A stretch of 64,000 nt of DNA from a virus (taxonomy: Duplodnaviria; Heunggongvirae; Uroviricota; Caudoviricetes), in IMG/VR virus record IMGVR_UViG_3300031857_000009; one strand, given 5' to 3'. Below, one piece after another: positions 1 through 64,000 of the stretch (positions are counted from its first letter, which is position 1; every line of letters starts with the position of its first letter). Both the position numbers and the translations under genes were made by a program. The notes beneath the pieces were generated by a model, which worked only from the letters and a program-made list of their open reading frames with translations, ran no database searches and had not been told where the DNA came from.

Positions 1-1
1 A

Positions 2-325
2 TATGTGGATGAATGTGTTGAAGCGGTTTTAAGACTAATGAGACAAGACTCTTTTTTGGGTCCTGTAAACATTGGTTCTGAAGAGAAAGTAACAATTAAT
101 GATTTGGCTCAAATGGCTATAGATATTTCAGGTAAAGAAATTTATATCAGAAATATTGGTGGGGAAGAATTTAAACAGAAGTATGGATATAAATGTCCTG
201 TTGGTGTGAGGGGAAGAAATTCAGACAATAAATTATACCACGAAAAAATAGGTTGGGTTGTTAGTGAACCTCTGTTCTATGGAATGGAAAAAACCTATAA
301 ATGGATTAATAGTTTAGTTAAATAA
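2..325 (+). CDS. NAD-dependent nucleotide-sugar epimerase/dehydratase, C-terminal part (GDP-mannose 3,5-epimerase-like); 5'-truncated by window
   Basis: Frame is open from base 2 (YVDECVEAVLRLM). PVNIGSEE and GVRGRNSDN...IGW match the C-terminus of GME-like extended SDR epimerases. Confidence 0.85.
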   Translation, partial: YVDECVEAVLRLMRQDSFLGPVNIGSEEKVTINDLAQMAIDISGKEIYIRNIGGEEFKQKYGYKCPVGVRGRNSDNKLYHEKIGWVVSEPLFYGMEKTYKWINSLVK

Positions 326-357
326 AAAAGGGGGTTATTGACCCCCTTCTTTTTTTT
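324..357. terminator. Bidirectional Rho-independent terminator
   Basis: GGGGGT-TATTG-ACCCCC stem (330-346) flanked by an A-run (324-329) and a T-run (350-357), between convergent genes. Confidence 0.75.
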
Positions 358-628
358 CAATGTATTTTAATATAATTGCTAACGCCTCGTCGTCCCCATT
401 AAAATCTTTTTCGGGACAAAAAAAGGGTCCTTTACCAGTGTCGTCTTTTTTAATGTAAAAGGCGGGTAAATATTCATTACCCGTTTGTTCAATTACTTTA
501 TTCCAAATCTCTTTATTCTTACCAACTTCAACTTCTCGGTAAGGTAATGATTCTTTTTGGAGTCTCTCTTTTAATCTTTTACAACCTCCACAACCCTCAA
601 GTGTAAATAGAAGTAATTCATTCGCCAT
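335..628 (-). CDS. Glutaredoxin/thioredoxin-fold protein
   Basis: 97 aa; FTLEGCGGCKRLK CxxC motif near the N-terminus; YLPAF resembles the cis-Pro loop. Confidence 0.75.
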   Translation of the reverse strand: MANELLLFTLEGCGGCKRLKERLQKESLPYREVEVGKNKEIWNKVIEQTGNEYLPAFYIKKDDTGKGPFFCPEKDFNGDDEALAIILKYIEKKEGGQ

Positions 629-629
629 A

Positions 630-935
630 TTATAAAGTGTTTAATATTTCTTTGTAAAAAGAATCGGGTCTAACACCTGATGTTCTTGATACTTCGTTAT
701 TACCATTAAATATCATTACCGTTGGTACTGAACGTACCCCATATTCTTGAGAACCTGACATTTCAGAATCAACATTAACCTTGACGAATTTAACATCAGG
801 GTATTCGTGTTGTAGTAAATCTAATTTTGGTAATAACATTTTACATGGTCCACACCATTCAGCGTAAAAGTCGGCAAGAACTTTCTCACCGTTTTGTTTC
901 ATTTCATTTAGTTTTTCAACTGTTACTAATTCCAT
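630..935 (-). CDS. trxA: Thioredoxin
   Basis: DFYAEWCGPCK, VKVNVD, YGVRSVPT; 101 aa. Confidence 0.95.
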   Translation of the reverse strand: MELVTVEKLNEMKQNGEKVLADFYAEWCGPCKMLLPKLDLLQHEYPDVKFVKVNVDSEMSGSQEYGVRSVPTVMIFNGNNEVSRTSGVRPDSFYKEILNTL

Positions 936-947
936 TTTTCTTTAATT

Positions 948-2015
948 TTAAAATCCTATTTGTTTTTTATTTTCAACTCGAACCACGTCTTCATCGATAT
1001 TATAAATATCCGCAAGTGTAGTTGGTTTATCAACTGTTTTTTTCTTACCTAAGTGTTTTAATAATTTGTTAGATTCTTCAACACTTAGAGGTTCAAATTT
1101 ATGTTCACAAATTAATCTACCCTTTCTCAGTAGGGCTTGGTCAATTTTTTCTTTTTTCATATTGAAGGTAGCAACGATTTGAATATTCAAACAATCCCCA
1201 AGAATACCATCTGTTATGTTTAATATATTAGAAACACCAACAGAAGAACCGTTTAATTCTCTATCTGAAATTACTTTCTCGGCATCTTCAATAATCAGAA
1301 TAGAGTTTTTATGTTCCATCAAGAATGGAATAATTGAGGGTTCTGAAAGAGATTCGGCCATAGATGGTGGAATAAATAGTATCTCTTTATCGACAATCAA
1401 TCTTGTAAGGTACTTTATATACGAAGTTTTGCCCGTGCCGGGGTCTCCATGAAATAACACAATACCTTTATCATTTTTCTTGTTCAGTCGAGTGACAATA
1501 GTATCGTGTAGTTTTACAAACTTATCACCGTAATTTAATTTTATGTCAACATCAGGTACATTTAATTCATATTCCTCGGTGTCCATATGACCATGTTCAG
1601 ATTTTACTAAACTAATACCACTCTTTTTTAATTCAAACTCAAATCCTGATATTTTTTTCAAATCAAAATTTGTATCAAATATACCATGAGATAATGTGTA
1701 ATAAAATTCTAACTCAAATAATAATTCTTCTTTTTCATATTTTGATTTTAATAATATTGCAGTTTTATTATTATCATTAAGAAGAAAAATTTCTGTATTT
1801 GGTTTATGTACTCTTCTTTTAGAGGTTGAATTTAATTCACATATAGGTCTATATCCATCTGATATGAAATAATCCATTACATCTGATGTATACACCTTCT
1901 CCGTCTTATAAACAGATGGTATTTCATCAAAGGTGTGAAGATACAATTGATTCGTTGGTACGTCGGTACCATACGATGTTTCATAAATAAAATATTGGTC
2001 TGGTGTTTTTCTCAT
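948..2015 (-). CDS. AAA+ ATPase (single AAA module, BCS1-like layout)
   Basis: Walker A GDPGTGKT, Walker B ILIIEDAE, sensor ATFN, Arg finger ALLRKGRL, C-terminal IGF. Confidence 0.85.
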   Translation of the reverse strand: MRKTPDQYFIYETSYGTDVPTNQLYLHTFDEIPSVYKTEKVYTSDVMDYFISDGYRPICELNSTSKRRVHKPNTEIFLLNDNNKTAILLKSKYEKEELLFELEFYYTLSHGIFDTNFDLKKISGFEFELKKSGISLVKSEHGHMDTEEYELNVPDVDIKLNYGDKFVKLHDTIVTRLNKKNDKGIVLFHGDPGTGKTSYIKYLTRLIVDKEILFIPPSMAESLSEPSIIPFLMEHKNSILIIEDAEKVISDRELNGSSVGVSNILNITDGILGDCLNIQIVATFNMKKEKIDQALLRKGRLICEHKFEPLSVEESNKLLKHLGKKKTVDKPTTLADIYNIDEDVVRVENKKQIGF

Positions 2016-2016
2016 T

Positions 2017-2307
2017 CTATTTGTAATAAAATTTTAAATCCGTTGATTCATAAAAGTAAATTCCATTAAATTCACTATCTTCTACTTTTTTAAAAATCAT
2101 CAAAGATACTCTTAGAAATTCAAGTTGTTCCTGTGTTAATTGAGGTTCACCTGTTTTTCTAAAATTATTTTCAGCGACTTTTAAAATACTATTATAAAAC
2201 TCATCTTCGTTCAAGTTTGATAAAAAATATTTTCTCGCTTCCTCATTACTTTCAAAGTAATTTTTAATTGTTTGCAAATATATCAAACTTTCAGGAGAAA
2301 AATCCAT
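2017..2307 (-). CDS. Hypothetical protein
   Basis: 96-aa ORF packed 1-2 nt from both neighbours on the same strand. Confidence 0.7.
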   Translation of the reverse strand: MDFSPESLIYLQTIKNYFESNEEARKYFLSNLNEDEFYNSILKVAENNFRKTGEPQLTQEQLEFLRVSLMIFKKVEDSEFNGIYFYESTDLKFYYK

Positions 2308-2309
2308 TT

Positions 2310-3200
2310 TTAATAATTCATAATCAGTAATTCAATACCTTCGTTTTGTGTTCCGTCTTTTTTAGCGGCAGCCGCCTTTTTGAAAGTTTCTTTAGCCCAT
2401 TTGTAACCAGTTGGTTGAAACATCAAAAGTTGTCCATTTTTACCAATACCAACACCATTTTCGGGGAACCAATCATGAAGTTGTTTAAACTCATAATAAG
2501 ATAAACTAAATTTACCTTGTATACCCTTTAATGTGTTTGCCAACCTTTCATGGTCATTACTATCAAAATCATGATTTGAATAATAATTTTCTGTTTTCCA
2601 ATAAGGGGGGTCCATGTAAAAATATGTTTTTGGCGAATCATACTTTTCAACAACTTTTTGGAAATCCATGTTTTCGACAAACGTGATTCTATCTAAATGT
2701 GCTCTATATTCAGGATGTTTGAGTTTGTCCATAAAGATTAACACCTTACATCTGTACTTACCCTTGTAATCAGTATAACTAGAAGTTTCGGGTTTGGAAC
2801 CTGAGAAAACTTGAGTTAATACGTAAACGTATTTTGCGGCAACATCAAAATTGGGCTCATCCCCAATGACTAATTCTTCGTTGAATACTTCTTTTTGGTA
2901 TGTACGGAACATTTGTTCATATTCAGGTGGGGTGTTTTCCACACCTAATTGTTGACATGGGTATTTCGCGAGTTCATCCCATAACCTATCGTAATGTTTA
3001 GCACATTTAAAAAGGTTTGCGTTCAATCGATTAAAGTCATTGTAAACGACTGTTTTGAGATTGGGGTATTTCTTTAGGTCCATATTAAAAAAGACCCAAA
3101 ACATACCCGAAAACCCCTCCACGTAGGTTTCAATATCATTAGGTATGAACGGAACAATCCACTTACCTATTCTAGCTTTTCCTCCAATGTAAGATATCAT
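2310..3200 (-). CDS. DNA adenine methyltransferase, D12/Dam family; target sequence unknown
   Basis: SYIGGK, YVEGFSGMFWV (motif I variant), YNDFN, YMDPPY (motif IV), FSLSYY, ELLIMNY. Confidence 0.9.
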   Translation of the reverse strand: MISYIGGKARIGKWIVPFIPNDIETYVEGFSGMFWVFFNMDLKKYPNLKTVVYNDFNRLNANLFKCAKHYDRLWDELAKYPCQQLGVENTPPEYEQMFRTYQKEVFNEELVIGDEPNFDVAAKYVYVLTQVFSGSKPETSSYTDYKGKYRCKVLIFMDKLKHPEYRAHLDRITFVENMDFQKVVEKYDSPKTYFYMDPPYWKTENYYSNHDFDSNDHERLANTLKGIQGKFSLSYYEFKQLHDWFPENGVGIGKNGQLLMFQPTGYKWAKETFKKAAAAKKDGTQNEGIELLIMNY

Positions 3201-3234
3201 TTATAATTTTATATTTTGCGTTATTAGTCCTCTA

Positions 3235-3263
3235 ACTATAAAAATATAAGAAACTTTTTTCAA
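3235..3263 (-). promoter_or_regulatory. Putative promoter of the MTase operon
   Basis: Minus strand TTGAAA-N17-TATAGT; the spacer also contains TATATTTT (3248-3241). Confidence 0.45.
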
Positions 3264-3285
3264 AAATGGAAATCAGTGCGCACTT

Positions 3286-3453
3286 TTATTTTACCGGCTG
3301 AGATTTGGTCTTTCCACCTTTCTGTCTTTTTCTTCTCGCGGCGCAGTGGGCTTTTTGAGAAAAACCTTTTGGATTGCTACAATCTATGGTCTTTTTATAT
3401 TTCATTGACCATTTTTCAACCACCATGTCTTCCAACAATTCAATCAATTTCAT
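3286..3453 (-). CDS. 55-aa small basic protein missed by the ORF track (possible virion-internal protein)
   Basis: Translated by hand: MKLIELLEDMVVEKWSMKYKKTIDCSNPKGFSQKAHCAARRKRQKGGKTKSQPVK*. The KWSxKYKKxIDCxNPKGFSQxAHC motif is recalled from large-phage hypotheticals. TATTTAT lies 4 nt upstream. Confidence 0.8.
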   Translation of the reverse strand: MKLIELLEDMVVEKWSMKYKKTIDCSNPKGFSQKAHCAARRKRQKGGKTKSQPVK

Positions 3454-3457
3454 ATTG

Positions 3458-3473
3458 ATAAATACTTATTTAT
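3458..3473. promoter_or_regulatory. Back-to-back TATTTAT motifs (ATAAATA-CT-TATTTAT) serving a divergent gene pair
   Basis: Perfect 7-bp inverted repeat between divergent starts at 3453 (-) and 3491 (+). Confidence 0.6.
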
Positions 3474-3490
3474 TACTTATTTTTTGTATT

Positions 3491-3655
3491 ATGGGATGTT
3501 CTAATTGTAAACAGAAGAAAGAAATGGCTCCTCCAACAAAGGAGTCATTGGAAAGATTAGCACAAAAGACAGAAAAGGTGATGTATGGTGCTTTTATTAT
3601 TTGGAGTGTTTTCGCGGTTTACGGAATCTACTCCTTTGTTAAAAACTTTCTATGA
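3491..3655 (+). CDS. 54-aa protein with N-terminal CxxC and one C-terminal TM helix
   Basis: MGCSNCKQKK...GAFIIWSVFAVYGIYSFV. The ATG at 3491 is preferred over the track start at 3374, which would overlap the opposite-strand gene; ATGA overlap with the next gene. Confidence 0.7.
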   Translation: MGCSNCKQKKEMAPPTKESLERLAQKTEKVMYGAFIIWSVFAVYGIYSFVKNFL

Positions 3656-4290
3656 AAAATGGAAAATACTTTGTAGTTCTCTTTTGTAACAAGAAAAGAG
3701 TTAAAATTCTATACAGGTGTCAAAAAAGGACAACTGTGTACGAGTATTGGCATGAATATAAGACAGAGAAAAAACCAAGATTTGTAAAAACACAAAACAG
3801 AAAAAGAAACAACGAAGTAGTTTATGAACTTGCGTTAATTTTTCCTAACAATAGGTGGGCGACTAAAACATTTGTCAAGGATAGTTTGGGGAGATTGATT
3901 GAGGCTAAGTACGAAGATGATAAATTCAGAATCAAAGAGATAATTCCTTATTGGAAAGAAGAACTAATATACGATTTTCAAAAGAAGGAAAGAATTAGAT
4001 ATCATGAATTGTTAGAACAAATAACATCTATAAATGAAATAGGTCAAATATTCACATTGAATAATAAACTATTTGTTCAAAACGATGATAATATACTGTT
4101 GTTTGGAAATAAGAACATCCGTGACGCTAAAAGGTTGTTTGAATTGATAAGAGAGGACGTTCTAAAAAAGAAGAAAGGTAATTTCATATTCATAAAAGAC
4201 GTGTCAACCGCACAAAGAAAATTGTTATATCAACTACTTGAATCCAAAGGATTTAAAAAATCAGAATTATTTAGACACTACTCTTATTAA
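3652..4290 (+). CDS. Hypothetical basic protein
   Basis: 212-aa ORF coupled to the upstream gene. Confidence 0.75.
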   Translation: MKNGKYFVVLFCNKKRVKILYRCQKRTTVYEYWHEYKTEKKPRFVKTQNRKRNNEVVYELALIFPNNRWATKTFVKDSLGRLIEAKYEDDKFRIKEIIPYWKEELIYDFQKKERIRYHELLEQITSINEIGQIFTLNNKLFVQNDDNILLFGNKNIRDAKRLFELIREDVLKKKKGNFIFIKDVSTAQRKLLYQLLESKGFKKSELFRHYSY

Positions 4291-4504
4291 AGATGATATC
4301 CACCTGACCAATTTTAATTGTAAAAGTTTTGTCGGGTTTAACCATTCGACTATTTTGTTTTTTTGAGATATAATCAAAAGTTTGTAGAAACTTTTCGTTT
4401 TCTAACTCAATAACCAATGTGCACGATTTAGTATCCAAATTAATTTTTTCAATTAAATCTGATATTATTGCCAATTGATTTATCAAGTCACCTTTTTTTT
4501 CCAT
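4271..4504 (-). CDS. Hypothetical protein
   Basis: Likely start ATG 4504 (MEKKGDLINQ); the track start at 4510 is an alternative codon. Confidence 0.65.
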   Translation of the reverse strand: MEKKGDLINQLAIISDLIEKINLDTKSCTLVIELENEKFLQTFDYISKKQNSRMVKPDKTFTIKIGQVDIIFNKSSV

Positions 4505-4694
4505 ATCCAAAAATTATAGAAAGTCTTTTAAAAAAAGAAAGTTTTTCTTTTTTAGGGGTCTCAAACATTTTGGTTTTATCCAATTTTTTGATTTCCTCAA
4601 TCATTTGATTCTTGTGGGATTGTATCTCCTTGGAGTCCCTCTCCACTTCCCGATTCAACCAATTTAATCCCTGTTGTATTCTCTTGTCTTGCAT
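4488..4694 (-). CDS. Hypothetical protein
   Basis: MQDKRIQQGLNWL...; fills the gap between neighbours but overlaps the upstream gene by about 98 nt. Confidence 0.6.
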   Translation of the reverse strand: MQDKRIQQGLNWLNREVERDSKEIQSHKNQMIEEIKKLDKTKMFETPKKEKLSFFKRLSIIFGYGKKR

Positions 4695-5052
4695 CCTCAA
4701 TAAATGATATTTCTTTTAACTTATCAAGTGTCTGGTGTTGAAACAAAACTTCTAACTCTTTAATCTTTTGTTGTAAGAGTCTTTGTTTCTCTTCCATTTC
4801 TTTATTCATGGTTATTATTTCTTTTGCACAAGAAAAAACAACATCATAACCATCAGCGGTTGCATTACTGATTAATGAAACCAAAGTAAATTTCTCATTT
4901 TTATCTTGTATCTTATATTTGATAGATTTGTATTGAGAAATTATTGATTCGATTTTCCAAGTAACAGGAAGTTTAATGTCTAAACTTACGTTATTGTCTA
5001 TTTCTCTCAAAGAGAAAAAATATGGTCTTAAATGTCTTATATTGTCAAACAC
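4597..5052 (-). CDS. Hypothetical protein with C-terminal coiled coil
   Basis: 151-aa ORF. Confidence 0.7.
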   Translation of the reverse strand: MFDNIRHLRPYFFSLREIDNNVSLDIKLPVTWKIESIISQYKSIKYKIQDKNEKFTLVSLISNATADGYDVVFSCAKEIITMNKEMEEKQRLLQQKIKELEVLFQHQTLDKLKEISFIEDARQENTTGIKLVESGSGEGLQGDTIPQESND

Positions 5053-5056
5053 TAAA

Positions 5057-5239
5057 TTATATTATTAAAAATGTTATTATGTAAGAAACCGCAAGATAAA
5101 ACAAAACAGATTCTATTTTGGTCAACTTTAATATTGAGGGTTGTTCTGAGAAGAATTTTATCAAAAATTCAACACAGAACCTTAGTACGTAAATGGTACT
5201 CAATACCATCAAAAAAATAAAGATATAATTAATCATCAT
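5057..5239 (-). CDS. Small membrane protein (2 TM)
   Basis: Two hydrophobic segments in 60 aa. Confidence 0.65.
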   Translation of the reverse strand: MMINYIFIFLMVLSTIYVLRFCVEFLIKFFSEQPSILKLTKIESVLFYLAVSYIITFLII

Positions 5240-5411
5240 GTTTTTTTATTTCTTGTAATAGTTCTTTTCTATAAAGAGGAATTAACTCTTTTATTTCTTG
5301 AGCATATTTTCTAGCTCGAATAGATGCACTTCTATTACCCTTTTCGAATACCTTGGTGGTATCAACAGACATTTTTTCCACCAAGTCTTTGATTTGTTTA
5401 AGTGTGTCCAT
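5229..5411 (-). CDS. Histone H1-like protein, Hc1 family (short Bacteroidota type)
   Basis: FEKGNRSASIRARKYAQEIKELIPLYRK matches the recalled Hc1 core KGNKAAGxRARKxxxELxxLxKxxRK. Confidence 0.75.
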   Translation of the reverse strand: MDTLKQIKDLVEKMSVDTTKVFEKGNRSASIRARKYAQEIKELIPLYRKELLQEIKKHDD

Positions 5412-5446
5412 TTTTCCGTTTTTATATATAGTATACGGAAAATAAA

Positions 5447-5911
5447 CTACTTTTTCAAGTTTTGTTCGAATAATTTATAAATTTCTGTGAGAATGTCCAA
5501 CTCGGACCTTGACTTTTGATATCTAAAATCAAATAACTTGTAAAAGTATTCAGATATTCTATTTTCTTTTTCTTCCAATTTAACAAAATAGTACGCCTCA
5601 TAGAAAAAATTCCACATATATTCATAGTGGGTTCCTTTCTCCTTGAAGAATATTTTTTCTTTATCAAAATTGGTGATTATTTTATTCCAACACCAATTAA
5701 AATGGTTTCGTTGGTCTATTTCGTCATAAAGTACATCAGAACCTAAAAAGGTTTCGTCTACTAAATCATATAAAGAAGATAGGAAATCATAAAATAATAT
5801 TATTTTATCCCTATTAATGTTGTAGGTTCTATACCAAATGTCTATTTGATGTTTGTATTTTTCAGAAATATCTGACTCAATATACTCTTCTCTATTTTCC
5901 ATAATCCTCAT
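5447..5911 (-). CDS. Hypothetical protein
   Basis: 154-aa aromatic-rich ORF. Confidence 0.75.
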   Translation of the reverse strand: MRIMENREEYIESDISEKYKHQIDIWYRTYNINRDKIILFYDFLSSLYDLVDETFLGSDVLYDEIDQRNHFNWCWNKIITNFDKEKIFFKEKGTHYEYMWNFFYEAYYFVKLEEKENRISEYFYKLFDFRYQKSRSELDILTEIYKLFEQNLKK

Positions 5912-5952
5912 CTGTTAAAATATAAGGATAAAAGAAAACAAAAAAAAGAAGA

Positions 5953-7278
5953 TTACTGAGTACTTTCGTTGTATCCGATGATTTTTTTCATTCTCGAGAT
6001 TTCCTCATTCACAATTGAAGTCATTGTAGTTTTAGATTCATTCACACTCTTTACTTTTAAAGGTTGAACTCCTCTTGCTCCATGGAATGCTTCAGGTGCG
6101 TCTTTCTCTTTTTCTTTTTTTCTTTCAGCCGATTTACTTAATCTCTCTCCTGTTTTTGTTTTTATAACGTTAGCAGCATTTTGTGAGTTACCCATTTTTG
6201 AGTCACCTTCTAATGCCATTTTTAATCTTTTTTTGAATGATTCTGATGGTTCAAAATCATAATTTAAATCTAAAAGGGTACCACCCTTCATATTATCATC
6301 AATATACTCTTCTTGTTTCTCAGTTGGGTTTACCGCCATTTTTTCACCTTTACCAACTTGTTTTGGAAACTCAGGATTATCATTACCATCAAATGTTGAT
6401 GCTTTTTTCAGTTTTTTCTGAACATCTTTAATTGCGTCGTCATTTTCTTTTTTAGAACCACTCTGAGCTTTCTTAGTTACCGCAATACCGGGTACCGCCT
6501 CACTTAGATTTTTTTTTGAATCAATTACCATTTTTTTAATCAAAGAAACCATTTCACTTTCAGTAAGTCTAAGAACCGATTTCTTAGATTCATACATACC
6601 AGTACCACACTCTGAACACATTCCTTCCTCATTCATGGGTGAACCACACTCACTACACGTACCCATTTCACCTTCATTTGTATCAATATCTTTAGTGATT
6701 GTTACTTTATGCATTTTACCACTTCCTTTAGGGAATTCGAATTCTTTTTTACCAGCATCTCTCGCTTTATCAGCAGCCAAAACAAACGCGCTTGATTCCT
6801 CCACATTTGTTTCTTCTTCCATATAACCTTGTCCACACTCATCACAAACACCTTCCTCTTCTTCAAGTTGTTTCCATGATTCTTCAACATTATGTACTTT
6901 TCCGTTAAATTTAATTTCTTTTAGACCTTTTTCTTTAGCGGATAAAATGGCTTCTGCCATGCTCGATACTTTAATTTTTTTCATTTTTGTGGTTTCTTTA
7001 TTTTCTTCTAATTCTTCTCCCATCTGGTCTAATTTATCAATCATTTCAGTTGGTGAATTATATTTTACTTTTTCGATTATGAACTCCTTTTTAGGATGTT
7101 TCTTTTTATAAATATCCAAATGTTGCATTGCAATTTCTTCGGATTCAAATGTTTCAACGGGTTCTCCCTCGCAAGTAATTTGAAACATATCTTGAGATTT
7201 TTTATTTTCTTTTAATATGGTTCTTTTTACTTCGTCAAATAATGACTCCGAAATGATATTTGATATATTCTTTTTCAT
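5953..7278 (-). CDS. Acidic/Lys-rich protein with three CxxCG knuckles; possible internal head/scaffold-like protein
   Basis: 441 aa; CDECG, CSECG, CSECG; many L/I-x-E sites; TATTTAT 7 nt upstream. Confidence 0.7.
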   Translation of the reverse strand: MKKNISNIISESLFDEVKRTILKENKKSQDMFQITCEGEPVETFESEEIAMQHLDIYKKKHPKKEFIIEKVKYNSPTEMIDKLDQMGEELEENKETTKMKKIKVSSMAEAILSAKEKGLKEIKFNGKVHNVEESWKQLEEEEGVCDECGQGYMEEETNVEESSAFVLAADKARDAGKKEFEFPKGSGKMHKVTITKDIDTNEGEMGTCSECGSPMNEEGMCSECGTGMYESKKSVLRLTESEMVSLIKKMVIDSKKNLSEAVPGIAVTKKAQSGSKKENDDAIKDVQKKLKKASTFDGNDNPEFPKQVGKGEKMAVNPTEKQEEYIDDNMKGGTLLDLNYDFEPSESFKKRLKMALEGDSKMGNSQNAANVIKTKTGERLSKSAERKKEKEKDAPEAFHGARGVQPLKVKSVNESKTTMTSIVNEEISRMKKIIGYNESTQ

Positions 7279-7782
7279 TTACTTAATAAATATCTTATTT
7301 ATTTCATTTATTACAATTTTCTCGACCTGAGAATACGGTAATCCTAATTTTTTTGATACATTATAAACGGATTCTTTCAATTCTTGGTCTTCAAAAAAAT
7401 CTAAACTTTTGATATCACCCTGATTACAGTAAGGATATTTTTTACATCTTTCTTTTACCTTTACATAAACACCACCAGGACCTCCCCATTTTGGGAAATT
7501 TTTATCTTTTACCGCTCGACTGTTCATGATACTATTGGGACCATTGATTTTTAATGGGTTCGACCTACCAGCACTATAAGAAGTGTCATATTGTCCTGAA
7601 GAAGAAGAGTCTGTAACTTCACTTAATTCTTCTTCAAAATTATGAATCTTTTTTATTTTCCTTTTAACTAATGGACCGCTCAGAGCTCCCTCAAATGAAC
7701 CTGAGGAATCTGCAGAAGTTTCATTTGTATCTTTTGGGGAAGATTTTTTCCCTCTCAATATTTTCTCGAAATTATATGACAT
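7279..7782 (-). CDS. Hypothetical protein (CKKYPYCNQG motif)
   Basis: 167-aa ORF abutting its neighbours. Confidence 0.7.
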   Translation of the reverse strand: MSYNFEKILRGKKSSPKDTNETSADSSGSFEGALSGPLVKRKIKKIHNFEEELSEVTDSSSSGQYDTSYSAGRSNPLKINGPNSIMNSRAVKDKNFPKWGGPGGVYVKVKERCKKYPYCNQGDIKSLDFFEDQELKESVYNVSKKLGLPYSQVEKIVINEINKIFIK

Positions 7783-8021
7783 TATCTAACACTTTTTAAG
7801 GGTTGTTCCCAAAAAGACTTACGTTGCCATAGTGTTTTGAAAAGTTCCACAACAACTTTAGATGATAGGTCAACGATTCTTTCATCAACTGACCTAGCAC
7901 CTATCTCTTTTTGTATTATTTTCATTACAATGGTATGTGCTTGAGTGGTCTCAAGAAAATCTTTCATTTCTTTTCTTGCAATCTTTTCAATTTCTTTAAC
8001 ATCGGTGTTTGTAAGTGCCAT
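7782..8021 (-). CDS. Hypothetical protein
   Basis: 79-aa ORF with 1-nt stop/start overlaps. Confidence 0.7.
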   Translation of the reverse strand: MALTNTDVKEIEKIARKEMKDFLETTQAHTIVMKIIQKEIGARSVDERIVDLSSKVVVELFKTLWQRKSFWEQPLKSVR

Positions 8022-8566
8022 TATGCGTTCATTCTATCTCTAATTAATGGCTCCATAGCCGATGTGAAAGTTGGTTCAAATTTTCTCAATTTTTCTAACA
8101 TGTCCATTGTTTCGTCGTCTAATAATAACATGTCGCCATTTATGTATAACCCACTACCTTCACCCGAAATCATAACAAAATTAATTTCTAAGTCTGTAAT
8201 TTCACCATCAAGTCTGATTTCAGTCTCGGTTATGGTAATTCCAGGTTCTAAACTTGCAATTTGTGAAACTTGTTGTCTAAATGAATCAATTATTTGTGAT
8301 AAGGCGGTTTTTTCTTCAGGTTTAAGTTTTATATCCTCTTGGTCAGAAGACAATAATTTAACATCCACATCATTAACAACCTCCACGTTATCGTACTGTT
8401 TTTTGTTTAACTCGTTATCGGTATTTTGTGTATTGGTATTAGGTTGTTGAGTTTCATCCTCTTCCTTAATCAAATTCTTGTTGGTGTACACGGTTTCATT
8501 AAGAGACCTTAACGTCTTTAACATACCTTTTATCTCGTCGTACCCCGATGTTTTTCTATTGTTCAT
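8021..8566 (-). CDS. Hypothetical acidic protein
   Basis: 181-aa ORF coupled to its neighbours. Confidence 0.7.
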   Translation of the reverse strand: MNNRKTSGYDEIKGMLKTLRSLNETVYTNKNLIKEEDETQQPNTNTQNTDNELNKKQYDNVEVVNDVDVKLLSSDQEDIKLKPEEKTALSQIIDSFRQQVSQIASLEPGITITETEIRLDGEITDLEINFVMISGEGSGLYINGDMLLLDDETMDMLEKLRKFEPTFTSAMEPLIRDRMNA

Positions 8567-9161
8567 TTTTAAAAATTAGTCTAAAATTAAATGATGGGTT
8601 TATATCTGTATAAATATTTGAGAAATTAGATTTACACACTACACCATTAAATTTAATAGCGCTTTCAAGATATCCCTGAGAAGGTACTATATTTTTTGGT
8701 ATACCGTGGGATTCACATATATGTTCACACAATGATGAAATTGATAATACTTGGTCATCATTATACCTATCCCAAAAATAATGGTTTCTCCAATTTCTAA
8801 CGAAAGGTTCACATCTGTAAGGGTCTCCAATCCAATTATGCATGAAACCTGTTACGGTATTTTTACTTAACCATCCTAAATTTTCAACCGCAATTTTAAT
8901 AAATTGTTTGTCAATATAAGGTTCGTCAAATGTATTTGAATAATAGTTGGTATCGAAAAGTTGGTAGATTGTACCTAATTTAGTGACAATAAAGTGTGGT
9001 ATTTCGTCGTATTTACCACACTTCCTGTACTTTAATTTATTAATGAAATCGTCCGCACGTCTATTAGTGTCGTACAGTAATATTTGGGTTTTTTTCGTTC
9101 TGCGACGAACAACATTTAAAGTTTTATCATCTAAACCTTCTACGTTGTGTATTTCCAACAT
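8556..9161 (-). CDS. N-acetylmuramoyl-L-alanine amidase (Amidase_2)-like protein with altered Zn ligands
   Basis: Motif order ILLYDT / PHFIV / IAVEN.GW / TDINP fits Amidase_2, but the expected Zn-binding His residues are substituted. Confidence 0.65.
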   Translation of the reverse strand: MLEIHNVEGLDDKTLNVVRRRTKKTQILLYDTNRRADDFINKLKYRKCGKYDEIPHFIVTKLGTIYQLFDTNYYSNTFDEPYIDKQFIKIAVENLGWLSKNTVTGFMHNWIGDPYRCEPFVRNWRNHYFWDRYNDDQVLSISSLCEHICESHGIPKNIVPSQGYLESAIKFNGVVCKSNFSNIYTDINPSFNFRLIFKNEQ

Positions 9162-9275
9162 TTCTAGTTAACCTTTTACTGATAACAGAAGAAATGTCGT
9201 TGTCTTCTGTATTATTTATTTCCCCATTGTCCAAACCAAAGTTTTCCAACGATTCCTCCTGTTGTGGGGACTCTT

Positions 9276-10385
9276 CTAATTTTTTTTTTCTTCCTCAATG
9301 GGAAGTTGTTCATCTTGTATTGGTTCCTCAACAATCGGTTCAGGTGTTTCAATTATTTCCTCAACAATCGGTTCAGGTGTAACAATTGGTTCTTCAATTA
9401 CTATCGGTTGTTCTTCAACTATTACAGGTTGTTCTTCAACAATTGGTTCTTCAATTACTATCGGTTGTTCTTCAACTATTACAGGTTGTTCTTCAACAAT
9501 TGGTTCAGGAGTAATAGTTGTTTCTTCAATTACTATCGGTTGTTCTTCAACAATTGGTTCAGGTGCAATAGTTGGTTCAGGTGTGACAATTGGTTCTTCA
9601 ACTATTACAGGTTGTTCTTCAACAATTGGTTCAGGAGTAATAGTTGTTTCTTTAACAACCACCGGTTCTTCTTTAATTAAATGGTCCTCAATTAAAAAAA
9701 CATCTGATGAGTCATTATCCTCTTCTTCCTCAGGAGTTTCAACATCTTTTGGTTGGGGGGTTTTGTTAAGTAATTTTTCTAAAATATCTAAATCTTCTTG
9801 AGAGATTCTAACTCGAGAGACTTCACCAACAATGTCTTTAGCATCTACCACCGGTGTTTCTTCACCAACGGGTTCAGGAGCGTCTTTTACCACTGGTTGT
9901 TCAACCTCTACAGTATTTTTCTCACTCTGAGTAAACTTAACTAACATATGTAGAAAAGAAAGTGAAATGATTGGTAACATACCTCCAGCGAAAAACGCTA
10001 AAAATCTTTTGTGACCAATCATGTCTGTAGGGTCAACACCAATATATTCTAAAAGTGGTGAAACTAACTCAACCCAAGAAATAAATGCTTGACTCGTAAT
10101 ATCAATATATGAATAGGCGAAATAAATATTACCAATAAATTGAATGAGGGTTACAATACCAAATGGGAAATATACTTTTCTACCCATATCAGCTGATATT
10201 GCAGCCAACGCAGATAATGCGGCAATTTCGATACCTATTGATAAATAGATAGCCCAACTAATTGGGTTTGAAATTCCGTACCATTTAGTTACGTGTGATA
10301 TTGAAACCAACGCAACAGTTATAATTGGTATTAAAAACGCAGATACTATTAATGTTTTATAATTTTTATTAATCCAATTTTTCAT
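9276..10385 (-). CDS. Multi-TM membrane protein with an acidic EPIVEE-repeat tail
   Basis: About four hydrophobic helices in aa 12-150, then Glu/Pro/Val/Ile repeats; ends EEEKKN at an A10 run. Confidence 0.8.
   Translation of the reverse strand: MKNWINKNYKTLIVSAFLIPIITVALVSISHVTKWYGISNPISWAIYLSIGIEIAALSALAAISADMGRKVYFPFGIVTLIQFIGNIYFAYSYIDITSQAFISWVELVSPLLEYIGVDPTDMIGHKRFLAFFAGGMLPIISLSFLHMLVKFTQSEKNTVEVEQPVVKDAPEPVGEETPVVDAKDIVGEVSRVRISQEDLDILEKLLNKTPQPKDVETPEEEEDNDSSDVFLIEDHLIKEEPVVVKETTITPEPIVEEQPVIVEEPIVTPEPTIAPEPIVEEQPIVIEETTITPEPIVEEQPVIVEEQPIVIEEPIVEEQPVIVEEQPIVIEEPIVTPEPIVEEIIETPEPIVEEPIQDEQLPIEEEKKN
9381..9506. repeat. 57-bp exact tandem repeat (2 copies plus partial) encoding a 19-aa acidic unit
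   Basis: 9381-9437 is identical to 9438-9494, followed by a 12-bp partial copy. Confidence 0.85.
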
Positions 10386-10669
10386 TTAACACTATTTTCC
10401 AACTTGCTTATTTCATTATCAATTTCAGTTTGACGGTTTACATCTAAAATTTTTCTATCAGTTGCTTGAATCATTCTTTTTTCTGATTTCAATCCTTCAA
10501 TTCTTAACCTAACATCCAATTCTTCTTTGGTGTAGGTAGAATCTTTAATTGACTCAATTTCCTTTCTCATTTTAGAGAGTTCTCTTCCGTCGCCACAACT
10601 TTTAAAAAATCCTAAAAGTGCAACAACCAAAACGATTATTGTGAAATTTTTTTGAATAAAATTTTTCAT
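10382..10669 (-). CDS. Membrane-anchored or lipoprotein coiled-coil protein (spanin-like?)
   Basis: N-terminal hydrophobic stretch ending FKSC, then coiled coil; TATTTAT 11 nt upstream. Confidence 0.6.
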   Translation of the reverse strand: MKNFIQKNFTIIVLVVALLGFFKSCGDGRELSKMRKEIESIKDSTYTKEELDVRLRIEGLKSEKRMIQATDRKILDVNRQTEIDNEISKLENSVK

Positions 10670-10678
10670 GTTTTTTAT

Positions 10679-11491
10679 TTATAAATAGTTTAATAATCCA
10701 TAACTGTCGTTACGAAGTTTCTTTAGTGCTTTATCACGTAGTTGTCTAATACGTTCTTTAGTGCATCCGAATTCATCACCCAAGTCTTCTAAATTCATTT
10801 CAATACCGTTCAACCCATAAGACTTTTCAATAATGACCTTTTCTCTATCGTCAAGGATTGAAAGCATTTGAGAAACTCTTTTTTTAATTTCTTCAGACGT
10901 ATTTAAAATGTCTTCAGGGTTATCAGCGTTGACATTAATGATGGTATCGATTAATTGGTCTCCCTCTTCATTTATTTCATCATTCAAGTTTACACAATGA
11001 GGTAGTACTATTTCTGCCCCATTATCTTCATAATTGATAAAGAAAGGGTCATCAACATTTAACTGTTCATTTTTCTTTCTTTTTTGATTTTCCTGAATAA
11101 TGTTTGACGGCAGTCTTATCATCCTTGAATTCTCGTTTAGAGAAGCCATAATAGATTGTTTAATCCACCAAACAGCATATGAAATAAATTTGTAACCACT
11201 GTTAGGGTCAAATCTTTCGGCGGCTCGTATGAGACCGATATTACCTTCGGATATTAAATCAATTAAATCCATACCATTGTTTTGATATGATTTAGCGACG
11301 GTGATTACAAAACGTAGATTACCCACTACGAGTTCGTTTAACAAATCGACTCTTTCCTTCTTAGGTAGGTCTTTATTTTTTAAGAGTTCGAAGACTTCAT
11401 CCTGTCTTTGGTGAGTAATTACCTTAATCTTTCGGATGTCTTTGATGTAGTTCTGAATTTCTTCAGTGTTGATTAGTAATGTTTTGGCCAT
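10679..11491 (-). CDS. RNA polymerase sigma70-family factor (RpoD/SigA-like, no region 1.1)
   Basis: Region 2 NLRFVITVAKSYQ, DLISEGNIGLIRAAERFD, KFISYAVWWIKQSI; region 4 HTH LEDLGDEFGCTKERIRQ. Confidence 0.95.
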   Translation of the reverse strand: MAKTLLINTEEIQNYIKDIRKIKVITHQRQDEVFELLKNKDLPKKERVDLLNELVVGNLRFVITVAKSYQNNGMDLIDLISEGNIGLIRAAERFDPNSGYKFISYAVWWIKQSIMASLNENSRMIRLPSNIIQENQKRKKNEQLNVDDPFFINYEDNGAEIVLPHCVNLNDEINEEGDQLIDTIINVNADNPEDILNTSEEIKKRVSQMLSILDDREKVIIEKSYGLNGIEMNLEDLGDEFGCTKERIRQLRDKALKKLRNDSYGLLNYL

Positions 11492-11535
11492 GAATGTTCG
11501 GTTTGTGGTTCATGGGTAAAAATATGTAAAAAAAA

Positions 11536-11997
11536 TCAATTTTGGAAGCCATCCAAGAATTTTTTTTCGTCAGGAGTCAAACTGTCTATCCCCTCCTGTT
11601 CAATTTTCTCTAAAATATTATCAAGGTCCATTGTTTCGTTAGGGTTCTCGGTGTTTTCTTTTTTATTATATTCTAACCTTAATGAACTATATTCTTCACT
11701 TGGCTTAAACATAAAGTCCTTCATCTGTATAGGTAAATTGGCACTATATATACTTTCTCTTTCGAAGAGGAAGTAAAATTTCACATCCTCCATAGAAATA
11801 ATATTGTGAAGTTCTTCAGAGAGCTCTTTTCTATTTGATTCGGATTCAAATATAACTATTATACTTTTAGACGTATCTTCAATAACAAACCTAACCTTGG
11901 CAATTTTTGGACTAACTCCAAGAACTTCCAAACAAAAAAATTCAATGTCTTCGTGGTCTTCGAAATTCGCGAATAAAAATAAAAGATATGTCTTCAT
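11536..11997 (-). CDS. Hypothetical protein with a C-terminal DUF6576-like motif
   Basis: LDNILEKIEQEGIDSLTPDEKKFL resembles the recalled DUF6576 helical hairpin (ILDKI..G..SLT..EK.FL). Confidence 0.65.
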   Translation of the reverse strand: MKTYLLFLFANFEDHEDIEFFCLEVLGVSPKIAKVRFVIEDTSKSIIVIFESESNRKELSEELHNIISMEDVKFYFLFERESIYSANLPIQMKDFMFKPSEEYSSLRLEYNKKENTENPNETMDLDNILEKIEQEGIDSLTPDEKKFLDGFQN

Positions 11998-12006
11998 TCA
12001 AATAAA

Positions 12007-12435
12007 TTACTGTACGATTAAAAATACGGATAAAATTGCAATAAGTCCACCCCCAACGATGGTTTTGAACTTATTTTTCACCTTTTCTTTCTTCAACTGT
12101 AATTCTAAATTTTTTGTGTGATTTTCTAAAATTTGATATTTTTCGTCTTGAGATTTAATTATTGTTAAATAATTTTCCTCTTTCTTCTGCATGGTAACAA
12201 TTACACTATCTTTCAGTGAAACCTTTTCCTCTAATTTTGTGATTTGTTCATTTGATAATTTCAATTCAGCAATCGCAGAATCACCTCTTAATAAGTCTTT
12301 AGCAATTGACTTAAATGTAGAAACCGGTAAACATTTTACTGGTTCGGGGGTTCGATTTTTATTATTTGTATCTGTCTGAGAAAAAGCTATCAAGCTCTGG
12401 CTCAGTAAAATTAGAAACACGATTAATTTTTTCAT
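12007..12435 (-). CDS. Exported coiled-coil protein with a C-terminal TM (spanin-like?)
   Basis: Signal peptide with predicted AFS|Q cleavage, coiled coil, C-terminal IVGGGLIAILSVFLIV. Confidence 0.65.
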   Translation of the reverse strand: MKKLIVFLILLSQSLIAFSQTDTNNKNRTPEPVKCLPVSTFKSIAKDLLRGDSAIAELKLSNEQITKLEEKVSLKDSVIVTMQKKEENYLTIIKSQDEKYQILENHTKNLELQLKKEKVKNKFKTIVGGGLIAILSVFLIVQ

Positions 12436-12754
12436 GATATACTTCCTTTACTATTGTTTTTTGATTTTTAATTTTATCGATACTATTATCAACTTCTCCA
12501 ATTTCTTTATTGATGTTGTCGATTTTATCGTCTAACATTTCTTGTTCTTTATACATGTTATTAATTACAACATTCAAAGAATCAATCTTCGCCTTATCTT
12601 CAGGTGACATACCCACTCGAGGTGTTAAAATGAAAATCATCCAATACAGAACGAACAACCCGAACACAACCATTAAAACGGTTTTATAGTTCTTTGCAAG
12701 AAAACCTGCAATTTTATTTGTATTTTCTTTTGCGTTTAAAAGTCTTTCGTCCAT
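12362..12754 (-). CDS. i-spanin-like protein (N-terminal TM plus coiled coil)
   Basis: TM VLMVVFGLFVLYWMIFIL followed by a heptad-rich region; overlaps the next gene by 74 nt; TATTTAT 5 nt upstream. Confidence 0.6.
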   Translation of the reverse strand: MDERLLNAKENTNKIAGFLAKNYKTVLMVVFGLFVLYWMIFILTPRVGMSPEDKAKIDSLNVVINNMYKEQEMLDDKIDNINKEIGEVDNSIDKIKNQKTIVKEVYHEKINRVSNFTEPELDSFFSDRYK

Positions 12755-12776
12755 ATGATATAAATATTAATAATAA

Positions 12777-13451
12777 TTATTTTTTCTTTCTAATTATCTC
12801 ATCGATAATGCCATAACTCAACGCATCTTCTGATGATAACCACAAATCTCTCGACGCATCCTCCATGACAACTTCGGATGGTTTGTTACAATATTCACCC
12901 AATAGGTCAAATAGAATTTTATTTAATTTTTCCCATTCTTTCATATTAATCTTAGCATCCTGAATATTACCTTCAAAACCTCCTGAAGACTGATGTAACA
13001 TTGTTCTACTGAATCTTAGTGAACATCTCTTACCTTTTGTACCCGCACCAAGTAAAACCGAACCCATAGATGCTGCCATTCCAGTGTTGATTGTACGAAT
13101 ATCCGAGTTGATATAATCCATTACATCCACCATTGATAATCCACTTTTTACAGAACCACCAGGACTATCAATGTGCATTGTGATATCAGTATTATCGATA
13201 CTGTCTAAAAACATAAGTTGAGCTTGAACCACTGTCGACATGTTATCGTTTACAACACCCGCAACCCATATGATTCTTTCCATCATCAATCGTGAGAATA
13301 CATCCATCACGGTTACGTTCATTTGTCTCTCTTCCAATATGTATGGAGTTAAACTGTCTTCAACTTGTTTGTTGTAGTGATGTAAATTTAAACCGCTAAT
13401 CCCTTTGTCCTTAGCGAATAGTCCGAAGTCTTTATATAGTTTACTGTTCAT
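12777..13451 (-). CDS. clpP: ATP-dependent Clp protease proteolytic subunit
   Basis: DVFSRLMMERII, IDSPGG, AASMGS (Ser), MLHQ (His), RDLW (Asp). Confidence 0.95.
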   Translation of the reverse strand: MNSKLYKDFGLFAKDKGISGLNLHHYNKQVEDSLTPYILEERQMNVTVMDVFSRLMMERIIWVAGVVNDNMSTVVQAQLMFLDSIDNTDITMHIDSPGGSVKSGLSMVDVMDYINSDIRTINTGMAASMGSVLLGAGTKGKRCSLRFSRTMLHQSSGGFEGNIQDAKINMKEWEKLNKILFDLLGEYCNKPSEVVMEDASRDLWLSSEDALSYGIIDEIIRKKK

Positions 13452-13490
13452 GTGAATTATTTTTTTTAAATCTAAGAAAAAAAAGTGATA

Positions 13491-15857
13491 TTAAGAAATT
13501 TTTGGTGTGATAAAATCAATTGAACTAATGTTGTTATCTTTTTTGACCATAACCAAATTGTCCGACCAGTTTCTAATTAATGGGTTATGGGAAATAACAA
13601 ATATGTGTTCAAAATAATCTTTAATTTTTTTGAAGAACTCTCCCACCATTTCCAAATTCTCATCCGCAATTTTACCAAATACTTCATCCATTACAACAAT
13701 ATTTGGTTTGGGTAATGACGATATCTTGGTTAATACGCTTCGAAGGGCAAGTGATGAAATAGTTCTTTCATAACCCGAACCACTAACGAGTGGTTTTACT
13801 ACTCTAGTTTCAGTATCAATCATTATAAATTCAACCTCGTTTCTCTCGTTGATGTTCAATTCTAAAATAAAGTGACAACTATCAACTAAAAGTCTGTACA
13901 ACTCTTGGTTAATTAGTGGGACCATATTTTTTAAAATAACCTTTGAGATTCCATTCTTACCGAAAACGGTTAGGTAAACCTTGAAGATAGATTGAGTTTC
14001 ATTTTCAACTTTTATCTTTCTAATTAAATCCTTATTAGTTTCAATTTTTTCAGTTAAAGTTTGATTCTGATTTTTTAATCTTTCAATAGTAGTGCCATAA
14101 CTTCTTAGATTTGCATTGAGGGTTTCAATTTGAGACTTTAAACCCACAATTTCAGCATCTATTCTTTGATTCTCTTCTAACTTTTGTTTGTTGCGGTCAT
14201 AGTTATCAAGTTTTGTTTGTAACTTTTCAATTTCTATTTTTTTCTGCTCGACCTCCAACTCATACCTTGTCTTTTTAATTTTGTTTTTTTCGTACCCATC
14301 GTACTCTTTTTTCAAATCAATAAAGACCTTTTCCTTTTCAGTTAATTCATCATACTTCTTACGATTATCTGTTTGAATTTTCCTAATTGATTCGACCAAT
14401 TCTTTTAATTTATTTATTTCATCAGTGTGGTCAACCTCAGCTAATGCTCTTTTACAGGTCGGACATATTTGTCCTTCCTCTAATTGTTTTATTAGTTCTT
14501 CGTTTCGTTTAATGGAGTCAGCATTTACTCTACCTTCCACAACTATTCCATTCATTTCATCTTTTAGTAACAAATGATTTTCCTCAAGATAAAACTGTGA
14601 AGGTTCTTTTACATTAACAGAATCGGCGTTAGTAATTGAAACTTGTTTTTGTTTTTCCAAATTACTAATATCAACCTTTATTTGACTTGTATTGGTACGA
14701 ATTAAATCTTGGTCAATATCTGTGTTTCTTTTTGACAACAAATCATCTCTTTTATTTTCCGCATTTTTTAAGGTTGACTGAGTTTTTGTTGTTTCAATTT
14801 CTAATCTAGATATTTCTGATTTGTTTTCATCGATACCTTCTTGAAAAGAAGTAATCTCTGTTTCCAAATCATTCATATTATGATTATTGGAAATCAATTT
14901 TTTACTCCATTCACTTTGAATTGTTTTACAGATTTCTTCTTTTTCTTTAAGAATTTCTAAACCTAAAAACTTTGTAAGTATTAAACCTCTTGCAGTAGGT
15001 TTTGATTCAATGAGTTCTTCTAAATTATTTCCAGTTGTTAATATTGTTGATAGAAAATCTTCCTCTGTGCCGATTGCCTTTGTTATAAAATCTTCAGTTT
15101 CTCTACGTTGTTCACCTGTTAAATTTTCAATCGTACCATCTTGATTTTTTTTATAAAAATCCAATTTATTTGTGACGGTATAATCACCACTTTTTGTTTT
15201 CTTACGTGAGCTTATTCTCTCAATAATGTAGTCCTCATTGTCTATGGTTATGTATCCCTTAACTTTTACTTCGTCATTGTTACTGAACCTATTGAAAATT
15301 TCTGAATTGGTTTTAGTTTTTGTGGTTTTATTAAAAAATAAAAACATCATTAAATCAACTGTTGCAGTTGACTTACCACCAAAATTTTTGGGTGTAGATT
15401 CTACAACTGTGATGCCGGGTAATATGGTAAAATCAATCTCATTGTTTCCCCCATAGGACAGGAAATTTGAAAATTCAACCTTTTTGATATACCATTTAGT
15501 GTATTTGATTCTATCACCGTTTTTACGGATGAATTCTTCATTTACTTTATTGTCAAGATTATTAAGTCTTTCTAATGATATATTGATTTCATTCTCCTCA
15601 ACGAAATCTTTCATCAAAGTTTTTTGGTACTGAAAATCAGAAATATTTTCTGTTATGTCTAATGACGCTAATTTTGTTTGGTCATCATTGGATATAACTT
15701 TAGTTATAATTTGAACGTACTTTGTGTTGTATTTCTTTTGAAAATATGATTTAACTCTATTGAGTTTTTCAGAGGTGAAGTTCTCATGTGTATCCTGCCA
15801 TGTAACTTTAATGTAGGGATTTTTAAGATTGGTTACTTCTTTCTTTGTAGTGTCCAT
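13491..15857 (-). CDS. sbcC: Rad50/SbcC/gp46-like recombination ATPase with an extra ~120-aa N-terminal region
   Basis: FSNFLSYG, Walker A NFGGKST, coiled coils with a CPTC hook, SGSGYE signature, VVMDE Walker B, ISH. Confidence 0.9.
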   Translation of the reverse strand: MDTTKKEVTNLKNPYIKVTWQDTHENFTSEKLNRVKSYFQKKYNTKYVQIITKVISNDDQTKLASLDITENISDFQYQKTLMKDFVEENEINISLERLNNLDNKVNEEFIRKNGDRIKYTKWYIKKVEFSNFLSYGGNNEIDFTILPGITVVESTPKNFGGKSTATVDLMMFLFFNKTTKTKTNSEIFNRFSNNDEVKVKGYITIDNEDYIIERISSRKKTKSGDYTVTNKLDFYKKNQDGTIENLTGEQRRETEDFITKAIGTEEDFLSTILTTGNNLEELIESKPTARGLILTKFLGLEILKEKEEICKTIQSEWSKKLISNNHNMNDLETEITSFQEGIDENKSEISRLEIETTKTQSTLKNAENKRDDLLSKRNTDIDQDLIRTNTSQIKVDISNLEKQKQVSITNADSVNVKEPSQFYLEENHLLLKDEMNGIVVEGRVNADSIKRNEELIKQLEEGQICPTCKRALAEVDHTDEINKLKELVESIRKIQTDNRKKYDELTEKEKVFIDLKKEYDGYEKNKIKKTRYELEVEQKKIEIEKLQTKLDNYDRNKQKLEENQRIDAEIVGLKSQIETLNANLRSYGTTIERLKNQNQTLTEKIETNKDLIRKIKVENETQSIFKVYLTVFGKNGISKVILKNMVPLINQELYRLLVDSCHFILELNINERNEVEFIMIDTETRVVKPLVSGSGYERTISSLALRSVLTKISSLPKPNIVVMDEVFGKIADENLEMVGEFFKKIKDYFEHIFVISHNPLIRNWSDNLVMVKKDNNISSIDFITPKIS

Positions 15858-16339
15858 TTGTTCTTCTTTAAGTTATAGGTTTGAACGTGTTCTTTTTTAA
15901 ATGACATCCATTTTTCTATCTCTTCACTATTGTTTGGTTTGAATTCTGTGAAAAGTATTTTGTCTTTATTCTTAATTGTGGTTGGTTTTATTAATATAAC
16001 TTGAGTAAAATCTCTGTTTGTTCTAATAAACCAATGCTTATTTTTGTTTGGGGTTATAGTATCACCTACTTTATCGTACCAATACTTTACCTTCCGTATT
16101 GGAATATTAACAGTCCTAAAATCATAACCACTAATCAAGGAATATTCATTCTCCCAAAAATCACCAATCCAACCCCCTCTTTCCAACTCCACACCAAATG
16201 AATTATCGTCAACACAAATTAAATCAATTGCTTTTGAATTAGGATGTGACTCGAACAAAATGTTAAAAACTTCTTTAATGAAAATTTTAGCAAAATTTCT
16301 TACTTCAGTGTCATCAAAACTTCTTTTTATGTAACCCAT
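15833..16339 (-). CDS. Putative PD-(D/E)xK / restriction-endonuclease-like protein
   Basis: AIDL...FGVELE spacing fits a D...(E)xE/K active site; weak call. Confidence 0.45.
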   Translation of the reverse strand: MGYIKRSFDDTEVRNFAKIFIKEVFNILFESHPNSKAIDLICVDDNSFGVELERGGWIGDFWENEYSLISGYDFRTVNIPIRKVKYWYDKVGDTITPNKNKHWFIRTNRDFTQVILIKPTTIKNKDKILFTEFKPNNSEEIEKWMSFKKEHVQTYNLKKNKWTLQRKK

Positions 16340-16367
16340 TTAAAATTTTTGAACATCCCGTCAGGGT

Positions 16368-16712
16368 TTATTTATTGAATCTACTTTCTTCAAAGAATTC
16401 AACTATTCCATTTATAGCCCATACACTTCCCGCGGTAAACATACCGTCAAAGAAAATAGATGGTAACCAATGAATACCAAAATGAGTTGTCATTCCCCCG
16501 AGACAGATTGAAAAGAAGAATCCAACCCATGTTGATGTACATAACATACAACTAATCAATCCTGAAATAAAATTTCCAACTCCTTGTAAAGGAGCGTATT
16601 CATTTTTGGCCCAATTATGTATGGAATCTCTTACAGAGTCAAAAATAGAACCGTAAACGATTATAGTGCTCATTCCATATGCTGCCATAATCCAAATAAA
16701 AATGTTTGTCAT
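16368..16712 (-). CDS. DUF1360-like membrane protein
   Basis: Three hydrophobic segments and a CxxCxxxW motif (CMLCTSTW). Confidence 0.65.
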   Translation of the reverse strand: MTNIFIWIMAAYGMSTIIVYGSIFDSVRDSIHNWAKNEYAPLQGVGNFISGLISCMLCTSTWVGFFFSICLGGMTTHFGIHWLPSIFFDGMFTAGSVWAINGIVEFFEESRFNK

Positions 16713-16760
16713 GTTTGAATGTATTTTATAAAATATATGAAAAAAAAATCAATAAAAAAA

Positions 16761-17276
16761 TTATTCACCATATAAAGATGAGAGGTTACTGTCCTTCATA
16801 AATTTACCCTTTCTGCCGAGACCCTCTAATGATTTTGTTAGACTTTCCAATTCAGACTTTAATTTCTCATTTTCAACTTTTAAAGTGTTTAATTCTTCGT
16901 CATTTTTTACCTCAATAATCTTTTCAATTGGGACTTCTTTTATAACCTCTCTTACTACAATCTGAGTATCCCCTTTTATCTCCACCGGTACCTCTTTAAT
17001 AACTTCAACAGGTACCTCTTTAATAACTTCTCGAATAATTTCAATTGGTTTTTCAATTATCCTATCTACGGGAATCTCTTTAATAATTTCTTTGATTACT
17101 TCCTTCTCTACTATCTTTTCACCAGATGAAAATCCAAATGGTACTTCACCGTACTTTACAATATTGAAACCTTTTTTAAAAACTTGTTCCGCAAATTCTT
17201 GAGGATTCTCAATTTTGTTTAATTCACAATACTTTATGAATTCATTATCTAATATTAAGTAGTTTTTCTGATTCAT
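16761..17276 (-). CDS. Hypothetical protein with EVIKEVPVE repeats and a C-terminal coiled coil
   Basis: Repeated E-V/I-I-K-E-V/I-P-V units; likely start ATG 17276 (track start 17282). Confidence 0.75.
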   Translation of the reverse strand: MNQKNYLILDNEFIKYCELNKIENPQEFAEQVFKKGFNIVKYGEVPFGFSSGEKIVEKEVIKEIIKEIPVDRIIEKPIEIIREVIKEVPVEVIKEVPVEIKGDTQIVVREVIKEVPIEKIIEVKNDEELNTLKVENEKLKSELESLTKSLEGLGRKGKFMKDSNLSSLYGE

Positions 17277-18051
17277 TGTCAATATCTAATATGTCAGATA
17301 TGGAGAAATGTAGAAAAGGTTGTTCATTCTCTATATCATAAGTATGGTATTCATCGTTTACCACGTCATAAACACCGTATCCGTGATAATTAACTGTCTC
17401 ACCAAAATTTTGTTGAATCAGAGAACCAATCATGATAGCTTTACCTCCGTTGGGTAAGTCAAACATTTGTCTTTTATGGATATCACCACAAAGTAATAAA
17501 TCCAAACCAACAAAGTTTAATGGTGAGTAGGCATTTTCAAACTCGAACCCTAAATCAGTGGACAAACCTTGTATTGGTCCATGAAATAAACCAACATAAA
17601 ATTTATTATCCTCTTTTTCAAAATCGGGTTTTTGATTGTGTTGATATAAAGAGTAAACCACCCAATTAATGTTCTCATCCTCATATACCCCACTGTTTTT
17701 GAAATATTTGACATTTTCATTATTCAACATTTCAACAATTGGGGTAATACTATCCAATCTACTCACATTATTTTCTAAAAAATCATGGTTTCCTGGTATT
17801 ATTATAACAGGTCCGATGTTTTCGTGTAACTGTGTTAGGAACCAAGATGTGAGCATCATTTGTTCGTTTGAGATATTAATTTTTTGATGAGCAATGTCAC
17901 CAGTAATGACCACTCTTATCTCATCGTAATTACAATCTTCCACTCTTCTCATCGCATCGTCAATTACCATCTTGAATTGTTTCTTATACATGTCATGTAA
18001 TTGAAAGGTCCTGATGTGTAAATCAGATATGTGTATAATTTTTCTTATCAT
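17245..18051 (-). CDS. sbcD: Mre11/SbcD/gp47-like metallophosphoesterase nuclease (short)
   Basis: ISDLH, ITGD, GNHD, FHG, GDIH motifs; 268 aa. Confidence 0.85.
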   Translation of the reverse strand: MIRKIIHISDLHIRTFQLHDMYKKQFKMVIDDAMRRVEDCNYDEIRVVITGDIAHQKINISNEQMMLTSWFLTQLHENIGPVIIIPGNHDFLENNVSRLDSITPIVEMLNNENVKYFKNSGVYEDENINWVVYSLYQHNQKPDFEKEDNKFYVGLFHGPIQGLSTDLGFEFENAYSPLNFVGLDLLLCGDIHKRQMFDLPNGGKAIMIGSLIQQNFGETVNYHGYGVYDVVNDEYHTYDIENEQPFLHFSISDILDIDNESEKLLNIR

Positions 18052-18902
18052 TTTAAGTATTTTTTTATATCCATTTGTAAAATCGAATTGGTCATGTCCG
18101 ATGGGACTTTGTATTCCGTAAACGTCCCATTATCTTTAAGATGTGTAATGACACAACCTAATAATTTGATATCTGAAAACTTACTACCTTCCAACATTTT
18201 TAATAATAGTTTACCATACAATGGTAGTTGAACATAATAGTGACTTAGAGCGGTATCATAATAGTTTTCAAAAGGGTGTAACATTTTTGAAGTATAGGGT
18301 TGTATTTGAAAATTCTTTTCTTGGTTTGTTTTCCAATCCGTAACAACAATTCCAAATCCGTCTTTTTGTTTGTTCATCATCAGCCAGCATTTATCAGGTT
18401 GACCAACATATCCTAGTTCAGGGTCACCCAACACCATTTCAGTATCTAAGAGTACCGCACCTCTTTCTTCCATCAAGGTTAAAAAATCTTTACCCGCTGA
18501 TATCATACTGTCACTCTTCATGATTTGTTGATTGTCACATTCAAAAATTGGTTGTCTCACATCTTTATAATTACCATATCTACCAACTAAATCAGTTTCT
18601 AACATGTAATGAACCCTACTACCTAAATTTGTAGAGTAATCACCCGCTTTCTTCCATTTTTCTAACAATAAACGAGTTTCTTCCTCGTCACCATCTGTCA
18701 TTTGGTAAGCTTTAGATTCTGCATCAAATGGGATGTAAAATTTTTTAATGACTTTTGATACGGATGGAAAATTATTTCTATGTTTTCCATCTAAATCTCT
18801 CATAAAATAAATGTGTTCATCTTCATAAAAAGTAAGTTCTAACTCCTTTTTTCTAATTTCAACACACTCTCTGATTTCCTGTGCTATTTCTGTTAAATTC
18901 AT
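18048..18902 (-). CDS. PD-(D/E)xK exonuclease (RecB/Cas4-like fold)
   Basis: PSVS, GSRVH, GQPDK, DWKTN, YYVQLPLY. Confidence 0.85.
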   Translation of the reverse strand: MNLTEIAQEIRECVEIRKKELELTFYEDEHIYFMRDLDGKHRNNFPSVSKVIKKFYIPFDAESKAYQMTDGDEEETRLLLEKWKKAGDYSTNLGSRVHYMLETDLVGRYGNYKDVRQPIFECDNQQIMKSDSMISAGKDFLTLMEERGAVLLDTEMVLGDPELGYVGQPDKCWLMMNKQKDGFGIVVTDWKTNQEKNFQIQPYTSKMLHPFENYYDTALSHYYVQLPLYGKLLLKMLEGSKFSDIKLLGCVITHLKDNGTFTEYKVPSDMTNSILQMDIKKYLK

Positions 18903-18903
18903 T

Positions 18904-19842
18904 TTAATCTAATTTAAATTCTTTGTATTCGGTTAAGTTTCCTTGTAAATCTGCAATGTCTTTGTCTTTAGGTAGTTTCACGATGTTTATCTTACCCAAT
19001 AGTTTACCACAATTTAATTTGTGATATAATTTTTCTGCGTCGTCCCACGCATCACCATCTAACAATATTGTCACTTCACATCTAAGGTCATATATTTTAT
19101 TAAAGAGTAAATCACTTATGTACTTACCTAACATTGGGACGGCATTATCTAAAAAAATAGAGTCAAACGCACCCTCGACTAAATAAATTTTTTTTGACCA
19201 ATCTATCAAACTTTCATTAAAAATAATTGTCTCTTTTTGTACGTCAGGATTTTTATATTTTAATTTAGTTTTTGACAAAAATGAACGTGCAACAAAGTAA
19301 TTGATTTGTCTCCATTCATTATAAGATGGAATTATTATTCTATTCTCATATGGTCCTGAGAATGCAAACCCTATATTGTGTTTTCTTATTATTTTGTCAG
19401 TAACGTTTCTCTTTTTTAGATACGCCATGGCTTGTCTATAGTGGTGAGTCAATTTAACACCGTCACTTGGATTGTTAAGTGCAATAAATTCTTTGGGTAA
19501 TTCAACTTGTTTGAATTGTTTTACCACAAGTTCTACCTCATCAGGTTTTAATAACTCATATCTTTTTAGATGTTTTTCGTTTCCATATTTTTTTATGAGT
19601 TTGTAAACCGAGCCATGGGTATTGTATAATTCAGAACATGACCAACACTTATAAACCAACATTTTGTAATTGATTTCCAAGTTACCTTTACCATCACCGT
19701 GGTCTAATCCTTTGATTTCGTGGGAACATACTGGACAATCAAACGCCAACTGTCCTTTGTATTCGTTGTGCATTCTACAGTCACCAAGAATATCTTCAAG
19801 GATGTCAATAACAGGTTTGTATTCAATGGCAACTGATGGCAT
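18904..19842 (-). CDS. DNA primase (Zn finger plus TOPRIM)
   Basis: CPVC...CWSC zinc-binding domain, VEGAFD, LDGDA; start set at ATG 19842 (MPSVAIEY). Confidence 0.85.
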   Translation of the reverse strand: MPSVAIEYKPVIDILEDILGDCRMHNEYKGQLAFDCPVCSHEIKGLDHGDGKGNLEINYKMLVYKCWSCSELYNTHGSVYKLIKKYGNEKHLKRYELLKPDEVELVVKQFKQVELPKEFIALNNPSDGVKLTHHYRQAMAYLKKRNVTDKIIRKHNIGFAFSGPYENRIIIPSYNEWRQINYFVARSFLSKTKLKYKNPDVQKETIIFNESLIDWSKKIYLVEGAFDSIFLDNAVPMLGKYISDLLFNKIYDLRCEVTILLDGDAWDDAEKLYHKLNCGKLLGKINIVKLPKDKDIADLQGNLTEYKEFKLD

Positions 19843-19846
19843 AGAT

Positions 19847-19878
19847 AAAATATACAAAATAAAAATTGTAAAACCAAA
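19847..19878 (-). promoter_or_regulatory. Putative promoter of the primase operon
   Basis: Minus strand TTTG-N20-TATATTTT, close to the Bacteroidota -33 TTTG / -7 TAnnTTTG consensus; lies just downstream of a terminator. Confidence 0.5.
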
Positions 19879-19884
19879 CCGCAT

Positions 19885-19923
19885 AAAAAAAGGTGGGGGT
19901 TATACACCAAAACCTCCCACCTT
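19885..19923 (-). terminator. Rho-independent terminator downstream of ruvC
   Basis: AAGGTGGG/CCCACCTT 8-bp stem plus 4 bp after a 1-nt bulge, followed by a U-tract on the minus strand. Confidence 0.75.
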
Positions 19924-20013
19924 ATGTCAAAATACTAATGCTATCTTGACATTATTAGTTATTGAATCAAATTCTTTTCAAAGTATACACAATCATTTTC
20001 ATAAAAACAAATT

Positions 20014-20622
20014 TTAATTGGAAATACCTAATTTTTGCATGTTCACAAATCCAATCACCGCTGTTGCCGCATCACTCATATCGTAGTTTTCTTTTTTCAA
20101 TTGACCGTTTTTACCATACAACCACTCTACCTCAGGACAAACGGTATTTACGTTTTCCCATATAATGTGTTTCTTGTCTATATCTTTAGGTAAACCACCA
20201 AATAAAACATTCTTACCCTTATCGTTTTTACCAACTAAGCTTGGAAATGCATATTTTCTTGCATTGTAGGTGGTAATGAAAGTAGGTACAATACCTAAAA
20301 TCTCATAACACGATTTGAGAATCATTGTGTTGTATCTCAATAATGTTCCAACAGTGTAAATGTTATTTGAATTTAATAGTGGTTCCTCAATAACAACTCG
20401 TGTTATCCCCACATCTTTATAATCTTCTAAATGTTTTTTAAACGCCTGTGCCTTCTTTAGAAGTTCCTCAATCTTATCTTCAGGTTGAGGTTTTATTTTA
20501 GGAGAAAAGTGTGTCAATTCTAAAAGTCGCGAAGAATTAACATCAAATAGCGCCCATCCGATGGTCTTGGTTGAAATGTCTAATCCCAAAATTTTGGGTG
20601 CATTCTTAAATTTTATACTCAT
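20014..20622 (-). CDS. ruvC: RuvC-like Holliday junction resolvase
   Basis: LGLDISTKTIG, VIEEP, DMSDA acidic catalytic motifs. Confidence 0.85.
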   Translation of the reverse strand: MSIKFKNAPKILGLDISTKTIGWALFDVNSSRLLELTHFSPKIKPQPEDKIEELLKKAQAFKKHLEDYKDVGITRVVIEEPLLNSNNIYTVGTLLRYNTMILKSCYEILGIVPTFITTYNARKYAFPSLVGKNDKGKNVLFGGLPKDIDKKHIIWENVNTVCPEVEWLYGKNGQLKKENYDMSDAATAVIGFVNMQKLGISN

Positions 20623-20628
20623 ATAAAA

Positions 20629-20657
20629 ATTATATGAGATATCATTTAAATTGTAAA
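20629..20657 (-). promoter_or_regulatory. Putative sigma70-like promoter of ruvC
   Basis: Minus strand TTTACA-N17-TATAAT, ending 6 nt before the ATG. Confidence 0.6.
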
Positions 20658-20660
20658 GAG

Positions 20661-22811
20661 TTAGAAATCTATTTTTATTGCGAATACTTGTGTTCCGCTT
20701 CTTTTTACAGGATTGGCGGTCTTACCTATTGCCAACACTTCTTTATTTTCGTTCAATAAAGCAACTTCTGTAATTCTCTTATCTTGACCTGTAGTATACG
20801 TTGGATTTTGTGTAACATTAAATTGACTAGCCGGTAAGTTCACCAAGAAATTCATTTTCTCAATATCCGTTGCTCTTACCAATTTAATACTACCAGGAAA
20901 AGGTTGTTCATCACCAAACTGTGGTGCTGTTGATGGTTGATTTGGTATCTCACCAATATAAGATTCTAAATCAAATATTGTAGTATCATTATCGTACATG
21001 TCAAAAGTAACTTGAAATGAATAATCAACTAAGTTCGCAGGGTTAATTGTGTTACCAACAGTATGATTTGGTATATATTGAGTCATATCCAATAATTTCC
21101 AAAGATTTGGTTCAGGTAAATCACCATAATTGGTAACTTGAATTAATAATTGGAACTGATTAGCTATAAACCCATTTTTAAAATTACAAGTACTACCTGT
21201 TACCATATCTGTGAAATAACCATTTGCGAACTTGACATATAACTGACAGGGAGTTGTATAATAGGTACTACCTGTTGTTGTTTCGAATTTAGTATAGTAG
21301 TTACAAGGTAATCCATTCATTTGGGTATCACCCGTGTAGTTTAACATGTATGTTAACCATATAGTCTGTTCAGTTGAACCAGAATAAAAAGATTGTGCGG
21401 CTGGTAAATCACTTGGTAATAAGTTTATTTTTGGTGAAGGTAGTGTGTACTTTCTGTTAGATTTATAATCCATAACAGCAACCAACTCTTGGTCGTCAAT
21501 GACAACTACTTTATTGTTTACGAAAATTTTACCAACTCTATTTCCAATCTCATCTAATAGATATCTGTACTTGATTTTTTGGTATGCGTTTTTCTTCGAA
21601 CTAACAAAGTAATCTGTTGTGTCCATAGTAAGTAAAGCACCTATTGTTGTACCAGTATTTCTATGGTATTGAATAAATGGGATATATACTTCAAAATATT
21701 CTAAATCTGTTATCGTGTTACCAATTGAGTCTTCTAACAATGCTTGAGATTCCGTATTATTTGTGCTTATATAATCGTCGTACTTATAGAATCTTTCAGG
21801 GTCATTTTTTAAATCTCCGAGTTCTGAATAATGGATTACAGCAATACATCTTTGTTCCTCAGGAGTAACTTCAATCACTTCATTATATGAATTTTTATAA
21901 GAAGTGGGGTTAGTTACCGTGGTACCTGAACTTGTTGTAAATGTTTGACCACTTGATGTTGTATAACCTAAAAATTGTTTAGTTGATACGTGTTTGTTTG
22001 ATGTAAAACCTGTTATGTTTTCGTCCACACCATTAACGTCAAAACCGATTGGTTTCATACCCCAAACGACATTCATGGTCCATGAATTTAATTGTTGTGT
22101 TGGGTCAATTTCCGCGGGTTTACAGTTTGGATTATATGTTACACTTACAGGATATTCATTTTCACAAGAATTACATACCACTTGAGCGGGACCTGTACAT
22201 CCTGAAAAATTAGGTGTCGCTCTATCAAGATAAAGTGTATTTCCTGTTACACCTGTAATTTTATATGTTAAACTGTTTGTTTCACCAGTGATTACAGGAT
22301 GATTTGGGTCATTACCACAAAATCCACCATAAACTATTGTAATATACTCACAGTCATTAAAACTAGCACCTGTTAATACGGTCACACTATTATCACCTGT
22401 CATCGCGGATAATGATATTTGTTGAGTTTCACACTCAACACTCGTTCCTGTACAATTACTACTATCATAATCAATATACTCGGTTACAAAACCGGCAGGA
22501 CCCATAACGTTTCTTAAAGTATCGGTGGTTGAAGATTGTACGGGAATACCATAAACCGTAGAACCCGTGTTACTACTATCTAATTTATAGGGATATTTTA
22601 CACCCCCTTCTTTATCAAAGGGTGCAAAGACCATTTGAAATGGTTGTGAGTTTAATCCTGTAAAATTATCAAACGGTGATGTGTAATCAAATTCAGAATC
22701 CCCAATTTGAAAATATGCGATGTTAAAACTACCTTTTGCAATAGAATTTCTACCCTTTTGGGTGATTCTAACTGATAAAAATTCTGAATTATTATTACTT
22801 AAAAAACTCAT
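20661..22811 (-). CDS. Tail/baseplate structural protein (tail-collar/DUF3751-like termini)
   Basis: N-terminal ITQKGR...FQIGDSEFDY and C-terminal ITEVALLNENKEVLAIGK...PVKR resemble tail-fibre attachment proteins; T/G/S-rich; TATTTAT upstream. Confidence 0.65.
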   Translation of the reverse strand: MSFLSNNNSEFLSVRITQKGRNSIAKGSFNIAYFQIGDSEFDYTSPFDNFTGLNSQPFQMVFAPFDKEGGVKYPYKLDSSNTGSTVYGIPVQSSTTDTLRNVMGPAGFVTEYIDYDSSNCTGTSVECETQQISLSAMTGDNSVTVLTGASFNDCEYITIVYGGFCGNDPNHPVITGETNSLTYKITGVTGNTLYLDRATPNFSGCTGPAQVVCNSCENEYPVSVTYNPNCKPAEIDPTQQLNSWTMNVVWGMKPIGFDVNGVDENITGFTSNKHVSTKQFLGYTTSSGQTFTTSSGTTVTNPTSYKNSYNEVIEVTPEEQRCIAVIHYSELGDLKNDPERFYKYDDYISTNNTESQALLEDSIGNTITDLEYFEVYIPFIQYHRNTGTTIGALLTMDTTDYFVSSKKNAYQKIKYRYLLDEIGNRVGKIFVNNKVVVIDDQELVAVMDYKSNRKYTLPSPKINLLPSDLPAAQSFYSGSTEQTIWLTYMLNYTGDTQMNGLPCNYYTKFETTTGSTYYTTPCQLYVKFANGYFTDMVTGSTCNFKNGFIANQFQLLIQVTNYGDLPEPNLWKLLDMTQYIPNHTVGNTINPANLVDYSFQVTFDMYDNDTTIFDLESYIGEIPNQPSTAPQFGDEQPFPGSIKLVRATDIEKMNFLVNLPASQFNVTQNPTYTTGQDKRITEVALLNENKEVLAIGKTANPVKRSGTQVFAIKIDF

Positions 22812-22848
22812 GGTTATAATATAAATACTTTAGTTGAGATAATCAATT

Positions 22849-25770
22849 TTAATTACATGTTCCAGTGCTTGTAAAAGTACCGTCACCATCATTCGTAACT
22901 TGAGGTGTTGGTGTTAAATAACCACAGTATGTCTCAGTTGTACCATTCCCAACAGTAATAAATTGAAGGGTACCGGTACAGTCAGTATAACTAAATGTGG
23001 TATGACCTCCTGTTCCTGTCGTTCCTCCATCGAATTCCCATAGTATGTCACATGGAGTAGCCGAACTGGTTGGGGTGAGTGTTGGTGTTGGGGTATTTGT
23101 TGGTGTTACTGTATTGGTAGAAGTCACGGTCGGTGTTGGTGTTACAGTTTCAGTTGGTGTAACTGTATTAGTAGGTGTTACAGTATTCGTTGGGGTTACG
23201 GTCGGTGTTGGTGTTACAGTTTCAGTTGGTGTAACTGTATTAGTAGGTGTTATTGTTGGTGTTGATGTGGGCGAACCACCGGGTGATGTTGTAATTGTTG
23301 GAGTTACTGTATTAGTAGGTGTTACAGTATTCGTTGGGGTTACGGTCGGTGTTGGTGTTAAAGTATTGGTGGGTGTGGGTGTTACAAGTGGTATGATTGA
23401 ATCGGAGCAAATACCCACCCTAGAACCTGAGGCACCACCATTACCTGATATGGTCATCGAGATAAATGGTGTTGAATTTGTTATTATGAATTTTCCACCA
23501 CCATTGACAAAAAGTGGTGCGGTTGAGCCACCAATAATTGTGTTACCTGTTATTGTTACATAACAACTTAACGGTGAAGATATTGTGGGGGTACCTGTAT
23601 TTGTTGTAAATGTGAAATCTTCATCACTAGTACCACCCATACCGGTTATAAAAACAACTAAATCATTTACTGGTGAACTAAAATTGTATCTATATGAGAA
23701 AGGTCCTGAATTTCCTAAAAAGTTATGATAGTCGGTCATTACAATAGTGTCACCAACACAGGATGACGTGTATCCAGATGTATTTTCGGTAACACTACCA
23801 CTATATGTTGATGTTATAGAAACACCGTTCACTGTCGAGGGGACATAAACGCTATCGTTACAAGTATACCCTGTTGATGGTGTACTACTAACAGTTGGTG
23901 TTGGGGTAAGTGTTGGTGTATTCGTAGGAGTCGCACTCTGAGTCGGTGTTACTGTTGGGGTGGGTGATGATATCGGTGTCGACGAACTATCACAACAATC
24001 ATCCAAATTAACTCTAAAAACTTGTTCACAACAACCTTCACAATCAATTCTAACATATATCTCCATTAATGTTGGGTCTATACCTGTAATATCACAAATA
24101 TCTCCTGTGGACATACTTGTACATGAAGTTATACCTGTTATGTTAGTTGAAGTTAATCCGGTATAGACCGTACAATTTGTATAATTAGAACCGGAATTAA
24201 ATGAAATCTTAACGCCTTTTGGGGTGACCAAATCGTTTACACAACCTGAAGGTGTAACAGTAGGTGTAGGGGTTTTTGTTGGGGTGTTGGTGGGTGTTGG
24301 GGTTGGCGAACCACCAGGTGTTGATGTAACTGATGGTGTAACGCTAGGTGTTAGAGTCGGTGTTGATGTTACTGTAAGTGTAACTGTCGGTGTTAAAGAC
24401 GGAGTTGTTGAAGGTGTTTCACTTGGTGTATTAGAGGGTGTTGCCGATGGTGAAGTAGTTGGTGTGGGCGAACCTCCTGGTGATGAAGTAACTGTAGGTG
24501 TAACTGTATTTGTAGGGGTTGATGTATTGGTTGGAGTTACTGATGGTGAGGTAGTTGGTGTGGGTGTAGGTGAATCGCCTGGTGATGAAGTAACTGTAGG
24601 TGTAACTGTATTTGTGGGAGTTGATGTATTGGTTGGTGTAGGTGAACCGCCAGGTGAAGTTGTGACTGTAGGTGTAACTGTATTTGTAGGAGTTACTGTT
24701 GGTGTGACAGATACAGTTGAAACCGGCGAACTTGTTGGTGTTACTGTTGGTGTTACTGTTGGTGTGACAGATACAGTTGAAGCTGGTGAACTTGTTGGTT
24801 CAGGAGTGACTGTAGGTGTGACTGTCGGAGTACTAGTTAATGTAGGTGTTGGGACCGGTAGTGAGTCACAATTTTGGTAGTCCTCACAACCACCATTAGG
24901 ATTCACAACTATATTAGTTGGGTCACTGAATGTAATTGTTTGATTGTCAAAACATACACATTGATAAACCGTAGCAAAAGGTGCGATGGTTCCGGAAGTT
25001 TGAAGCAAACCATAACAATCAGTATATGAATATGTAATTGTATTTCCATCTTCACTTATGATTTGTTTACACACACAATCCGTACATATTGATGGTGTTG
25101 GTGTTGGGGTGGGGGATAGTGTTGGTGTTACAGTGTTAGTTGGTGTGGGTGTAACTGTTTTAGTAAGTGTTGGAGTTGGGGTTGGGGTTTCTGTGGGTGT
25201 TTCTGAAGGTGTTGGGGTTGGGGTTTCTGTGGGTGTTTCTGTTGGAGTTGGGGTTTCTGTGGGTGTTTCTGTTGGAGTTGGTGTCGGGGTTGGTGAAGGA
25301 CATGATGGACACTCACCAGCTGTACAACTTGGTTGTGAAACCCACGTCCCAGTGTCGTCAACTGTTGCGGTTGAAGGGCCCGACGCAACCGCAATATAAC
25401 AATCCGTATTGTCAGTGTATACACTACCTACTATATAATTTAATCCACTTTGTACTTCATAAATAGTGCCTCCTTGTTCACAACATTTTTCAAAAAAAGT
25501 GGTTTCTTGACATTGTGAACCACTATCATTTGCAGTACTATTCGATGCGGTTAATGGAGAATCGTTTTTAAAATAATATAAACTAGGTAATCCATTTTGT
25601 ATGTCGGTACAAATAGTATAACTACCATTTGAAAAACTTGTTGTTGTAAGTACACCATTACAGTTGTAATAAGCAACATACACCTTACCATTATTAACAG
25701 GGTTAGTGTTACCGGTGGCATTACCGGTATCCAATGAACTTATTGTGACGTTATATAATTGACAAGCCAT
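22849..25770 (-). CDS. Thr/Pro-linker modular protein with Cys-rich domains (putative virion fibre component)
   Basis: 973 aa; several TP tracts separating Cys-rich modules; no signal peptide. Confidence 0.8.
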   Translation of the reverse strand: MACQLYNVTISSLDTGNATGNTNPVNNGKVYVAYYNCNGVLTTTSFSNGSYTICTDIQNGLPSLYYFKNDSPLTASNSTANDSGSQCQETTFFEKCCEQGGTIYEVQSGLNYIVGSVYTDNTDCYIAVASGPSTATVDDTGTWVSQPSCTAGECPSCPSPTPTPTPTETPTETPTPTETPTETPTPTPSETPTETPTPTPTLTKTVTPTPTNTVTPTLSPTPTPTPSICTDCVCKQIISEDGNTITYSYTDCYGLLQTSGTIAPFATVYQCVCFDNQTITFSDPTNIVVNPNGGCEDYQNCDSLPVPTPTLTSTPTVTPTVTPEPTSSPASTVSVTPTVTPTVTPTSSPVSTVSVTPTVTPTNTVTPTVTTSPGGSPTPTNTSTPTNTVTPTVTSSPGDSPTPTPTTSPSVTPTNTSTPTNTVTPTVTSSPGGSPTPTTSPSATPSNTPSETPSTTPSLTPTVTLTVTSTPTLTPSVTPSVTSTPGGSPTPTPTNTPTKTPTPTVTPSGCVNDLVTPKGVKISFNSGSNYTNCTVYTGLTSTNITGITSCTSMSTGDICDITGIDPTLMEIYVRIDCEGCCEQVFRVNLDDCCDSSSTPISSPTPTVTPTQSATPTNTPTLTPTPTVSSTPSTGYTCNDSVYVPSTVNGVSITSTYSGSVTENTSGYTSSCVGDTIVMTDYHNFLGNSGPFSYRYNFSSPVNDLVVFITGMGGTSDEDFTFTTNTGTPTISSPLSCYVTITGNTIIGGSTAPLFVNGGGKFIITNSTPFISMTISGNGGASGSRVGICSDSIIPLVTPTPTNTLTPTPTVTPTNTVTPTNTVTPTITTSPGGSPTSTPTITPTNTVTPTETVTPTPTVTPTNTVTPTNTVTPTETVTPTPTVTSTNTVTPTNTPTPTLTPTSSATPCDILWEFDGGTTGTGGHTTFSYTDCTGTLQFITVGNGTTETYCGYLTPTPQVTNDGDGTFTSTGTCN

Positions 25771-25773
25771 TTA

Positions 25774-26124
25774 TTACGTTATTTGAACAACATTAACATT
25801 AAATGCACATGGGTAGTAACAATCACTACATCTTAAATCAACTAATGCTAATTGATAACCACCTTGCAATTTTGGTACCGATGATGGTACAGGGTTTATG
25901 TGTCCGTCACAGTGTTCCACAAATACAAAAATTTGTGGTATGTTATCCAATAAACTTATATTAAACGTATATCCCGTTGATATTGGAATTAAAACTTCAA
26001 CCCCATTGATATAATTTGCATCATCAATATTATGTGTTAACCCTGTGTAGATATAGTACCCGTTACAAGGTGTTTGTCCTGAAAAATTTGATATTGTTAC
26101 TGAGTATGTTACTAATGACGGCAT
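25774..26124 (-). CDS. Small beta-rich protein sharing a YTGLT module with the 973-aa protein
   Basis: IYTGLT...QIFVFVEHCDG versus VYTGLT...EIYVRIDCEG. Confidence 0.7.
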   Translation of the reverse strand: MPSLVTYSVTISNFSGQTPCNGYYIYTGLTHNIDDANYINGVEVLIPISTGYTFNISLLDNIPQIFVFVEHCDGHINPVPSSVPKLQGGYQLALVDLRCSDCYYPCAFNVNVVQIT

Positions 26125-26149
26125 TATTTCATAAATATAAATTCAATGT

Positions 26150-26998
26150 TTAATTACAATAATCGGGATTTAAATCACAATCTATAAATGCAATACCACA
26201 ATAGTTAGGGTCTGTTATGGTTCCACTTAAACCGGTTTGTGCAACTAAGTATTCACCAGCACTTGGATTGAGTGTAATATTTCCACTATCCTGTGATGAA
26301 CCAATGAATATTTGCCATTGTGGTGATGTGTATACCGCAATTACCACCCCTGAACTATTAACCTTATAAAAAGTAATTGGGATATTTGAAGTGGCGGTTG
26401 TTACACTACCTAAATTATCTTTTAGTGTCCAAGTAACTTCATATTGTATATTTTCATCTATCGTTTCAATACTGTACCATAAACAATATGATGAAGGGGT
26501 GTTTTGTGTTGGAGTAGGAGTTGGAGTCTTGGTAACTGTTGGGGTTGGTGATAAACCAGGAGTTTTTGTTGGAGTAGGGGTTGGTGTAATTGAAGCGTTC
26601 GGTGTCTTAGATGGTGTAGCGGTAACTGTTGGTGTTTTTGTAACTGTAGGTGTTGGGGTTGGGGTTCTTGTAACTGTAGGTGTTGGAGTTGGACTTATTG
26701 GTGGGTCACACTGTACCTCAACACTAAAACATAGTGTATCATAACAAGGAAACGCTTTACTATCGTGAGTGTAAATATTTTTAATTATATAACGACCTGT
26801 AGTGTCGTCTGTCATTTTAACCCAATATTGAGTATTAAAACTTAAGTTTGTAATTGTAACAGCTGTAAGAGTTAAACCTGTTGCGTAAAGTGTAAATGTT
26901 GAATTGTTCGTTTCAGGATACGGGCTATCACCGGACTTGTATCTAATTGAGTACGTACCATCATTGATTATATTGTATAAACGAACATTTAATCCCAT
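26150..26998 (-). CDS. Two beta-sandwich-like domains (first FN3-like) joined by a TP linker
   Basis: [16 protein letters not shown] resembles the FN3 L.P.T.Y.V motif; central TPTPT tract. Confidence 0.7.
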
Positions 26999-27061
26999 TT
27001 TTTAATTATTGATTTCTATATTTGATAAATATAAAAAATCCTATTTTATAGTAAAGTTATT

Positions 27062-29626
27062 TTAACATCCATCACCAATTGTATACTGAGTAGTTACCGA
27101 ACCAGAAACTACTTCATAAATTACACTTCCAATTTGAAAAAACCCATCAAATGTTGTTGTTAAGTTATTATTCGTGTAGATGGTAACACCTGAATCATAA
27201 ATATTGACCACATTTGGTAATGTGTATAATGTTACACTATACGAACCTGAACACAACACAACCCCACTACAGTAATTTGTACATCCAACCATATTCCATT
27301 CTTGATATGTCGGACTAGGTGTTGGTGTAACTGATGGAGTTTTAGTTGGGGTTGGGGTTTTAGTTAAAGTAGGGGTTGGGGTTGGGGAAACCGCTACCAA
27401 GGATGAACCACAAATTTCGTATAGAGCATTATCATTTATACCATATATTGTATTTGTCGGTACATACAAAGGTTTAGAAATACCGTCACCAATAATTTCA
27501 CTAAATATACCTGTTGTCGGGTCTAGAACACCTAAGAATCCATCTGACAATGTTGAATATCTGCTAATATATAATTTACCGTTATCAGGATTATATATCA
27601 TAGACCTTGTTGAGCCAAAAATCCAAGTTGCTCCCGATATTGAATTTAAAGTAAGTGTGGTGTTTGTTGCAACATCTATTTTGTATACCGTAGACGCACT
27701 AACTAAATAAATAATATTGTTCGTCACATCCAAAGCAATTAAACTTGCTGAGGTGATTGGTAGTGATGTACCATCTAACGAAATAGTATTACCAGAACAA
27801 GAATATATTCTACCACTCTGAGCGAAATATAATTTATTATTATTAGGATTGTAAACAGTCGCTTCAGGGTTTGATAAAGTTATACCTGTAATTTGGTTTG
27901 TAAAAGTATCTGTTGAACCATCTATGACACTAATTTGTGAAACTGAAAAATTTCCACCTGTTTGACTAAATGCATAAATTTTATTTAAAACAGAATTATA
28001 TTCAATTTTTCCTAAACCTGATGTTATTCCCGAAATTGATATTGACGATGTTGTGTTTGTGTTTAAATTTCTTATTAACATTTTAACAGGAAATGATGAT
28101 TCCCAACTGTATAATTTGTTGTTAGTTGAGTTATATCCTAATAATAAACTACTTCCTGACCATGTAAATTCATTTGTTAAACTTGTTGAATTTGGGACAA
28201 AAGATTGTACAACACTTGATGCGTTTAGAACGTATGCTTTGTTATTTGATGATGAATAAACCATACCTTGTCTACCAACGGCAGAATATGAATTCGTTGC
28301 GGCAAGAGTATTTCTAACTGAATCACTACAACCACCTGATGGTGTTGGGGTCAGGGTCGGGGTTACGGTATTAGTAGGTGTTACACTTGGGGTCGCAACT
28401 GGATTACCGGATGGACTTGGTGTTGGGGTTTTTGTTGGGGTCGGGGTTGGAGATACAATAGGTACAGGTAATGTAAAATTCACAGAATTAGTACACGTAC
28501 CAGTACTTTGAACTGTAAATGTTGTTATTGAATAACACACAAGTGCGGTATACCCAGATAATAATTGAGATGTTGTCACACCAGTTGCAATTAATACTAT
28601 AGTTCCTCCTGTTGTTGTTCCCGAAATATTATAAGGTCCGGCTTGCGTTAAAAAATAAATTGGGTGTAATGAGAATGTATATTGAGTACATCCTGTAGGT
28701 ACTAGTGAAGGTGATGGGGTTACTGTGGGTGTTACACTAACAGTTACCGAAGGTGTTAATGAAGGGGTATTTGTGGGTGTATTTGTTGGTGTAACCGAAG
28801 GTGTCGAACCTAACGTACTTGACGGTGTATTTGTGGGTGTATTTGTTGGTGTAACCGAAGGTGTCGGAGTTAGACTTGGAGTTTTTGTTGGAGTTACAGT
28901 ATTTGTTGGGGTTGGGGTTTCGGAAGGAGTTTCGGAAGGAGTTTGTGTTAATGTGGGTGTTGGAGTTGGGGTCACACTCGGACAAACTACAGTACAGAAA
29001 CCATTGAAAGATATCCCTGCATATGGGTAACTCGGGTCGTAACAAACATATGTTGGTGAAAATGAACCACTATGATATACACCACAACAGTCCGTATAAT
29101 ACCAATTTGGTGAATCGGTTATACCTGAGTAACATAAAGTTGGTGTGGGTGTTGGAGTAGGGGTAGGAGTTGGACTTGGTGGTGTTAAACAGTCAATACA
29201 ATTTGTAAAAAGAGCATTTTCAGAAATTAATTGTGCAACAGTATAATTGTAAGTGGTGCTACCAGTGCCTTGTTCATAAACTCCTGTATAGTTGTAACAT
29301 GTACCATCATAAGAAATTGTTGCACCTGTACTTTGGAAATACTGATTAACTTCTGAATTTTTTAAACCAAAGTAAACAAATGCCCCTGGTATTTGGCAAT
29401 GTTCAAATTGCCACCCATTAAAATCGTCGTTACATTGTTCACAGGTTGTATAACCACTAAAAATAACCGTACCTGACGGTCCACCTCCGACATTTCCTGT
29501 TGAAGACCAACATTGGTAATCAGCAAAAATCGTGTCACCCGATAATACTAAACTGTCATCGACGACAAAATCATAGTATGACGCTGGGTCTAAACAATTT
29601 TGAAATGTTATTATTTGTGCTGGCAT
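27062..29626 (-). CDS. Modular protein: Cys-rich modules, TP linkers and a 7-blade YncE/YVTN-like beta-propeller
   Basis: Seven repeats of the (Y/D)NxxNNKLY type (e.g. LGYNSTNNKLY, TVYNPNNNKLY, MIYNPDNGKLY); VIDGSTDT. Confidence 0.75.
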   Translation of the reverse strand: MPAQIITFQNCLDPASYYDFVVDDSLVLSGDTIFADYQCWSSTGNVGGGPSGTVIFSGYTTCEQCNDDFNGWQFEHCQIPGAFVYFGLKNSEVNQYFQSTGATISYDGTCYNYTGVYEQGTGSTTYNYTVAQLISENALFTNCIDCLTPPSPTPTPTPTPTPTLCYSGITDSPNWYYTDCCGVYHSGSFSPTYVCYDPSYPYAGISFNGFCTVVCPSVTPTPTPTLTQTPSETPSETPTPTNTVTPTKTPSLTPTPSVTPTNTPTNTPSSTLGSTPSVTPTNTPTNTPSLTPSVTVSVTPTVTPSPSLVPTGCTQYTFSLHPIYFLTQAGPYNISGTTTGGTIVLIATGVTTSQLLSGYTALVCYSITTFTVQSTGTCTNSVNFTLPVPIVSPTPTPTKTPTPSPSGNPVATPSVTPTNTVTPTLTPTPSGGCSDSVRNTLAATNSYSAVGRQGMVYSSSNNKAYVLNASSVVQSFVPNSTSLTNEFTWSGSSLLLGYNSTNNKLYSWESSFPVKMLIRNLNTNTTSSISISGITSGLGKIEYNSVLNKIYAFSQTGGNFSVSQISVIDGSTDTFTNQITGITLSNPEATVYNPNNNKLYFAQSGRIYSCSGNTISLDGTSLPITSASLIALDVTNNIIYLVSASTVYKIDVATNTTLTLNSISGATWIFGSTRSMIYNPDNGKLYISRYSTLSDGFLGVLDPTTGIFSEIIGDGISKPLYVPTNTIYGINDNALYEICGSSLVAVSPTPTPTLTKTPTPTKTPSVTPTPSPTYQEWNMVGCTNYCSGVVLCSGSYSVTLYTLPNVVNIYDSGVTIYTNNNLTTTFDGFFQIGSVIYEVVSGSVTTQYTIGDGC

Positions 29627-29670
29627 TTATTACTATTCTTTCTATAAATACTTAAATCATTATTTTATCA

Positions 29671-32600
29671 TTAACATGCTTCTCCACAAAATGTGTTACA
29701 ATAATCACCACAACCAGTACCGTATGTATATTGCGAAGTATATATTGGTGGTACGAAGTTTCCTCTAAACAATATAAACACATTTGTCACTCTCATAAGA
29801 CAAACGCTATAATTACCAGGGGCGTTATAACCTTGTGTTGTGAATGTACCATCACAACATTGGTATGCAAAGTATACTTGATTATCATCTGAGGCTGTTA
29901 AATCATTAATATCAACAAAAAAGTCTGTACACAAACAATCACCACAAGCACCATCATACGTTATCTCCCCACCATAAGGACCTAATACACTTGGAATACT
30001 ACATGAACATATCTCAATTGTACCACTTGCTGGGTACACATTTGGGTCAAGTATTTCTGTGGGTGTTCCTCCACCGCAACAAGTGGTATAGTTAACTATA
30101 TTACCAGGTCCTAATCCTGTAATAATATATGACTCACAAACACATGGTGGAGTTGGGGTTGGGGTCGGAGTTGGAGTTGGGGTTGGGGTTGATGACGGAT
30201 TTGAAACCGGAGATGGTGTTGGAGTGTTTGTTGGAGTGTTTGTTGGAGTTACAGTCTTGGTTGGTGTATTTGTAGGAGTATTGGTTGGTGTTAAAGTTGG
30301 AGTAACTGTCCTTGTTGGAGTATTTGTAGGGGTAAAGGTTGGAGTTACAGTCTTGGTTGGAGTATTTGTAGGGGTAAAGGTTGGAGTTACAGTCTTGGTT
30401 GGTGTATTTGTAGGGGTAAAGGTTGGAGTTACAGTCTTGGTTGGTGTATTTGTAGGAGTATTGGTTGGTGTTAAAGTTGGAGTAACTGTCCTTGTTGGTG
30501 TATTTGTCGGTGTTTTTGTTGGGGTTAAAGTTGGTGTAACTGTTGGTGTAACTGTTGGGGTTGGTGAAGGACAAGGGTGATAAGTTTCACATTCAGTACA
30601 TGTATTGTATGTACCATACGCAGTGATTGCGGAACCAGGTACTCCTGGTCCGACTGAGTTTGTAACAAAATAACAACAACCATTAATTGATATATAACGG
30701 TTTACTAAAAGATTTGGGTTAAATCCATTTTGACAACCAAATTGAATTGTATATTGTCCTGTTGTACCACAACATCCACATCTTTGTAAATCGAAAATCC
30801 AAGTGGCGCATGGGTTAGCTCCAATACATGTTTCACATGTATCAACACTAAATGATGATGGTGGATAATACCCGTCAACCCCACTAAAGTTTGGTGGTGA
30901 GTAGGTTTGACTATAACCTTCAACAAAATAACAACATCCATTTATAACAATAGTTTGACCTTGTGAAATACCGCTTTGAACATAGGTCAAATTAGTTGTT
31001 ATACTTAAATAAGAAATAGTATTACCTAAAATACCACCATCACAACATGGTAATAAATAAACATAACCAACCTGTAAGGATGGTGATGGTGTTACTGTGC
31101 TTGTTGGTGTTAATGTAGGAGTTAAAGTTGGTGTAACTGTTTTTGTTGGTGTATTGGTAGGGGTTACGGATGGTGTTCTCGTAGGAGTAACACTATTGGT
31201 TGGGGTGTTAGTCGGGGTTAAAGTTGGTGTAACTGTTCTTGTTGGTGTATTGGTAGGGGTTACCGTAGGGCTAACAGTGGCGGCTGGAGTTCTTGTTGGA
31301 GTAACAGTATTTGTTGGGGTATTGGTTGGTGTGAGAGTTGGTGTAACTGTTCTTGTTGGTGTATTGGTAGGGGTTACCGTATTCGTAGGTGTAACAGTTC
31401 TGGTTGGTGTTGGTGTCGGGGTTGGTGATGGACAAAAATTTAGAGTTTCTCCTAAACATTGTGCACAACTTGTCTGAACAGTAGTGTAAATCGTACCTCC
31501 AGGTCCTACCTGTTGCACATACGTTGCACATAACTGAATGTCTTGTAAATAAAATACCGTACCTAACAATGTACCTAATGGTACTTGACCATAATAAACA
31601 TTGGTGTCACCAGGACAACATGATTCAAATCTAGCAGCAACATACTGAGGACTAGCCGTTGGGGTTACTGTTTTGGTTGGTGTCAATGTTGGTGTAACAG
31701 TATTTGTTGGAGTGTTAGTTGGTGTTACGGTTGGACTAACTGTGGCAGCCGGTGTTCTTGTTGGTGTAACAGTATTTGTTGGGGTATTTGTTGGAGTTAC
31801 CGTAGGACTAACAGTGGCTGCTGGAGTTCTTGTTGGGGTATTGGTTGGGGTAACAGTATTTGTGGGGGTTACTGTGTTCGTTGGGGTATTGGTAGGTGTA
31901 TTTGTTGGTGTTAATGTTGGACTAACAGTAGCCGCTGGTGTTCTTGTTGGTGTAACAGTATTTGTTGGGGTATTTGTTGGAGTTACCGTATTTGTTGGAG
32001 TATTAGTTGGGGTGTTAGTTGGTGTTACAGTGTTGGTTGGTGTATTAGTTGGAGTTAAAGTTGGTGTAACTGTTCTTGTTGGTGTATTGGTAGGTGTAAC
32101 TGTATTCGTAGGGGTGACTGTATTAGTTGGAGTGTTGGTTGGAGTATTAGTTGGAGTTAAGGTTGGACTAACAGTGGCAGCTGGTGTTCTTGTCGGGGTT
32201 ACGGTATTAGTAGGGGTATTGGTTGGAGTTACCGTATTTGTTGGAGTATTAGTTGGGGTGTTGGTTGGAGTAACAGTGTTGGTTGGGGTGTTAGTAGGGG
32301 TGTTGGTCGGTGTAACTGTATTTGTTGGAGTAACAGTATTAGTAGGTGTGTTTGTTGGTGTGTTAGTCGGTGTTAATGTTGGACTAACAGTAGCCGCTGG
32401 TGTTCTCGTAGGAGTTACAGTATTGGTAGGAGTATTGGTAGGAGTAACGGTGTTTGTTGGGGTGTTTGTAGGAGTATTGGTTGGTGTTACAGTATTGGTT
32501 GGAGTATTGGTTGGTGTAAAAGTTGGTGTAACAGTTTTTGTTGGTGTATTAGTAGGAGTATTGGTCGGTGTGACAGTGTTGGTTGGTGTTACTGTATTTG

Positions 32601-35600
32601 TTGGAGTATTGGTTGGGGTATTGGTTGGTGTAAGGGTAGGACTAACAGTGGCTGCCGGAGTTCTTGTTGGAGTAACAGTATTGGTTGGGGTATTGGTTGG
32701 TGTAACAGTATTAGTCGGCGTATTGGTTGGAGTATTTGTTGGTGTGACTGTATTCGTTGGAGTGTTAGTAGGTGTAAAAGTTGGTGTGACGGTTCTTGTT
32801 GGTGTATTGGTTGGTGTAACGGTATTGGTTGGGGTGTTTGTGGGTGTAAGGGTAGGACTAACAGTGGCGGCCGGAGTTCTTGTTGGAGTCACTGTATTGG
32901 TCGGTGTGTTGGTGGGTGTGACTGTGTTAGTAGGTGTATTTGTAGGTGTATTAGTTGGTGTGACTGTATTTGTTGGAGTGTTTGTTGGGGTGTTTGTGGG
33001 TGTAACAGTATTAGTAGGAGTATTGGTTGGTGTTACAGTTTTGGTTGGAGTGTTAGTAGGTGTAACAGTATTAGTAGGTGTATTGGTAGGTGTATTGGTT
33101 GGTGTAACAGTATTCGTAGGAGTATTTGTTGGAGTATTTGTTGGACTAACAGTAGCTGCTGGTGTTCTTGTTGGTGTAACAGTATTAGTAGGAGTATTTG
33201 TTGGTGTAACAGTATTGGTTGGAGTATTAGTAGGTGTATTGGTTGGTGTAACGGTATTGGTTGGGGTGTTTGTGGGTGTGTTAGTCGGAGTTACTGTATT
33301 GGTTGGTGTGAACGTAGGTGTAACCGTTTTAGTTGGTGTGTTGGTTGGTGTAACAGTATTAGTAGGTGTATTGGTAGGTGTATTGGTTGGTGTAACAGTA
33401 TTCGTAGGAGTATTTGTTGGAGTATTTGTTGGACTAACAGTAGCTGCTGGTGTTCTTGTTGGGGTTACGGTATTAGTTGGGGTTACAGTGTTAGTCGGAG
33501 TGTTAGTTGGTGTATTCGTTGGTGTAACGGTATTTGTTGGGGTGTTAGTTGGTGTATTTGTTGGTGTTACTGTATTGGTAGGAGTATTTGTAGGACTCAA
33601 TGTAGGTGTAACTGTATTGGTCGGTGTTAAAGTTGGTGTAACTGTCTTTGTTGGTGTATTAGTAGGTGTCTGAGTTGGTGTAACTGTATTAGTCGGAGTA
33701 TTAGTAGGCGTAACAGTGTTTGTTGGAGTATTGGTTGGGGTATTTGTAGGAGTTACCGTATTGGTTGGGGTGTTTGTAGGAGTATTGGTAGGGGTGACAG
33801 TCTTGGTTGGAGTATTTGTGGGGGTAACAGTATTTGTTGGGGTAACCGTATTAGTTGGTGTGTTGGTTGGAGTATTTGTTGGGGTTAGAGTTGGTGTAAC
33901 AGTTTTTGTTGGTGTATTAGTTGGAGTAACGGTATTTGTTGGGGTATTGGTTGGGGTATTTGTAGGAGTTACCGTATTAGTCGGGGTATTAGTAGGCGTA
34001 ACAGTGTTTGTTGGAGTATTGGTTGGGGTGTTTGTAGGAGTTAAGGTAGGTGTAACAGTCTTGGTTGGGGTGTTGGTTGGTGTAACTGTATTAGTAGGTG
34101 TGTTAGTTGGTGTAACTGTATTAGTAGGTGTATTTGTTGGAGTATTTGTTGGGGTAACAGTATTCGTAGGAGTATTGGTCGGTGTTAATGTAGGAGTAAC
34201 AGTTCTTGTTGGAGTATTTGTTGGGGTAACAGTATTCGTAGGAGTATTAGTAGGTGTTAATGTAGGTGTAACAGTCTTGGTCGGAGTGTTTGTAGGAGTA
34301 TTTGTTGGTGTAACAGTGTTTGTTGGTGTTACCGTGTTTGTAGGAGTATTGGTAGGAGTGTTCGTTGGAGTATTGGTTGGTGTTAATGTAGGTGTAACAG
34401 TATTAGTAGGTGTTAATGTAGGTGTAACAGTCTTGGTTGGGGTGTTTGTAGGAGTATTTGTTGGTGTAACGGTGTTCGTAGGGGTAACTGTAGGACTCAA
34501 TGTAGGGGTTACAGTATTGGTCGGAGTATTAGTAGGTGTTAATGTAGGTGTAACAGTCTTGGTTGGTGTATTGGTTGGGGTAACCGTGTTAGTTGGTGTG
34601 TTGGTGGGTGTTACTGTATTAGTAGGAGTAACTGTAGGACTCAATGTAGGAGTTACAGTCTTGGTTGGTGTATTAGTGGGTGTGTTTGTTGGTGTAACAG
34701 TATTGGTTGGGGTAACCGTGTTAGTTGGTGTGTTGGTTGGAGTATTTGTTGGGGTATTGGTTGGGGTGACTGTCTTAGTCGGTGTATTAGTTGGGGTTAC
34801 TGTATTTGTTGGTGTAACCGTATTTGTTGGTGTATTTGTGGGTGTATTGGTTGGAGTTAAAGTTGGTGTTACAGTTTTTGTTGGTGTGTTGGTCGGTGTA
34901 ACTGTATTTGTTGGTGTATTTGTGGGTGTATTGGTCGGTGTAACTGTATTTGTTGGAGTATTTGTTGGGGTGTTAGTGGGTGTAACAGTATTAGTAGGAG
35001 TATTTGTGGGCGTATTGGTCGGTGTAACTGTATTTGTCGGAGTATTGGTTGGGGTATTTGTTGGTGTAACGGTGTTCGTAGGGGTAACTGTAGGACTCAA
35101 TGTAGGGGTTACAGTGTTTGTAGGAGTGTTTGTGGGAGTGTTGGTTGGGGTAACTGTATTAGTAGGAGTAACTGTAGGGGTGACAGTTTTAGTAGGTGTA
35201 TTAGTTGGAGTATTGGTAGGGGTTACAGTATTAGTAGGGGTATTTGTAGGAGTTAATGTAGGAGTTACAGTCTTGGTTGGGGTATTTGTTGGTGTAACGG
35301 TGTTCGTAGGGGTAACTGTAGGACTCAATGTGGGAGTCACCGTATTGGTCGGAGTATTGGTGGGGGTTACTGTATTAGTAGGAGTATTAGTAGGAGTATT
35401 GGTTGGGGTTACCGTGTTGGTCGGAGTTAAAGTTGGTGTAACAGTTTTTGTTGGTGTATTGGTTGGAGTTACAGTGTTCGTAGGGGTATTTGTTGGTGTT
35501 AGAGTTGGTGTAACAGTTTTTGTTGGTGTATTAGTAGGAGTTACGGTGTTAGTTGGAGTGTTGGTAGGTGTGTTAGTTGGTGTTACAGTGTTGGTTGGTG

Positions 35601-38600
35601 TATTAGTAGGTGTCTGAGTTGGTGTAACTGTCTTGGTTGGGGTATTAGTTGGCGTTACAGTATTGGTTGGGGTTACCGTATTTGTAGGAGTTACGGTATT
35701 GGTTGGAGTAACAGTATTAGTCGGCGTTACTGTGTTAGTTGGGGTGTTAGTGGGGGTAACAGTATTAGTAGGAGTAACGGAATTCGTGGGAGTGTTTGTA
35801 GGAGTGTTTGTTGGTGTTAATGTAGGTGTTACGGTTTTTGTTGGTGTATTGGTTGGGGTTACTGTATTTGTAGGAGTATTTGTAGGAGTTAAGGTAGGTG
35901 TAACAGTATTGGTTGGGGTATTGGTAGGTGTGTTGGTCGGGGTGACTGTGTTAGTTGGTGTAACTGTATTAGTTGGTGTATTCGTAGGGGTTTGAGTTGG
36001 TGTAACAGTATTGGTTGGGGTATTTGTTGGAGTTAAAGTTGGTGTGACAGTTTTTGTTGGTGTATTGGTAGGAGTTACGGTATTTGTAGGAGTATTAGTC
36101 GGTGTCTGAGTTGGTGTTACGGTGTTTGTTGGAGTATTGGTTGGAGTTAATGTAGGTGTTACAGTCTTGGTTGGTGTATTAGTTGGTGTTACAGTATTAG
36201 TAGGTGTAACAGTATTAGTAGGTGTAACAGTGTTTGTAGGTGTAACGGTATTGGTGGGAGTCACCGTATTAGTTGGTGTGTTAGTTGGGGTTACGGTGTT
36301 GGTTGGAGTAACGGTATTTGTTGGGGTGTTTGTAGGAGTGTTTGTTGGTGTTAATGTAGGTGTTACGGTTTTTGTTGGTGTATTGGTTGGTGTAACAGTA
36401 TTTGTTGGTGTGTTGGTGGGTGTGTTGGTGGGTGTTACAGTATTAGTTGGGGTATTAGTAGGACTCAATGTTGGGGTAACAGTATTCGTTGGTGTTACAG
36501 TATTGGTTGGAGTGTTTGTTGGGGTATTTGTTGGGGTTACGGTATTAGTAGGGGTATTGGTTGGAGTTAATGTAGGAGTAACAGTCTTGGTTGGTGTATT
36601 AGTTGGCGTAACAGTGTTTGTTGGGGTGTTAGTTGGGGTATTTGTAGGGGTTACCGTATTGGTCGGAGTGTTGGTTGGTGTTAATGTAGGAGTAACAGTC
36701 TTGGTTGGAGTGTTTGTTGGGGTAACAGTATTGGTTGGAGTCACTGTATTAGTTGGTGTGTTGGTCGGTGTATTTGTTGGGGTTAAAGTTGGTGTGACAG
36801 TTTTTGTTGGTGTATTGGTTGGGGTTACTGTGTTAGTAGGAGTGTTTGTAGGTGTATTAGTAGGGGTATTAGTATTAGTCGGGGTATTGGTCGGTGTAAC
36901 TGTATTCGTTGGAGTAACGGTAGGAGTTAATGTAGGAGTAACAGTCTTGGTTGGTGTATTAGTAGGTGTGTTAGTAGGGGTTACCGTATTGGTTGGGGTG
37001 TTAGTCGGGGTAACTGTGTTAGTTGGTGTGTTAGTTGGTGTGTTGGTCGGAGTTACCGTATTTGTTGGAGTATTTGTAGGGGTTAAGGTAGGCGTAACAG
37101 TTCTTGTTGGAGTATTGGTCGGTGTAACTGTATTCGTTGGAGTTACAGTGTTAGTGGGGGTTACGGTATTGGTCGGCGTTACAGTGTTAGTCGGTGTTAC
37201 CGTATTAGTTGGAGTATTTGTTGGCGTAACAGTGTTTGTTGGAGTTACAGTGTTTGTGGGGGTATTGGTTGGAGTATTGGTGGGAGTCTGAGTTGGGGTG
37301 ACTGTCTTAGTTGGGGTATTGGTCGGGGTAACTGTGTTGGTTGGAGTAACGGTATTTGTTGGGGTATTGGTCGGGGTATTGGTTGGAGTTAAAGTTGGCG
37401 TAACAGTGTTTGTTGGTGTATTGGTAGGTGTTACAGTATTAGTTGGGGTATTGGTTGGAGTTAAAGTTGGTGTAACAGTTTTTGTTGGTGTATTAGTTGG
37501 CGTTACAGTATTAGTTGGTGTGTTAGTTGGTGTGTTTGTTGGGGTTACCGTATTGGTCGGAGTTACCGTAGGACTCAATGTAGGAGTTACAGTATTAGTT
37601 GGTGTGTTGGTTGGTGTGACTGTATTCGTTGGAGTGTTAGTAGGTGTCTGAGTTGGGGTAACAGTATTTGTTGGAGTATTGGTAGGAGTATTGGTAGGGG
37701 TTACAGTATTGGTAGGAGTATTGGTAGGGGTTACAGTATTGGTAGGAGTATTCGTTGGGGTTAGAGTTGGTGTAACAGTTTTGGTAGGAGTATTAGTAGG
37801 GGTTACAGTATTTGTAGGAGTTACCGTAGGACTCAATGTGGGAGTCACCGTATTAGTTGGTGTATTGGTTGGGGTTACGGTGTTGGTTGGAGTGTTTGTA
37901 GGTGTATTAGTTGGAGTAACAGTATTTGTAGGTGTATTAGTCGGGGTATTGGTTGGTGTTACGGTGTTGGTTGGGGTTAAAGTTGGTGTGACAGTTTTTG
38001 TTGGTGTATTGGTTGGCGTAACAGTGTTTGTCGGAGTATTAGTTGGGGTGTTGGTTGGTGTATTAGTTGGAGTTACAGTGTTGGTTGGAGTGTTAGTTGG
38101 TGTTACGGTATTGGTTGGGGTTACTGTGTTTGTAGGAGTATTGGTCGGTGTATTCGTTGGGGTTAGAGTTGGTGTAACAGTTTTGGTAGGAGTATTAGTA
38201 GGAGTTATAGTATTCGTTGGTGTGTTGGTCGGTGTAACAGTATTAGTTGGGGTGTTGGTTGGGGTGTTGGTTGGAGTAACAGTATTAGTTGGAGTATTAG
38301 TTGGGGTGTTGGTTGGAGTAACAGTGTTTGTTGGGGTTACCGTAGGGCTCAATGTGGGAGTTACAGTTTTAGTAGGGGTGTTTGTTGGAGTTACGGTGTT
38401 GGTTGGGGTATTGGTTGGTGTGTTAGTTGGTGTAACTGTATTAGTGGGAGTCACTGTAGGGCTCAATGTTGGAGTTACAGTGTTGGTTGGGGTGTTAGTT
38501 GGTGTATTGGTTGGTGTAACTGTATTCGTTGGAGTGTTTGTAGGAGTGTTGGTTGGGGTTACAGTATTAGTTGGTGTGTTGGTTGGAGTTAATGTAGGTG

Positions 38601-41600
38601 TAACGGTTCTTGTGGGGGTGTTGGTAGGGGTTACGGTATTAGTTGGAGTGTTTGTTGGGGTATTTGTTGGGGTTACGGTATTAGTTGGAGTGTTTGTTGG
38701 GGTATTTGTTGGGGTTACGGTATTAGTAGGGGTATTGGTTGGGGTATTTGTTGGGGTTACGGTATTAGTAGGGGTATTGGTTGGAGTTAATGTAGGTGTA
38801 ACGGTTCTTGTGGGGGTGCTGGTAGGGGTTACGGTGTTAGTTGGAGTGTTGGTAGGTGTGTTAGTTGGCGTAACGGTGTTAGTTGGAGTCACAGTCGGAC
38901 TCAATGTAGGTGTTACTGTATTTGTTGGGGTGTTGGTAGGGGTATTTGTAGGTGTTACGGTGTTGGTAGGTGTAACTGTTGGACTCAATGTAGGAGTCAC
39001 AGTATTTGTTGGTGTATTTGTAGGTGTGTTAGTTGGGGTAACGGTATTAGTTGGAGTGTTGGTTGGTGTATTTGTTGGTGTTACTGTGTTAGTAGGGGTA
39101 TTTGTGGGAGTATTTGTAGGTGTTACGGTGTTGGTAGGTGTAACTGTTGGACTCAATGTGGGAGTCACAGTTTTAGTAGGAGTATTTGTAGGTGTTACGG
39201 TGTTGGTAGGTGTGTTTGTTGGGGTATTGGTTGGAGTTACCGTATTCGTCGGAGTATTAGTAGGGGTGTTAGTTGGAGTTACAGTGTTTGTTGGTGTGTT
39301 TGTAGGGGTATTGGTAGGTGTTACTGTGTTAGTAGGAGTATTTGTAGGAGTATTGGTTGGTGTTACGGTATTTGTAGGAGTTACAGTTGGTGTTAATGTA
39401 GGAGTCACCGTGTTTGTTGGGGTATTGGTGGGAGTATTTGTAGGGGTTACCGTATTTGTCGGTGTATTGGTTGGTGTTAAAGTAGGTGTAACCGTTCTTG
39501 TTGGAGTGTTAGTTGGTGTAACCGTATTTGTAGGAGTATTAGTAGGGGTGTTGGTAGGGGTTACAGTATTCGTAGGGGTATTGGTTGGTGTATTCGTGGG
39601 TGTGACAGTATTAGTTGGTGTTACGGTTGGACTCAGTGTAGGGGTTACTGTATTGGTTGGAGTGTTAGTTGGGGTATTTGTAGGTGTAACTGTATTTGTT
39701 GGGGTGTTTGTAGGTGTATTAGTTGGTGTAACTGTATTAGTTGGTGTATTCGTAGGGGTTTGAGTTGGTGTAACAGTATTTGTAGGAGTCACAGTCGGAC
39801 TCAATGTGGGAGTCACGGTCTTAGTCGGTGTGTTAGTAGGGGTAACTGTGTTCGTAGGAGTTACCGTAGGACTCAATGTAGGGGTGACAGTGTTGGTTGG
39901 AGTATTGGTTGGTGTGTTGGTTGGTGTTACGGTGTTTGTAGGAGTTACTGTATTAGTAGGAGTGTTCGTAGGGGTATTGGTAGGGGTTACTGTGTTAGTT
40001 GGAGTGTTAGTAGGTGTATTGGTAGGAGTAACTGTATTGGTTGGTGTATTTGTGGGTGTAACAGTGTTAGTTGGTGTGTTAGTTGGTGTGTTGGTAGGAG
40101 TTACGGTGTTAGTTGGAGTATTTGTAGGTGTCTGAGTTGGTGTAACTGTATTCGTAGGGGTTACAGTCGGACTCAGTGTAGGTGTTACTGTGTTAGTCGG
40201 GGTAACTGTAGGTGTATTTGTTGGAGTTACAGTGTTGGTTGGGGTGTTGGTTGGAGTTACGGTGTTCGTTGGAGTATTGGTTGGTGTATTAGTTGGGGTT
40301 ACTGTATTAGTTGGAGTATTGGTTGGGGTATTGGTTGGAGTTACAGTCTTGGTTGGTGTGTTGGTTGGTGTTACGGTGTTTGTTGGAGTATTGGTTGGAG
40401 TGTTTGTGGGGGTGTTGGTTGGTGTTACGGTGTTTGTTGGGGTGACTGTATTGGTTGGAGTGTTTGTTGGGGTGTTGGTGGGAGTATTTGTAGGGGTTAC
40501 CGTATTTGTCGGTGTATTGGTTGGTGTTAAAGTAGGTGTAACCGTTCTTGTTGGAGTTACAGTCGGACTCAATGTTGGAGTTACTGTATTGGTTGGTGTT
40601 AGTGTCGGGCTTAATGTTGGTGTAACAGTACTAGTTGGGGTATTGGTTGGGGTGTTGGTTGGAGTTACCGTATTGGTTGGTGTATTCGTCGGTGTATTTG
40701 TAGGTGTAACAGTATTCGTAGGTGTTACAGTTGGAGTATTGGTTGGGGTTACTGTGTTAGTTGGAGTATTGGTGGGGGTATTGGTTGGAGTAACAGTATT
40801 TGTTGGTGTCACAGTCGGACTCAATGTTGGTGTAACAGTTTTTGTTGGGGTATTTGTCGGTGTCTGAGTTGGTGTTACGGTATTGGTTGGCGTATTGGTA
40901 GGAGTATTGGTTGGCGTATTTGTTGGAGTTACGGTATTAGTTGGTGTGACTGTATTGGTTGGGGTGTTAGTCGGCGTGTTCGTAGGGGTGTTGGTTGGTG
41001 TTACCGTATTTGTTGGTGTATTAGTAGGTGTGTTAGTAGGTGTTACTGTATTTGTAGGCGTGTTCGTGGGAGTCTGAGTTGGTGTTACAGTGTTAGTAGG
41101 AGTGTTAGTTGGCGTGTTAGTGGGTGTAACAGTATTAGTAGGAGTCACCGTTGGACTCAATGTAGGTGTAACAGTATTGGTTGGTGTGTTGGTCGGAGTG
41201 TTGGTAGGAGTTACAGTATTAGTAGGAGTCACCGTTGGACTCAATGTAGGTGTAACTGTATTTGTTGGGGTATTTGTTGGGGTATTGGTAGGAGTTACTG
41301 TATTAGTCGGAGTGTTGGTCGGGGTGTTGGTTGGAGTAACAGTGTTGGTGGGAGTATTGGTTGGAGTGTTAGTTGGTGTATTTGTTGGGGTTACGGTGTT
41401 GGTTGGAGATACCGTATTTGTAGGAGTATTGGTTGGAGTGTTAGTTGGGGTTAGTGTTGGGGTTACGGTGTTTGTTGGGGTATTGGTAGGTGTATTGGTT
41501 GGTGTAACGGTATTTGTAGGAGTAACAGTGTTGGTTGGAGTATTGGTAGGACTTAATGTTGGCGTATTAGTTGGGGTTACGGTGCTGGTTGGAGTCACTG

Positions 41601-44600
41601 TTGGACTCAATGTAGGTGTAACTGTATTTGTTGGTGTGTTGGTAGGAGTGTTTGTAGGAGTCACAGTATTAGTAGGAGTCACAGTTGGACTTAATGTGGG
41701 AGTTACTGTATTAGTTGGAGTGTTGGTAGGTGTGTTAGTTGGGGTTACTGTATTTGTCGGGGTATTGGTTGGGGTATTTGTTGGTGTAACGGTGTTGGTC
41801 GGAGTGTTTGTGGGAGTATTTGTAGGAGTTACTGTGTTCGTAGGAGTTACTGTAGGACTCAATGTTGGTGTTACTGTATTTGTTGGGGTGTTAGTAGGAG
41901 TGTTTGTTGGAGTCACCGTGTTTGTTGGGGTATTGGTGGGAGTATTTGTTGGTGTAACAGTATTTGTTGGGGTGTTAGTTGGGGTGTTGGTAGGAGTTAC
42001 CGTATTGGTTGGTGTGTTAGTTGGGGTGTTGGTAGGAGTTACCGTATTGGTTGGTGTGTTAGTAGGAGTGTTTGTTGGTGTAACAGTATTGGTTGGTGTG
42101 TTAGTAGGAGTGTTTGTTGGTGTAACAGTATTGGTAGGAGTTACAGTTGGGGTGTTGGTTGGAGTTACAGTATTAGTAGGCGTATTGGTAGGAGTATTAG
42201 TTGGAGTTACTGTATTTGTAGAAGTATTGGTAGGAGTATTGGTAGGGGTGACAGTATTGGTGGGCGTATTGGTAGGAGTATTGGTTGGGGTGACTGTATT
42301 TGTTGGAGTATTTGTTGGGGTGTTAGTTGGAGTTACTGTATTTGTAGGAGTATTGGTAGGAGTATTGGTAGGGGTGACAGTATTGGTGGGGGTGTTTGTA
42401 GGAGTATTGGTAGGGGTGACAGTATTGGTTGGAGTATTAGTTGGGGTGACTGTATTTGTTGGAGTATTTGTTGGGGTGTTGGTAGGGGTGTTGGTAGGAG
42501 TTACAGTATTGGTTGGAGTAACTGTATTGGTTGGAGTGTTTGTCGGGGTATTTGTAGGTGTCAGTGTCGGTGTTACGGTATTTGTTGGAGTATTAGTAGG
42601 AGTGTTAGTTGGTGTAACCGTATTTGTTGGTGTATTTGTGGGTGTATTGGTAGGAGTAACTGTATTGGTAGCCGTATTGGTAGGAGTGTTGGTTGGTGTA
42701 TTAGTTGGTGTGACTGTATTGGTCGGAGTTACCGTCGGTGTATTTGTTGGGGTTACGGTATTGGTAGGGGTTACTGTTGGTGTATTCGTAGGCGTGTTTG
42801 TTGGGGTTACGGTATTTGTTGGAGTATTAGTGGGGGTATTCGTAGGTGTATTGGTTGGTGTTACGGTGTTAGTTGGGGTATTTGTAGGGGTTTGAGTTGG
42901 TGTAACGGTATTGGTTGGAGTCACTGTTGGACTCAATGTTGGCGTTACCGTATTGGTAGGAGTATTAGTTGGCGTATTGGTAGGAGTAACTGTGTTGGTT
43001 GGGGTGTTGGTAGGAGTGTTAGTTGGTGTTACAGTATTAGTTGGTGTGTTAGTTGGTGTGTTTGTTGGTGTTACGGTGTTCGTAGGGGTGTTAGTAGGTG
43101 TCAGTGTTGGGGATACCGTATTGGTAGGAGTGTTAGTTGGTGTATTTGTAGGGGTTACCGTATTGGTAGGAGTATTAGTTGGTGTATTTGTAGGAGTAGC
43201 AGTATTAGTAGGGGTATTTGTTGGAGTATTGGTCGGTGTTACAGTGTTTGTTGGAGTGTTGGTTGGTGTTACAGTGTTTGTTGGGGTGTTTGTCGGAGTG
43301 TTGGTTGGGGTATTCGTTGGTGTTACAGTATTTGTAGGGGTTACGGTGTTGGTTGGAGTATTGGTGGGGCTTAATGTTGGGGTATTTGTAGGGGTTACGG
43401 TGTTGGTTGGGGTCGCTGTTGGAGTCAATGTAGGTGTAACTGTATTGGTTGGGGTATTGGTAGGAGTATTGGTTGGGGTAACAGTATTGGTAGGAGTAAC
43501 TGTTGGACTCAATGTAGGAGTAACTGTATTGGTAGGAGTGTTTGTTGGTGTATTGGTTGGTGTTACAGTATTAGTTGGAGTATTTGTTGGAGTTAAAGTT
43601 GGTGTAACAGTTTTTGTTGGTGTATTAGTTGGGGTGTTAGTAGGAGTTACTGTATTGGTTGGTGTGTTTGTGGGAGTATTGGTTAATGTAACGGATGGTG
43701 TTACAGTGTTGGTTGGTGTTACCGTTGGAGTATTGGTGGGTGTTGGGGTGCTCGTTGGAGTTGGTGAGGGTAACATTGTATAATCAATGTCACAAGAAGG
43801 TGCTGGTGTTGGTGAAACCGTCACAGTTACACTTGGTGTATTTGTTGGAGTTACAGTATTGGTTGGAGTTACAGTATTTGTCGGGGTGTTTGTGGGGGTA
43901 ACTGTATTGGTTGGAGTCACTGTTGGACTCAATGTTGGTGTTACAGTGTTAGTAGGAGTGTTGGTCGGCGTGTTAGTTGGAGTATTGGTTGGTGTTACGG
44001 TGTTAGTTGGTGTTACCGTAGGACTCAATGTAGGAGTCACAGTATTGGTAGGTGTATTGGTTGGAGTATTGGTTGGTGTTACGGTGTTAGTTGGTGTTAC
44101 CGTAGGACTCAATGTAGGAGTCACAGTATTCGTTGGTGTGTTTGTAGGTGTATTAGTCGGAGTTACGGTGTTGGTTGGAGTTACGGTATTTGTGGGAGTG
44201 TTTGTAGGAGTGTTGGTAGGAGTGTTTGTTGGAGTTACGGTGTTGGTTGGGGTATTGGTTGGGGTATTGGTTGGTGTAACGGTATTTGTAGGAGTATTTG
44301 TAGGTGTCTGAGTTGGAGTTACTGTATTCGTCGGTGTGTTTGTTGGGGTGTTGGTAGGAGTTACGGTATTGGTAGGACTTAATGTTGGAGTGTTAGTTGG
44401 AGTATTTGTTGGAGTTACTGTGTTGGTTGGAGTATTCGTAGGTGTAACCGTATTTGTTGGTGTATTAGTTGGGGTGTTTGTAGGTGTATTAGTTGGTGTC
44501 ACAGTTTCTGTTGGAGTCACTGTAACAGTATTGGTTGGTGTGACTGTATTGGTAGGGGTTACGGTGTTGGTTGGTGTAAGTGTTGGTGTTTCTGTGGGAG

Positions 44601-46089
44601 TATTTGTTGGTGTGTTGGTGGGGGTATTTGTTGGTGTTTCGGTTGGTGTATTTGTAGGTGTATTAGTTGGAGCTACCGTATTTGTTGGAGTTACAGTTGG
44701 AGTGTTAGTTGGGGTAACCGTTGGTGTAACAGTATTGGTAGGAGTATTGGTTGGGGTTTGAGTTGGTGTAACGGTTGCAGTATTTGTTGGTGTTAGGGTA
44801 GGTGTTTCAGTTTGTGTTACAGTGGGTGTATTGGTTGGAGTTACAGTATTGGTTGGAGTTACAGTTGAGGTATTAGTCGGAGTGTTAGTTGGTGTTATGG
44901 TGTTGGTTGGGGTATTGGTAGGTGTTTCGGTAGGGGTAACGGTTGGACTCAGTGTTGGTGTTACTGTGTTAGTCGGAGTATTAGTTGGGGTGTTGGTTGG
45001 TGTTTCGGTAGGGGTAACGGTTAGGGTTACGGTGTTGGTTGGAGTATTGGTTGGTGTTTCGGTTGGTGTTTCGGTTGGTGTATTAGTTGGGGTAACAGTA
45101 TTGGTTGGAGTTACAGTTGGGGTAACAGTTGGGGTAACAGTTGGAGTTACGGTGTTGGTTGGGGTATTGGTTGGTGTTTCGGTTGGTGTTTCGGTTGGTG
45201 TATTAGTTGGGGTAACAGTATTTGTTGGGGTGTTAGTGGGTGTTTCAGTCGGTGTATTAGTTGGGGTATTGGTTGGTGTTTCGGTAGGGGTTACTGTATG
45301 AGTTGGTGTATTGGTAGGTGTTTCGGTAGGGGTTACCGTATTTGTTGGAGTTACAGTTGGAGTTTCGGTAGGGGTAACTGTATTTGTTGGGGTGTTGGTA
45401 GGTGTTTCAGTTGGTGTATTGGTTGGGGTTACCGTATTTGTTGGGGTTACAGTTGGAGTTTCGGTCGGAGTAACAGTTGGTGTCTCGGTTGGTGTAACTG
45501 TATTCGTAGGAGTTACAGTAGGTGTGTTGGCTGGTGATTCGGTTGGAGTTACTGTGTTAGTTGGGGTAACTGTAGGAGTTTCAGTTGGGGTAACCGTTGG
45601 GGTATTTGTTGGGGTATTGGTTGGAGTTACTGTGTTAGTTGGAGTAACTGTAGGAGTTTCAGTTGGGGTAACTGTAGGCTCGTTTGTTGGAGTATTAGTC
45701 GGAGTTACGGTATTCGTAGGAGTATTTGTTGGAGTGATAGTATTGGTTGGGGTAACAGTAGGTGTTTTTGTAACCGTAGGTGTAACAGTAGGGGTTTTGG
45801 TAACTGTTGGGGTTGGGGTATTTGAAGTAAAGGTTGTTGGTGTTGGTGTTAATGATGGTGTAAGTGTTGGTGAAGGTGTAGGTGAAGGTGTAGGGCAAGG
45901 AATCTCAGCCACACAAGTTTTATCAAGTGACGGAAAATAAACTGAGTAAGTACCTAAGTAGTAGTTTGTGTCGTAATAATATGGCATCACGACAGTACCT
46001 AAATTCAAGGTACCGCCAGTACAAGGATAAAATGTGATAACACCAATTTCACCATCAAAATTACCTGTGTTTATTTTTATTAATGCCAT
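29671..46089 (-). CDS. Giant 5472-aa Thr/Pro/Asn/Val repeat protein with a small N-terminal domain and Cys-rich C-terminal modules
   Basis: Single uninterrupted 16.4-kb ORF; amino-acid repeat conserved while synonymous positions vary; upstream promoter-like motif; embedded in the tail gene cluster. Confidence 0.85.
31670..45900 (-). repeat. ~14.2-kb coding low-complexity repeat (TPTN 12-nt and TVTPTN 18-nt units in 30- and 42-nt combinations)
   Basis: Read directly. Exact tandem copies include the 30-mer at 37681-37740 and the 42-mer at 38629-38712; one unique island at about 43768-43800 (SCDIDYTML). Confidence 0.95.
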
Positions 46090-46127
46090 TTAAATCTACA
46101 GTCTTATCTATATCTATTTTTATTATA

Positions 46128-46158
46128 AAAATATACTCATTTATTCGGGTATTGTCAA
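46128..46158 (-). promoter_or_regulatory. Putative promoter of the giant repeat gene
   Basis: Minus strand TTGACA-N17-TATATT, also readable as TTG-N20-TATATTTT, about 40 nt upstream of the ATG. Confidence 0.65.
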
Positions 46159-46179
46159 CGTCTATTTTTACAGTTTTTA

Positions 46180-49100
46180 TCATGGACAATCAAAAATGGA
46201 ACTACTTAATTCCTCATTAGTTGGTTCTGTAGGACAATGGTTGGCATCGATATAATATTGACCGAGGTTGAATCCAATATTTGGATGTTTATCGTATTTG
46301 TGTTTCATCAGAATTTGGTCGCTGTTATTTCCATTGAAAACAACAACAAATTCATCAGTTAGTGGTGTATTGTCTAATTCAAAATTTAGATTGAAGTATA
46401 ATCCTGTATCGCAATAATTTAAGTCGACATCAATTACTTCTATGGTTTTACCATATTTGTTTATTAAATAATCCCCATGGTTATATAATTCTTTCGGATG
46501 GTCACAACAAGGTTCAATAAAATCTGTTGGTTTTTTTTGTAATTCCTCTGGGAACCTATCGTCAAAAAAGTAAACACTATTTGTAGGTGTTCCAAAATTT
46601 TCAATGATTCTATTTGTATAAACTCTTAGTTGTGTTGTTGGTAAAACTTCAAAAACTTCATAAGTATTATTTTGGGTTAATCCTGTAATGATACTTTTCT
46701 TGATTGATGCTAAACATTCAATGTCTGTAATTTCAAGTTTTTGATAGTTGTACGTAAATGAATACCCTGATACAGGTCCATTCACAATTTGTTGGTGACT
46801 ATATTCTGTACATTGTTTGTAAGATGCAGATAAAACATATTCCCCAACATTTAAATCACAAACACTTTTACCACTTATCGTACCACCACTAATATAACTT
46901 TCAATATTGTCATCTGTAGTTTGGTTGTCAATGGTTAATCCGCTATCAACTACTAAAACTATAGAGTCACATTTTAAACCATAGTTAAAGTTTGATTTGT
47001 ATTCAACTTTTGGTTGTATTGTGTAACCTGTGTAATTGTCACAATATGTTGCACCTGAAACAACTGAAATTGGGGATGATATTGTTCCTTGGTAACCAAC
47101 AATACTAAATAATTCTACGTGACTTTTTCCTGATGGTGTTGGACATGGGTCATGTTCAATTTTGGGTTGTAGACCTTCAATTTTGAATTTTACTTCTTTA
47201 TTTGCTGCATCTACAATATTAAAATCTATTACATCATTTTCTGAAAAACCAGTTAATTTATATACACAATCACTAACTTTTTGAATGTAAACATCCGCAT
47301 TTTCATTTGTTCCACTTACACAATTAGCATAAATGTTAAATGGCCATGTTGAACCTTGTTGGATACCTGTTTTGTATCCAATTACTTCAAAAAACACATC
47401 ACTCACTAATGTACATCCACTGTTTGAGTCGCAATAAACGGTATTATCAGTATAAACTTTAACACTGATTCCATTTGTATTTTTTGTGATTTTGTAATCG
47501 GCATCAAATCGATAATCAAAATAGTCGACCACTGAACATTCGTTTGGACCTAATTTTACGGATGAAAACTTAACTTTTTCAACACCATTTTCATCAGTGT
47601 ATGTTGTGTATTTTATTAATGGTATTGTTTCTGAAAAATATGTTTGGCCTGTGGTTCCCGTGAAAGCAGAATAGGGTTCATACCCTGCACTATTTCTTGT
47701 AATAGTTACGTCATCAATCAATACAGATAACGCCGATAACCATAGTTCTTTAATTTTAGTAACATCAGGTTCAAGATAATCTTTATAATCACATATTAAG
47801 GAAAGATTTACCGTATCACCACTGGTGACCCCACTTGTACATCCTGTAAATGGTTGTGCATCAAATAATTTTGCACTGTTTGAAGTGTTACTTGTTCCAC
47901 TAACAATCACATACATAGAGGATGTTAGACCCGTGTAGTCGGCCCCACCATAAACTGTTCCATCAATTTCAATTACAGGATAGTAAGTAACACCTGTAAG
48001 GTTTATTAAACCTCTAAAATTATTTTCTTCACCTAAAATATTTTCTAAATCTTCCTCAATTACATTTTCAAAATCAGGGTATAGTTCCTCAATAAATTCT
48101 AATGGTTGACAATCATATCTATATTGATATTTTGGTCTACCAAACACGTTATTTTCTATTAAATTACCGCCGGTCCATTGAGTGGTTGATGGTACTAATT
48201 GTTCAACTAATTGTGGCCAATAAGGTGATAATTTATTAACAAATTCAATAACATTTATTTGATTATATGGTGTAAAACCTGTTGTTTGTGATATATAATC
48301 TCTATAGACATCTTCTAATTGAATATAATTTTTTTTGTAACGAATTTTGTTAGAATTTGTTACAAGTCCATGAATAAAGGTGTCTAAAAATTCAGCAAAA
48401 GTTTTACCTGTTTGGGGTAATAAAGTATTTGTACCAAAACTTATTAATAATTCTCTACTTTGTCTAAAGATATCATAATCTATACCTCGTGATGGTGAGA
48501 TATAAATTCCAATGTTTTTTCTATTTAAAATTAATAAATAATCATCCTCAATTGGTTTTCCGTCTTTATTATCGACCGCGGAAACCAATTCATAACCGGT
48601 ATCTAAACCTGGTAATGTTCTATATAAATCAAAGTATTCTTCTCCGTATGTGTAGTTTTTATTCTTTGTTTTAATTGTTTTGGTGTTACCCGTTAGTATT
48701 GAGTTACTACTGTCTAAAACGAGTGGAGTACGGTGTGATAATGTAATATCGTACCATCCTGAACCTTTACCAAAGAATATGTTTTCAGTTTCGTTATATG
48801 CTCTTCTTGGTAGTCCAGTTTTTTCGTCTACAGGGTAACCCTCTCTGTCAAATGTTGTTGACGCTGAGTAGTAAACTTTAGAATATGTGAAACCTGTACT
48901 ATCAAAGGTGGCGTAAGAATATCTTTTGTTACCTTGAATCGCATCGTATATGTCTTGTTGTAAATTAAAACTAGATGGAATTGACGTTACTTTATAAATG
49001 TATTCATCAATCCTAATCAAAGGCTCGGGTGCCCCCAAAAATTTTAAAAAGAAATCAATAGAGGATTTTGTTCCTTTTGATTTATAAATGTGAGCAAGAT

Positions 49101-50424
49101 TTATAAGTAATCTTCGATAAAACTCATACTCAGCTTCAATTAAATTCGTACCGGTTGATACTCCGTCATAATTTGATTGTAATCTTGAATATAAAACATC
49201 ATTTAGACTATTTTCATCGAATAAATTTAATGTTGATAAACCTAAATTTTCTGCTAAGTTTTTTAAAAGTACATCAGGTAAATTATTAATTCCATCATAA
49301 CTTACGTTTCTCATATAAGCTATGTTGTCTATGTATTTCTTTACACTATCAAAGCTTTGACCATATAATTGAAATACACTTTCAGCTCTTTTATCTTCGG
49401 TGTCAAATTCAAATAACTGTGGTGCGGCTAAAAATCTAACCATTAGATTAGATTTATACACATCTATCTCATCAGCAATATCTTTTAATTTACCAACATA
49501 TAAATCGTAATCAAAACCGGTTATTTGTATGTTATAACCATCATTAGATATTGGCCAAGTTATTACAACATCAACCAAAGATGTTTTTGAATTGTCTTGA
49601 ACATCTCTCGGTACTTTAAATGATGAAGTATAAATTGGATTTGTTTCTCTATTTAAAAGTGATTCCTCTAAATCGTCTAACCCTTCGAAAAATTCTTCAA
49701 CTAAACCATCGTTTGGTCTTATCAATAAATTTTCTGAATATGTTGAACCAGTAAATGGTTGTCCATATACCTTTAAGTAAATTCTATTGTTTGTATTCGG
49801 TTCGCTGTATTCTAAAATTGGATATGGTGTGTTATTTGTAACAACAACATATTTTGTATAAGACGAATAAAAATTTCTTAATTCGTTTTCAGTTTCTGGT
49901 TTAACTACTGAATTAGGCTCAACAAAAACTAAATCAAAAGGATTGAATATTTTACTTCTTTCGATGTAAAAAGTTGTGGTATTGGTGCTATCGTTATATG
50001 TTATTCCACTAGCACTGTAATTAGAAACACCTATAGGACTGTCCGATAAGATTGAAATTCCACCCGGAAACTTGTTTATAATTCTAGTTAATGAAACTAA
50101 AATTCTACTTGTTAACGAACCAAATAAAGATTTATCGGCATATTTTTTGTTGCCCTTAAACCTTACTTCGTCAGTTCTCTTTTTTCTTGGTGTTGCTGAT
50201 GTTGTTTGAATACCCTCAACCTCTTTTAACGTATCTAATGTTAAAAATTGAGAGAATGGGTTACTCGTAAAATTTTTAGAATCTTTGTCAGGGATAGACT
50301 TATCAAGCGCAAATACGGTGTTGGTTAGTGCAGATGAACCATCAGTTATCTGTCTACCAACTAAGAAATCATTAAATGTTTCCGCTCCGCTTGACGCTTG
50401 ACTCGGTACTTTTCTCCTTGCCAT
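46180..50424 (-). CDS. Large baseplate wedge/tail protein (P2 gpI / T4 gp7-like segment)
   Basis: 1414 aa; LLKNLAENLG and IYKSKGTKSSIDFFLKFLG match the gpI-like KGT motif; baseplate context. Confidence 0.65.
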   Translation of the reverse strand: MARRKVPSQASSGAETFNDFLVGRQITDGSSALTNTVFALDKSIPDKDSKNFTSNPFSQFLTLDTLKEVEGIQTTSATPRKKRTDEVRFKGNKKYADKSLFGSLTSRILVSLTRIINKFPGGISILSDSPIGVSNYSASGITYNDSTNTTTFYIERSKIFNPFDLVFVEPNSVVKPETENELRNFYSSYTKYVVVTNNTPYPILEYSEPNTNNRIYLKVYGQPFTGSTYSENLLIRPNDGLVEEFFEGLDDLEESLLNRETNPIYTSSFKVPRDVQDNSKTSLVDVVITWPISNDGYNIQITGFDYDLYVGKLKDIADEIDVYKSNLMVRFLAAPQLFEFDTEDKRAESVFQLYGQSFDSVKKYIDNIAYMRNVSYDGINNLPDVLLKNLAENLGLSTLNLFDENSLNDVLYSRLQSNYDGVSTGTNLIEAEYEFYRRLLINLAHIYKSKGTKSSIDFFLKFLGAPEPLIRIDEYIYKVTSIPSSFNLQQDIYDAIQGNKRYSYATFDSTGFTYSKVYYSASTTFDREGYPVDEKTGLPRRAYNETENIFFGKGSGWYDITLSHRTPLVLDSSNSILTGNTKTIKTKNKNYTYGEEYFDLYRTLPGLDTGYELVSAVDNKDGKPIEDDYLLILNRKNIGIYISPSRGIDYDIFRQSRELLISFGTNTLLPQTGKTFAEFLDTFIHGLVTNSNKIRYKKNYIQLEDVYRDYISQTTGFTPYNQINVIEFVNKLSPYWPQLVEQLVPSTTQWTGGNLIENNVFGRPKYQYRYDCQPLEFIEELYPDFENVIEEDLENILGEENNFRGLINLTGVTYYPVIEIDGTVYGGADYTGLTSSMYVIVSGTSNTSNSAKLFDAQPFTGCTSGVTSGDTVNLSLICDYKDYLEPDVTKIKELWLSALSVLIDDVTITRNSAGYEPYSAFTGTTGQTYFSETIPLIKYTTYTDENGVEKVKFSSVKLGPNECSVVDYFDYRFDADYKITKNTNGISVKVYTDNTVYCDSNSGCTLVSDVFFEVIGYKTGIQQGSTWPFNIYANCVSGTNENADVYIQKVSDCVYKLTGFSENDVIDFNIVDAANKEVKFKIEGLQPKIEHDPCPTPSGKSHVELFSIVGYQGTISSPISVVSGATYCDNYTGYTIQPKVEYKSNFNYGLKCDSIVLVVDSGLTIDNQTTDDNIESYISGGTISGKSVCDLNVGEYVLSASYKQCTEYSHQQIVNGPVSGYSFTYNYQKLEITDIECLASIKKSIITGLTQNNTYEVFEVLPTTQLRVYTNRIIENFGTPTNSVYFFDDRFPEELQKKPTDFIEPCCDHPKELYNHGDYLINKYGKTIEVIDVDLNYCDTGLYFNLNFELDNTPLTDEFVVVFNGNNSDQILMKHKYDKHPNIGFNLGQYYIDANHCPTEPTNEELSSSIFDCP

Positions 50425-51341
50425 TATTCTGTTATAGTATCAAAGTTTAAGGTTTCGTCTACGTCATTTCTTTCTTCACGAATCTCATATAATGTTTCAT
50501 TAAATTCGTCTTTAACTTCGTAAAGATTGTATTGTCTATAGATGTTATTATTATTGTCATAGATGGTATAGATACCTTGTGAAACCGCTTTACTTTGATT
50601 ACCATAAAGAGCATGTGCCAATGTTGAAGCATCATGTTCAACCATTTCTACCTCAATTGTGGTGGGATTTAAATATGTGTTTGTTAATATGATTTTTTGT
50701 GATGGTACACCAATAAATGGAACCGTATTTGGTTTATTTGTTGGTGCTGAAGATGGTGTTACTGTTAAAAACATCAAATTGGTTGCCTGTTCACTATACT
50801 GATATCTGATAGCTTTTTGTGATGTACTTGTTAAATTTGAAACAATTGGTGTACAGTAGAACGAAGATGTTACGATTCTATAAAAATTTGGAATTTTTTT
50901 ATTGTCAGATGAATTAATGTACTCAATTCTATATCCAACAAGTCCTTGTGGTGTAAATTTATTTCTATCATCAGCAGGAACATTGGATAAGTCAATGACC
51001 AATCCTCTAACTGAAGGTAGAGACGCTAAAATTCCACAATCAGTAATTGAAGTTCTTATTTGTTTTGGTCTTATATGGAGTGTGTATACACCTAAATCCG
51101 CAAAATCGGATGCGGTTAATTTTAAGTTGTACAATCCACCTAAGATTTCAACATTAGGTGCTGAAGTATCATCCGTGGTGTTCGAATTATGATAAACAGG
51201 GGTTAATACTTCAGCTGAACTTAATTTCTTAAGAGTAACAGTCGAAGTGCTATTTCTATCCGCAACGTAATGAAAATAAATTTCAACGTCTTCGGGTGAC
51301 ACATCTGATGGTCTAATTATACCGTAACTACCTACTGCCAT
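50424..51341 (-). CDS. Putative structural protein
   Basis: 305 aa; tail cluster; TATTTAT 11 nt upstream. Confidence 0.7.
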   Translation of the reverse strand: MAVGSYGIIRPSDVSPEDVEIYFHYVADRNSTSTVTLKKLSSAEVLTPVYHNSNTTDDTSAPNVEILGGLYNLKLTASDFADLGVYTLHIRPKQIRTSITDCGILASLPSVRGLVIDLSNVPADDRNKFTPQGLVGYRIEYINSSDNKKIPNFYRIVTSSFYCTPIVSNLTSTSQKAIRYQYSEQATNLMFLTVTPSSAPTNKPNTVPFIGVPSQKIILTNTYLNPTTIEVEMVEHDASTLAHALYGNQSKAVSQGIYTIYDNNNNIYRQYNLYEVKDEFNETLYEIREERNDVDETLNFDTITE

Positions 51342-51365
51342 GTTTTTTTATAATAAATATGAAAA

Positions 51366-52532
51366 TTATTGTTTTCTAATATTAAAATATCCGTTTCCAT
51401 AAATTGATAATTCACCTGTGTTGTCAATTTCAGATAATCGTAATGTTTTTTCCATTACACCTTGTTTTCCTCTTTCAACAAAAATGTCAGAATAGATTAC
51501 TGGTTCATCAATAAATCCTAAGAAATGTTCATTTCTTGTAATAACCTTATTGATGACTTCTTCTTTTGTAAATCCTGATGTTGTACCAGTAATTGTAGTG
51601 ATTCCATCCTCAAAATCTTGATAATACAAATTATCAATTGTGTATGCACTGTAAGCCACACCATTTGTTACTCCTGTAGTTACACCTGAGTATGTATTTG
51701 AACCGTATAATTTTAATTCGCTAATTTTACTTTTACCAATTGCAGCATATGTAAATGTGGTATAACCTGTGTTGGTTCCATTATAGTCTAAATCGTTTAG
51801 ATAATTTTGACTTTGACCCGATATGTTGGTGTATGGTATTGTGAACCCGGAGAATGTCCCTAATGGGTTAGAGACAGTGGTATTTGAAGGTACTTGTACT
51901 TTCTTTTTAGTTTCAAACTGACTCCATGGTGTGTTGATTGAAATTGATATGGTTGTTTCGCCGGTGGATGAATATGTTTTTGTTGCGGTAATTCCAGTTG
52001 TTGATAGAATACTTGTAGTCCCGTCTCCCCAACTGACAGTAAAATCGATAAAATGTATTTCAGAAACTTTACTCGTGTCCACCGTATTGTAAACCTGAAC
52101 TGTGTTACCGGTCTGAGTATAAGAAAAGTTACAAATTTGTTCAACTTGTTCAAGTTCCCCATCAAAACCAACCATTACACCCATTTCGTCAACGTGTGTT
52201 TCTAAAAATATCGGTAACATGTGTTCACCATACGCCTCCCCTTTTGTAATATTGTTCCAACCATATAGTTCTAAAGTTAAATCACAACCAGCGTCTCCGT
52301 AAGAGTTGGTTGGTATGGTGGTTCCCGTCCACATGTAGTATCCATTACTAACAGTACCACCAGTGACGTTATACACTATAAAACCATCTAAAGGGTCAAG
52401 ATATTGAGACTCCGACCACGATATTAAACTACCCAAACTATTGTACCAATATGGACCATCGTTTGAATACAATTTAACATTAGGAATATTTTTCCTAAGT
52501 ATTTCGTATTTTGTTGGTGATTTAATATCCAT
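51366..52532 (-). CDS. Putative structural protein with a PKD-like motif
   Basis: 388 aa; FTVSWGDGTT ... KTYSSTG matches the PKD W.FGDG pattern. Confidence 0.65.
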   Translation of the reverse strand: MDIKSPTKYEILRKNIPNVKLYSNDGPYWYNSLGSLISWSESQYLDPLDGFIVYNVTGGTVSNGYYMWTGTTIPTNSYGDAGCDLTLELYGWNNITKGEAYGEHMLPIFLETHVDEMGVMVGFDGELEQVEQICNFSYTQTGNTVQVYNTVDTSKVSEIHFIDFTVSWGDGTTSILSTTGITATKTYSSTGETTISISINTPWSQFETKKKVQVPSNTTVSNPLGTFSGFTIPYTNISGQSQNYLNDLDYNGTNTGYTTFTYAAIGKSKISELKLYGSNTYSGVTTGVTNGVAYSAYTIDNLYYQDFEDGITTITGTTSGFTKEEVINKVITRNEHFLGFIDEPVIYSDIFVERGKQGVMEKTLRLSEIDNTGELSIYGNGYFNIRKQ

Positions 52533-53365
52533 TATTGTTTTCTTTCATAAAAATTTATTGGTGCGGTTACTATTCCTTTTCTTGTACCTAATGAACCATT
52601 ATACGCATAAACTATGTATGAATAATTTGTTCTATCTATAATTACTTTATAGTAGACATCTTCTTCTTCAGCATACGGTGTTGTTGCATTTACATTTTTT
52701 GATTTATTTACAAAATCAATAACACTTCCGTCTTTTGCATTATAGTACTTGGCGGTCATATAAAATGTATTTCCCGTAATATTTGTTTCATCAAATGGTG
52801 AATCATCCGCAAACCAAAAAAAGTACATATTTTCCGTATTTCTGTAGTTTGAACCAGTGAAAACAGGGACATAAACAAAATCGTTTAGAGGTAACGTAGC
52901 TCCCGACGGTGTGCCTGTATAATATATTCTTTCACCAAGAGGGAGTGATAAATTCTTTGCAAAAACCAATCTTCTATTCGTTTGATTTGGTGATGCGTCA
53001 TTATTAGTTTTGTAAAACTCTAATCTGAAAAAACTTTCTGTTGACTGTTTTAACATTTTAGAATTTTCTTCCATTGTTATTCCAACGTCTTCATAATTTT
53101 GTGAGTAATTACCAAAACTATTCAAAAAATAAAAATTATACCATATGTCCGTTTGGTTAAAAGTATTATCAGTTACCGGTGAAACTTGGTCATATGCGGT
53201 ATGTATGTATCTTACAGTTTCATAATTTTCAGTTGGGTTGATGATTTCATATAAAATCTCTTGCTCCATCTGCTCAGCATTATCAGTCCAACCCAAATCT
53301 GTTTTAAACATTTGGTTTGATGGAATTATAATTGTTTGGTCATTATTTTTAGCAAGAATTTTCAT
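52532..53365 (-). CDS. Putative structural protein
   Basis: 277 aa; coupled to its neighbours in the tail cluster. Confidence 0.7.
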   Translation of the reverse strand: MKILAKNNDQTIIIPSNQMFKTDLGWTDNAEQMEQEILYEIINPTENYETVRYIHTAYDQVSPVTDNTFNQTDIWYNFYFLNSFGNYSQNYEDVGITMEENSKMLKQSTESFFRLEFYKTNNDASPNQTNRRLVFAKNLSLPLGERIYYTGTPSGATLPLNDFVYVPVFTGSNYRNTENMYFFWFADDSPFDETNITGNTFYMTAKYYNAKDGSVIDFVNKSKNVNATTPYAEEEDVYYKVIIDRTNYSYIVYAYNGSLGTRKGIVTAPINFYERKQ

Positions 53366-53366
53366 A

Positions 53367-55127
53367 TTAACATTTAAACTTGTTTACGTTCTTAACTTTA
53401 TCTTGTTTATTCCTGTAGATATTTTCGTTTCGTAAATAAAAATCAATATCACTTTTTACATAATGTATATTATTAATAAAAGGAAAGTTGGTACCGAAAC
53501 CATCAGGGTCAATAAATCCATGGTCGTATAAATCTCTCCATTTCCATAACGCCTCGTCTTCAAAATATTTTGAATTCTGTGGTAATCCGTATACTTGATT
53601 TGTTGTTGAAGTTTCAATATATGGTGACAATTGTCTTAGTTTTACTCTATGGTGTGGTTGATAATAAAGACCATACATGTTTGTCATTGAACCACCTGAA
53701 AAGGTTACAGTTGTACCCGTTTGTCCATAATCAAAAACAAATAAAGGATTAGAGAATCTGTGATATGATTCACTTATAATTCTTTCTTTTAATTCTGAAC
53801 GATTGTATTCAACAAAGGCACCATGTAAAACTGTACCAACAGGTAAATCTACACCTGTTGTAAAATTATAGGTTGTTGCACTAATCGTTCTCGAGAAACC
53901 ACTTGTTAATATGGACGTTTCAGTAGTTCCTGTACCATTAAAATGTTCGTCAACCCATGTATCATGAAAATTGAATTTCCAACCAACTTTAGGTGGGTAT
54001 TCAAAATAACCGTTTCTATTGGCCAAAATGGTACTTACATAAACTTCAGTTGGTAAATAACCTAAATTATTAGTTAATCCCGTAAGAACAAATGGTTCTT
54101 TGAAATCATAAATTAATGATTCCATCATATTCCTTTCAACCAAAACATCAGAAACACCAGCACTATTTTCTAAAAGTAATTTTCTTTCGTTTTCCCAAAT
54201 AGATGACTCAAATCCAATTTTGTCTAATATATAATCTTCCCTTTCTGTTAGTGTTTTGTGTTTGTGAACGTAATAATTAGATGTGGAACCTGTTATGTCA
54301 TTTCTGTCAAGACATCGTTTACCAAAAACAACTGTTGAAAGTGTTGAACCAGAGGGTAATTCGGATTTAGATATTTCTAAAACATATTTTTCAGAATTAT
54401 ATATTGAGTCACCAACACTTATAATTGTGAATGTTTTACCCGTGACATTTACCGCGTTATTAAAACTACCTCCGCTTAGTGTAATAAATTCACCCGATAA
54501 CATTCCGTGTTCTACAGGACTTGTTAACTTGTATGTGTTACCATTGCTTTCAACCCTAAAAGGTATTCCATCGCCTGATGTAAAACTAAAATAAGTTCCA
54601 CCACTTAATGAATATTTCATCGGATAAGCACTGTCTTGACCATAAACATATGAAAGGTATATGTTCCAATTGTGATATGGTGCTTGTATGGACGATATTG
54701 AGGTGTGTTCAGTTTCTCCTGAATAAGCAAAAATGGGACTGTACGTTGTTAATGATGAAATAGTTTGTATAGTGTTTATTTGTCTTACCACATCTTTTCT
54801 TAAAAAAGCAAATTCTTGGTAGGGTATGAAACCTGTAAAATCATTATTACCACCGTCACCAACCAAATACAGTCTTTTTAATAATGGATTATATTCAGAT
54901 GAACCACTATAAAGATTTCTAAAAACCATTTTTAGTTTACCATGAATTTTATAGCTATTACTTTCGTTCCTTTCTTTATTAAAGAGCTCCGCGTTACTTA
55001 GAATAATTGTTCTGTCACCTTCTCTTAAAAGATTCTCAGTTTCCTCTAACCCAACACGAATTGTTTGGTCTTCATTGATTGAACCAAAAAATTTTTTAGA
55101 TGGTAATATAATCCTTTTTTTATCCAT
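53367..55127 (-). CDS. Putative structural protein
   Basis: 586 aa; coupled to its neighbours in the tail cluster. Confidence 0.7.
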   Translation of the reverse strand: MDKKRIILPSKKFFGSINEDQTIRVGLEETENLLREGDRTIILSNAELFNKERNESNSYKIHGKLKMVFRNLYSGSSEYNPLLKRLYLVGDGGNNDFTGFIPYQEFAFLRKDVVRQINTIQTISSLTTYSPIFAYSGETEHTSISSIQAPYHNWNIYLSYVYGQDSAYPMKYSLSGGTYFSFTSGDGIPFRVESNGNTYKLTSPVEHGMLSGEFITLSGGSFNNAVNVTGKTFTIISVGDSIYNSEKYVLEISKSELPSGSTLSTVVFGKRCLDRNDITGSTSNYYVHKHKTLTEREDYILDKIGFESSIWENERKLLLENSAGVSDVLVERNMMESLIYDFKEPFVLTGLTNNLGYLPTEVYVSTILANRNGYFEYPPKVGWKFNFHDTWVDEHFNGTGTTETSILTSGFSRTISATTYNFTTGVDLPVGTVLHGAFVEYNRSELKERIISESYHRFSNPLFVFDYGQTGTTVTFSGGSMTNMYGLYYQPHHRVKLRQLSPYIETSTTNQVYGLPQNSKYFEDEALWKWRDLYDHGFIDPDGFGTNFPFINNIHYVKSDIDFYLRNENIYRNKQDKVKNVNKFKC

Positions 55128-58100
55128 TATTCTTGAGATGGGAACGCACCTTTTGGTCCAAATAATTTTATAAATTTATCAACCGCAGTTGCGCCTGGTC
55201 TTAATCCAAAATAAAATAAGAATGGTGTTGATAATATTTGTTTATTACCAGTATAATTTACTTGTGTTGGTTTTAATATAAAATCAACATCATTATTCCA
55301 CGGTTTTGAAGCCCATCCCCCCACCTCTCCAACTCTAATCCACAAAGTACCTGCATCCGGTGATAAAGTGGTTCCTGATGTTATATGTAAAACAGTAAAC
55401 CCTTCCTCTTGATTGTTGTAGTTTAGATGCACGTCGTTTGTATCTTCAACATCAAACGAACCATCGTTAACATCAGCACCTGCGATTGTGAATGTATCTC
55501 CCGAATATGTTTTTGTCATCGGAAATAAAACATAATTATATGTTGAATCACCCGTAAACGCATAATTATACGTCATTCCTTGTAATCTCTGAGAAACAAC
55601 AGTGGCATAATCCCAAGATTGTCCATATCCTTCACCAAAACCTTGTCCGTCCTTATCCCAATAAAAAAATGGAACAATTTGTGACGATTCTGTTAACCTA
55701 CCTGGTTCATTTAGACAAACTCTAACCCTATAACCGTCATCGTCTAAAACAAAATTTATCGGCATTGGTCCATTCGTTGTTCCGGATTGTGATTTAAATA
55801 ATTGAACATAATCATCAGGGTCAAGAATTACAGGACTGTATTGACCATAATATCTATTTTGTAAATCAAATTCCTCAATACCGGCTTCATTGTTAATTGA
55901 TATTAATTGTAAAACGTCACCATTTAATATTTCTTTATTAGTGTTAAACGGGTAGTATGAAGTGTATCCATTATTAGAGAAAAAATCTTTATAATTATAA
56001 TTGGCGTTTGTGTCAAGTCTGTAATTAATGTAAAGACCCAACATTTCTTTAAAATTTTGATACGATGTTGAACCTATACTTCTAACAATAGAGCAATTTG
56101 GGTCTAATGTTGGGTCTACACAAATTTCTTTAATAAATTCATCTCTTGGACCTAAATCCATTATTGTTGTTGGGTGTCTTAGGGTACTGAATTCAGAACC
56201 TGATGCCGTTTTTTGGAAAATCGAGCCGTTCCATTTTGTGGACCTGTAATAAAATTTTTTTACTGCGTCATTTGATGTTTTTTCTGAAACTTTATAATAT
56301 AGTAAATTTTGACAGTAATTGGTCCCTCTGACGTTCAAATCTAAAGTTTCTTCATTGTCCCATCTCACTCTAGCTTTGAAAGGGAACATATAAAGAGAAC
56401 CCGCTAACCAGTTGTCAAAAAAGGAATAATTAGCAATACCTTCGCAGAAAACTTTATTTACCAATTTTCTTCTTGCATATTCTCTGATTAATTTAAATTG
56501 TACATCTCTATTGTCTGTATGAGCCGCGGGAATTACTGTGTAAACACCAAATCTAAATTCAGAAAAACCACTTCTCGTGTCACATTTTATCGAACAAGGG
56601 TTTTTGGACAAGTCATTAGCTGCTGCTTGTCCAACTACCATTAAGTTTAAATTATTACAATTTGTACCAGGGTTTGCCGTTGTTCCACTATAATCGGCAG
56701 TAGTACCGCTTGCACAGTAACTTATTTTTACAATACCACTATCGTCATATATTGTATTTTGAGATAAACACCCTTCGGGTAAAGATGTGGAATCAAACGA
56801 GCTTGTTGTTGAACCGGTTATCGGGTAATTTGAATCGTATATTTCGTAAGTGAATCCCGACCAAACATAATCTTTTGGGATTGTTGGGTCGTTCCATTGT
56901 AACCACGAATTTGCGGACGCTAAATCTCTACCTAAAACACCTGTTGTTGAACCACAAGTATAGTTTCTGTAAAGAAAAGTATAACTATTTCCTGTTGTTA
57001 ATCCACTTAATGCTGTAATATCGGCCGTTTGTGCACCTGAATGAGCTAGATAAGAAGTAACCCTTATGTAATAATTTCTATTAGGATTTACTATTATATT
57101 GTTTATAATTGTTGATAATGATTGTCCATACGTGTAACCCGTATAATAATAAGATGTTAAACCACTTGAGGGTGATTCACTTAAAAAATATTCTCTTTCA
57201 GTTGGGTCATAGTCACATATAAAAATATCTGTCACCGTGGAATCACAGGTTCCTGTTACCACGGGTACACCATCTCCACCAGCGTAGGACATAGAACCAT
57301 CTCTAGCGCAAACACCTGTAACTGATGACCCACTAAATGGTATTGATTGGGATTGAATTGAGTTATTAGTACAATCTCTCCAAGTATAGGTGGTTGTGCC
57401 AGTAGTTGGTGGTGGTAAAGTGTATGTTGTACAATTAACCAAAAAAGTAAGTTTGTCTCGAACCGCGGTACCACTAGCGACTTTTTGATATATGTTAGAA
57501 GGGTCGGTGTCAGTCGACGAATCTTCCGTAAAAACTTGAATTTCATCACAAGATTCACATTCGGGATATATTGTTAAACTTAATCTTACTGTTCCCAATG
57601 CTTGTAATGGTTCAATAATTGATTCATCCCACCCGTCAAAAGGTGCCCAATAAAAAGTCCATCCTAAAATATTCCAAGGACCAATTCTAACTTTTTCATA
57701 AATTAATTGAAATGGAGCAATGATAATTTGAACAGCACCAACAAAGGCGGTATATATGACTCTTTCGAACGCATTAATAATAATCGCCAAAAGAATTGCA
57801 AAACTAAACTTTCTCCACGCATAATTTATTGGTGGGGTGACAACACTTGATTCGCAATCTTCTTCCGCTTTTGGTGCAATATCTTTTATACCTAAAAAGT
57901 TGTCTTTACCACCTTTAAAATGCCCACCCATGTAAGATGTTACAGTGTAGACTTTGTTATATGTAAATCTATAGAAATAATCCTCAGGATAATAACTTCC
58001 ATAAGTCTGATTGAATATTACTGATGAACTTGTGGCTGAAGTTGGGTAGTCGTCCCAATTTAATGAAAACGCATATGAACCATCAACGTCGGAATTGTAC

Positions 58101-59251
58101 TCCCTAATGTTTGGTATCAAATAACTAGCAACATATCTAACCCTACCTAAAGTTTCATTTTTACCTGATATTCTGAATCTATAACAAGCCGATGTTGGTA
58201 TTCCTTTGTTAGGGTCATTTGTTGTTTCATTTTCACCAAATTCATTTGTGTACACAAAATCCATGTTCATGGGTAATGGGACCACAAATGAACCATCGTC
58301 CTCGATATCTTCTTGTATTTCGTATCTCTCAAGTATTGGTCGACCACTACTGTCTTTATTTGGTGTAAACCTTATTATTTCAATAACAGCATCAAATGTG
58401 GTTAAATCACATTTTCGACCCATCTCACCTCTTGGTCTACAATTTTTATTTATTGTATTTTTACCTTTATCCGAATATATTGAACCTAATAGATACGCTT
58501 TTGGCTCTACTTTAACCCCTTTACTTGATAAATCAAAATCAGTTCTGGTTAATCCAATTTCACATAAATCTTCGTTACCCCAAAAAGGATAAACTTCTAT
58601 AGTTTGATTAAAAGAAACTATTTGAGGTAAAGTGTCTAAATCATTTGACGCTTTGTACGAATATGTATTTTTGAATTTGTCAACACCTAAACCTTGTCTA
58701 ATAAAATCGTCAGGTCTAAGTGAAAAACACCCAATATCAGATAAATCTACATCAACATGAATTGTTTGTGTCCCTACAGGAACACCCCAAATCATGAAGT
58801 CACCAGCATCGTTTGTTTTTACAGTGTATTTGTAATATTTTTCATAAACCTCAAGAACCTCTTCTCTCGTTAAAATATCTTTTTGGTCAGGGAATGTACC
58901 GGTTGGTTCGTGTCCACCGTGTTGTTTTCGACTTGGTAAAAGATTATATCTATATCCTTCATCATTTTTACTATCTACCGTGGTAAATGGATATAACTCA
59001 GAAATTACGGGGTCGTTTGAATCTTCTTCGGATATTGGAATGAAAATAGAAACTCTAGCATTTGGAACACCGAATCCATTGTTTACAAAGATTCTTCCAC
59101 AAACAACACCATAGTCCGCACACATTGAGGAGTATACCTCCGTCTGTGTGAATTTAAGGGATAATATTTCCAATAAGTCAAAGTCGTTTTTTAATTCGAC
59201 AACAACTTTTTGGTCTTTACCTATATTTGTGGAAATTCTGTGTTTCTGCAT
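55127..59251 (-). CDS. Large tail-associated protein with an N-terminal carboxypeptidase-regulatory-like domain and an internal hydrophobic segment
   Basis: 1374 aa; GVVCGRIFVNNGFGVPNARVSI and TNDAGDFMIWGVPVG; TATTTAT 6 nt upstream. Confidence 0.7.
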   Translation of the reverse strand: MQKHRISTNIGKDQKVVVELKNDFDLLEILSLKFTQTEVYSSMCADYGVVCGRIFVNNGFGVPNARVSIFIPISEEDSNDPVISELYPFTTVDSKNDEGYRYNLLPSRKQHGGHEPTGTFPDQKDILTREEVLEVYEKYYKYTVKTNDAGDFMIWGVPVGTQTIHVDVDLSDIGCFSLRPDDFIRQGLGVDKFKNTYSYKASNDLDTLPQIVSFNQTIEVYPFWGNEDLCEIGLTRTDFDLSSKGVKVEPKAYLLGSIYSDKGKNTINKNCRPRGEMGRKCDLTTFDAVIEIIRFTPNKDSSGRPILERYEIQEDIEDDGSFVVPLPMNMDFVYTNEFGENETTNDPNKGIPTSACYRFRISGKNETLGRVRYVASYLIPNIREYNSDVDGSYAFSLNWDDYPTSATSSSVIFNQTYGSYYPEDYFYRFTYNKVYTVTSYMGGHFKGGKDNFLGIKDIAPKAEEDCESSVVTPPINYAWRKFSFAILLAIIINAFERVIYTAFVGAVQIIIAPFQLIYEKVRIGPWNILGWTFYWAPFDGWDESIIEPLQALGTVRLSLTIYPECESCDEIQVFTEDSSTDTDPSNIYQKVASGTAVRDKLTFLVNCTTYTLPPPTTGTTTYTWRDCTNNSIQSQSIPFSGSSVTGVCARDGSMSYAGGDGVPVVTGTCDSTVTDIFICDYDPTEREYFLSESPSSGLTSYYYTGYTYGQSLSTIINNIIVNPNRNYYIRVTSYLAHSGAQTADITALSGLTTGNSYTFLYRNYTCGSTTGVLGRDLASANSWLQWNDPTIPKDYVWSGFTYEIYDSNYPITGSTTSSFDSTSLPEGCLSQNTIYDDSGIVKISYCASGTTADYSGTTANPGTNCNNLNLMVVGQAAANDLSKNPCSIKCDTRSGFSEFRFGVYTVIPAAHTDNRDVQFKLIREYARRKLVNKVFCEGIANYSFFDNWLAGSLYMFPFKARVRWDNEETLDLNVRGTNYCQNLLYYKVSEKTSNDAVKKFYYRSTKWNGSIFQKTASGSEFSTLRHPTTIMDLGPRDEFIKEICVDPTLDPNCSIVRSIGSTSYQNFKEMLGLYINYRLDTNANYNYKDFFSNNGYTSYYPFNTNKEILNGDVLQLISINNEAGIEEFDLQNRYYGQYSPVILDPDDYVQLFKSQSGTTNGPMPINFVLDDDGYRVRVCLNEPGRLTESSQIVPFFYWDKDGQGFGEGYGQSWDYATVVSQRLQGMTYNYAFTGDSTYNYVLFPMTKTYSGDTFTIAGADVNDGSFDVEDTNDVHLNYNNQEEGFTVLHITSGTTLSPDAGTLWIRVGEVGGWASKPWNNDVDFILKPTQVNYTGNKQILSTPFLFYFGLRPGATAVDKFIKLFGPKGAFPSQE

Positions 59252-59303
59252 TATTCTATAAATAGAAAATTATGGATTTCCAGAAAAATAAATAAAAATT
59301 AAA

Positions 59304-61136
59304 TTAGAATGTAGTCGTTCCTAATGTTTTTACTCTAACTTTTATATCTTTCTGAGGAAATCTTATTTGATATATTTGGTTAGATTTCATATAGATAGTC
59401 ATATCGGATTGAGCAATTTCTTTTGTGGTTGGGTCAATATATGATTGTAACACTTCAGAAGATGAATATTCTCCACCTACGTTATTGAAAACTCTTATAT
59501 CGACAGCGTTTACCACTCCATTTACTTCACCTATTGTTTTATATAAATCACCAACAAATAATGGGTCACCCATTTTTCTTTTTTCAATTGAAAAATAACT
59601 AACAGTATCCTCGATAATAGTTTTAACAATCTCTGTTTGGTTACCATTTTTATCAATAACAACGTCAATCTCTAGTGTGAAATCAACCACTTCACCGCTT
59701 TGAACTTCTAAAAAGTCATTAACCATTCGGTACTCGGCTAAGTAAGATAAAATGTTGTTTTTTAATGTGTTTGAAACAGTATCAATAAGATTACCATTCT
59801 CATCATATGACAATAATTTAATTTTTATTTTATTGTCTTCTTCCATCACGTTTACCTTAGCGGGAGCCCCATATGTTGATGGCATTGTCTCAATTAAAGA
59901 TTTATAATCATTAAGAGTTACCGCCCTATTTTGTGCAGAGAAGTTATATGCTATCATGTTTCTAACTTCTTCAATTGTGGGTTGGTCCGCACCTCCAACA
60001 GCTGGTGTTACGTTGGTTACGGTTAAAGAATTTTGTACTTGAGTGTTCGTTGATGAGTTAGGTCCATTAATAGAAAATTCAACATTATCTACACTTGTAA
60101 TAATATCAATACCGAGATTACTATCCTTACCTCCTCCAATTCTATATTTTATGAATAACGTTGTATTTGATTTCGGTAAAGCACCTAATGATAGGTTATT
60201 CAAATACGTTCCAAGACTTACTCTTAAAGTACCTTGGTTATAGTTGTCCAAATTATCCAATGGATTAACATTACCAGAACCAAATGTTACCGAAAAATAA
60301 TTTTCGGGAGTATATTCTGTAATAAATTTATTTGTAACTGGAACGTATGTTCCCGATATGAAATTATCACTATCAGATGCCGATGTTGGGTCGGGCACAA
60401 ATACTTTATCTTGTATTAATGATTTTACTTCGTACCATTTATTTTCAGAACTTAAAAATTCAGAGTTAGTTGGATTATTTACAAAGTTTGTTCCCTCTTT
60501 ATGAATTACTCCACTCACCCCTAATATGTTTTGTTCAGGTAAGAATATTTTTAAGAAAGGTTTTTGGTCAACTTCTGTTATAACTTTTCTATATATTCTT
60601 GTTACACCATTTACAACAGCTTCTCTTTTTACAATTGAGTATGATATGAGTCTATTATTACCATCAAAATTTGGGATTTTTAATCTGTTTGGTTCACCTC
60701 TTTTATTGAAGGGATTTGAGAAATCAATATCGTCGATGGTTTCAAAAACTTGTCCCCCACCCGATACTTGTGCACCTGATTTTATAGTCCCCAAATAACG
60801 CTCATCTTCTTTATCTCCTCTAACAGGTACTTGTATTGTAAAATCACACAAAGAAACCGATGGTCTATTACCTGGTATTCTCATACCATATGTTTTGGCA
60901 ATATGATACAATGATTGTCTTTGTTGTGCAAAATCTAGCATTGTCTCTTGCCAAACCCTATCAATGTGAAAATGTAAATTGTCTGTCACAGCGGCATTTA
61001 AATCCAATAAAACAGAATAAATTGATGCGTCATTTGTATTCTTAATCAAATCGGGATAATATTCCCTTGTGAGATTAACTAGTTCCTGTCTTAAACTCGC
61101 AAAGTCTCTGACGGCGTATGATATTTTTTTAGCCAT
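59304..61136 (-). CDS. Baseplate wedge subunit (baseplate J / T4 gp6-like)
   Basis: RDFASLRQEL, ETMLDFAQQRQS, YRIGGGKDSN, GGADQPTIEEVR, QNRAVTLNDY. Confidence 0.9.
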   Translation of the reverse strand: MAKKISYAVRDFASLRQELVNLTREYYPDLIKNTNDASIYSVLLDLNAAVTDNLHFHIDRVWQETMLDFAQQRQSLYHIAKTYGMRIPGNRPSVSLCDFTIQVPVRGDKEDERYLGTIKSGAQVSGGGQVFETIDDIDFSNPFNKRGEPNRLKIPNFDGNNRLISYSIVKREAVVNGVTRIYRKVITEVDQKPFLKIFLPEQNILGVSGVIHKEGTNFVNNPTNSEFLSSENKWYEVKSLIQDKVFVPDPTSASDSDNFISGTYVPVTNKFITEYTPENYFSVTFGSGNVNPLDNLDNYNQGTLRVSLGTYLNNLSLGALPKSNTTLFIKYRIGGGKDSNLGIDIITSVDNVEFSINGPNSSTNTQVQNSLTVTNVTPAVGGADQPTIEEVRNMIAYNFSAQNRAVTLNDYKSLIETMPSTYGAPAKVNVMEEDNKIKIKLLSYDENGNLIDTVSNTLKNNILSYLAEYRMVNDFLEVQSGEVVDFTLEIDVVIDKNGNQTEIVKTIIEDTVSYFSIEKRKMGDPLFVGDLYKTIGEVNGVVNAVDIRVFNNVGGEYSSSEVLQSYIDPTTKEIAQSDMTIYMKSNQIYQIRFPQKDIKVRVKTLGTTTF

Positions 61137-61137
61137 A

Positions 61138-61590
61138 TTATATGTTAATAATTATAAAATCGGACGAAACAAAAGGTTCGTTATTTATGTCATAGTCAAT
61201 TCGAACTTTTGCGGTATATGGTTTGGTTGAATAATCAGAAACTCTAAACAATCTTGAGTCCTCATCTTCTTGTGGGCTCATAGATTCTTCAGGGTCTTGG
61301 TCAGCGGGTGTAACTCTAATTGATTTTATTTCTAAATTAGGTATGTATAATTTCACCGCAGTTCTTATTTCATCTTCTATCTGACCCCATGTTACAGCGT
61401 CATTTGGTTCAAAAATAAATTCATATAATCTAGTCCCAAAATCAGGTAAATAATATCTTGAACCCTTTCTTGTTAATAACAAGTGAATCAAGTTTGCACG
61501 AATCTCTCTCTCAGGGGTTTCGGTCATAACCAAAAAATCACCCTTAGGACTAATTCTGAATGGAAAATCTATACCATATGTAATCGCCAT
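61138..61590 (-). CDS. Baseplate gp25/GPW-like sheath-initiator protein
   Basis: GIDFPF, IRANLIHLLLTRKGSRYYLPDFGTRLYEFIFEP, AVKLYIP. Confidence 0.92.
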   Translation of the reverse strand: MAITYGIDFPFRISPKGDFLVMTETPEREIRANLIHLLLTRKGSRYYLPDFGTRLYEFIFEPNDAVTWGQIEDEIRTAVKLYIPNLEIKSIRVTPADQDPEESMSPQEDEDSRLFRVSDYSTKPYTAKVRIDYDINNEPFVSSDFIIINI

Positions 61591-61626
61591 ACTAATAAAT
61601 ATAACTAAAGAACAAATACTAATAAA

Positions 61627-61654
61627 TAAAAAAATCCCAACCGAAGTTGGGATT
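61627..61654 (-). terminator. Rho-independent terminator of nrdA
   Basis: Minus strand AATCCCAAC-TTCG-GTTGGGATT (9-bp stem, cUUCGg loop) followed by a U-run. Confidence 0.85.
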
Positions 61655-61740
61655 ATATATTGTTTGATTTTTTTGCTCCTGTATAATCAAACAAAGTAGA
61701 TGTATGGTTAATTATAAAATATCAATGGAGCCACCTACAG

Positions 61741-64000
61741 TTACGAGCCACAACCTTCACATTCAAAAGGAGAATCTGTTGGTCTTGATGGTATTGACAT
61801 CTCCACGACTTCTTCTTCTTTTTGATTATTTTGGTTGTATGAAGTATTTTGTACTTCTTTAGCTTCAACTGTGGGTTTTGCTGTTGAGGTGTCGATTCCT
61901 AAACCCTTTAATGGGTCAACAGCAGCTCTGGTTCGTAAATAATACATACCCGTTTTTAAACCAAGTTTCCATCCATAAAGATGTGCGGCTAAAACTTTGG
62001 TTTTGTTTGCGTTGTCAATAAATAAATTTAAAGACTGTGATTGGTCAATGTAAATTGACCTGTTTGCCGCCATGGTTAAGATTCTTTTTTGAGACATTTC
62101 CCAAACTGTTTTGTAAACTTCTTTCACATCAACAGGTACCTCAGGAATGTTTTGAACAGAACCATTTTCCATGATTAGTTTTTTCTTTAATTCGTCAGAC
62201 CACAATCCTCTTTCAAGTAATTCATTTACGAGATGTTTATTGATTACAATAAATTCACCTCCTAATGTTCTTCTTGAGTAAAGGTTAGATGTAAATGGTT
62301 CAAATGCTTCATTATTACCAAGAATTTGTGCGGTAGATGCTGTTGGCATAGGAGCAACTAATAGAGAGTTTCTTACACCATGTTTAACAACATCTTTTCT
62401 TAGTGACTTCCAATCCCATCTTCCACTTGTGTCCTTGTCTGTTTTACCCCATAACTCGTATTGAAATTGACCTTTAGATAACGGAGAACCTTCAAATGAA
62501 GAGTACGCCCCGTTTTCAACAGCCAAGTCTTTAGACGATGTGAGAGCCGCGAAATAAATTGTTTCAAATATTTCTACTTGTAATTTGTCCGAATCCTCAC
62601 TTTCAAAAGGTAATTTTAACATACAAAACACATCCGCCAATCCTTGTACACCTAAACCAACTGGTCTATGTTTCATGTTTGAAAGTTTTGTTTCCTCAGT
62701 AGGGTAAAAATTCAAATCAATAACGTTGTTTAGGTTTTTCACAACTTGATATACATTATCATAAAGTAGTTCATGATTAAATTCTTTATTAATGATGTAT
62801 TTTGGTAATGCGATTGACGCTAAATTACAAACCGCTTGTTCTGTTGGGCTTGAGTACTCAATAATCTCGGTACACAAATTAGATGATTTAATTGTACCTA
62901 AGTTCTTTTGGTTTGATTTGTAATTAGCAGCATCCTTGTACAACATGTATGGGGTACCGGTCTCAATTTGTGCCGTTAAAATTGCGTCCATTAATTTTCT
63001 CGCTTTAACAACTTTTCTTGCTCGACCCTCTTTCTCATACCTTTCGTACAATTCTGTGAATTCTTGAGTAAAAGAAAATGGGTCATCATAAGCGTCTGAC
63101 AAACCAGGAGCTTCATCAGGTGAAAATAGTGACCACTCCCCGTCTTCCTCAACTCTTTTCATAAAAAGATTGGGTGTCCACATCGCTAAGAATAAATCAC
63201 GAGCCCTTAATTCTTCTTTACCGTGATTTTTTCTCAAATCAATAAATTCAAAAACATCTGCGTGCCATGGCTCAAGATAAATCGCGAAAGAACCTTTTCT
63301 TTTACCACCCTGATTAATCCAACGAGCGACTTCATTGTATGTTTTCATCATCGGGAGTAGTCCGTCTGATTCACCACCTGTTCCTTTAATATATGAACCC
63401 TTGGCTCTAACATCATGAACATGTAGTCCGATACCACCAGCCCATTTTGAAATTTTAGCAACATCTTTAATTGTGTCAAACAAACCATCAATGTCATCAC
63501 CTTTATTACCAATTAAGAAACAAGAAGACATTTGTGGTCTACGAGTACCGGCATTAAACAAAGTTGGAGTTGCGTGAGTGTAAAAATGTTGTGATAAATC
63601 GTCATAAATTCTCAAAGCAGTTTCTAAGTCACCATTACAAATACCAACAGCAACTCTCATGTACATATATTGAGGTCTTTCAACGATTCTTCTTCCGATT
63701 TTCAAAAGGTAAGAACGTTCAAGAGTTTTAAATCCAAAATAATCAAAATCAAAATCTCTCTCTTGAACAATCGCACCATCTAAAGATTCTTTGTTTTGAA
63801 TCACAAATTGATAAACCTCATCTGATATTAAAGATGAATCTTTTCCTGTTCTTGGTTCAATAAATGAGTGAAGTTCTTTAATACATTGGGAAAACTTTTT
63901 TGGTGTCGTTTTATGTAGATTTGACACCGCCAATCTTCCAGCTAATTTAGCATAGTCTGAATGTGTTGTTACCATAGACGCAGCCGTCTCGGCTGCTAAT
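61741..64000 (-). CDS. nrdA: Ribonucleoside-diphosphate reductase class Ia alpha subunit; 5'-truncated by window
   Basis: [48 protein letters not shown]-terminal CEGC. The frame continues to the window edge (LAAETAASM). Confidence 0.97.

Follow-up and report, generated by a model that had tools for sequence, protein, structure and literature searches.

A candidate adhesin cassette with a giant (Thr-X)n linker at the distal end of a jumbo-phage baseplate block

What might a phage gain from five adjacent genes, four of which encode strings of small globular modules, several of them cysteine-rich, joined by threonine-proline (TP) linkers, one of these thousands of residues long? Such a cluster occupies positions 22849-46089 of the window, a 64,000-nucleotide stretch of viral DNA. 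The sequence comes from an IMG/VR jumbo-phage fragment, a record of 155.7 kb with ~32% GC, and the phage is probably an uncultured, T4-related jumbo myovirus with a host among the Bacteroidota. We consider it somewhat better than an even chance that the cluster constitutes a hypervariable cassette for adhesins or fibres, located at the distal end of the baseplate block and encoding host-catching strings of modules on (Thr-X)n spacers.

ORF calling and translation returned exactly the five minus-strand genes originally described, all co-oriented and encoding proteins of 973, 116, 282, 854 and 5472 aa (Table 1). The cluster is real and unusual. TP-type linkers occur in four of the five proteins, the 116-aa protein being the exception as predicted, and are absent from all other ORFs of the 155.7-kb record.

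Table 1. Features of the cluster and its flanks (window coordinates)
Feature	Coordinates	Strand	Evidence
973-aa modular protein, including a YTGLT module	22849..25770	-	ORF, segmentation
YTGLT module inside the 973-aa protein	23995..24237	-	hhalign 77% to the 116-aa family
116-aa stand-alone "YTGLT" module protein	25774..26124	-	ORF, 33 metagenomic homologues
282-aa protein: FN3-like N-module, linker, 110-aa C-terminal module	26150..26998	-	ORF, segmentation
FN3-like N-module of the 282-aa protein	26714..26998	-	fold match on model of a homologous fusion
854-aa modular protein	27062..29626	-	ORF, segmentation
Duplicated N-terminal type-A-like module of the 854-aa protein, residues 1-146	29189..29626	-	hhalign
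Predicted YncE-type 7-bladed beta-propeller, residues 437-740 of the 854-aa protein	27407..28318	-	profile match, blade motifs
Giant 5472-aa protein, putative tether	29671..46089	-	single ORF
N-terminal 60-aa module of the giant protein, candidate virion anchor	45910..46089	-	conservation, linker always next
(Thr-X)n linker of the giant protein, residues 61-4815	31645..45909	-	composition
Type-A Cys module, single copy, giant residues 4816-4881	31447..31644	-	segmentation, hhalign
Type-A Cys module pair, giant residues 5008-5167, 15 Cys	30589..31068	-	alignment
C-terminal Cys-rich domain, giant residues 5321-5472, 14 Cys, candidate distal binding tip	29674..30129	-	low conservation, AF2
1414-aa conserved protein encoded immediately upstream of the giant gene, possible docking partner	46180..50424	-	synteny
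Conserved 716-aa protein closing the block	20661..22811	-	85% identical in relatives
gp25-like and gp6-like baseplate wedge genes heading the block	59304..61590	-	PHROG matches

The original prediction placed the cluster between baseplate-type genes, which is correct on one side only. Two adjacent wedge genes of T4 type, gp25-like (PHROG 261/43, E 4e-19) and gp6-like (PHROG 6/219, E 2e-22), lie upstream; between them and the cluster are six conserved ORFs without any match. Downstream, the 716-aa protein is followed by replication genes (RuvC, primase, exonuclease and SbcCD). The label "baseplate block" comes from these two wedge genes together with synteny, because the intervening ORFs and the 716-aa ORF have no assigned function. 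Matches to the 716-aa protein in the ESM Atlas are viral hypothetical clusters only, and family searches with the 1414-aa protein, which is syntenic and 79-80% identical in the relatives G001 and G002, gave no family match. The cluster is co-directional with the gp25/gp6 genes and syntenic in relatives, and in Flavobacterium phage immuto the corresponding position is taken up by genes annotated as tail fibre and tail spike.

In agreement with the original prediction, no classical tail-fibre family describes these proteins. Pfam returned no family on any of the five at E <= 0.1, save one chance-level YodE match. PHROGs yielded only phrog_15511 (function unknown), which matches the linker, and no structural family, while tblastn of the modules found no match in 50,697 GenBank phage records. 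Neither a triple beta-helix or coiled-coil shaft nor a fibre-type trimerisation element was seen in the parts examined; the shaft is a low-complexity chain predicted to be unstructured, and the proteins seem to be monomers. The predicted lack of signal peptides also held, all five proteins lacking an N-terminal hydrophobic or TM-like segment; they should therefore remain in the cytoplasm, the site of virion assembly.

The linker of the giant protein is an unbroken run of 4755 residues with strict (Thr-X)n periodicity. Threonine fills 2300 of the ~2377 even positions (97%), and the X positions hold Pro (1003), Asn (745) and Val (419). The linker has 103 identical 18-aa units in 102 different DNA versions, whose nucleotide identity (0.797) is nearly that expected for independent codon choice (0.795). 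Such complete codon scrambling argues that the linker is real coding sequence under selection; its DNA also has an extreme GC skew. When the C-terminal 465 residues were modelled as a monomer with AF2, pLDDT was below 30 in the linker and 70-90 in the modules. The contour length of the linker is ~1.5 µm (4755 residues at ~0.31 nm each), although a flexible chain of this size is more likely to adopt the shape of a loose coil, with an estimated width of roughly 70-170 nm, than to extend into a 1.5-µm filament.

The proposed sharing of modules was borne out by hhalign (72-95% between genes). The type-A pair of the giant protein matches the N-module of the 854-aa protein at 92% and 72%, and the single type-A module does so at 51% over 60 columns; the two halves of that N-module match each other at 95% (E 2.5e-8). 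The N-module of the 973-aa protein matches the C-terminus of the giant protein (87%), and its YTGLT module matches the 116-aa family (77%). Alignment A1 of the type-A pair contains 15 invariant cysteines. Only seven matches to type-A modules were found among 1.84 billion representative proteins, and the Cys-rich modules are restricted to this phage lineage.

Fold assignments differ in strength between modules. Residues 437-740 of the 854-aa protein carry seven blade motifs spaced ~41-45 aa apart, and their profile, which included distant YncE-named matches, matches YncE (PDB 3VGZ, E 5.2e-7). Distant matches to YncE-named and PF10282 proteins were also seen, and Pfam gave no direct match to the region as a single sequence. 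This region is thus, as judged from sequence, a YncE/lactonase-type 7-bladed beta-propeller, as the original prediction had it. The claimed FN3-like domain found support at the level of fold only, on a low-confidence model (mean pLDDT 57.7) of P0057, a homologous natural fusion protein that shares 69% and 56% identity with the corresponding modules in the window; no Pfam fn3 match was found on the cluster proteins. This model gave 60 Foldseek matches at E <= 1e-3, all those listed being tandem FN3 or Ig-type pairs. VIA scored its 282-aa-type N-module at Z 7.0-7.6 and its 116-aa-type YTGLT module at Z 7.5-7.8, and the fold matches include the tail tip complex of phage T1. The N-module of the 282-aa protein (residues 1-95), the 116-aa protein and the YTGLT module of the 973-aa protein may therefore, with low confidence, be FN3-like sandwiches, a kind of fold known in adhesion proteins. 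The modelled Cys-rich modules have no clear fold match. AF2 pLDDT was ~65-89 for the type-A pair and ~70-92 for the C-terminal domain of the giant protein, whose best VIA match (Z 4.2) is a small lectin-like or jelly-roll-like sandwich and is not decisive; the 465-residue model had no Foldseek match at E <= 1e-3 in PDB or BFVD.

A survey of related viral contigs revealed that both module order and linker length vary, as had been anticipated. Module arrangement differs in contigs L002, L003 and L004; for example, modules of the 973-aa protein recur in a different order in a 1180-aa protein of L003 and a 1303-aa protein of L002. The 33 metagenomic homologues of the 116-aa module stand alone, are fused to an FN3-like module, or are followed by TP linkers. 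The FN3-like N-module of the 282-aa protein stays N-terminal in many relatives and precedes differing cargo (one propeller, two propellers, or VWA plus a propeller), with variable C-terminal modules.

The N-module-plus-linker family of the giant protein is present on 15 further viral contigs, and the N-module directly precedes a linker in all cases. Its ORF spans 5472 codons here, compared with 2737 and 2940 in relatives where it is complete and no fewer than 3392 in two others. The N-module is 90% identical in G001 and G002, whereas the C-terminal modules are only 32-53% identical in relatives (46-49% for the single type-A module and 32-38% for the C-terminal domain), in contrast to 79-94% for backbone proteins. 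On the evidence of sequence identity, this gradient from conserved N-terminus to variable C-terminus is the usual polarity of receptor-binding proteins.

We infer that the five proteins attach to the virion and function in binding. Each would consist of small, beta-rich binding modules strung along one chain on extended, non-globular (Thr-X)n spacers. Conserved N-terminal modules would attach the proteins to the periphery of the virion, the spacers would keep the distal modules away from the particle, and the fast-evolving C-terminal modules would bind host-surface ligands for a first, reversible capture, with the 5472-aa protein serving as a "fishing line". Recombination in linker DNA could swap modules between genes and alter linker length, while synonymous scrambling of the repeat may prevent its collapse by recombination.

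A more elaborate version of this scheme, which we regard as speculative and clearly less probable, involves a 15-gene glycan operon 22 kb from the cluster. It includes two GT2 matches over the cut-off, two FkbM methyltransferases and one GT-D-like match below the cut-off (21.9 bits vs 27); TM-like segments are missing from all 15 of its proteins. Each of the five large contigs encoding the giant protein also has GT2 genes. G001, which by synteny should contain the beginning of the operon, yielded none of the operon genes that were looked for. The linkers may be glycosylated by this membrane-free operon of the phage itself, in which case the cluster proteins would be phage-made mucin-like glycoprotein tethers, O-glycosylated in the cytoplasm with a methylated glycan, anchored to the baseplate and bearing rapidly evolving, Cys-rich, lectin-like tips. 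Such tethers would be stiffened, protease-resistant filaments of up to micrometre scale, would parallel in a virus the serine-rich-repeat adhesins of bacteria, and would identify the acceptor of the glycan operon.

Alternatively, the proteins could decorate the virion and stick it to particles, to algal or animal mucus or to exopolymers, where Bacteroidota live, rather than bind an infection-triggering receptor, much as Ig-like Hoc domains are said to mediate adherence to mucus. FN3-like, VWA and propeller modules are indeed general adhesion domains, the proteins are flexible single chains without fibre-type trimer motifs, and several paralogous strings have different tips. However, the genes sit with baseplate genes rather than head genes, and divergence of distal modules among close relatives is expected of an arms race with the host and is harder to explain for a generic substrate, so we consider decoration unlikely.

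Slightly less probable again is that the proteins are not part of the virion, and instead form a late Thr-rich matrix, decoy or glue, released on lysis or retained by the cell, that aggregates cells or blocks superinfection. The replication genes directly downstream and the failure of all five proteins to match a structural family would accommodate such a role. Export, though, would lack a signal peptide or TM segment, and the tight co-directional linkage to the wedge genes, with synteny in relatives, and the polarity of conservation fit an anchored protein better.

The abundance of threonine in the giant linker and the nearby operon, with its apparent lack of membrane proteins and the GT2 genes on related contigs, could also point to a protective brush. 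Heavily O-glycosylated linkers would shield the tail or baseplate from proteases, aggregation, grazers or host defences, and the modules would be only anchors; mycobacteriophage virion glycans serve as a shield in the account of Freeman (2023), as cited in PMC12619734. We rate this explanation lower still, since a pure shield leaves the divergence and shuffling of distal modules unexplained and the operon genes did not turn up on G001.

Finally, mis-assembly or non-coding status of the 16.4-kb repeat has very little to recommend it: although 10 of the 15 related contigs stop inside the linker and the frame in G002 is broken once, an open frame of 5472 codons at ~32% GC cannot arise by chance, the DNA repeat shows only 63-70% identity, has no exact repeat longer than 116 nt and is thus easy to assemble, its codon usage resembles that of other genes, and the N- and C-terminal modules are conserved across independent assemblies. 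The exact copy number of the linker could be slightly off. The truncated contigs imply that short-read assemblers struggle with the repeat, which accounts for the frequent breaks in this lineage's assemblies at the cassette locus.

If the adhesin cassette is borne on the virion, single-chain tethers of low complexity, with lengths from hundreds of nanometres to over 1 micrometre, would replace rigid trimeric fibres and provide a different physical answer to finding hosts in dilute water. The sources searched contain no description of very long flexible host-catching fibres of this kind in phages. The cassette would also exemplify domain shuffling via linker DNA, by which new host ranges could be acquired in plug-and-play fashion, and would be a candidate acceptor for the large glycan operons of aquatic jumbo phages. 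Its strict codon scrambling illustrates how a 14-kb repeat can stay stable.

Receptor-binding proteins such as T4 gp37/gp38 and the exchangeable cassettes of T-even and Klebsiella phages combine a conserved N-terminal anchor with an exchangeable C-terminal tip. The cluster resembles them in its position after baseplate genes, its conserved N-termini and variable C-termini and its horizontal exchange of distal modules, but it matches no fibre or spike family and uses an unstructured chain as the shaft. Modular cellulases and scaffoldins, such as Cellulomonas fimi Cex and CenA, have PT linkers of typically 20-50 residues. The likeness to cellulosomes drawn in the original prediction holds for the extended PT-rich spacers between small modules that are shuffled among paralogues, and one module type matches the FN3-like module of CtXyl5A, a cellulosomal enzyme, and a C. 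thermocellum Fn3-like protein in a model-based comparison (Z 7.7-7.8). It does not extend to components: Pfam revealed no cohesin, dockerin, CBM or catalytic domain in the five proteins, nor do they carry a secretion signal, and their linkers are 10 to 200 times longer.

Glycosylated virion surfaces are known from the fibrils of Mimivirus. In mycobacteriophages, virus-encoded glycosyltransferases modify the C-termini of major capsid and tail tube subunits (Freeman 2023, PMC10527164, as cited in PMC12619734), whereas the candidates here are kilo-residue repeat proteins and their modification is putative.

The "hairy" jumbo phages vB_PcaM_CBB, Atu_ph07 and phAPEC6, and the head filament of phiCbK, make first contact through numerous extra thin fibres or one long flexible filament (PMC5259590, PMC6102473, PMC7247149). 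Ours is likewise a large phage with putative long flexible first-contact fibres; theirs are conventional fibre proteins. The stalks of the serine-rich repeat glycoprotein adhesins Fap1 and GspB and of staphylococcal SD-repeat proteins such as ClfA (with SdgA/SdgB) are O-glycosylated by dedicated soluble glycosyltransferases, including GT-D-type DUF1792 (PMC5063993, PMC6973325, PMC3794999). Unlike these Gram-positive cell-wall proteins, the cluster proteins are phage-borne, use Thr rather than Ser, have unrelated binding modules and Cys-rich modules at their termini, and lack a signal peptide or TM-like segment; the giant linker has about twice their length or more, and its glycosylation is putative. 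Near the cluster lies the glycan operon without a predicted membrane protein, with its sub-threshold GT-D-like match. In common with Fap1, GspB and the SD-repeats of ClfA, the giant protein has a very long stalk of hydroxy-amino-acid-X dipeptides that would project a small binding region.

The five genes of the cluster encode proteins of 973, 116, 282, 854 and 5472 amino acids (g973, g116, g282, g854 and the giant, respectively). All are co-oriented on the minus strand, and our ORF calls and translations agree exactly with the original prediction in number, length and coordinates. By simple segmentation, four of the five proteins consist of 40-300-aa globular modules, with Thr/Pro/Ser-rich linkers of 15-4755 residues between them. 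As had been proposed, the exception is the 116-aa protein, which is a single module without a linker, and an N-terminal hydrophobic or TM-like segment is found in none of the five, in keeping with the predicted lack of signal peptides. Across the whole 155.7-kb record, Thr-Pro-type (TP) linkers are confined to these four genes, and Cys content is 4.8% in the modules versus 1.16% in the rest of the record.

The cluster lies at the end of a co-directional block that starts with gp25-like and gp6-like wedge genes and continues with six conserved ORFs without match (1374, 586, 277, 388, 305 and 1414 aa, in order). After the five genes come a conserved 716-aa ORF and then RuvC, primase, exonuclease and SbcCD. 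The cluster thus has baseplate genes on a single side, and its earlier placement between baseplate-type genes does not stand. The nearest GenBank phage records for the gp6-like protein (26-29% identity) are a 484-kb uncultured phage, Microcystis phage Mel-JY01 and Flavobacterium phage immuto, the last of which carries annotated tail fibre and tail spike genes in the matching slot after gp25/gp6. The record, an IMG/VR virus estimated by CheckV to be ~50% complete and of which the window is a part, encodes a tail sheath, baseplate hub, UvsX, DnaB and RNR, and has no tRNA genes in its 155 kb. In its GC content of ~32% and estimated full size near 300 kb it matches the description of the moraphages, jumbo phages (200-307 kb) from fresh water whose predicted hosts are Flavobacteriia (PMC12619734).

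Searches of PDB sequences and the ESM Atlas returned nothing for the 716-, 1374- and 1414-aa ORFs, and the latter two also have no match in Pfam or PHROGs. Likewise, tblastn against 50,697 GenBank phage records found no match to the 716-, 1414- or 116-aa proteins, the propeller or the giant C-terminal region. The 1374- and 1414-aa proteins are fairly Cys-rich (26 and 19 Cys), and a single TM-like segment lies near residue 481 of the former. The T4 late promoter TATAAATA does not occur upstream of the cluster genes. A heptamer, TATTTAT, lies 11-33 nt 5′ of the start codons of seven window genes and, in other parts of the record, also precedes two large structural-block ORFs; RuvC and primase lack it. 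A late-gene signal common to these ORFs is possible; the enrichment is modest, with 20 sense versus 12 antisense occurrences among 173 upstream windows.

Coordinates of the features discussed (window positions unless another record or locus is named)
Feature	Position	Strand	Remark
Five-gene cluster	22849-46089	minus	
gp25-like and gp6-like wedge genes	59304-61590		
1374-aa ORF	55127-59251	minus	
1414-aa ORF	46180-50424		
TATTTAT to start, gp25	61591-61601	minus	
TATTTAT to start, 1374-aa ORF	59252-59264	minus	
TATTTAT to start, 305-aa ORF	51342-51360	minus	
TATTTAT to start, g854	29627-29651	minus	
TATTTAT to start, g282	26999-27032	minus	
TATTTAT to start, g116	26125-26138	minus	
TATTTAT to start, 716-aa ORF	22812-22828	minus	
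C-terminal zone of giant linker	31650-33700	minus	giant residues ~4130-4815
Glycan operon, 15 genes	G000:C1:88837-100946 (L008)		full record; ~22 kb from cluster, just outside window
Split giant gene of related contig G002	L003:1948-2066 with L010:1-12090		

Relations among the modules were assessed by profile-profile comparison (hhalign) of small orthologue alignments. The two halves of the g854 N-terminal region match each other with a probability of 95%, the giant type-A pair matches the g854 N-module (92% and 72%), the g973 N-module matches the second half of the giant C-terminal domain (87%), and the g973 'YTGLT' module matches the 116-aa family (77%). On these links, the proposed shared kit of modules is real. 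This kinship is invisible to simple HMM iteration and pairwise BLAST, with BLAST of modules giving weak matches only, and an HMM of either half of the type-A pair recovers orthologues but no other module copies. Regular expressions for type A and type B occur four times each versus 0.2 and 0.02 in shuffles, although these counts carry little weight since the patterns were derived from the same sequences.

Two of the folds in the original prediction were examined. The beta-propeller of g854 is borne out by seven blade motifs, by distant matches to proteins named YncE or carrying PF10282, and by a profile match to PDB 3VGZ (YncE; E 5e-7) that the single sequence did not yield against the PDB. 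For the FN3-like domain, the evidence comes from P0057, a homologue in which an FN3-like N-module is naturally fused to a 116-aa module. Its model gave 60 Foldseek matches at E <= 1e-3, and among the matches listed all are tandem FN3 or Ig-type pairs. Each half aligns with FN3 domains at Z 7.0-7.8 (VIA-align), one of the matches being the FN3-like module of cellulosomal CtXyl5A, another a chain from the tail tip complex of phage T1. The fold assignment thus has structural matches behind it, but through a low-confidence model of a homologue (mean pLDDT 57.7). The giant C-terminal region is predicted with pLDDT 70-90 in its modules and <30 in the linker; its structural neighbours have Foldseek E >= 0.4 against the PDB, with none <1e-3 in BFVD, and the top VIA score is Z 4.2. 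These searches gave no clear known fold for the Cys-rich modules, which does not by itself establish a novel one. A profile of the type-A pair matched seven proteins among 1.84 billion representatives.

Searching with the propeller brought up three syntenic viral contigs and further metagenomic proteins, in which the backbone is kept and the cassette is rearranged. Both module shuffling and variation in linker length, as anticipated, are evident in the related contigs. The FN3-like module, N-terminal on the 282-aa protein here, is N-terminal on the L002 and L003 propeller proteins; other relatives have it in front of two propellers, or of a VWA domain and a propeller. The g282/g854 relatives P0009 and P0008 include a variant with VWA ahead of the propeller and another with two different tandem propellers, so the set of cargoes is wider than in the window. 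The g854 N-terminal modules are found in L003 on a 1230-aa protein ending in a 638-residue linker, g973 modules recur in other orders in a 1180-aa and a 1303-aa protein, and the 116-aa module stands alone, is fused directly to the FN3-like module, or precedes linkers and more modules.

The 60-aa N-module of the giant is present on 15 further IMG/VR contigs, and in every case a linker follows directly. Complete giant-type ORFs on these contigs are 2737 and 2940 aa, and two more exceed 3392 aa; a word-index search for N-module-bearing proteins of 3009-9576 aa found none. Ten of the 15 contigs stop a few hundred to ~1100 codons into the linker (contig-end loci listed: L011, L012 [locus cut only], L013-L015, L017, L019-L022 and L025), so the repeat is a systematic assembly breakpoint in this phage lineage and contig ends mark the locus. 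In the close relative G002 the giant frame is broken once within the linker, giving a 4688-aa ORF overlapped by a 630-aa ORF in a different frame, the latter carrying the C-terminal Cys modules (~5280 aa on read-through). A sequencing error within the repeat could explain this split, as could a genuine truncation or programmed frameshifting.

Identity to the relatives G001 and G002 is 79-94% for backbone proteins and 90% for the giant N-module, versus 46-53% for type-A modules and 32-38% for the giant C-terminal domain. This polarity of conserved N termini and variable C termini, the FN3-like module acting as an anchor with variable cargo, the position after the wedge genes and the absence of an export signal lead us to lean, by a small margin of belief, towards virion-anchored adhesins or fibres whose tethered distal tips would evolve under host pressure. 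These tips would be exchanged by recombination in linker DNA; exact DNA matches between different linkers are 17-28 nt at most. The proteins look like monomeric strings and not trimeric shafts. The same architecture might serve adhesion to something other than the host. Alternatively, the proteins may not belong to the virion: Pfam and PHROGs gave no fibre family match to any of the five, and nothing for them or the giant terminal parts beyond phrog_15511, a match driven by the linker, while the position and the lack of an export signal favour virion anchoring.

A further alternative is that the linkers form a protective glyco-brush. The record has a glycan operon encoding two GT2 matches over the cut-off, two FkbM methyltransferases, one UDP-GlcNAc 2-epimerase and a 239-aa protein with a sub-threshold GT-D-like match (PF22882, 21.9 bits). 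No TM-like segment occurs in its 15 proteins, and no Wzx, Wzy or membrane priming transferase is found among the 10 scanned with Pfam. The lack of TM-like segments suggests that the glycan probably has a soluble acceptor, possibly a protein, for which the thousands of linker Thr residues are an obvious candidate. Among large contigs with a giant protein, GT2 is on all five and FkbM on three of five, but these counts, made without a TP-free control set, are weak evidence. Operon genes are absent from G001-G003, which are fragments 15-28% complete, including G001, where synteny predicts the operon start. We consider glycosylation of the linkers by the phage's own operon rather unlikely.

Residues 61-4815 of the giant show strict dipeptide alternation, with Thr at 2300 of ~2377 alternate positions and the others occupied by Pro (1003), Asn (745), Val (419) and, occasionally, Leu, Lys, Glu or Arg. 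The composition is zoned, Glu being confined to the first 475 residues while Lys, Arg and Ala rise toward the C-terminal end. The underlying DNA repeat is degenerate (63-70% matches). One 18-aa unit, present in 103 copies, has 102 different DNA spellings, and these have a mean nucleotide identity of 0.797 versus 0.795 expected for independent synonymous codon draws. These scrambled codons, the degenerate DNA and a codon usage resembling that of neighbouring genes argue that the linker is a long-standing coding repeat whose peptide is kept by purifying selection, rather than an assembly artefact. The record's longest exact DNA repeat, 116 nt, may sit in the C-terminal zone, which has a distinct longer repeat unit; if so, the linker grew most recently at that end. 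An extended PPII-like chain rises ~0.31 nm per residue, giving a contour length of ~1.5 µm, while a flexible coil would span far less. An ice-binding T-X-T array was set aside, since Pro at every fourth residue and very low pLDDT conflict with a regular beta-solenoid.

The closest mechanistic parallel to these linkers is found in serine-rich-repeat and SD-repeat adhesins, where dedicated glycosyltransferases, including the GT-D-type DUF1792, glycosylate dipeptide-repeat stalks (PMC5063993, PMC6973325, PMC3794999). Mycobacteriophages offer a precedent for virion glycosylation (Freeman 2023, as cited in PMC12619734). TP-repeat phage fibres are not described in the literature searched. Each component is known on its own, whether PT linkers, FN3 domains, propellers or RBP cassettes; what is new is their combination in a phage, together with strict (Thr-X)n alternation across 4755 residues and lineage-restricted Cys-rich modules.

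Follow-up and report, generated by a model that had tools for sequence, protein, structure and literature searches.

A large, uncultured T4-like phage encodes, within its baseplate/fiber block, a 564-kDa protein that consists mostly of a strictly patterned threonine-proline spacer of 4,744 residues; at one end of this spacer is a domain that related phages conserve, and at the other end are cysteine-rich modules that vary between them. This arrangement suggests that the protein is probably, though far from certainly, a flexible capture line or spacer anchored to the virion. A tether had been proposed in a preliminary description of the same DNA, and the idea fits the comparative picture that has since emerged, in which the N-domain is conserved, the spacer varies freely and the Cys-rich end modules change fast.

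The gene and its surroundings

Within the window (the whole stretch of 64,000 nucleotides that was analyzed) the gene occupies positions 29671-46089 on the minus strand. The ORF list gives it as a single uninterrupted frame of 5,472 codons with an ATG start, in agreement with the 5472-aa protein initially described. It accounts for 10.5% of the 155.7-kb contig, which by CheckV's estimate represents ~50% of the genome. An ORF scan of both strands found no second frame that stays open throughout this interval: on the same strand only a single further ORF reaches 100 aa (it has 146 aa), and the opposite strand is divided among 19 separate Gly/Val-type ORFs of 109-694 aa. The product (45.1% Thr, 20.0% Pro, 14.5% Asn and 8.6% Val) lacks a signal-like start, a transmembrane segment and an LPxTG motif, its maximum 19-residue hydropathy being 1.25, and is neither a membrane nor a secreted protein. 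Upstream, the gene is preceded by a gap of 90 nt with a promoter-like site (TTGACA-17-TATATT, with 11 of 12 matches; 46130..46158, minus strand) that is weakly suggestive of a promoter for this gene; such sites are no more numerous in the region than in shuffles. The T4 late promoter TATAAATA is not enriched (9 occurrences versus 9.2 expected), and no tRNA genes were found on the contig.

The giant gene belongs to a run of structural genes that share its strand. Upstream of it, likewise on the minus strand, are baseplate wedge genes (gp25-like, 61138-61590; gp6-like, 59304-61136), and the tail/baseplate block extends down to 20661. Together with four modular genes (854, 282, 116 and 973 aa; 22849..29626, minus strand) it constitutes a variable island; the block of modular fiber-like genes covers 23 kb, and the genes flanking this block are 96-97% identical in a relative. 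Three of the four modular genes join Thr/Pro linkers to Cys modules, the 116-aa gene being without a linker. The upstream border of the island is a conserved gene for a 1,414-aa protein (46180..50424, minus strand), which has 79 related loci at 48-100% identity and no match in Pfam, PHROG, the PDB or (using tblastn) GenBank phages. A sequence search of the PDB with a 1,374-aa neighbor found no match, nor did megablast find one for the 18 kb upstream. Pfam and PHROG scans of twenty-odd neighboring genes assigned no fiber-island protein to a family of known function; the sole PHROG matches were those of neighboring genes to families of unknown function, and those to phrog_15511 look like matches to Thr/Pro tracts. 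A location in the tail/baseplate block characterizes the fiber/receptor-binding class, and the giant gene has such a location.

This location bears on whether the protein is part of the particle at all. It might instead be intracellular or be released at lysis, acting as a decoy or as a soluble polymer that makes lysate, debris or neighboring cells gel or stick together. Attachment of the giant protein to the virion is itself putative, and a 564-kDa chain is costly to add to each particle; the candidate filament protein of phage phiCbK was likewise missed by virion proteomics (PMC3556154). Such a role is unlikely, however, for a gene inside the baseplate/fiber run whose product combines a strongly conserved N-domain with variable distal parts--the usual signature of docking onto a conserved structure.

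Variation at one gene slot

The N-terminal domain (residues 1-66, with 3 Cys; 45892..46089, minus strand) is the proposed virion anchor. Among 16 relatives this domain is conserved at 65-96% identity (mean column identity 82% over 17 sequences), and downstream of it all of these proteins differ. Proteins sharing this N-domain in the same slot are 224, 398, 2,737 and 2,940 aa long and have spacers of, respectively, zero, 118, ~1,980 and ~2,520 residues, as compared with 4,744 here; in one relative (L081) the N-domain is joined straight to an unrelated 160-aa domain. Because a relative has a rod-less, 224-aa protein in this slot, the spacer is unnecessary for a working particle. The spacers cannot be aligned between relatives, and the C-terminal domain is just 34-38% identical in L001 and L010, where the upstream neighbor is 80-97% identical. 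A conserved N-terminal part that would serve for docking, followed by a variable distal part, is characteristic of the fiber/receptor-binding class and is found here as well; spacer length and end modules are quickly swapped or resized between related phages, as expected of host-range parts. A three-copy complex prediction for the N-domain gave a score of 0.00 without controls and is uninformative regarding oligomeric state.

Beyond the spacer the protein consists of the following parts, all encoded on the minus strand: Cys module A (residues 4813-4886; 31432..31653), which has 6 Cys with a CxxC at its end; a Thr/Pro linker (31081..31431); Cys modules B and C (residues 5004-5173; 30571..31080), which are paralogs that both contain INGCCYFV; a second Thr/Pro linker (residues 5174-5312; 30154..30570); and the C-terminal domain (residues 5313-5472 plus the stop codon; 29671..30153), which is the proposed binding tip. 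Module A is 47-49% identical to its counterparts in L001 and L010, and a Pfam scan assigned it to no family; modules B and C are 58% and 49% identical to those of L010 and are missing from L001, P0005 being the only longer homolog found. A phmmer search of all contig ORFs with the Cys modules returned self matches only; a kinship with the modules of neighboring genes is suggested by the common Cys pattern alone.

AF2 predicts the C-terminal domain to be two-lobed, all-beta and Cys-rich (pLDDT 89.9, based on 29 sequences; an earlier model from 3 sequences, with a pLDDT of 67, was discarded). Its family comprises 42 clusters among 1.84 billion representatives. Foldseek found no convincing match to this model in the PDB (best E 0.37), and a search of the AFDB clusters found none either (best E about 0.08); a wide VIA-align search gave at best a Z of 4.0, with generic beta-sandwiches (Ena1C, STIV A223, PA-IIL lectin and C2 domains). 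Among atlas structures, the closest in shape belong to viral hypothetical proteins (TM 0.55), and a feature-based protein atlas search returned viral hypothetical clusters only, with scores of at most 0.88. The C-terminal 477 residues have no tblastn match among GenBank phages, and none of the four unique parts of the giant protein corresponds to a Pfam or PHROG family of known function.

Pattern, selection and length of the spacer

The spacer (residues 67-4810) has the form ([S/T]-X)n, in one phase throughout, so that the preliminary description, which noted that Thr fills almost every other position and that Pro-Pro is nearly absent, understated its regularity on both counts. A second Thr occurs at i+2 for 2,232 of the 2,301 Thr, which together with 62 Ser make 2,363 hydroxy residues; PP does not occur and TT occurs once; and the spacings between prolines (1,000 residues, about 21% of the spacer) are always even, being only 2, 4, 6, 8 or 10 (4 in 621 cases, 6 in 357). 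The resulting period is 2, not the period of 3 expected of a designed polyproline-II surface. S+T+P constitute 71% of the spacer and, together with its tandem PTNT/PTNTVT units and non-globular character, give it a mucin-like (PTS-type) composition.

Part 1 of the spacer (residues 67-758; 43815..45891, minus strand) contains all 21 of the spacer's Glu residues, which fall within the first 500 residues. Part 2 (residues 776-4810; 31660..43763, minus strand) is made up of PTNT (x436) and PTNTVT (x287) units, with Lys/Arg variants most frequent in its distal half and PAATVS units towards its end. Between the two parts is a conserved island (residues 759-775; 43764..43814, minus strand) that has one Cys and ends in (M/R/K)LPSPTP. 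The segment SCDIDYTML, previously placed at about 43768-43800, is indeed present in this island, at 43771-43797 (residues 765-773). The island 17-mer recurs, at varying distances from the N-terminus, in L010, L014 and L017, whose spacers otherwise cannot be aligned, but is absent from L001.

The pattern of the spacer protein is under selection, as is indicated by its open 16.4-kb frame, by its unbroken [S/T] phase, by third codon positions that are nearly random (an identity of 0.384 versus 0.377 expected from random codons, over 90 identical 23-residue stretches) and by a constant Pro share of X positions (0.42, 0.44 and 0.41 in the giant protein, L001 and L010, respectively). The non-Pro X residues differ by ortholog: N in the giant protein, V/S in L001 and V/I/T in L010. 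The earlier argument that 16 kb of such sequence implies strong selection holds for the pattern but not for the length, inasmuch as relatives have 0, 118, ~2,000 or ~2,500 residues. As for the DNA, the picture is one of old duplications, mostly decayed: the longest exact repeat is 116 nt, as compared with 32-47 nt in codon-shuffled versions, and the 31-mer uniqueness is 0.87 versus 0.996. Active codon scrambling against recombination was considered and rejected, because short exact repeats are more, not fewer, than in the codon-shuffled versions.

In a beta strand, a chain with Thr in alternate positions would present all of its Thr on one side, and such a one-sided Thr face might bind ice or the surface of a mineral crystal. 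The Thr arrays of known ice-binding proteins, however, belong to solenoids with a rigid fold; here Pro recurs every 4 or 6 residues, and there are neither Gly turns nor a longer period. Moreover, orthologs freely swap Asn for Val, Ser or Ile, and Thr for Ser, and the terminal domains and Cys modules have no Pfam family. With nothing in its favor except Thr content, ice or mineral binding is highly improbable.

The spacer length of 4,744 residues was read from a single assembly. The gene might be real and its 14-kb tract inflated or mis-joined by the assembler. Assemblers do struggle with these tracts: at 16 of 84 related loci the contig ends inside one, and within the giant gene 3% of 51-mers and 12% of 31-mers are recurrent, causing small-k graphs to branch. 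An exact mid-tract 40-mer was found in no other assembly (viral_contigs and metagenome_contigs), and no protein of 3,009-9,576 aa with the N-domain was found within a set of 5.8 billion proteins. The only other sample with this allele is L080, whose contig breaks within the rod and which differs from the giant gene by a 38-residue (114-nt) in-frame indel between direct repeats, in the linker between modules A and B. Looping through a repeat should, however, leave longer exact copies than are seen: every 125-mer of the giant gene is unique, and the best paralogous matches of 300-nt pieces are only 73-85% identical. Random mis-joins would, in addition, often break both the open frame and the single [S/T] phase, which persist over 14.2 kb. 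Complete orthologs with tracts of 1,980 and 2,520 residues occur in other assemblies, and the independently assembled L010 repeats the part order of the giant protein (N-domain, rod, island, rod, modules A, B and C, and C-terminus), with one additional module ahead of its C-terminal domain. Misassembly is therefore unlikely, and an artefactual length is given only a small probability.

Proposed function and its significance

Attachment of the protein to the virion, the number of copies per particle, the binding function and any glycosylation are inferred, and the two ends of the protein are assigned as anchor and binder from position and conservation pattern. The 66-residue N-domain would fix it to the baseplate or fiber apparatus; the spacer, with Pro at 42% of X positions, would be extended, non-globular and very hydrophilic; and the distal Cys-rich beta modules would attach to a target on the host or in its surroundings. 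The spacer would give the binding modules a large search volume and could carry them through a capsule or slime layer; upon first contact, the particle would be held close to the cell until the contractile tail engages. As a single chain without a folded repeat, the spacer should act as a flexible coil. The rod of 1.5 micrometres envisaged in the preliminary description corresponds to the contour only (1.2-1.6 µm), and a stiff rod of that length is not supported: worm-like-chain arithmetic, with assumed persistence lengths of 1-15 nm, gives a root-mean-square reach of ~50-210 nm. The modules would reach some tens to some hundreds of nm from the particle when the spacer is relaxed, and up to ~1.2-1.6 µm when it is pulled.

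A second possibility, to which an appreciable though minor probability is assigned, is that the tract serves mainly as an O-glycan acceptor--a viral mucin forming a hydrated, sugar-coated brush or shield on the particle. Such a coat could prevent sticking to non-host particles, aggregation, digestion or grazing, and the end modules would matter less; it overlaps with the capture line, since a glycosylated tether would be both. Besides the mucin-like composition, the contig encodes at least five GT2-type glycosyltransferases and a UDP-GlcNAc 2-epimerase, and an operon just beyond the window start contains the epimerase gene together with four GT2 genes. Because the phage carries GT2 genes, sugar coating of the spacer is plausible, and because N-glycan sequons are nearly missing (2 in 4,744 residues), any sugar would be O-linked. 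No transferase gene adjoins the giant gene, however, and the conserved, fast-evolving Cys-rich end modules would be without a role in a pure shield. On the contig (about half of the genome), a GT4 (GtfA/B-like, PF00534) match of 17.6 bits is under the 26.4-bit cut-off; a GT60 (PF11397) search found no match, which is uninformative inasmuch as no control genome gave one either. In jumbo phages, glycan clusters have been given a different interpretation, as modifying the surface polysaccharide of the host (PMC7824862).

Several known systems share aspects of the proposed capture line. The Pro/Thr linkers found in cellulases and other glycoside hydrolases are, like the PTS domains of mucins, extended, non-globular spacers rich in Pro, Thr and Ser that separate folded modules and are commonly O-glycosylated; these linkers are tens of residues long, however, as compared with thousands here, and such glycosylation occurs in the secretory pathway, to which a phage protein synthesized in the cytoplasm has no evident access. 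The extenders of giant bacterial adhesins (MpIBP, SiiE and Ebh) likewise hold ligand-binding domains off a surface by means of a long spacer, but are built from folded repeats, Ig-like or helical, in series, whereas the spacer here has no folded repeat unit. Known tail fibers are trimeric, folded shafts; no phage is known to carry a single-chain, low-complexity spacer this large, and a full-text literature search found no paper on phage proteins with Thr/Pro tracts of this size, which does not argue against their existence. The serine-rich-repeat adhesins of Gram-positive cocci (PsrP, GspB, Fap1 and SraP) have a hydroxy-amino-acid/X stalk of thousands of residues, with an anchor at one end and, past the stalk, a folded region for binding. 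Pneumococcal PsrP (4,776 aa) has 539 SAS[A/E/V]SAS[T/I] repeats, and the length of its glycosylated (S-X)n stalk is required to reach past the capsule (PMC2920850). The giant protein, by contrast, is the cytoplasmic product of a viral gene, has Thr rather than Ser and Pro in 42% of X positions, starts with a conserved domain of globular type, and lacks a signal peptide, LPxTG, an accessory Sec system and a dedicated, above-cut-off GtfA/GtfB-type GT4; the likeness is an analogy, without sequence relationship. Among phages, phiCbK has a flexible, ~200 nm head filament that mediates first attachment, for which the candidate gene product, gp76 (2,799 aa), is a low-complexity structural-module protein expanded by tandem duplication and having a lectin-like domain (PMC3556154). 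The giant protein resembles gp76 in being huge and of low complexity and would likewise form a long, flexible phage appendage; gp76, however, is Gly/Ala-rich and encoded near head genes, whereas the giant protein is Thr/Pro-rich, and its spacer alone is 1.7 times longer than the entire gp76.

The gene shows how a 4,744-residue protein repeat can persist in a recombination-proficient T4-like genome, with the DNA-level repeat almost gone. In metagenomics of this phage group, contigs repeatedly break at Thr/Pro tracts of this kind. Phage infection in dilute water is limited by encounter rate, and models treat the virion as a ~100 nm sphere; an appendage that measures 50-200 nm at rest and has a contour of more than 1 µm would alter the capture cross-section. 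Spacer length would then be a simple evolvable dial, directly readable from sequence, and the natural series at one slot (0, 118, ~2,000, ~2,500 and 4,744 residues) opens the idea to testing by comparison. More speculatively--and this is a possibility rather than an expectation--large phages may make their own mucin: a chain of ~0.5 MDa with ~2,360 O-sites, which phage enzymes would glycosylate while it is still in the cytoplasm and which would be attached to the baseplate as a fishing line of micron contour, whose length (0 to ~4,700 residues at one locus) is tuned to slime layer or host density. If this were true, it would constitute a new class of virion appendage--single-chain, unfolded and length-tunable--and reach would be an added physical variable in the evolution of phage host range.

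An alternating copolymer ahead of Cys-rich modules

The giant gene (29671-46089, minus strand) is a single open frame of 5,472 codons that starts with ATG and occupies 10.5% of the 155,713-bp contig carrying the window, an IMG/VR virus record whose completeness CheckV places at about 50%. An ORF scan found no second frame open across the whole gene on either strand: there is only one other same-strand ORF of at least 100 aa (146 aa), and the opposite strand holds 19 separate Gly/Val-type ORFs of 109-694 aa, a side effect of the repeat. The protein has a mass of 564 kDa and is 45% Thr, 20% Pro, 14.5% Asn and 8.6% Val; because a sequence scan detected no signal peptide, membrane segment or wall anchor, it is taken to be made in the cytoplasm.

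An N-terminal domain with three Cys (residues 1-66, the N-domain) is followed by a repetitive tract, the first part of which (67-758) is separated from the second (776-4810) by an island of 17 residues containing one Cys (759-775). Distal to the tract are Cys module A (4813-4886), a linker of about 115 residues (4887-5003), Cys modules B and C (5004-5173), a further linker of about 140 residues (5174-5312) and a C-terminal Cys-rich domain of 160 residues (5313-5472).

The preliminary description spoke of TPTN repeats, but the order goes further: the tract alternates strictly, as a copolymer ([S/T]-X)n whose [S/T] register runs without a slip through 4,744 residues, including the crossing of the island. 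Thr recurs two residues after Thr in 2,232 of 2,301 cases; the dipeptide Pro-Pro never occurs and Thr-Thr occurs once; and the spacing from Pro to Pro is always even (4 in 621 instances, 6 in 357, and 2, 8 or 10 in 21 together). The X positions are filled by Pro (42%), Asn (32%), Val (18%), Leu (3.6%) and Lys (1.7%), the commonest units being PTNT (436 times) and PTNTVT (287 times). Charged residues are few and follow a gradient, with all 21 Glu confined to the first 500 residues and most of the Lys and Arg in the distal half; with 57 Lys and Arg in total, the tract offers trypsin few sites. At the nucleotide level, the plus strand over 30001-46000 has a GC skew of +0.38 to +0.75, an AT skew of -0.18 to -0.44, and a G+C content of 41-45%, as against 28-40% outside; this extreme strand asymmetry arises directly from the ACN, CCN and AAY codons, and over 14 kb it makes the template strand rich in G+T.

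The family of the C-terminal domain is small, with 42 clusters in a set of 1.84 billion representatives; most members are gene fragments at contig ends, and several are preceded by Thr/Pro tracts. The Cys positions of the domain are conserved and may serve either for disulfides once the cell has lysed or for metal binding. An AlphaFold model built from 29 sequences is confident, two-lobed and all-beta (pLDDT 89.9). No known fold was recovered for this model: Foldseek against the PDB gave E-values of at least 0.37 and against AFDB clusters of at least 0.08, VIA-align reached a best Z of 4.0 with generic beta-sandwiches, and the nearest atlas shapes are viral hypothetical proteins. The island is kept in four lineages, 318-766 residues from the start, and is missing in others; this pattern suggests a short motif with a function, which may be to cross-link or to dock.

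Assembly and history of the tract

A gene of this kind might owe its length to an assembler looping through a repeat, in which case that length would be seriously wrong. Looping would leave long exact copies, and there are none; in the DNA, very little of the repeat survives. Every 125-mer of the gene is unique, the longest exact repeat is 116 nt, and the best paralogue of each 300-nt piece is only 73-85% identical, in line with the 79% predicted when the same peptide is encoded by unrelated codons. In 90 copies of one 23-residue peptide, the third codon position is shared at 38.4%, compared with 37.7% under random codon choice, and this agreement is independent of distance. Nor would one open frame and one register over 14.2 kb be expected of a tract free of selection. 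Furthermore, the order of parts (N-domain, tract, island, tract, modules A, B and C, C-terminal domain) recurs in an independently assembled related locus, L010, which has one extra module ahead of the C-terminal domain.

Against this must be set that a single assembly spans the window's allele: no second one was found among contig sets searched with a mid-tract 40-mer or in a 5.8-billion-protein set searched with the N-domain. The only other sample with the same allele (L080; ENA ERZ4239552) matches about 1.9 kb at the 3' end of the gene with 100% identity and then stops inside the tract; relative to window positions 31100-31270 it carries a 114-nt in-frame deletion between direct repeats (38 residues of the linker between modules A and B), reflecting either natural length polymorphism or collapse in an assembly of 3.6x coverage. 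Moreover, ([S/T]-X)n tracts of at least 60 residues with Pro are present in 43 of the 84 related loci (L001-L084) and related contigs stop inside such tracts in 16 of the 84, which marks these tracts as a systematic source of contig breaks in this phage group. Weighing both sides, we regard a serious error in the length of the gene as very improbable.

Short exact repeats are scarcer in codon-shuffled tracts than in the real one (longest 32-47 nt versus 116 nt; 31-mer uniqueness 0.996 versus 0.87), so the tract grew by duplication, and the silent sites of its copies have by now diverged almost to saturation. No sign was seen that codon scrambling is actively selected, the excess of short repeats lying with the real tract.

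A variable spacer at a conserved locus

The window is part of a T4-like myovirus, with gp25-like (61138-61590) and gp6-like (59304-61136) wedge genes and genes for SbcCD-like gp46/47, primase, class I ribonucleotide reductase and head maturation protease, all on the minus strand. Its nearest cultured relatives are remote: identity of the wedge protein is 26-29% to its counterparts in a 484-kb uncultured phage, Flavobacterium phage immuto and Microcystis phage Mel-JY01. A sigma-70-family sigma factor (10679-11491, minus strand; phrog_351, E 1.7e-52) may relate to a near-consensus TTGACA-17-TATATT at 46158-46130, upstream of the giant gene. In front of several structural genes (minus-strand starts at 22811, 26124, 26998, 29626, 51341, 59251 and 61590), 10-30 nt ahead of the start codon, the coding strand carries a TATTTAT(A)-like motif that could be a late-promoter element of the phage; the T4 late box TATAAATA shows no enrichment.

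From the wedge genes down to position 20661 there extends a block of large genes (1,374, 586, 277, 388, 305, 1,414, 5,472, 854, 282, 116, 973 and 716 aa), in which no family of known function was matched in Pfam or PHROG. Immediately downstream of the giant gene, those of 854, 282 and 973 aa encode Cys-rich modules and other domains connected by Thr/Pro linkers of 20-200 residues; because they share its build on a small scale, the giant gene is the extreme of a local design rather than an isolated oddity. Between two Thr/Pro linkers of the 854-aa neighbour (27062-29626, minus strand), residues about 440-740 repeat an NNKLY/NNKIY pattern that suggests a beta-propeller; Pfam gave no match. The 116-aa ORF (25774-26124, minus strand; MPSLVTYSVTISNFSG...) corresponds to the N-terminus of 381-501-aa proteins in other phages (P0030, P0039). 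These proteins end in the C-terminal domain family of the giant protein, and domains have therefore been shuffled among the fibre genes.

When the 1,414-aa upstream neighbour was used as a query, 79 IMG/VR loci were recovered. In the slot after this gene the N-domain is kept (16 sequences at 65-96% identity; column identity averages 82%), and the sequence beyond it is wholly different between relatives. At locus L081, where the gene order is the same (592, 274, 422, 306 and 1,413 aa), the slot holds a 224-aa protein consisting of the N-domain and an unrelated 160-residue domain, with no tract; at L083 and L084 it holds P0051, of 398 aa, with a 118-residue tract and a different end domain; and at L010 it holds a 2,737-aa protein with tracts of 542 and 1,436 residues. 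The corresponding protein at L001 has 2,940 aa, with a 2,528-residue tract of the TPSV/TPTSSV type, no island, and only module A and the C-terminal domain; its neighbours are 96-97% identical to the window's (1,414 aa, 97%; 716 aa, 96%), its N-domain 87% and its C-terminal domain 38%. Tract length at one locus thus ranges from 0 to 4,744 residues.

The tracts of relatives cannot be aligned at the DNA level. Nevertheless, all three complete orthologues alternate [S/T] with X in a single phase and have Pro at 0.41-0.44 of the X positions; as these properties are kept while the sequence differs, what is under selection is the physical type of chain and not its sequence. The hypervariable island of genes (22849-46089) comprises the giant gene and the four genes after it, and the distance between the conserved 1,414-aa and 716-aa genes is 23.2 kb here, 13.1 kb in the contig of L001 (G001) and 15.7 kb in that of L010 (G002). 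A conserved head, free spacer, fast-changing tips and conserved flanks together form the pattern usually seen in host-range cassettes moved by recombination.

A candidate leash and its precedents

The giant gene is encoded among tail parts. In the mechanism proposed here, the simplest available, the conserved N-domain would dock on a conserved part of the virion, the tract would serve as an extended, hydrophilic, non-globular spacer, and the Cys-rich modules would bind a host or host-associated surface; on balance, we lean towards this reading as a whole. Thr, Val and Pro favour an extended backbone, and Pro at every four to six residues blocks both sheets and helices. A rise of 0.25-0.34 nm per residue gives a contour of 1.2-1.6 µm, in keeping with an earlier figure of about 1.5 micrometres, which as a reach holds only under tension and not at rest: a worm-like chain has an rms end-to-end distance of about 50 nm at an assumed persistence length of 1 nm and about 170-210 nm at an assumed 10-15 nm. 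With a reach so far below the contour, 'rod', as the tract had been called, is the wrong word, and 'line' or 'leash' fits better.

If glycosylated, the chain would be stiffer. The tract has 2,363 Ser/Thr in total and only two N-x-S/T sequons, and genes for at least five GT2-type transferases and a UDP-GlcNAc 2-epimerase are present on the contig. The epimerase gene lies with four of the GT2 genes in an operon that starts just outside window position 1. The fifth GT2 gene (G000:C1:135504-136241, plus strand, outside the window; 245 aa, PF00535, 78.5 bits) adjoins one for a calcineurin-like phosphoesterase and is well removed from this glycan operon. A PF11397 search of the contig gave no match, and was equally silent in all control genomes. 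Glycan clusters of jumbo phages have been read by others as host-surface modifiers (PMC7824862); set against that reading, the abundance of Ser/Thr together with the GT2 genes makes glycosylation of the tract plausible.

Two precedents lend the mechanism credibility. In pneumococcus, PsrP carries a glycosylated (S-X)n stalk of about 4,300 residues, and the binding region depends on that length to clear the capsule (PMC2920850); phage phiCbK makes first attachment through a flexible head filament of ~200 nm, for which the candidate gene encodes a 2,799-aa low-complexity protein (PMC3556154). The giant protein matched no described family by sequence; in its working it may be likened to a stalked adhesin. 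The serine-rich-repeat proteins, to which PsrP belongs, differ in that Ser rather than Thr alternates, in having a signal peptide and LPxTG, both of which the giant protein lacks, and in a GT4 pair, for which this phage's contig (about 50% of the genome) gave no match above cut-off. A full-text literature search found no papers that describe Thr/Pro tracts so large in proteins of phages. By analogy, the giant protein would be classed as a long low-complexity stalk with binding modules, a kind already known, to which the present analysis adds the single-phase rule, the constant Pro share and a length series at one locus. Its importance rests on its scale, on a clean physical rule and on the fact that the length series is testable.
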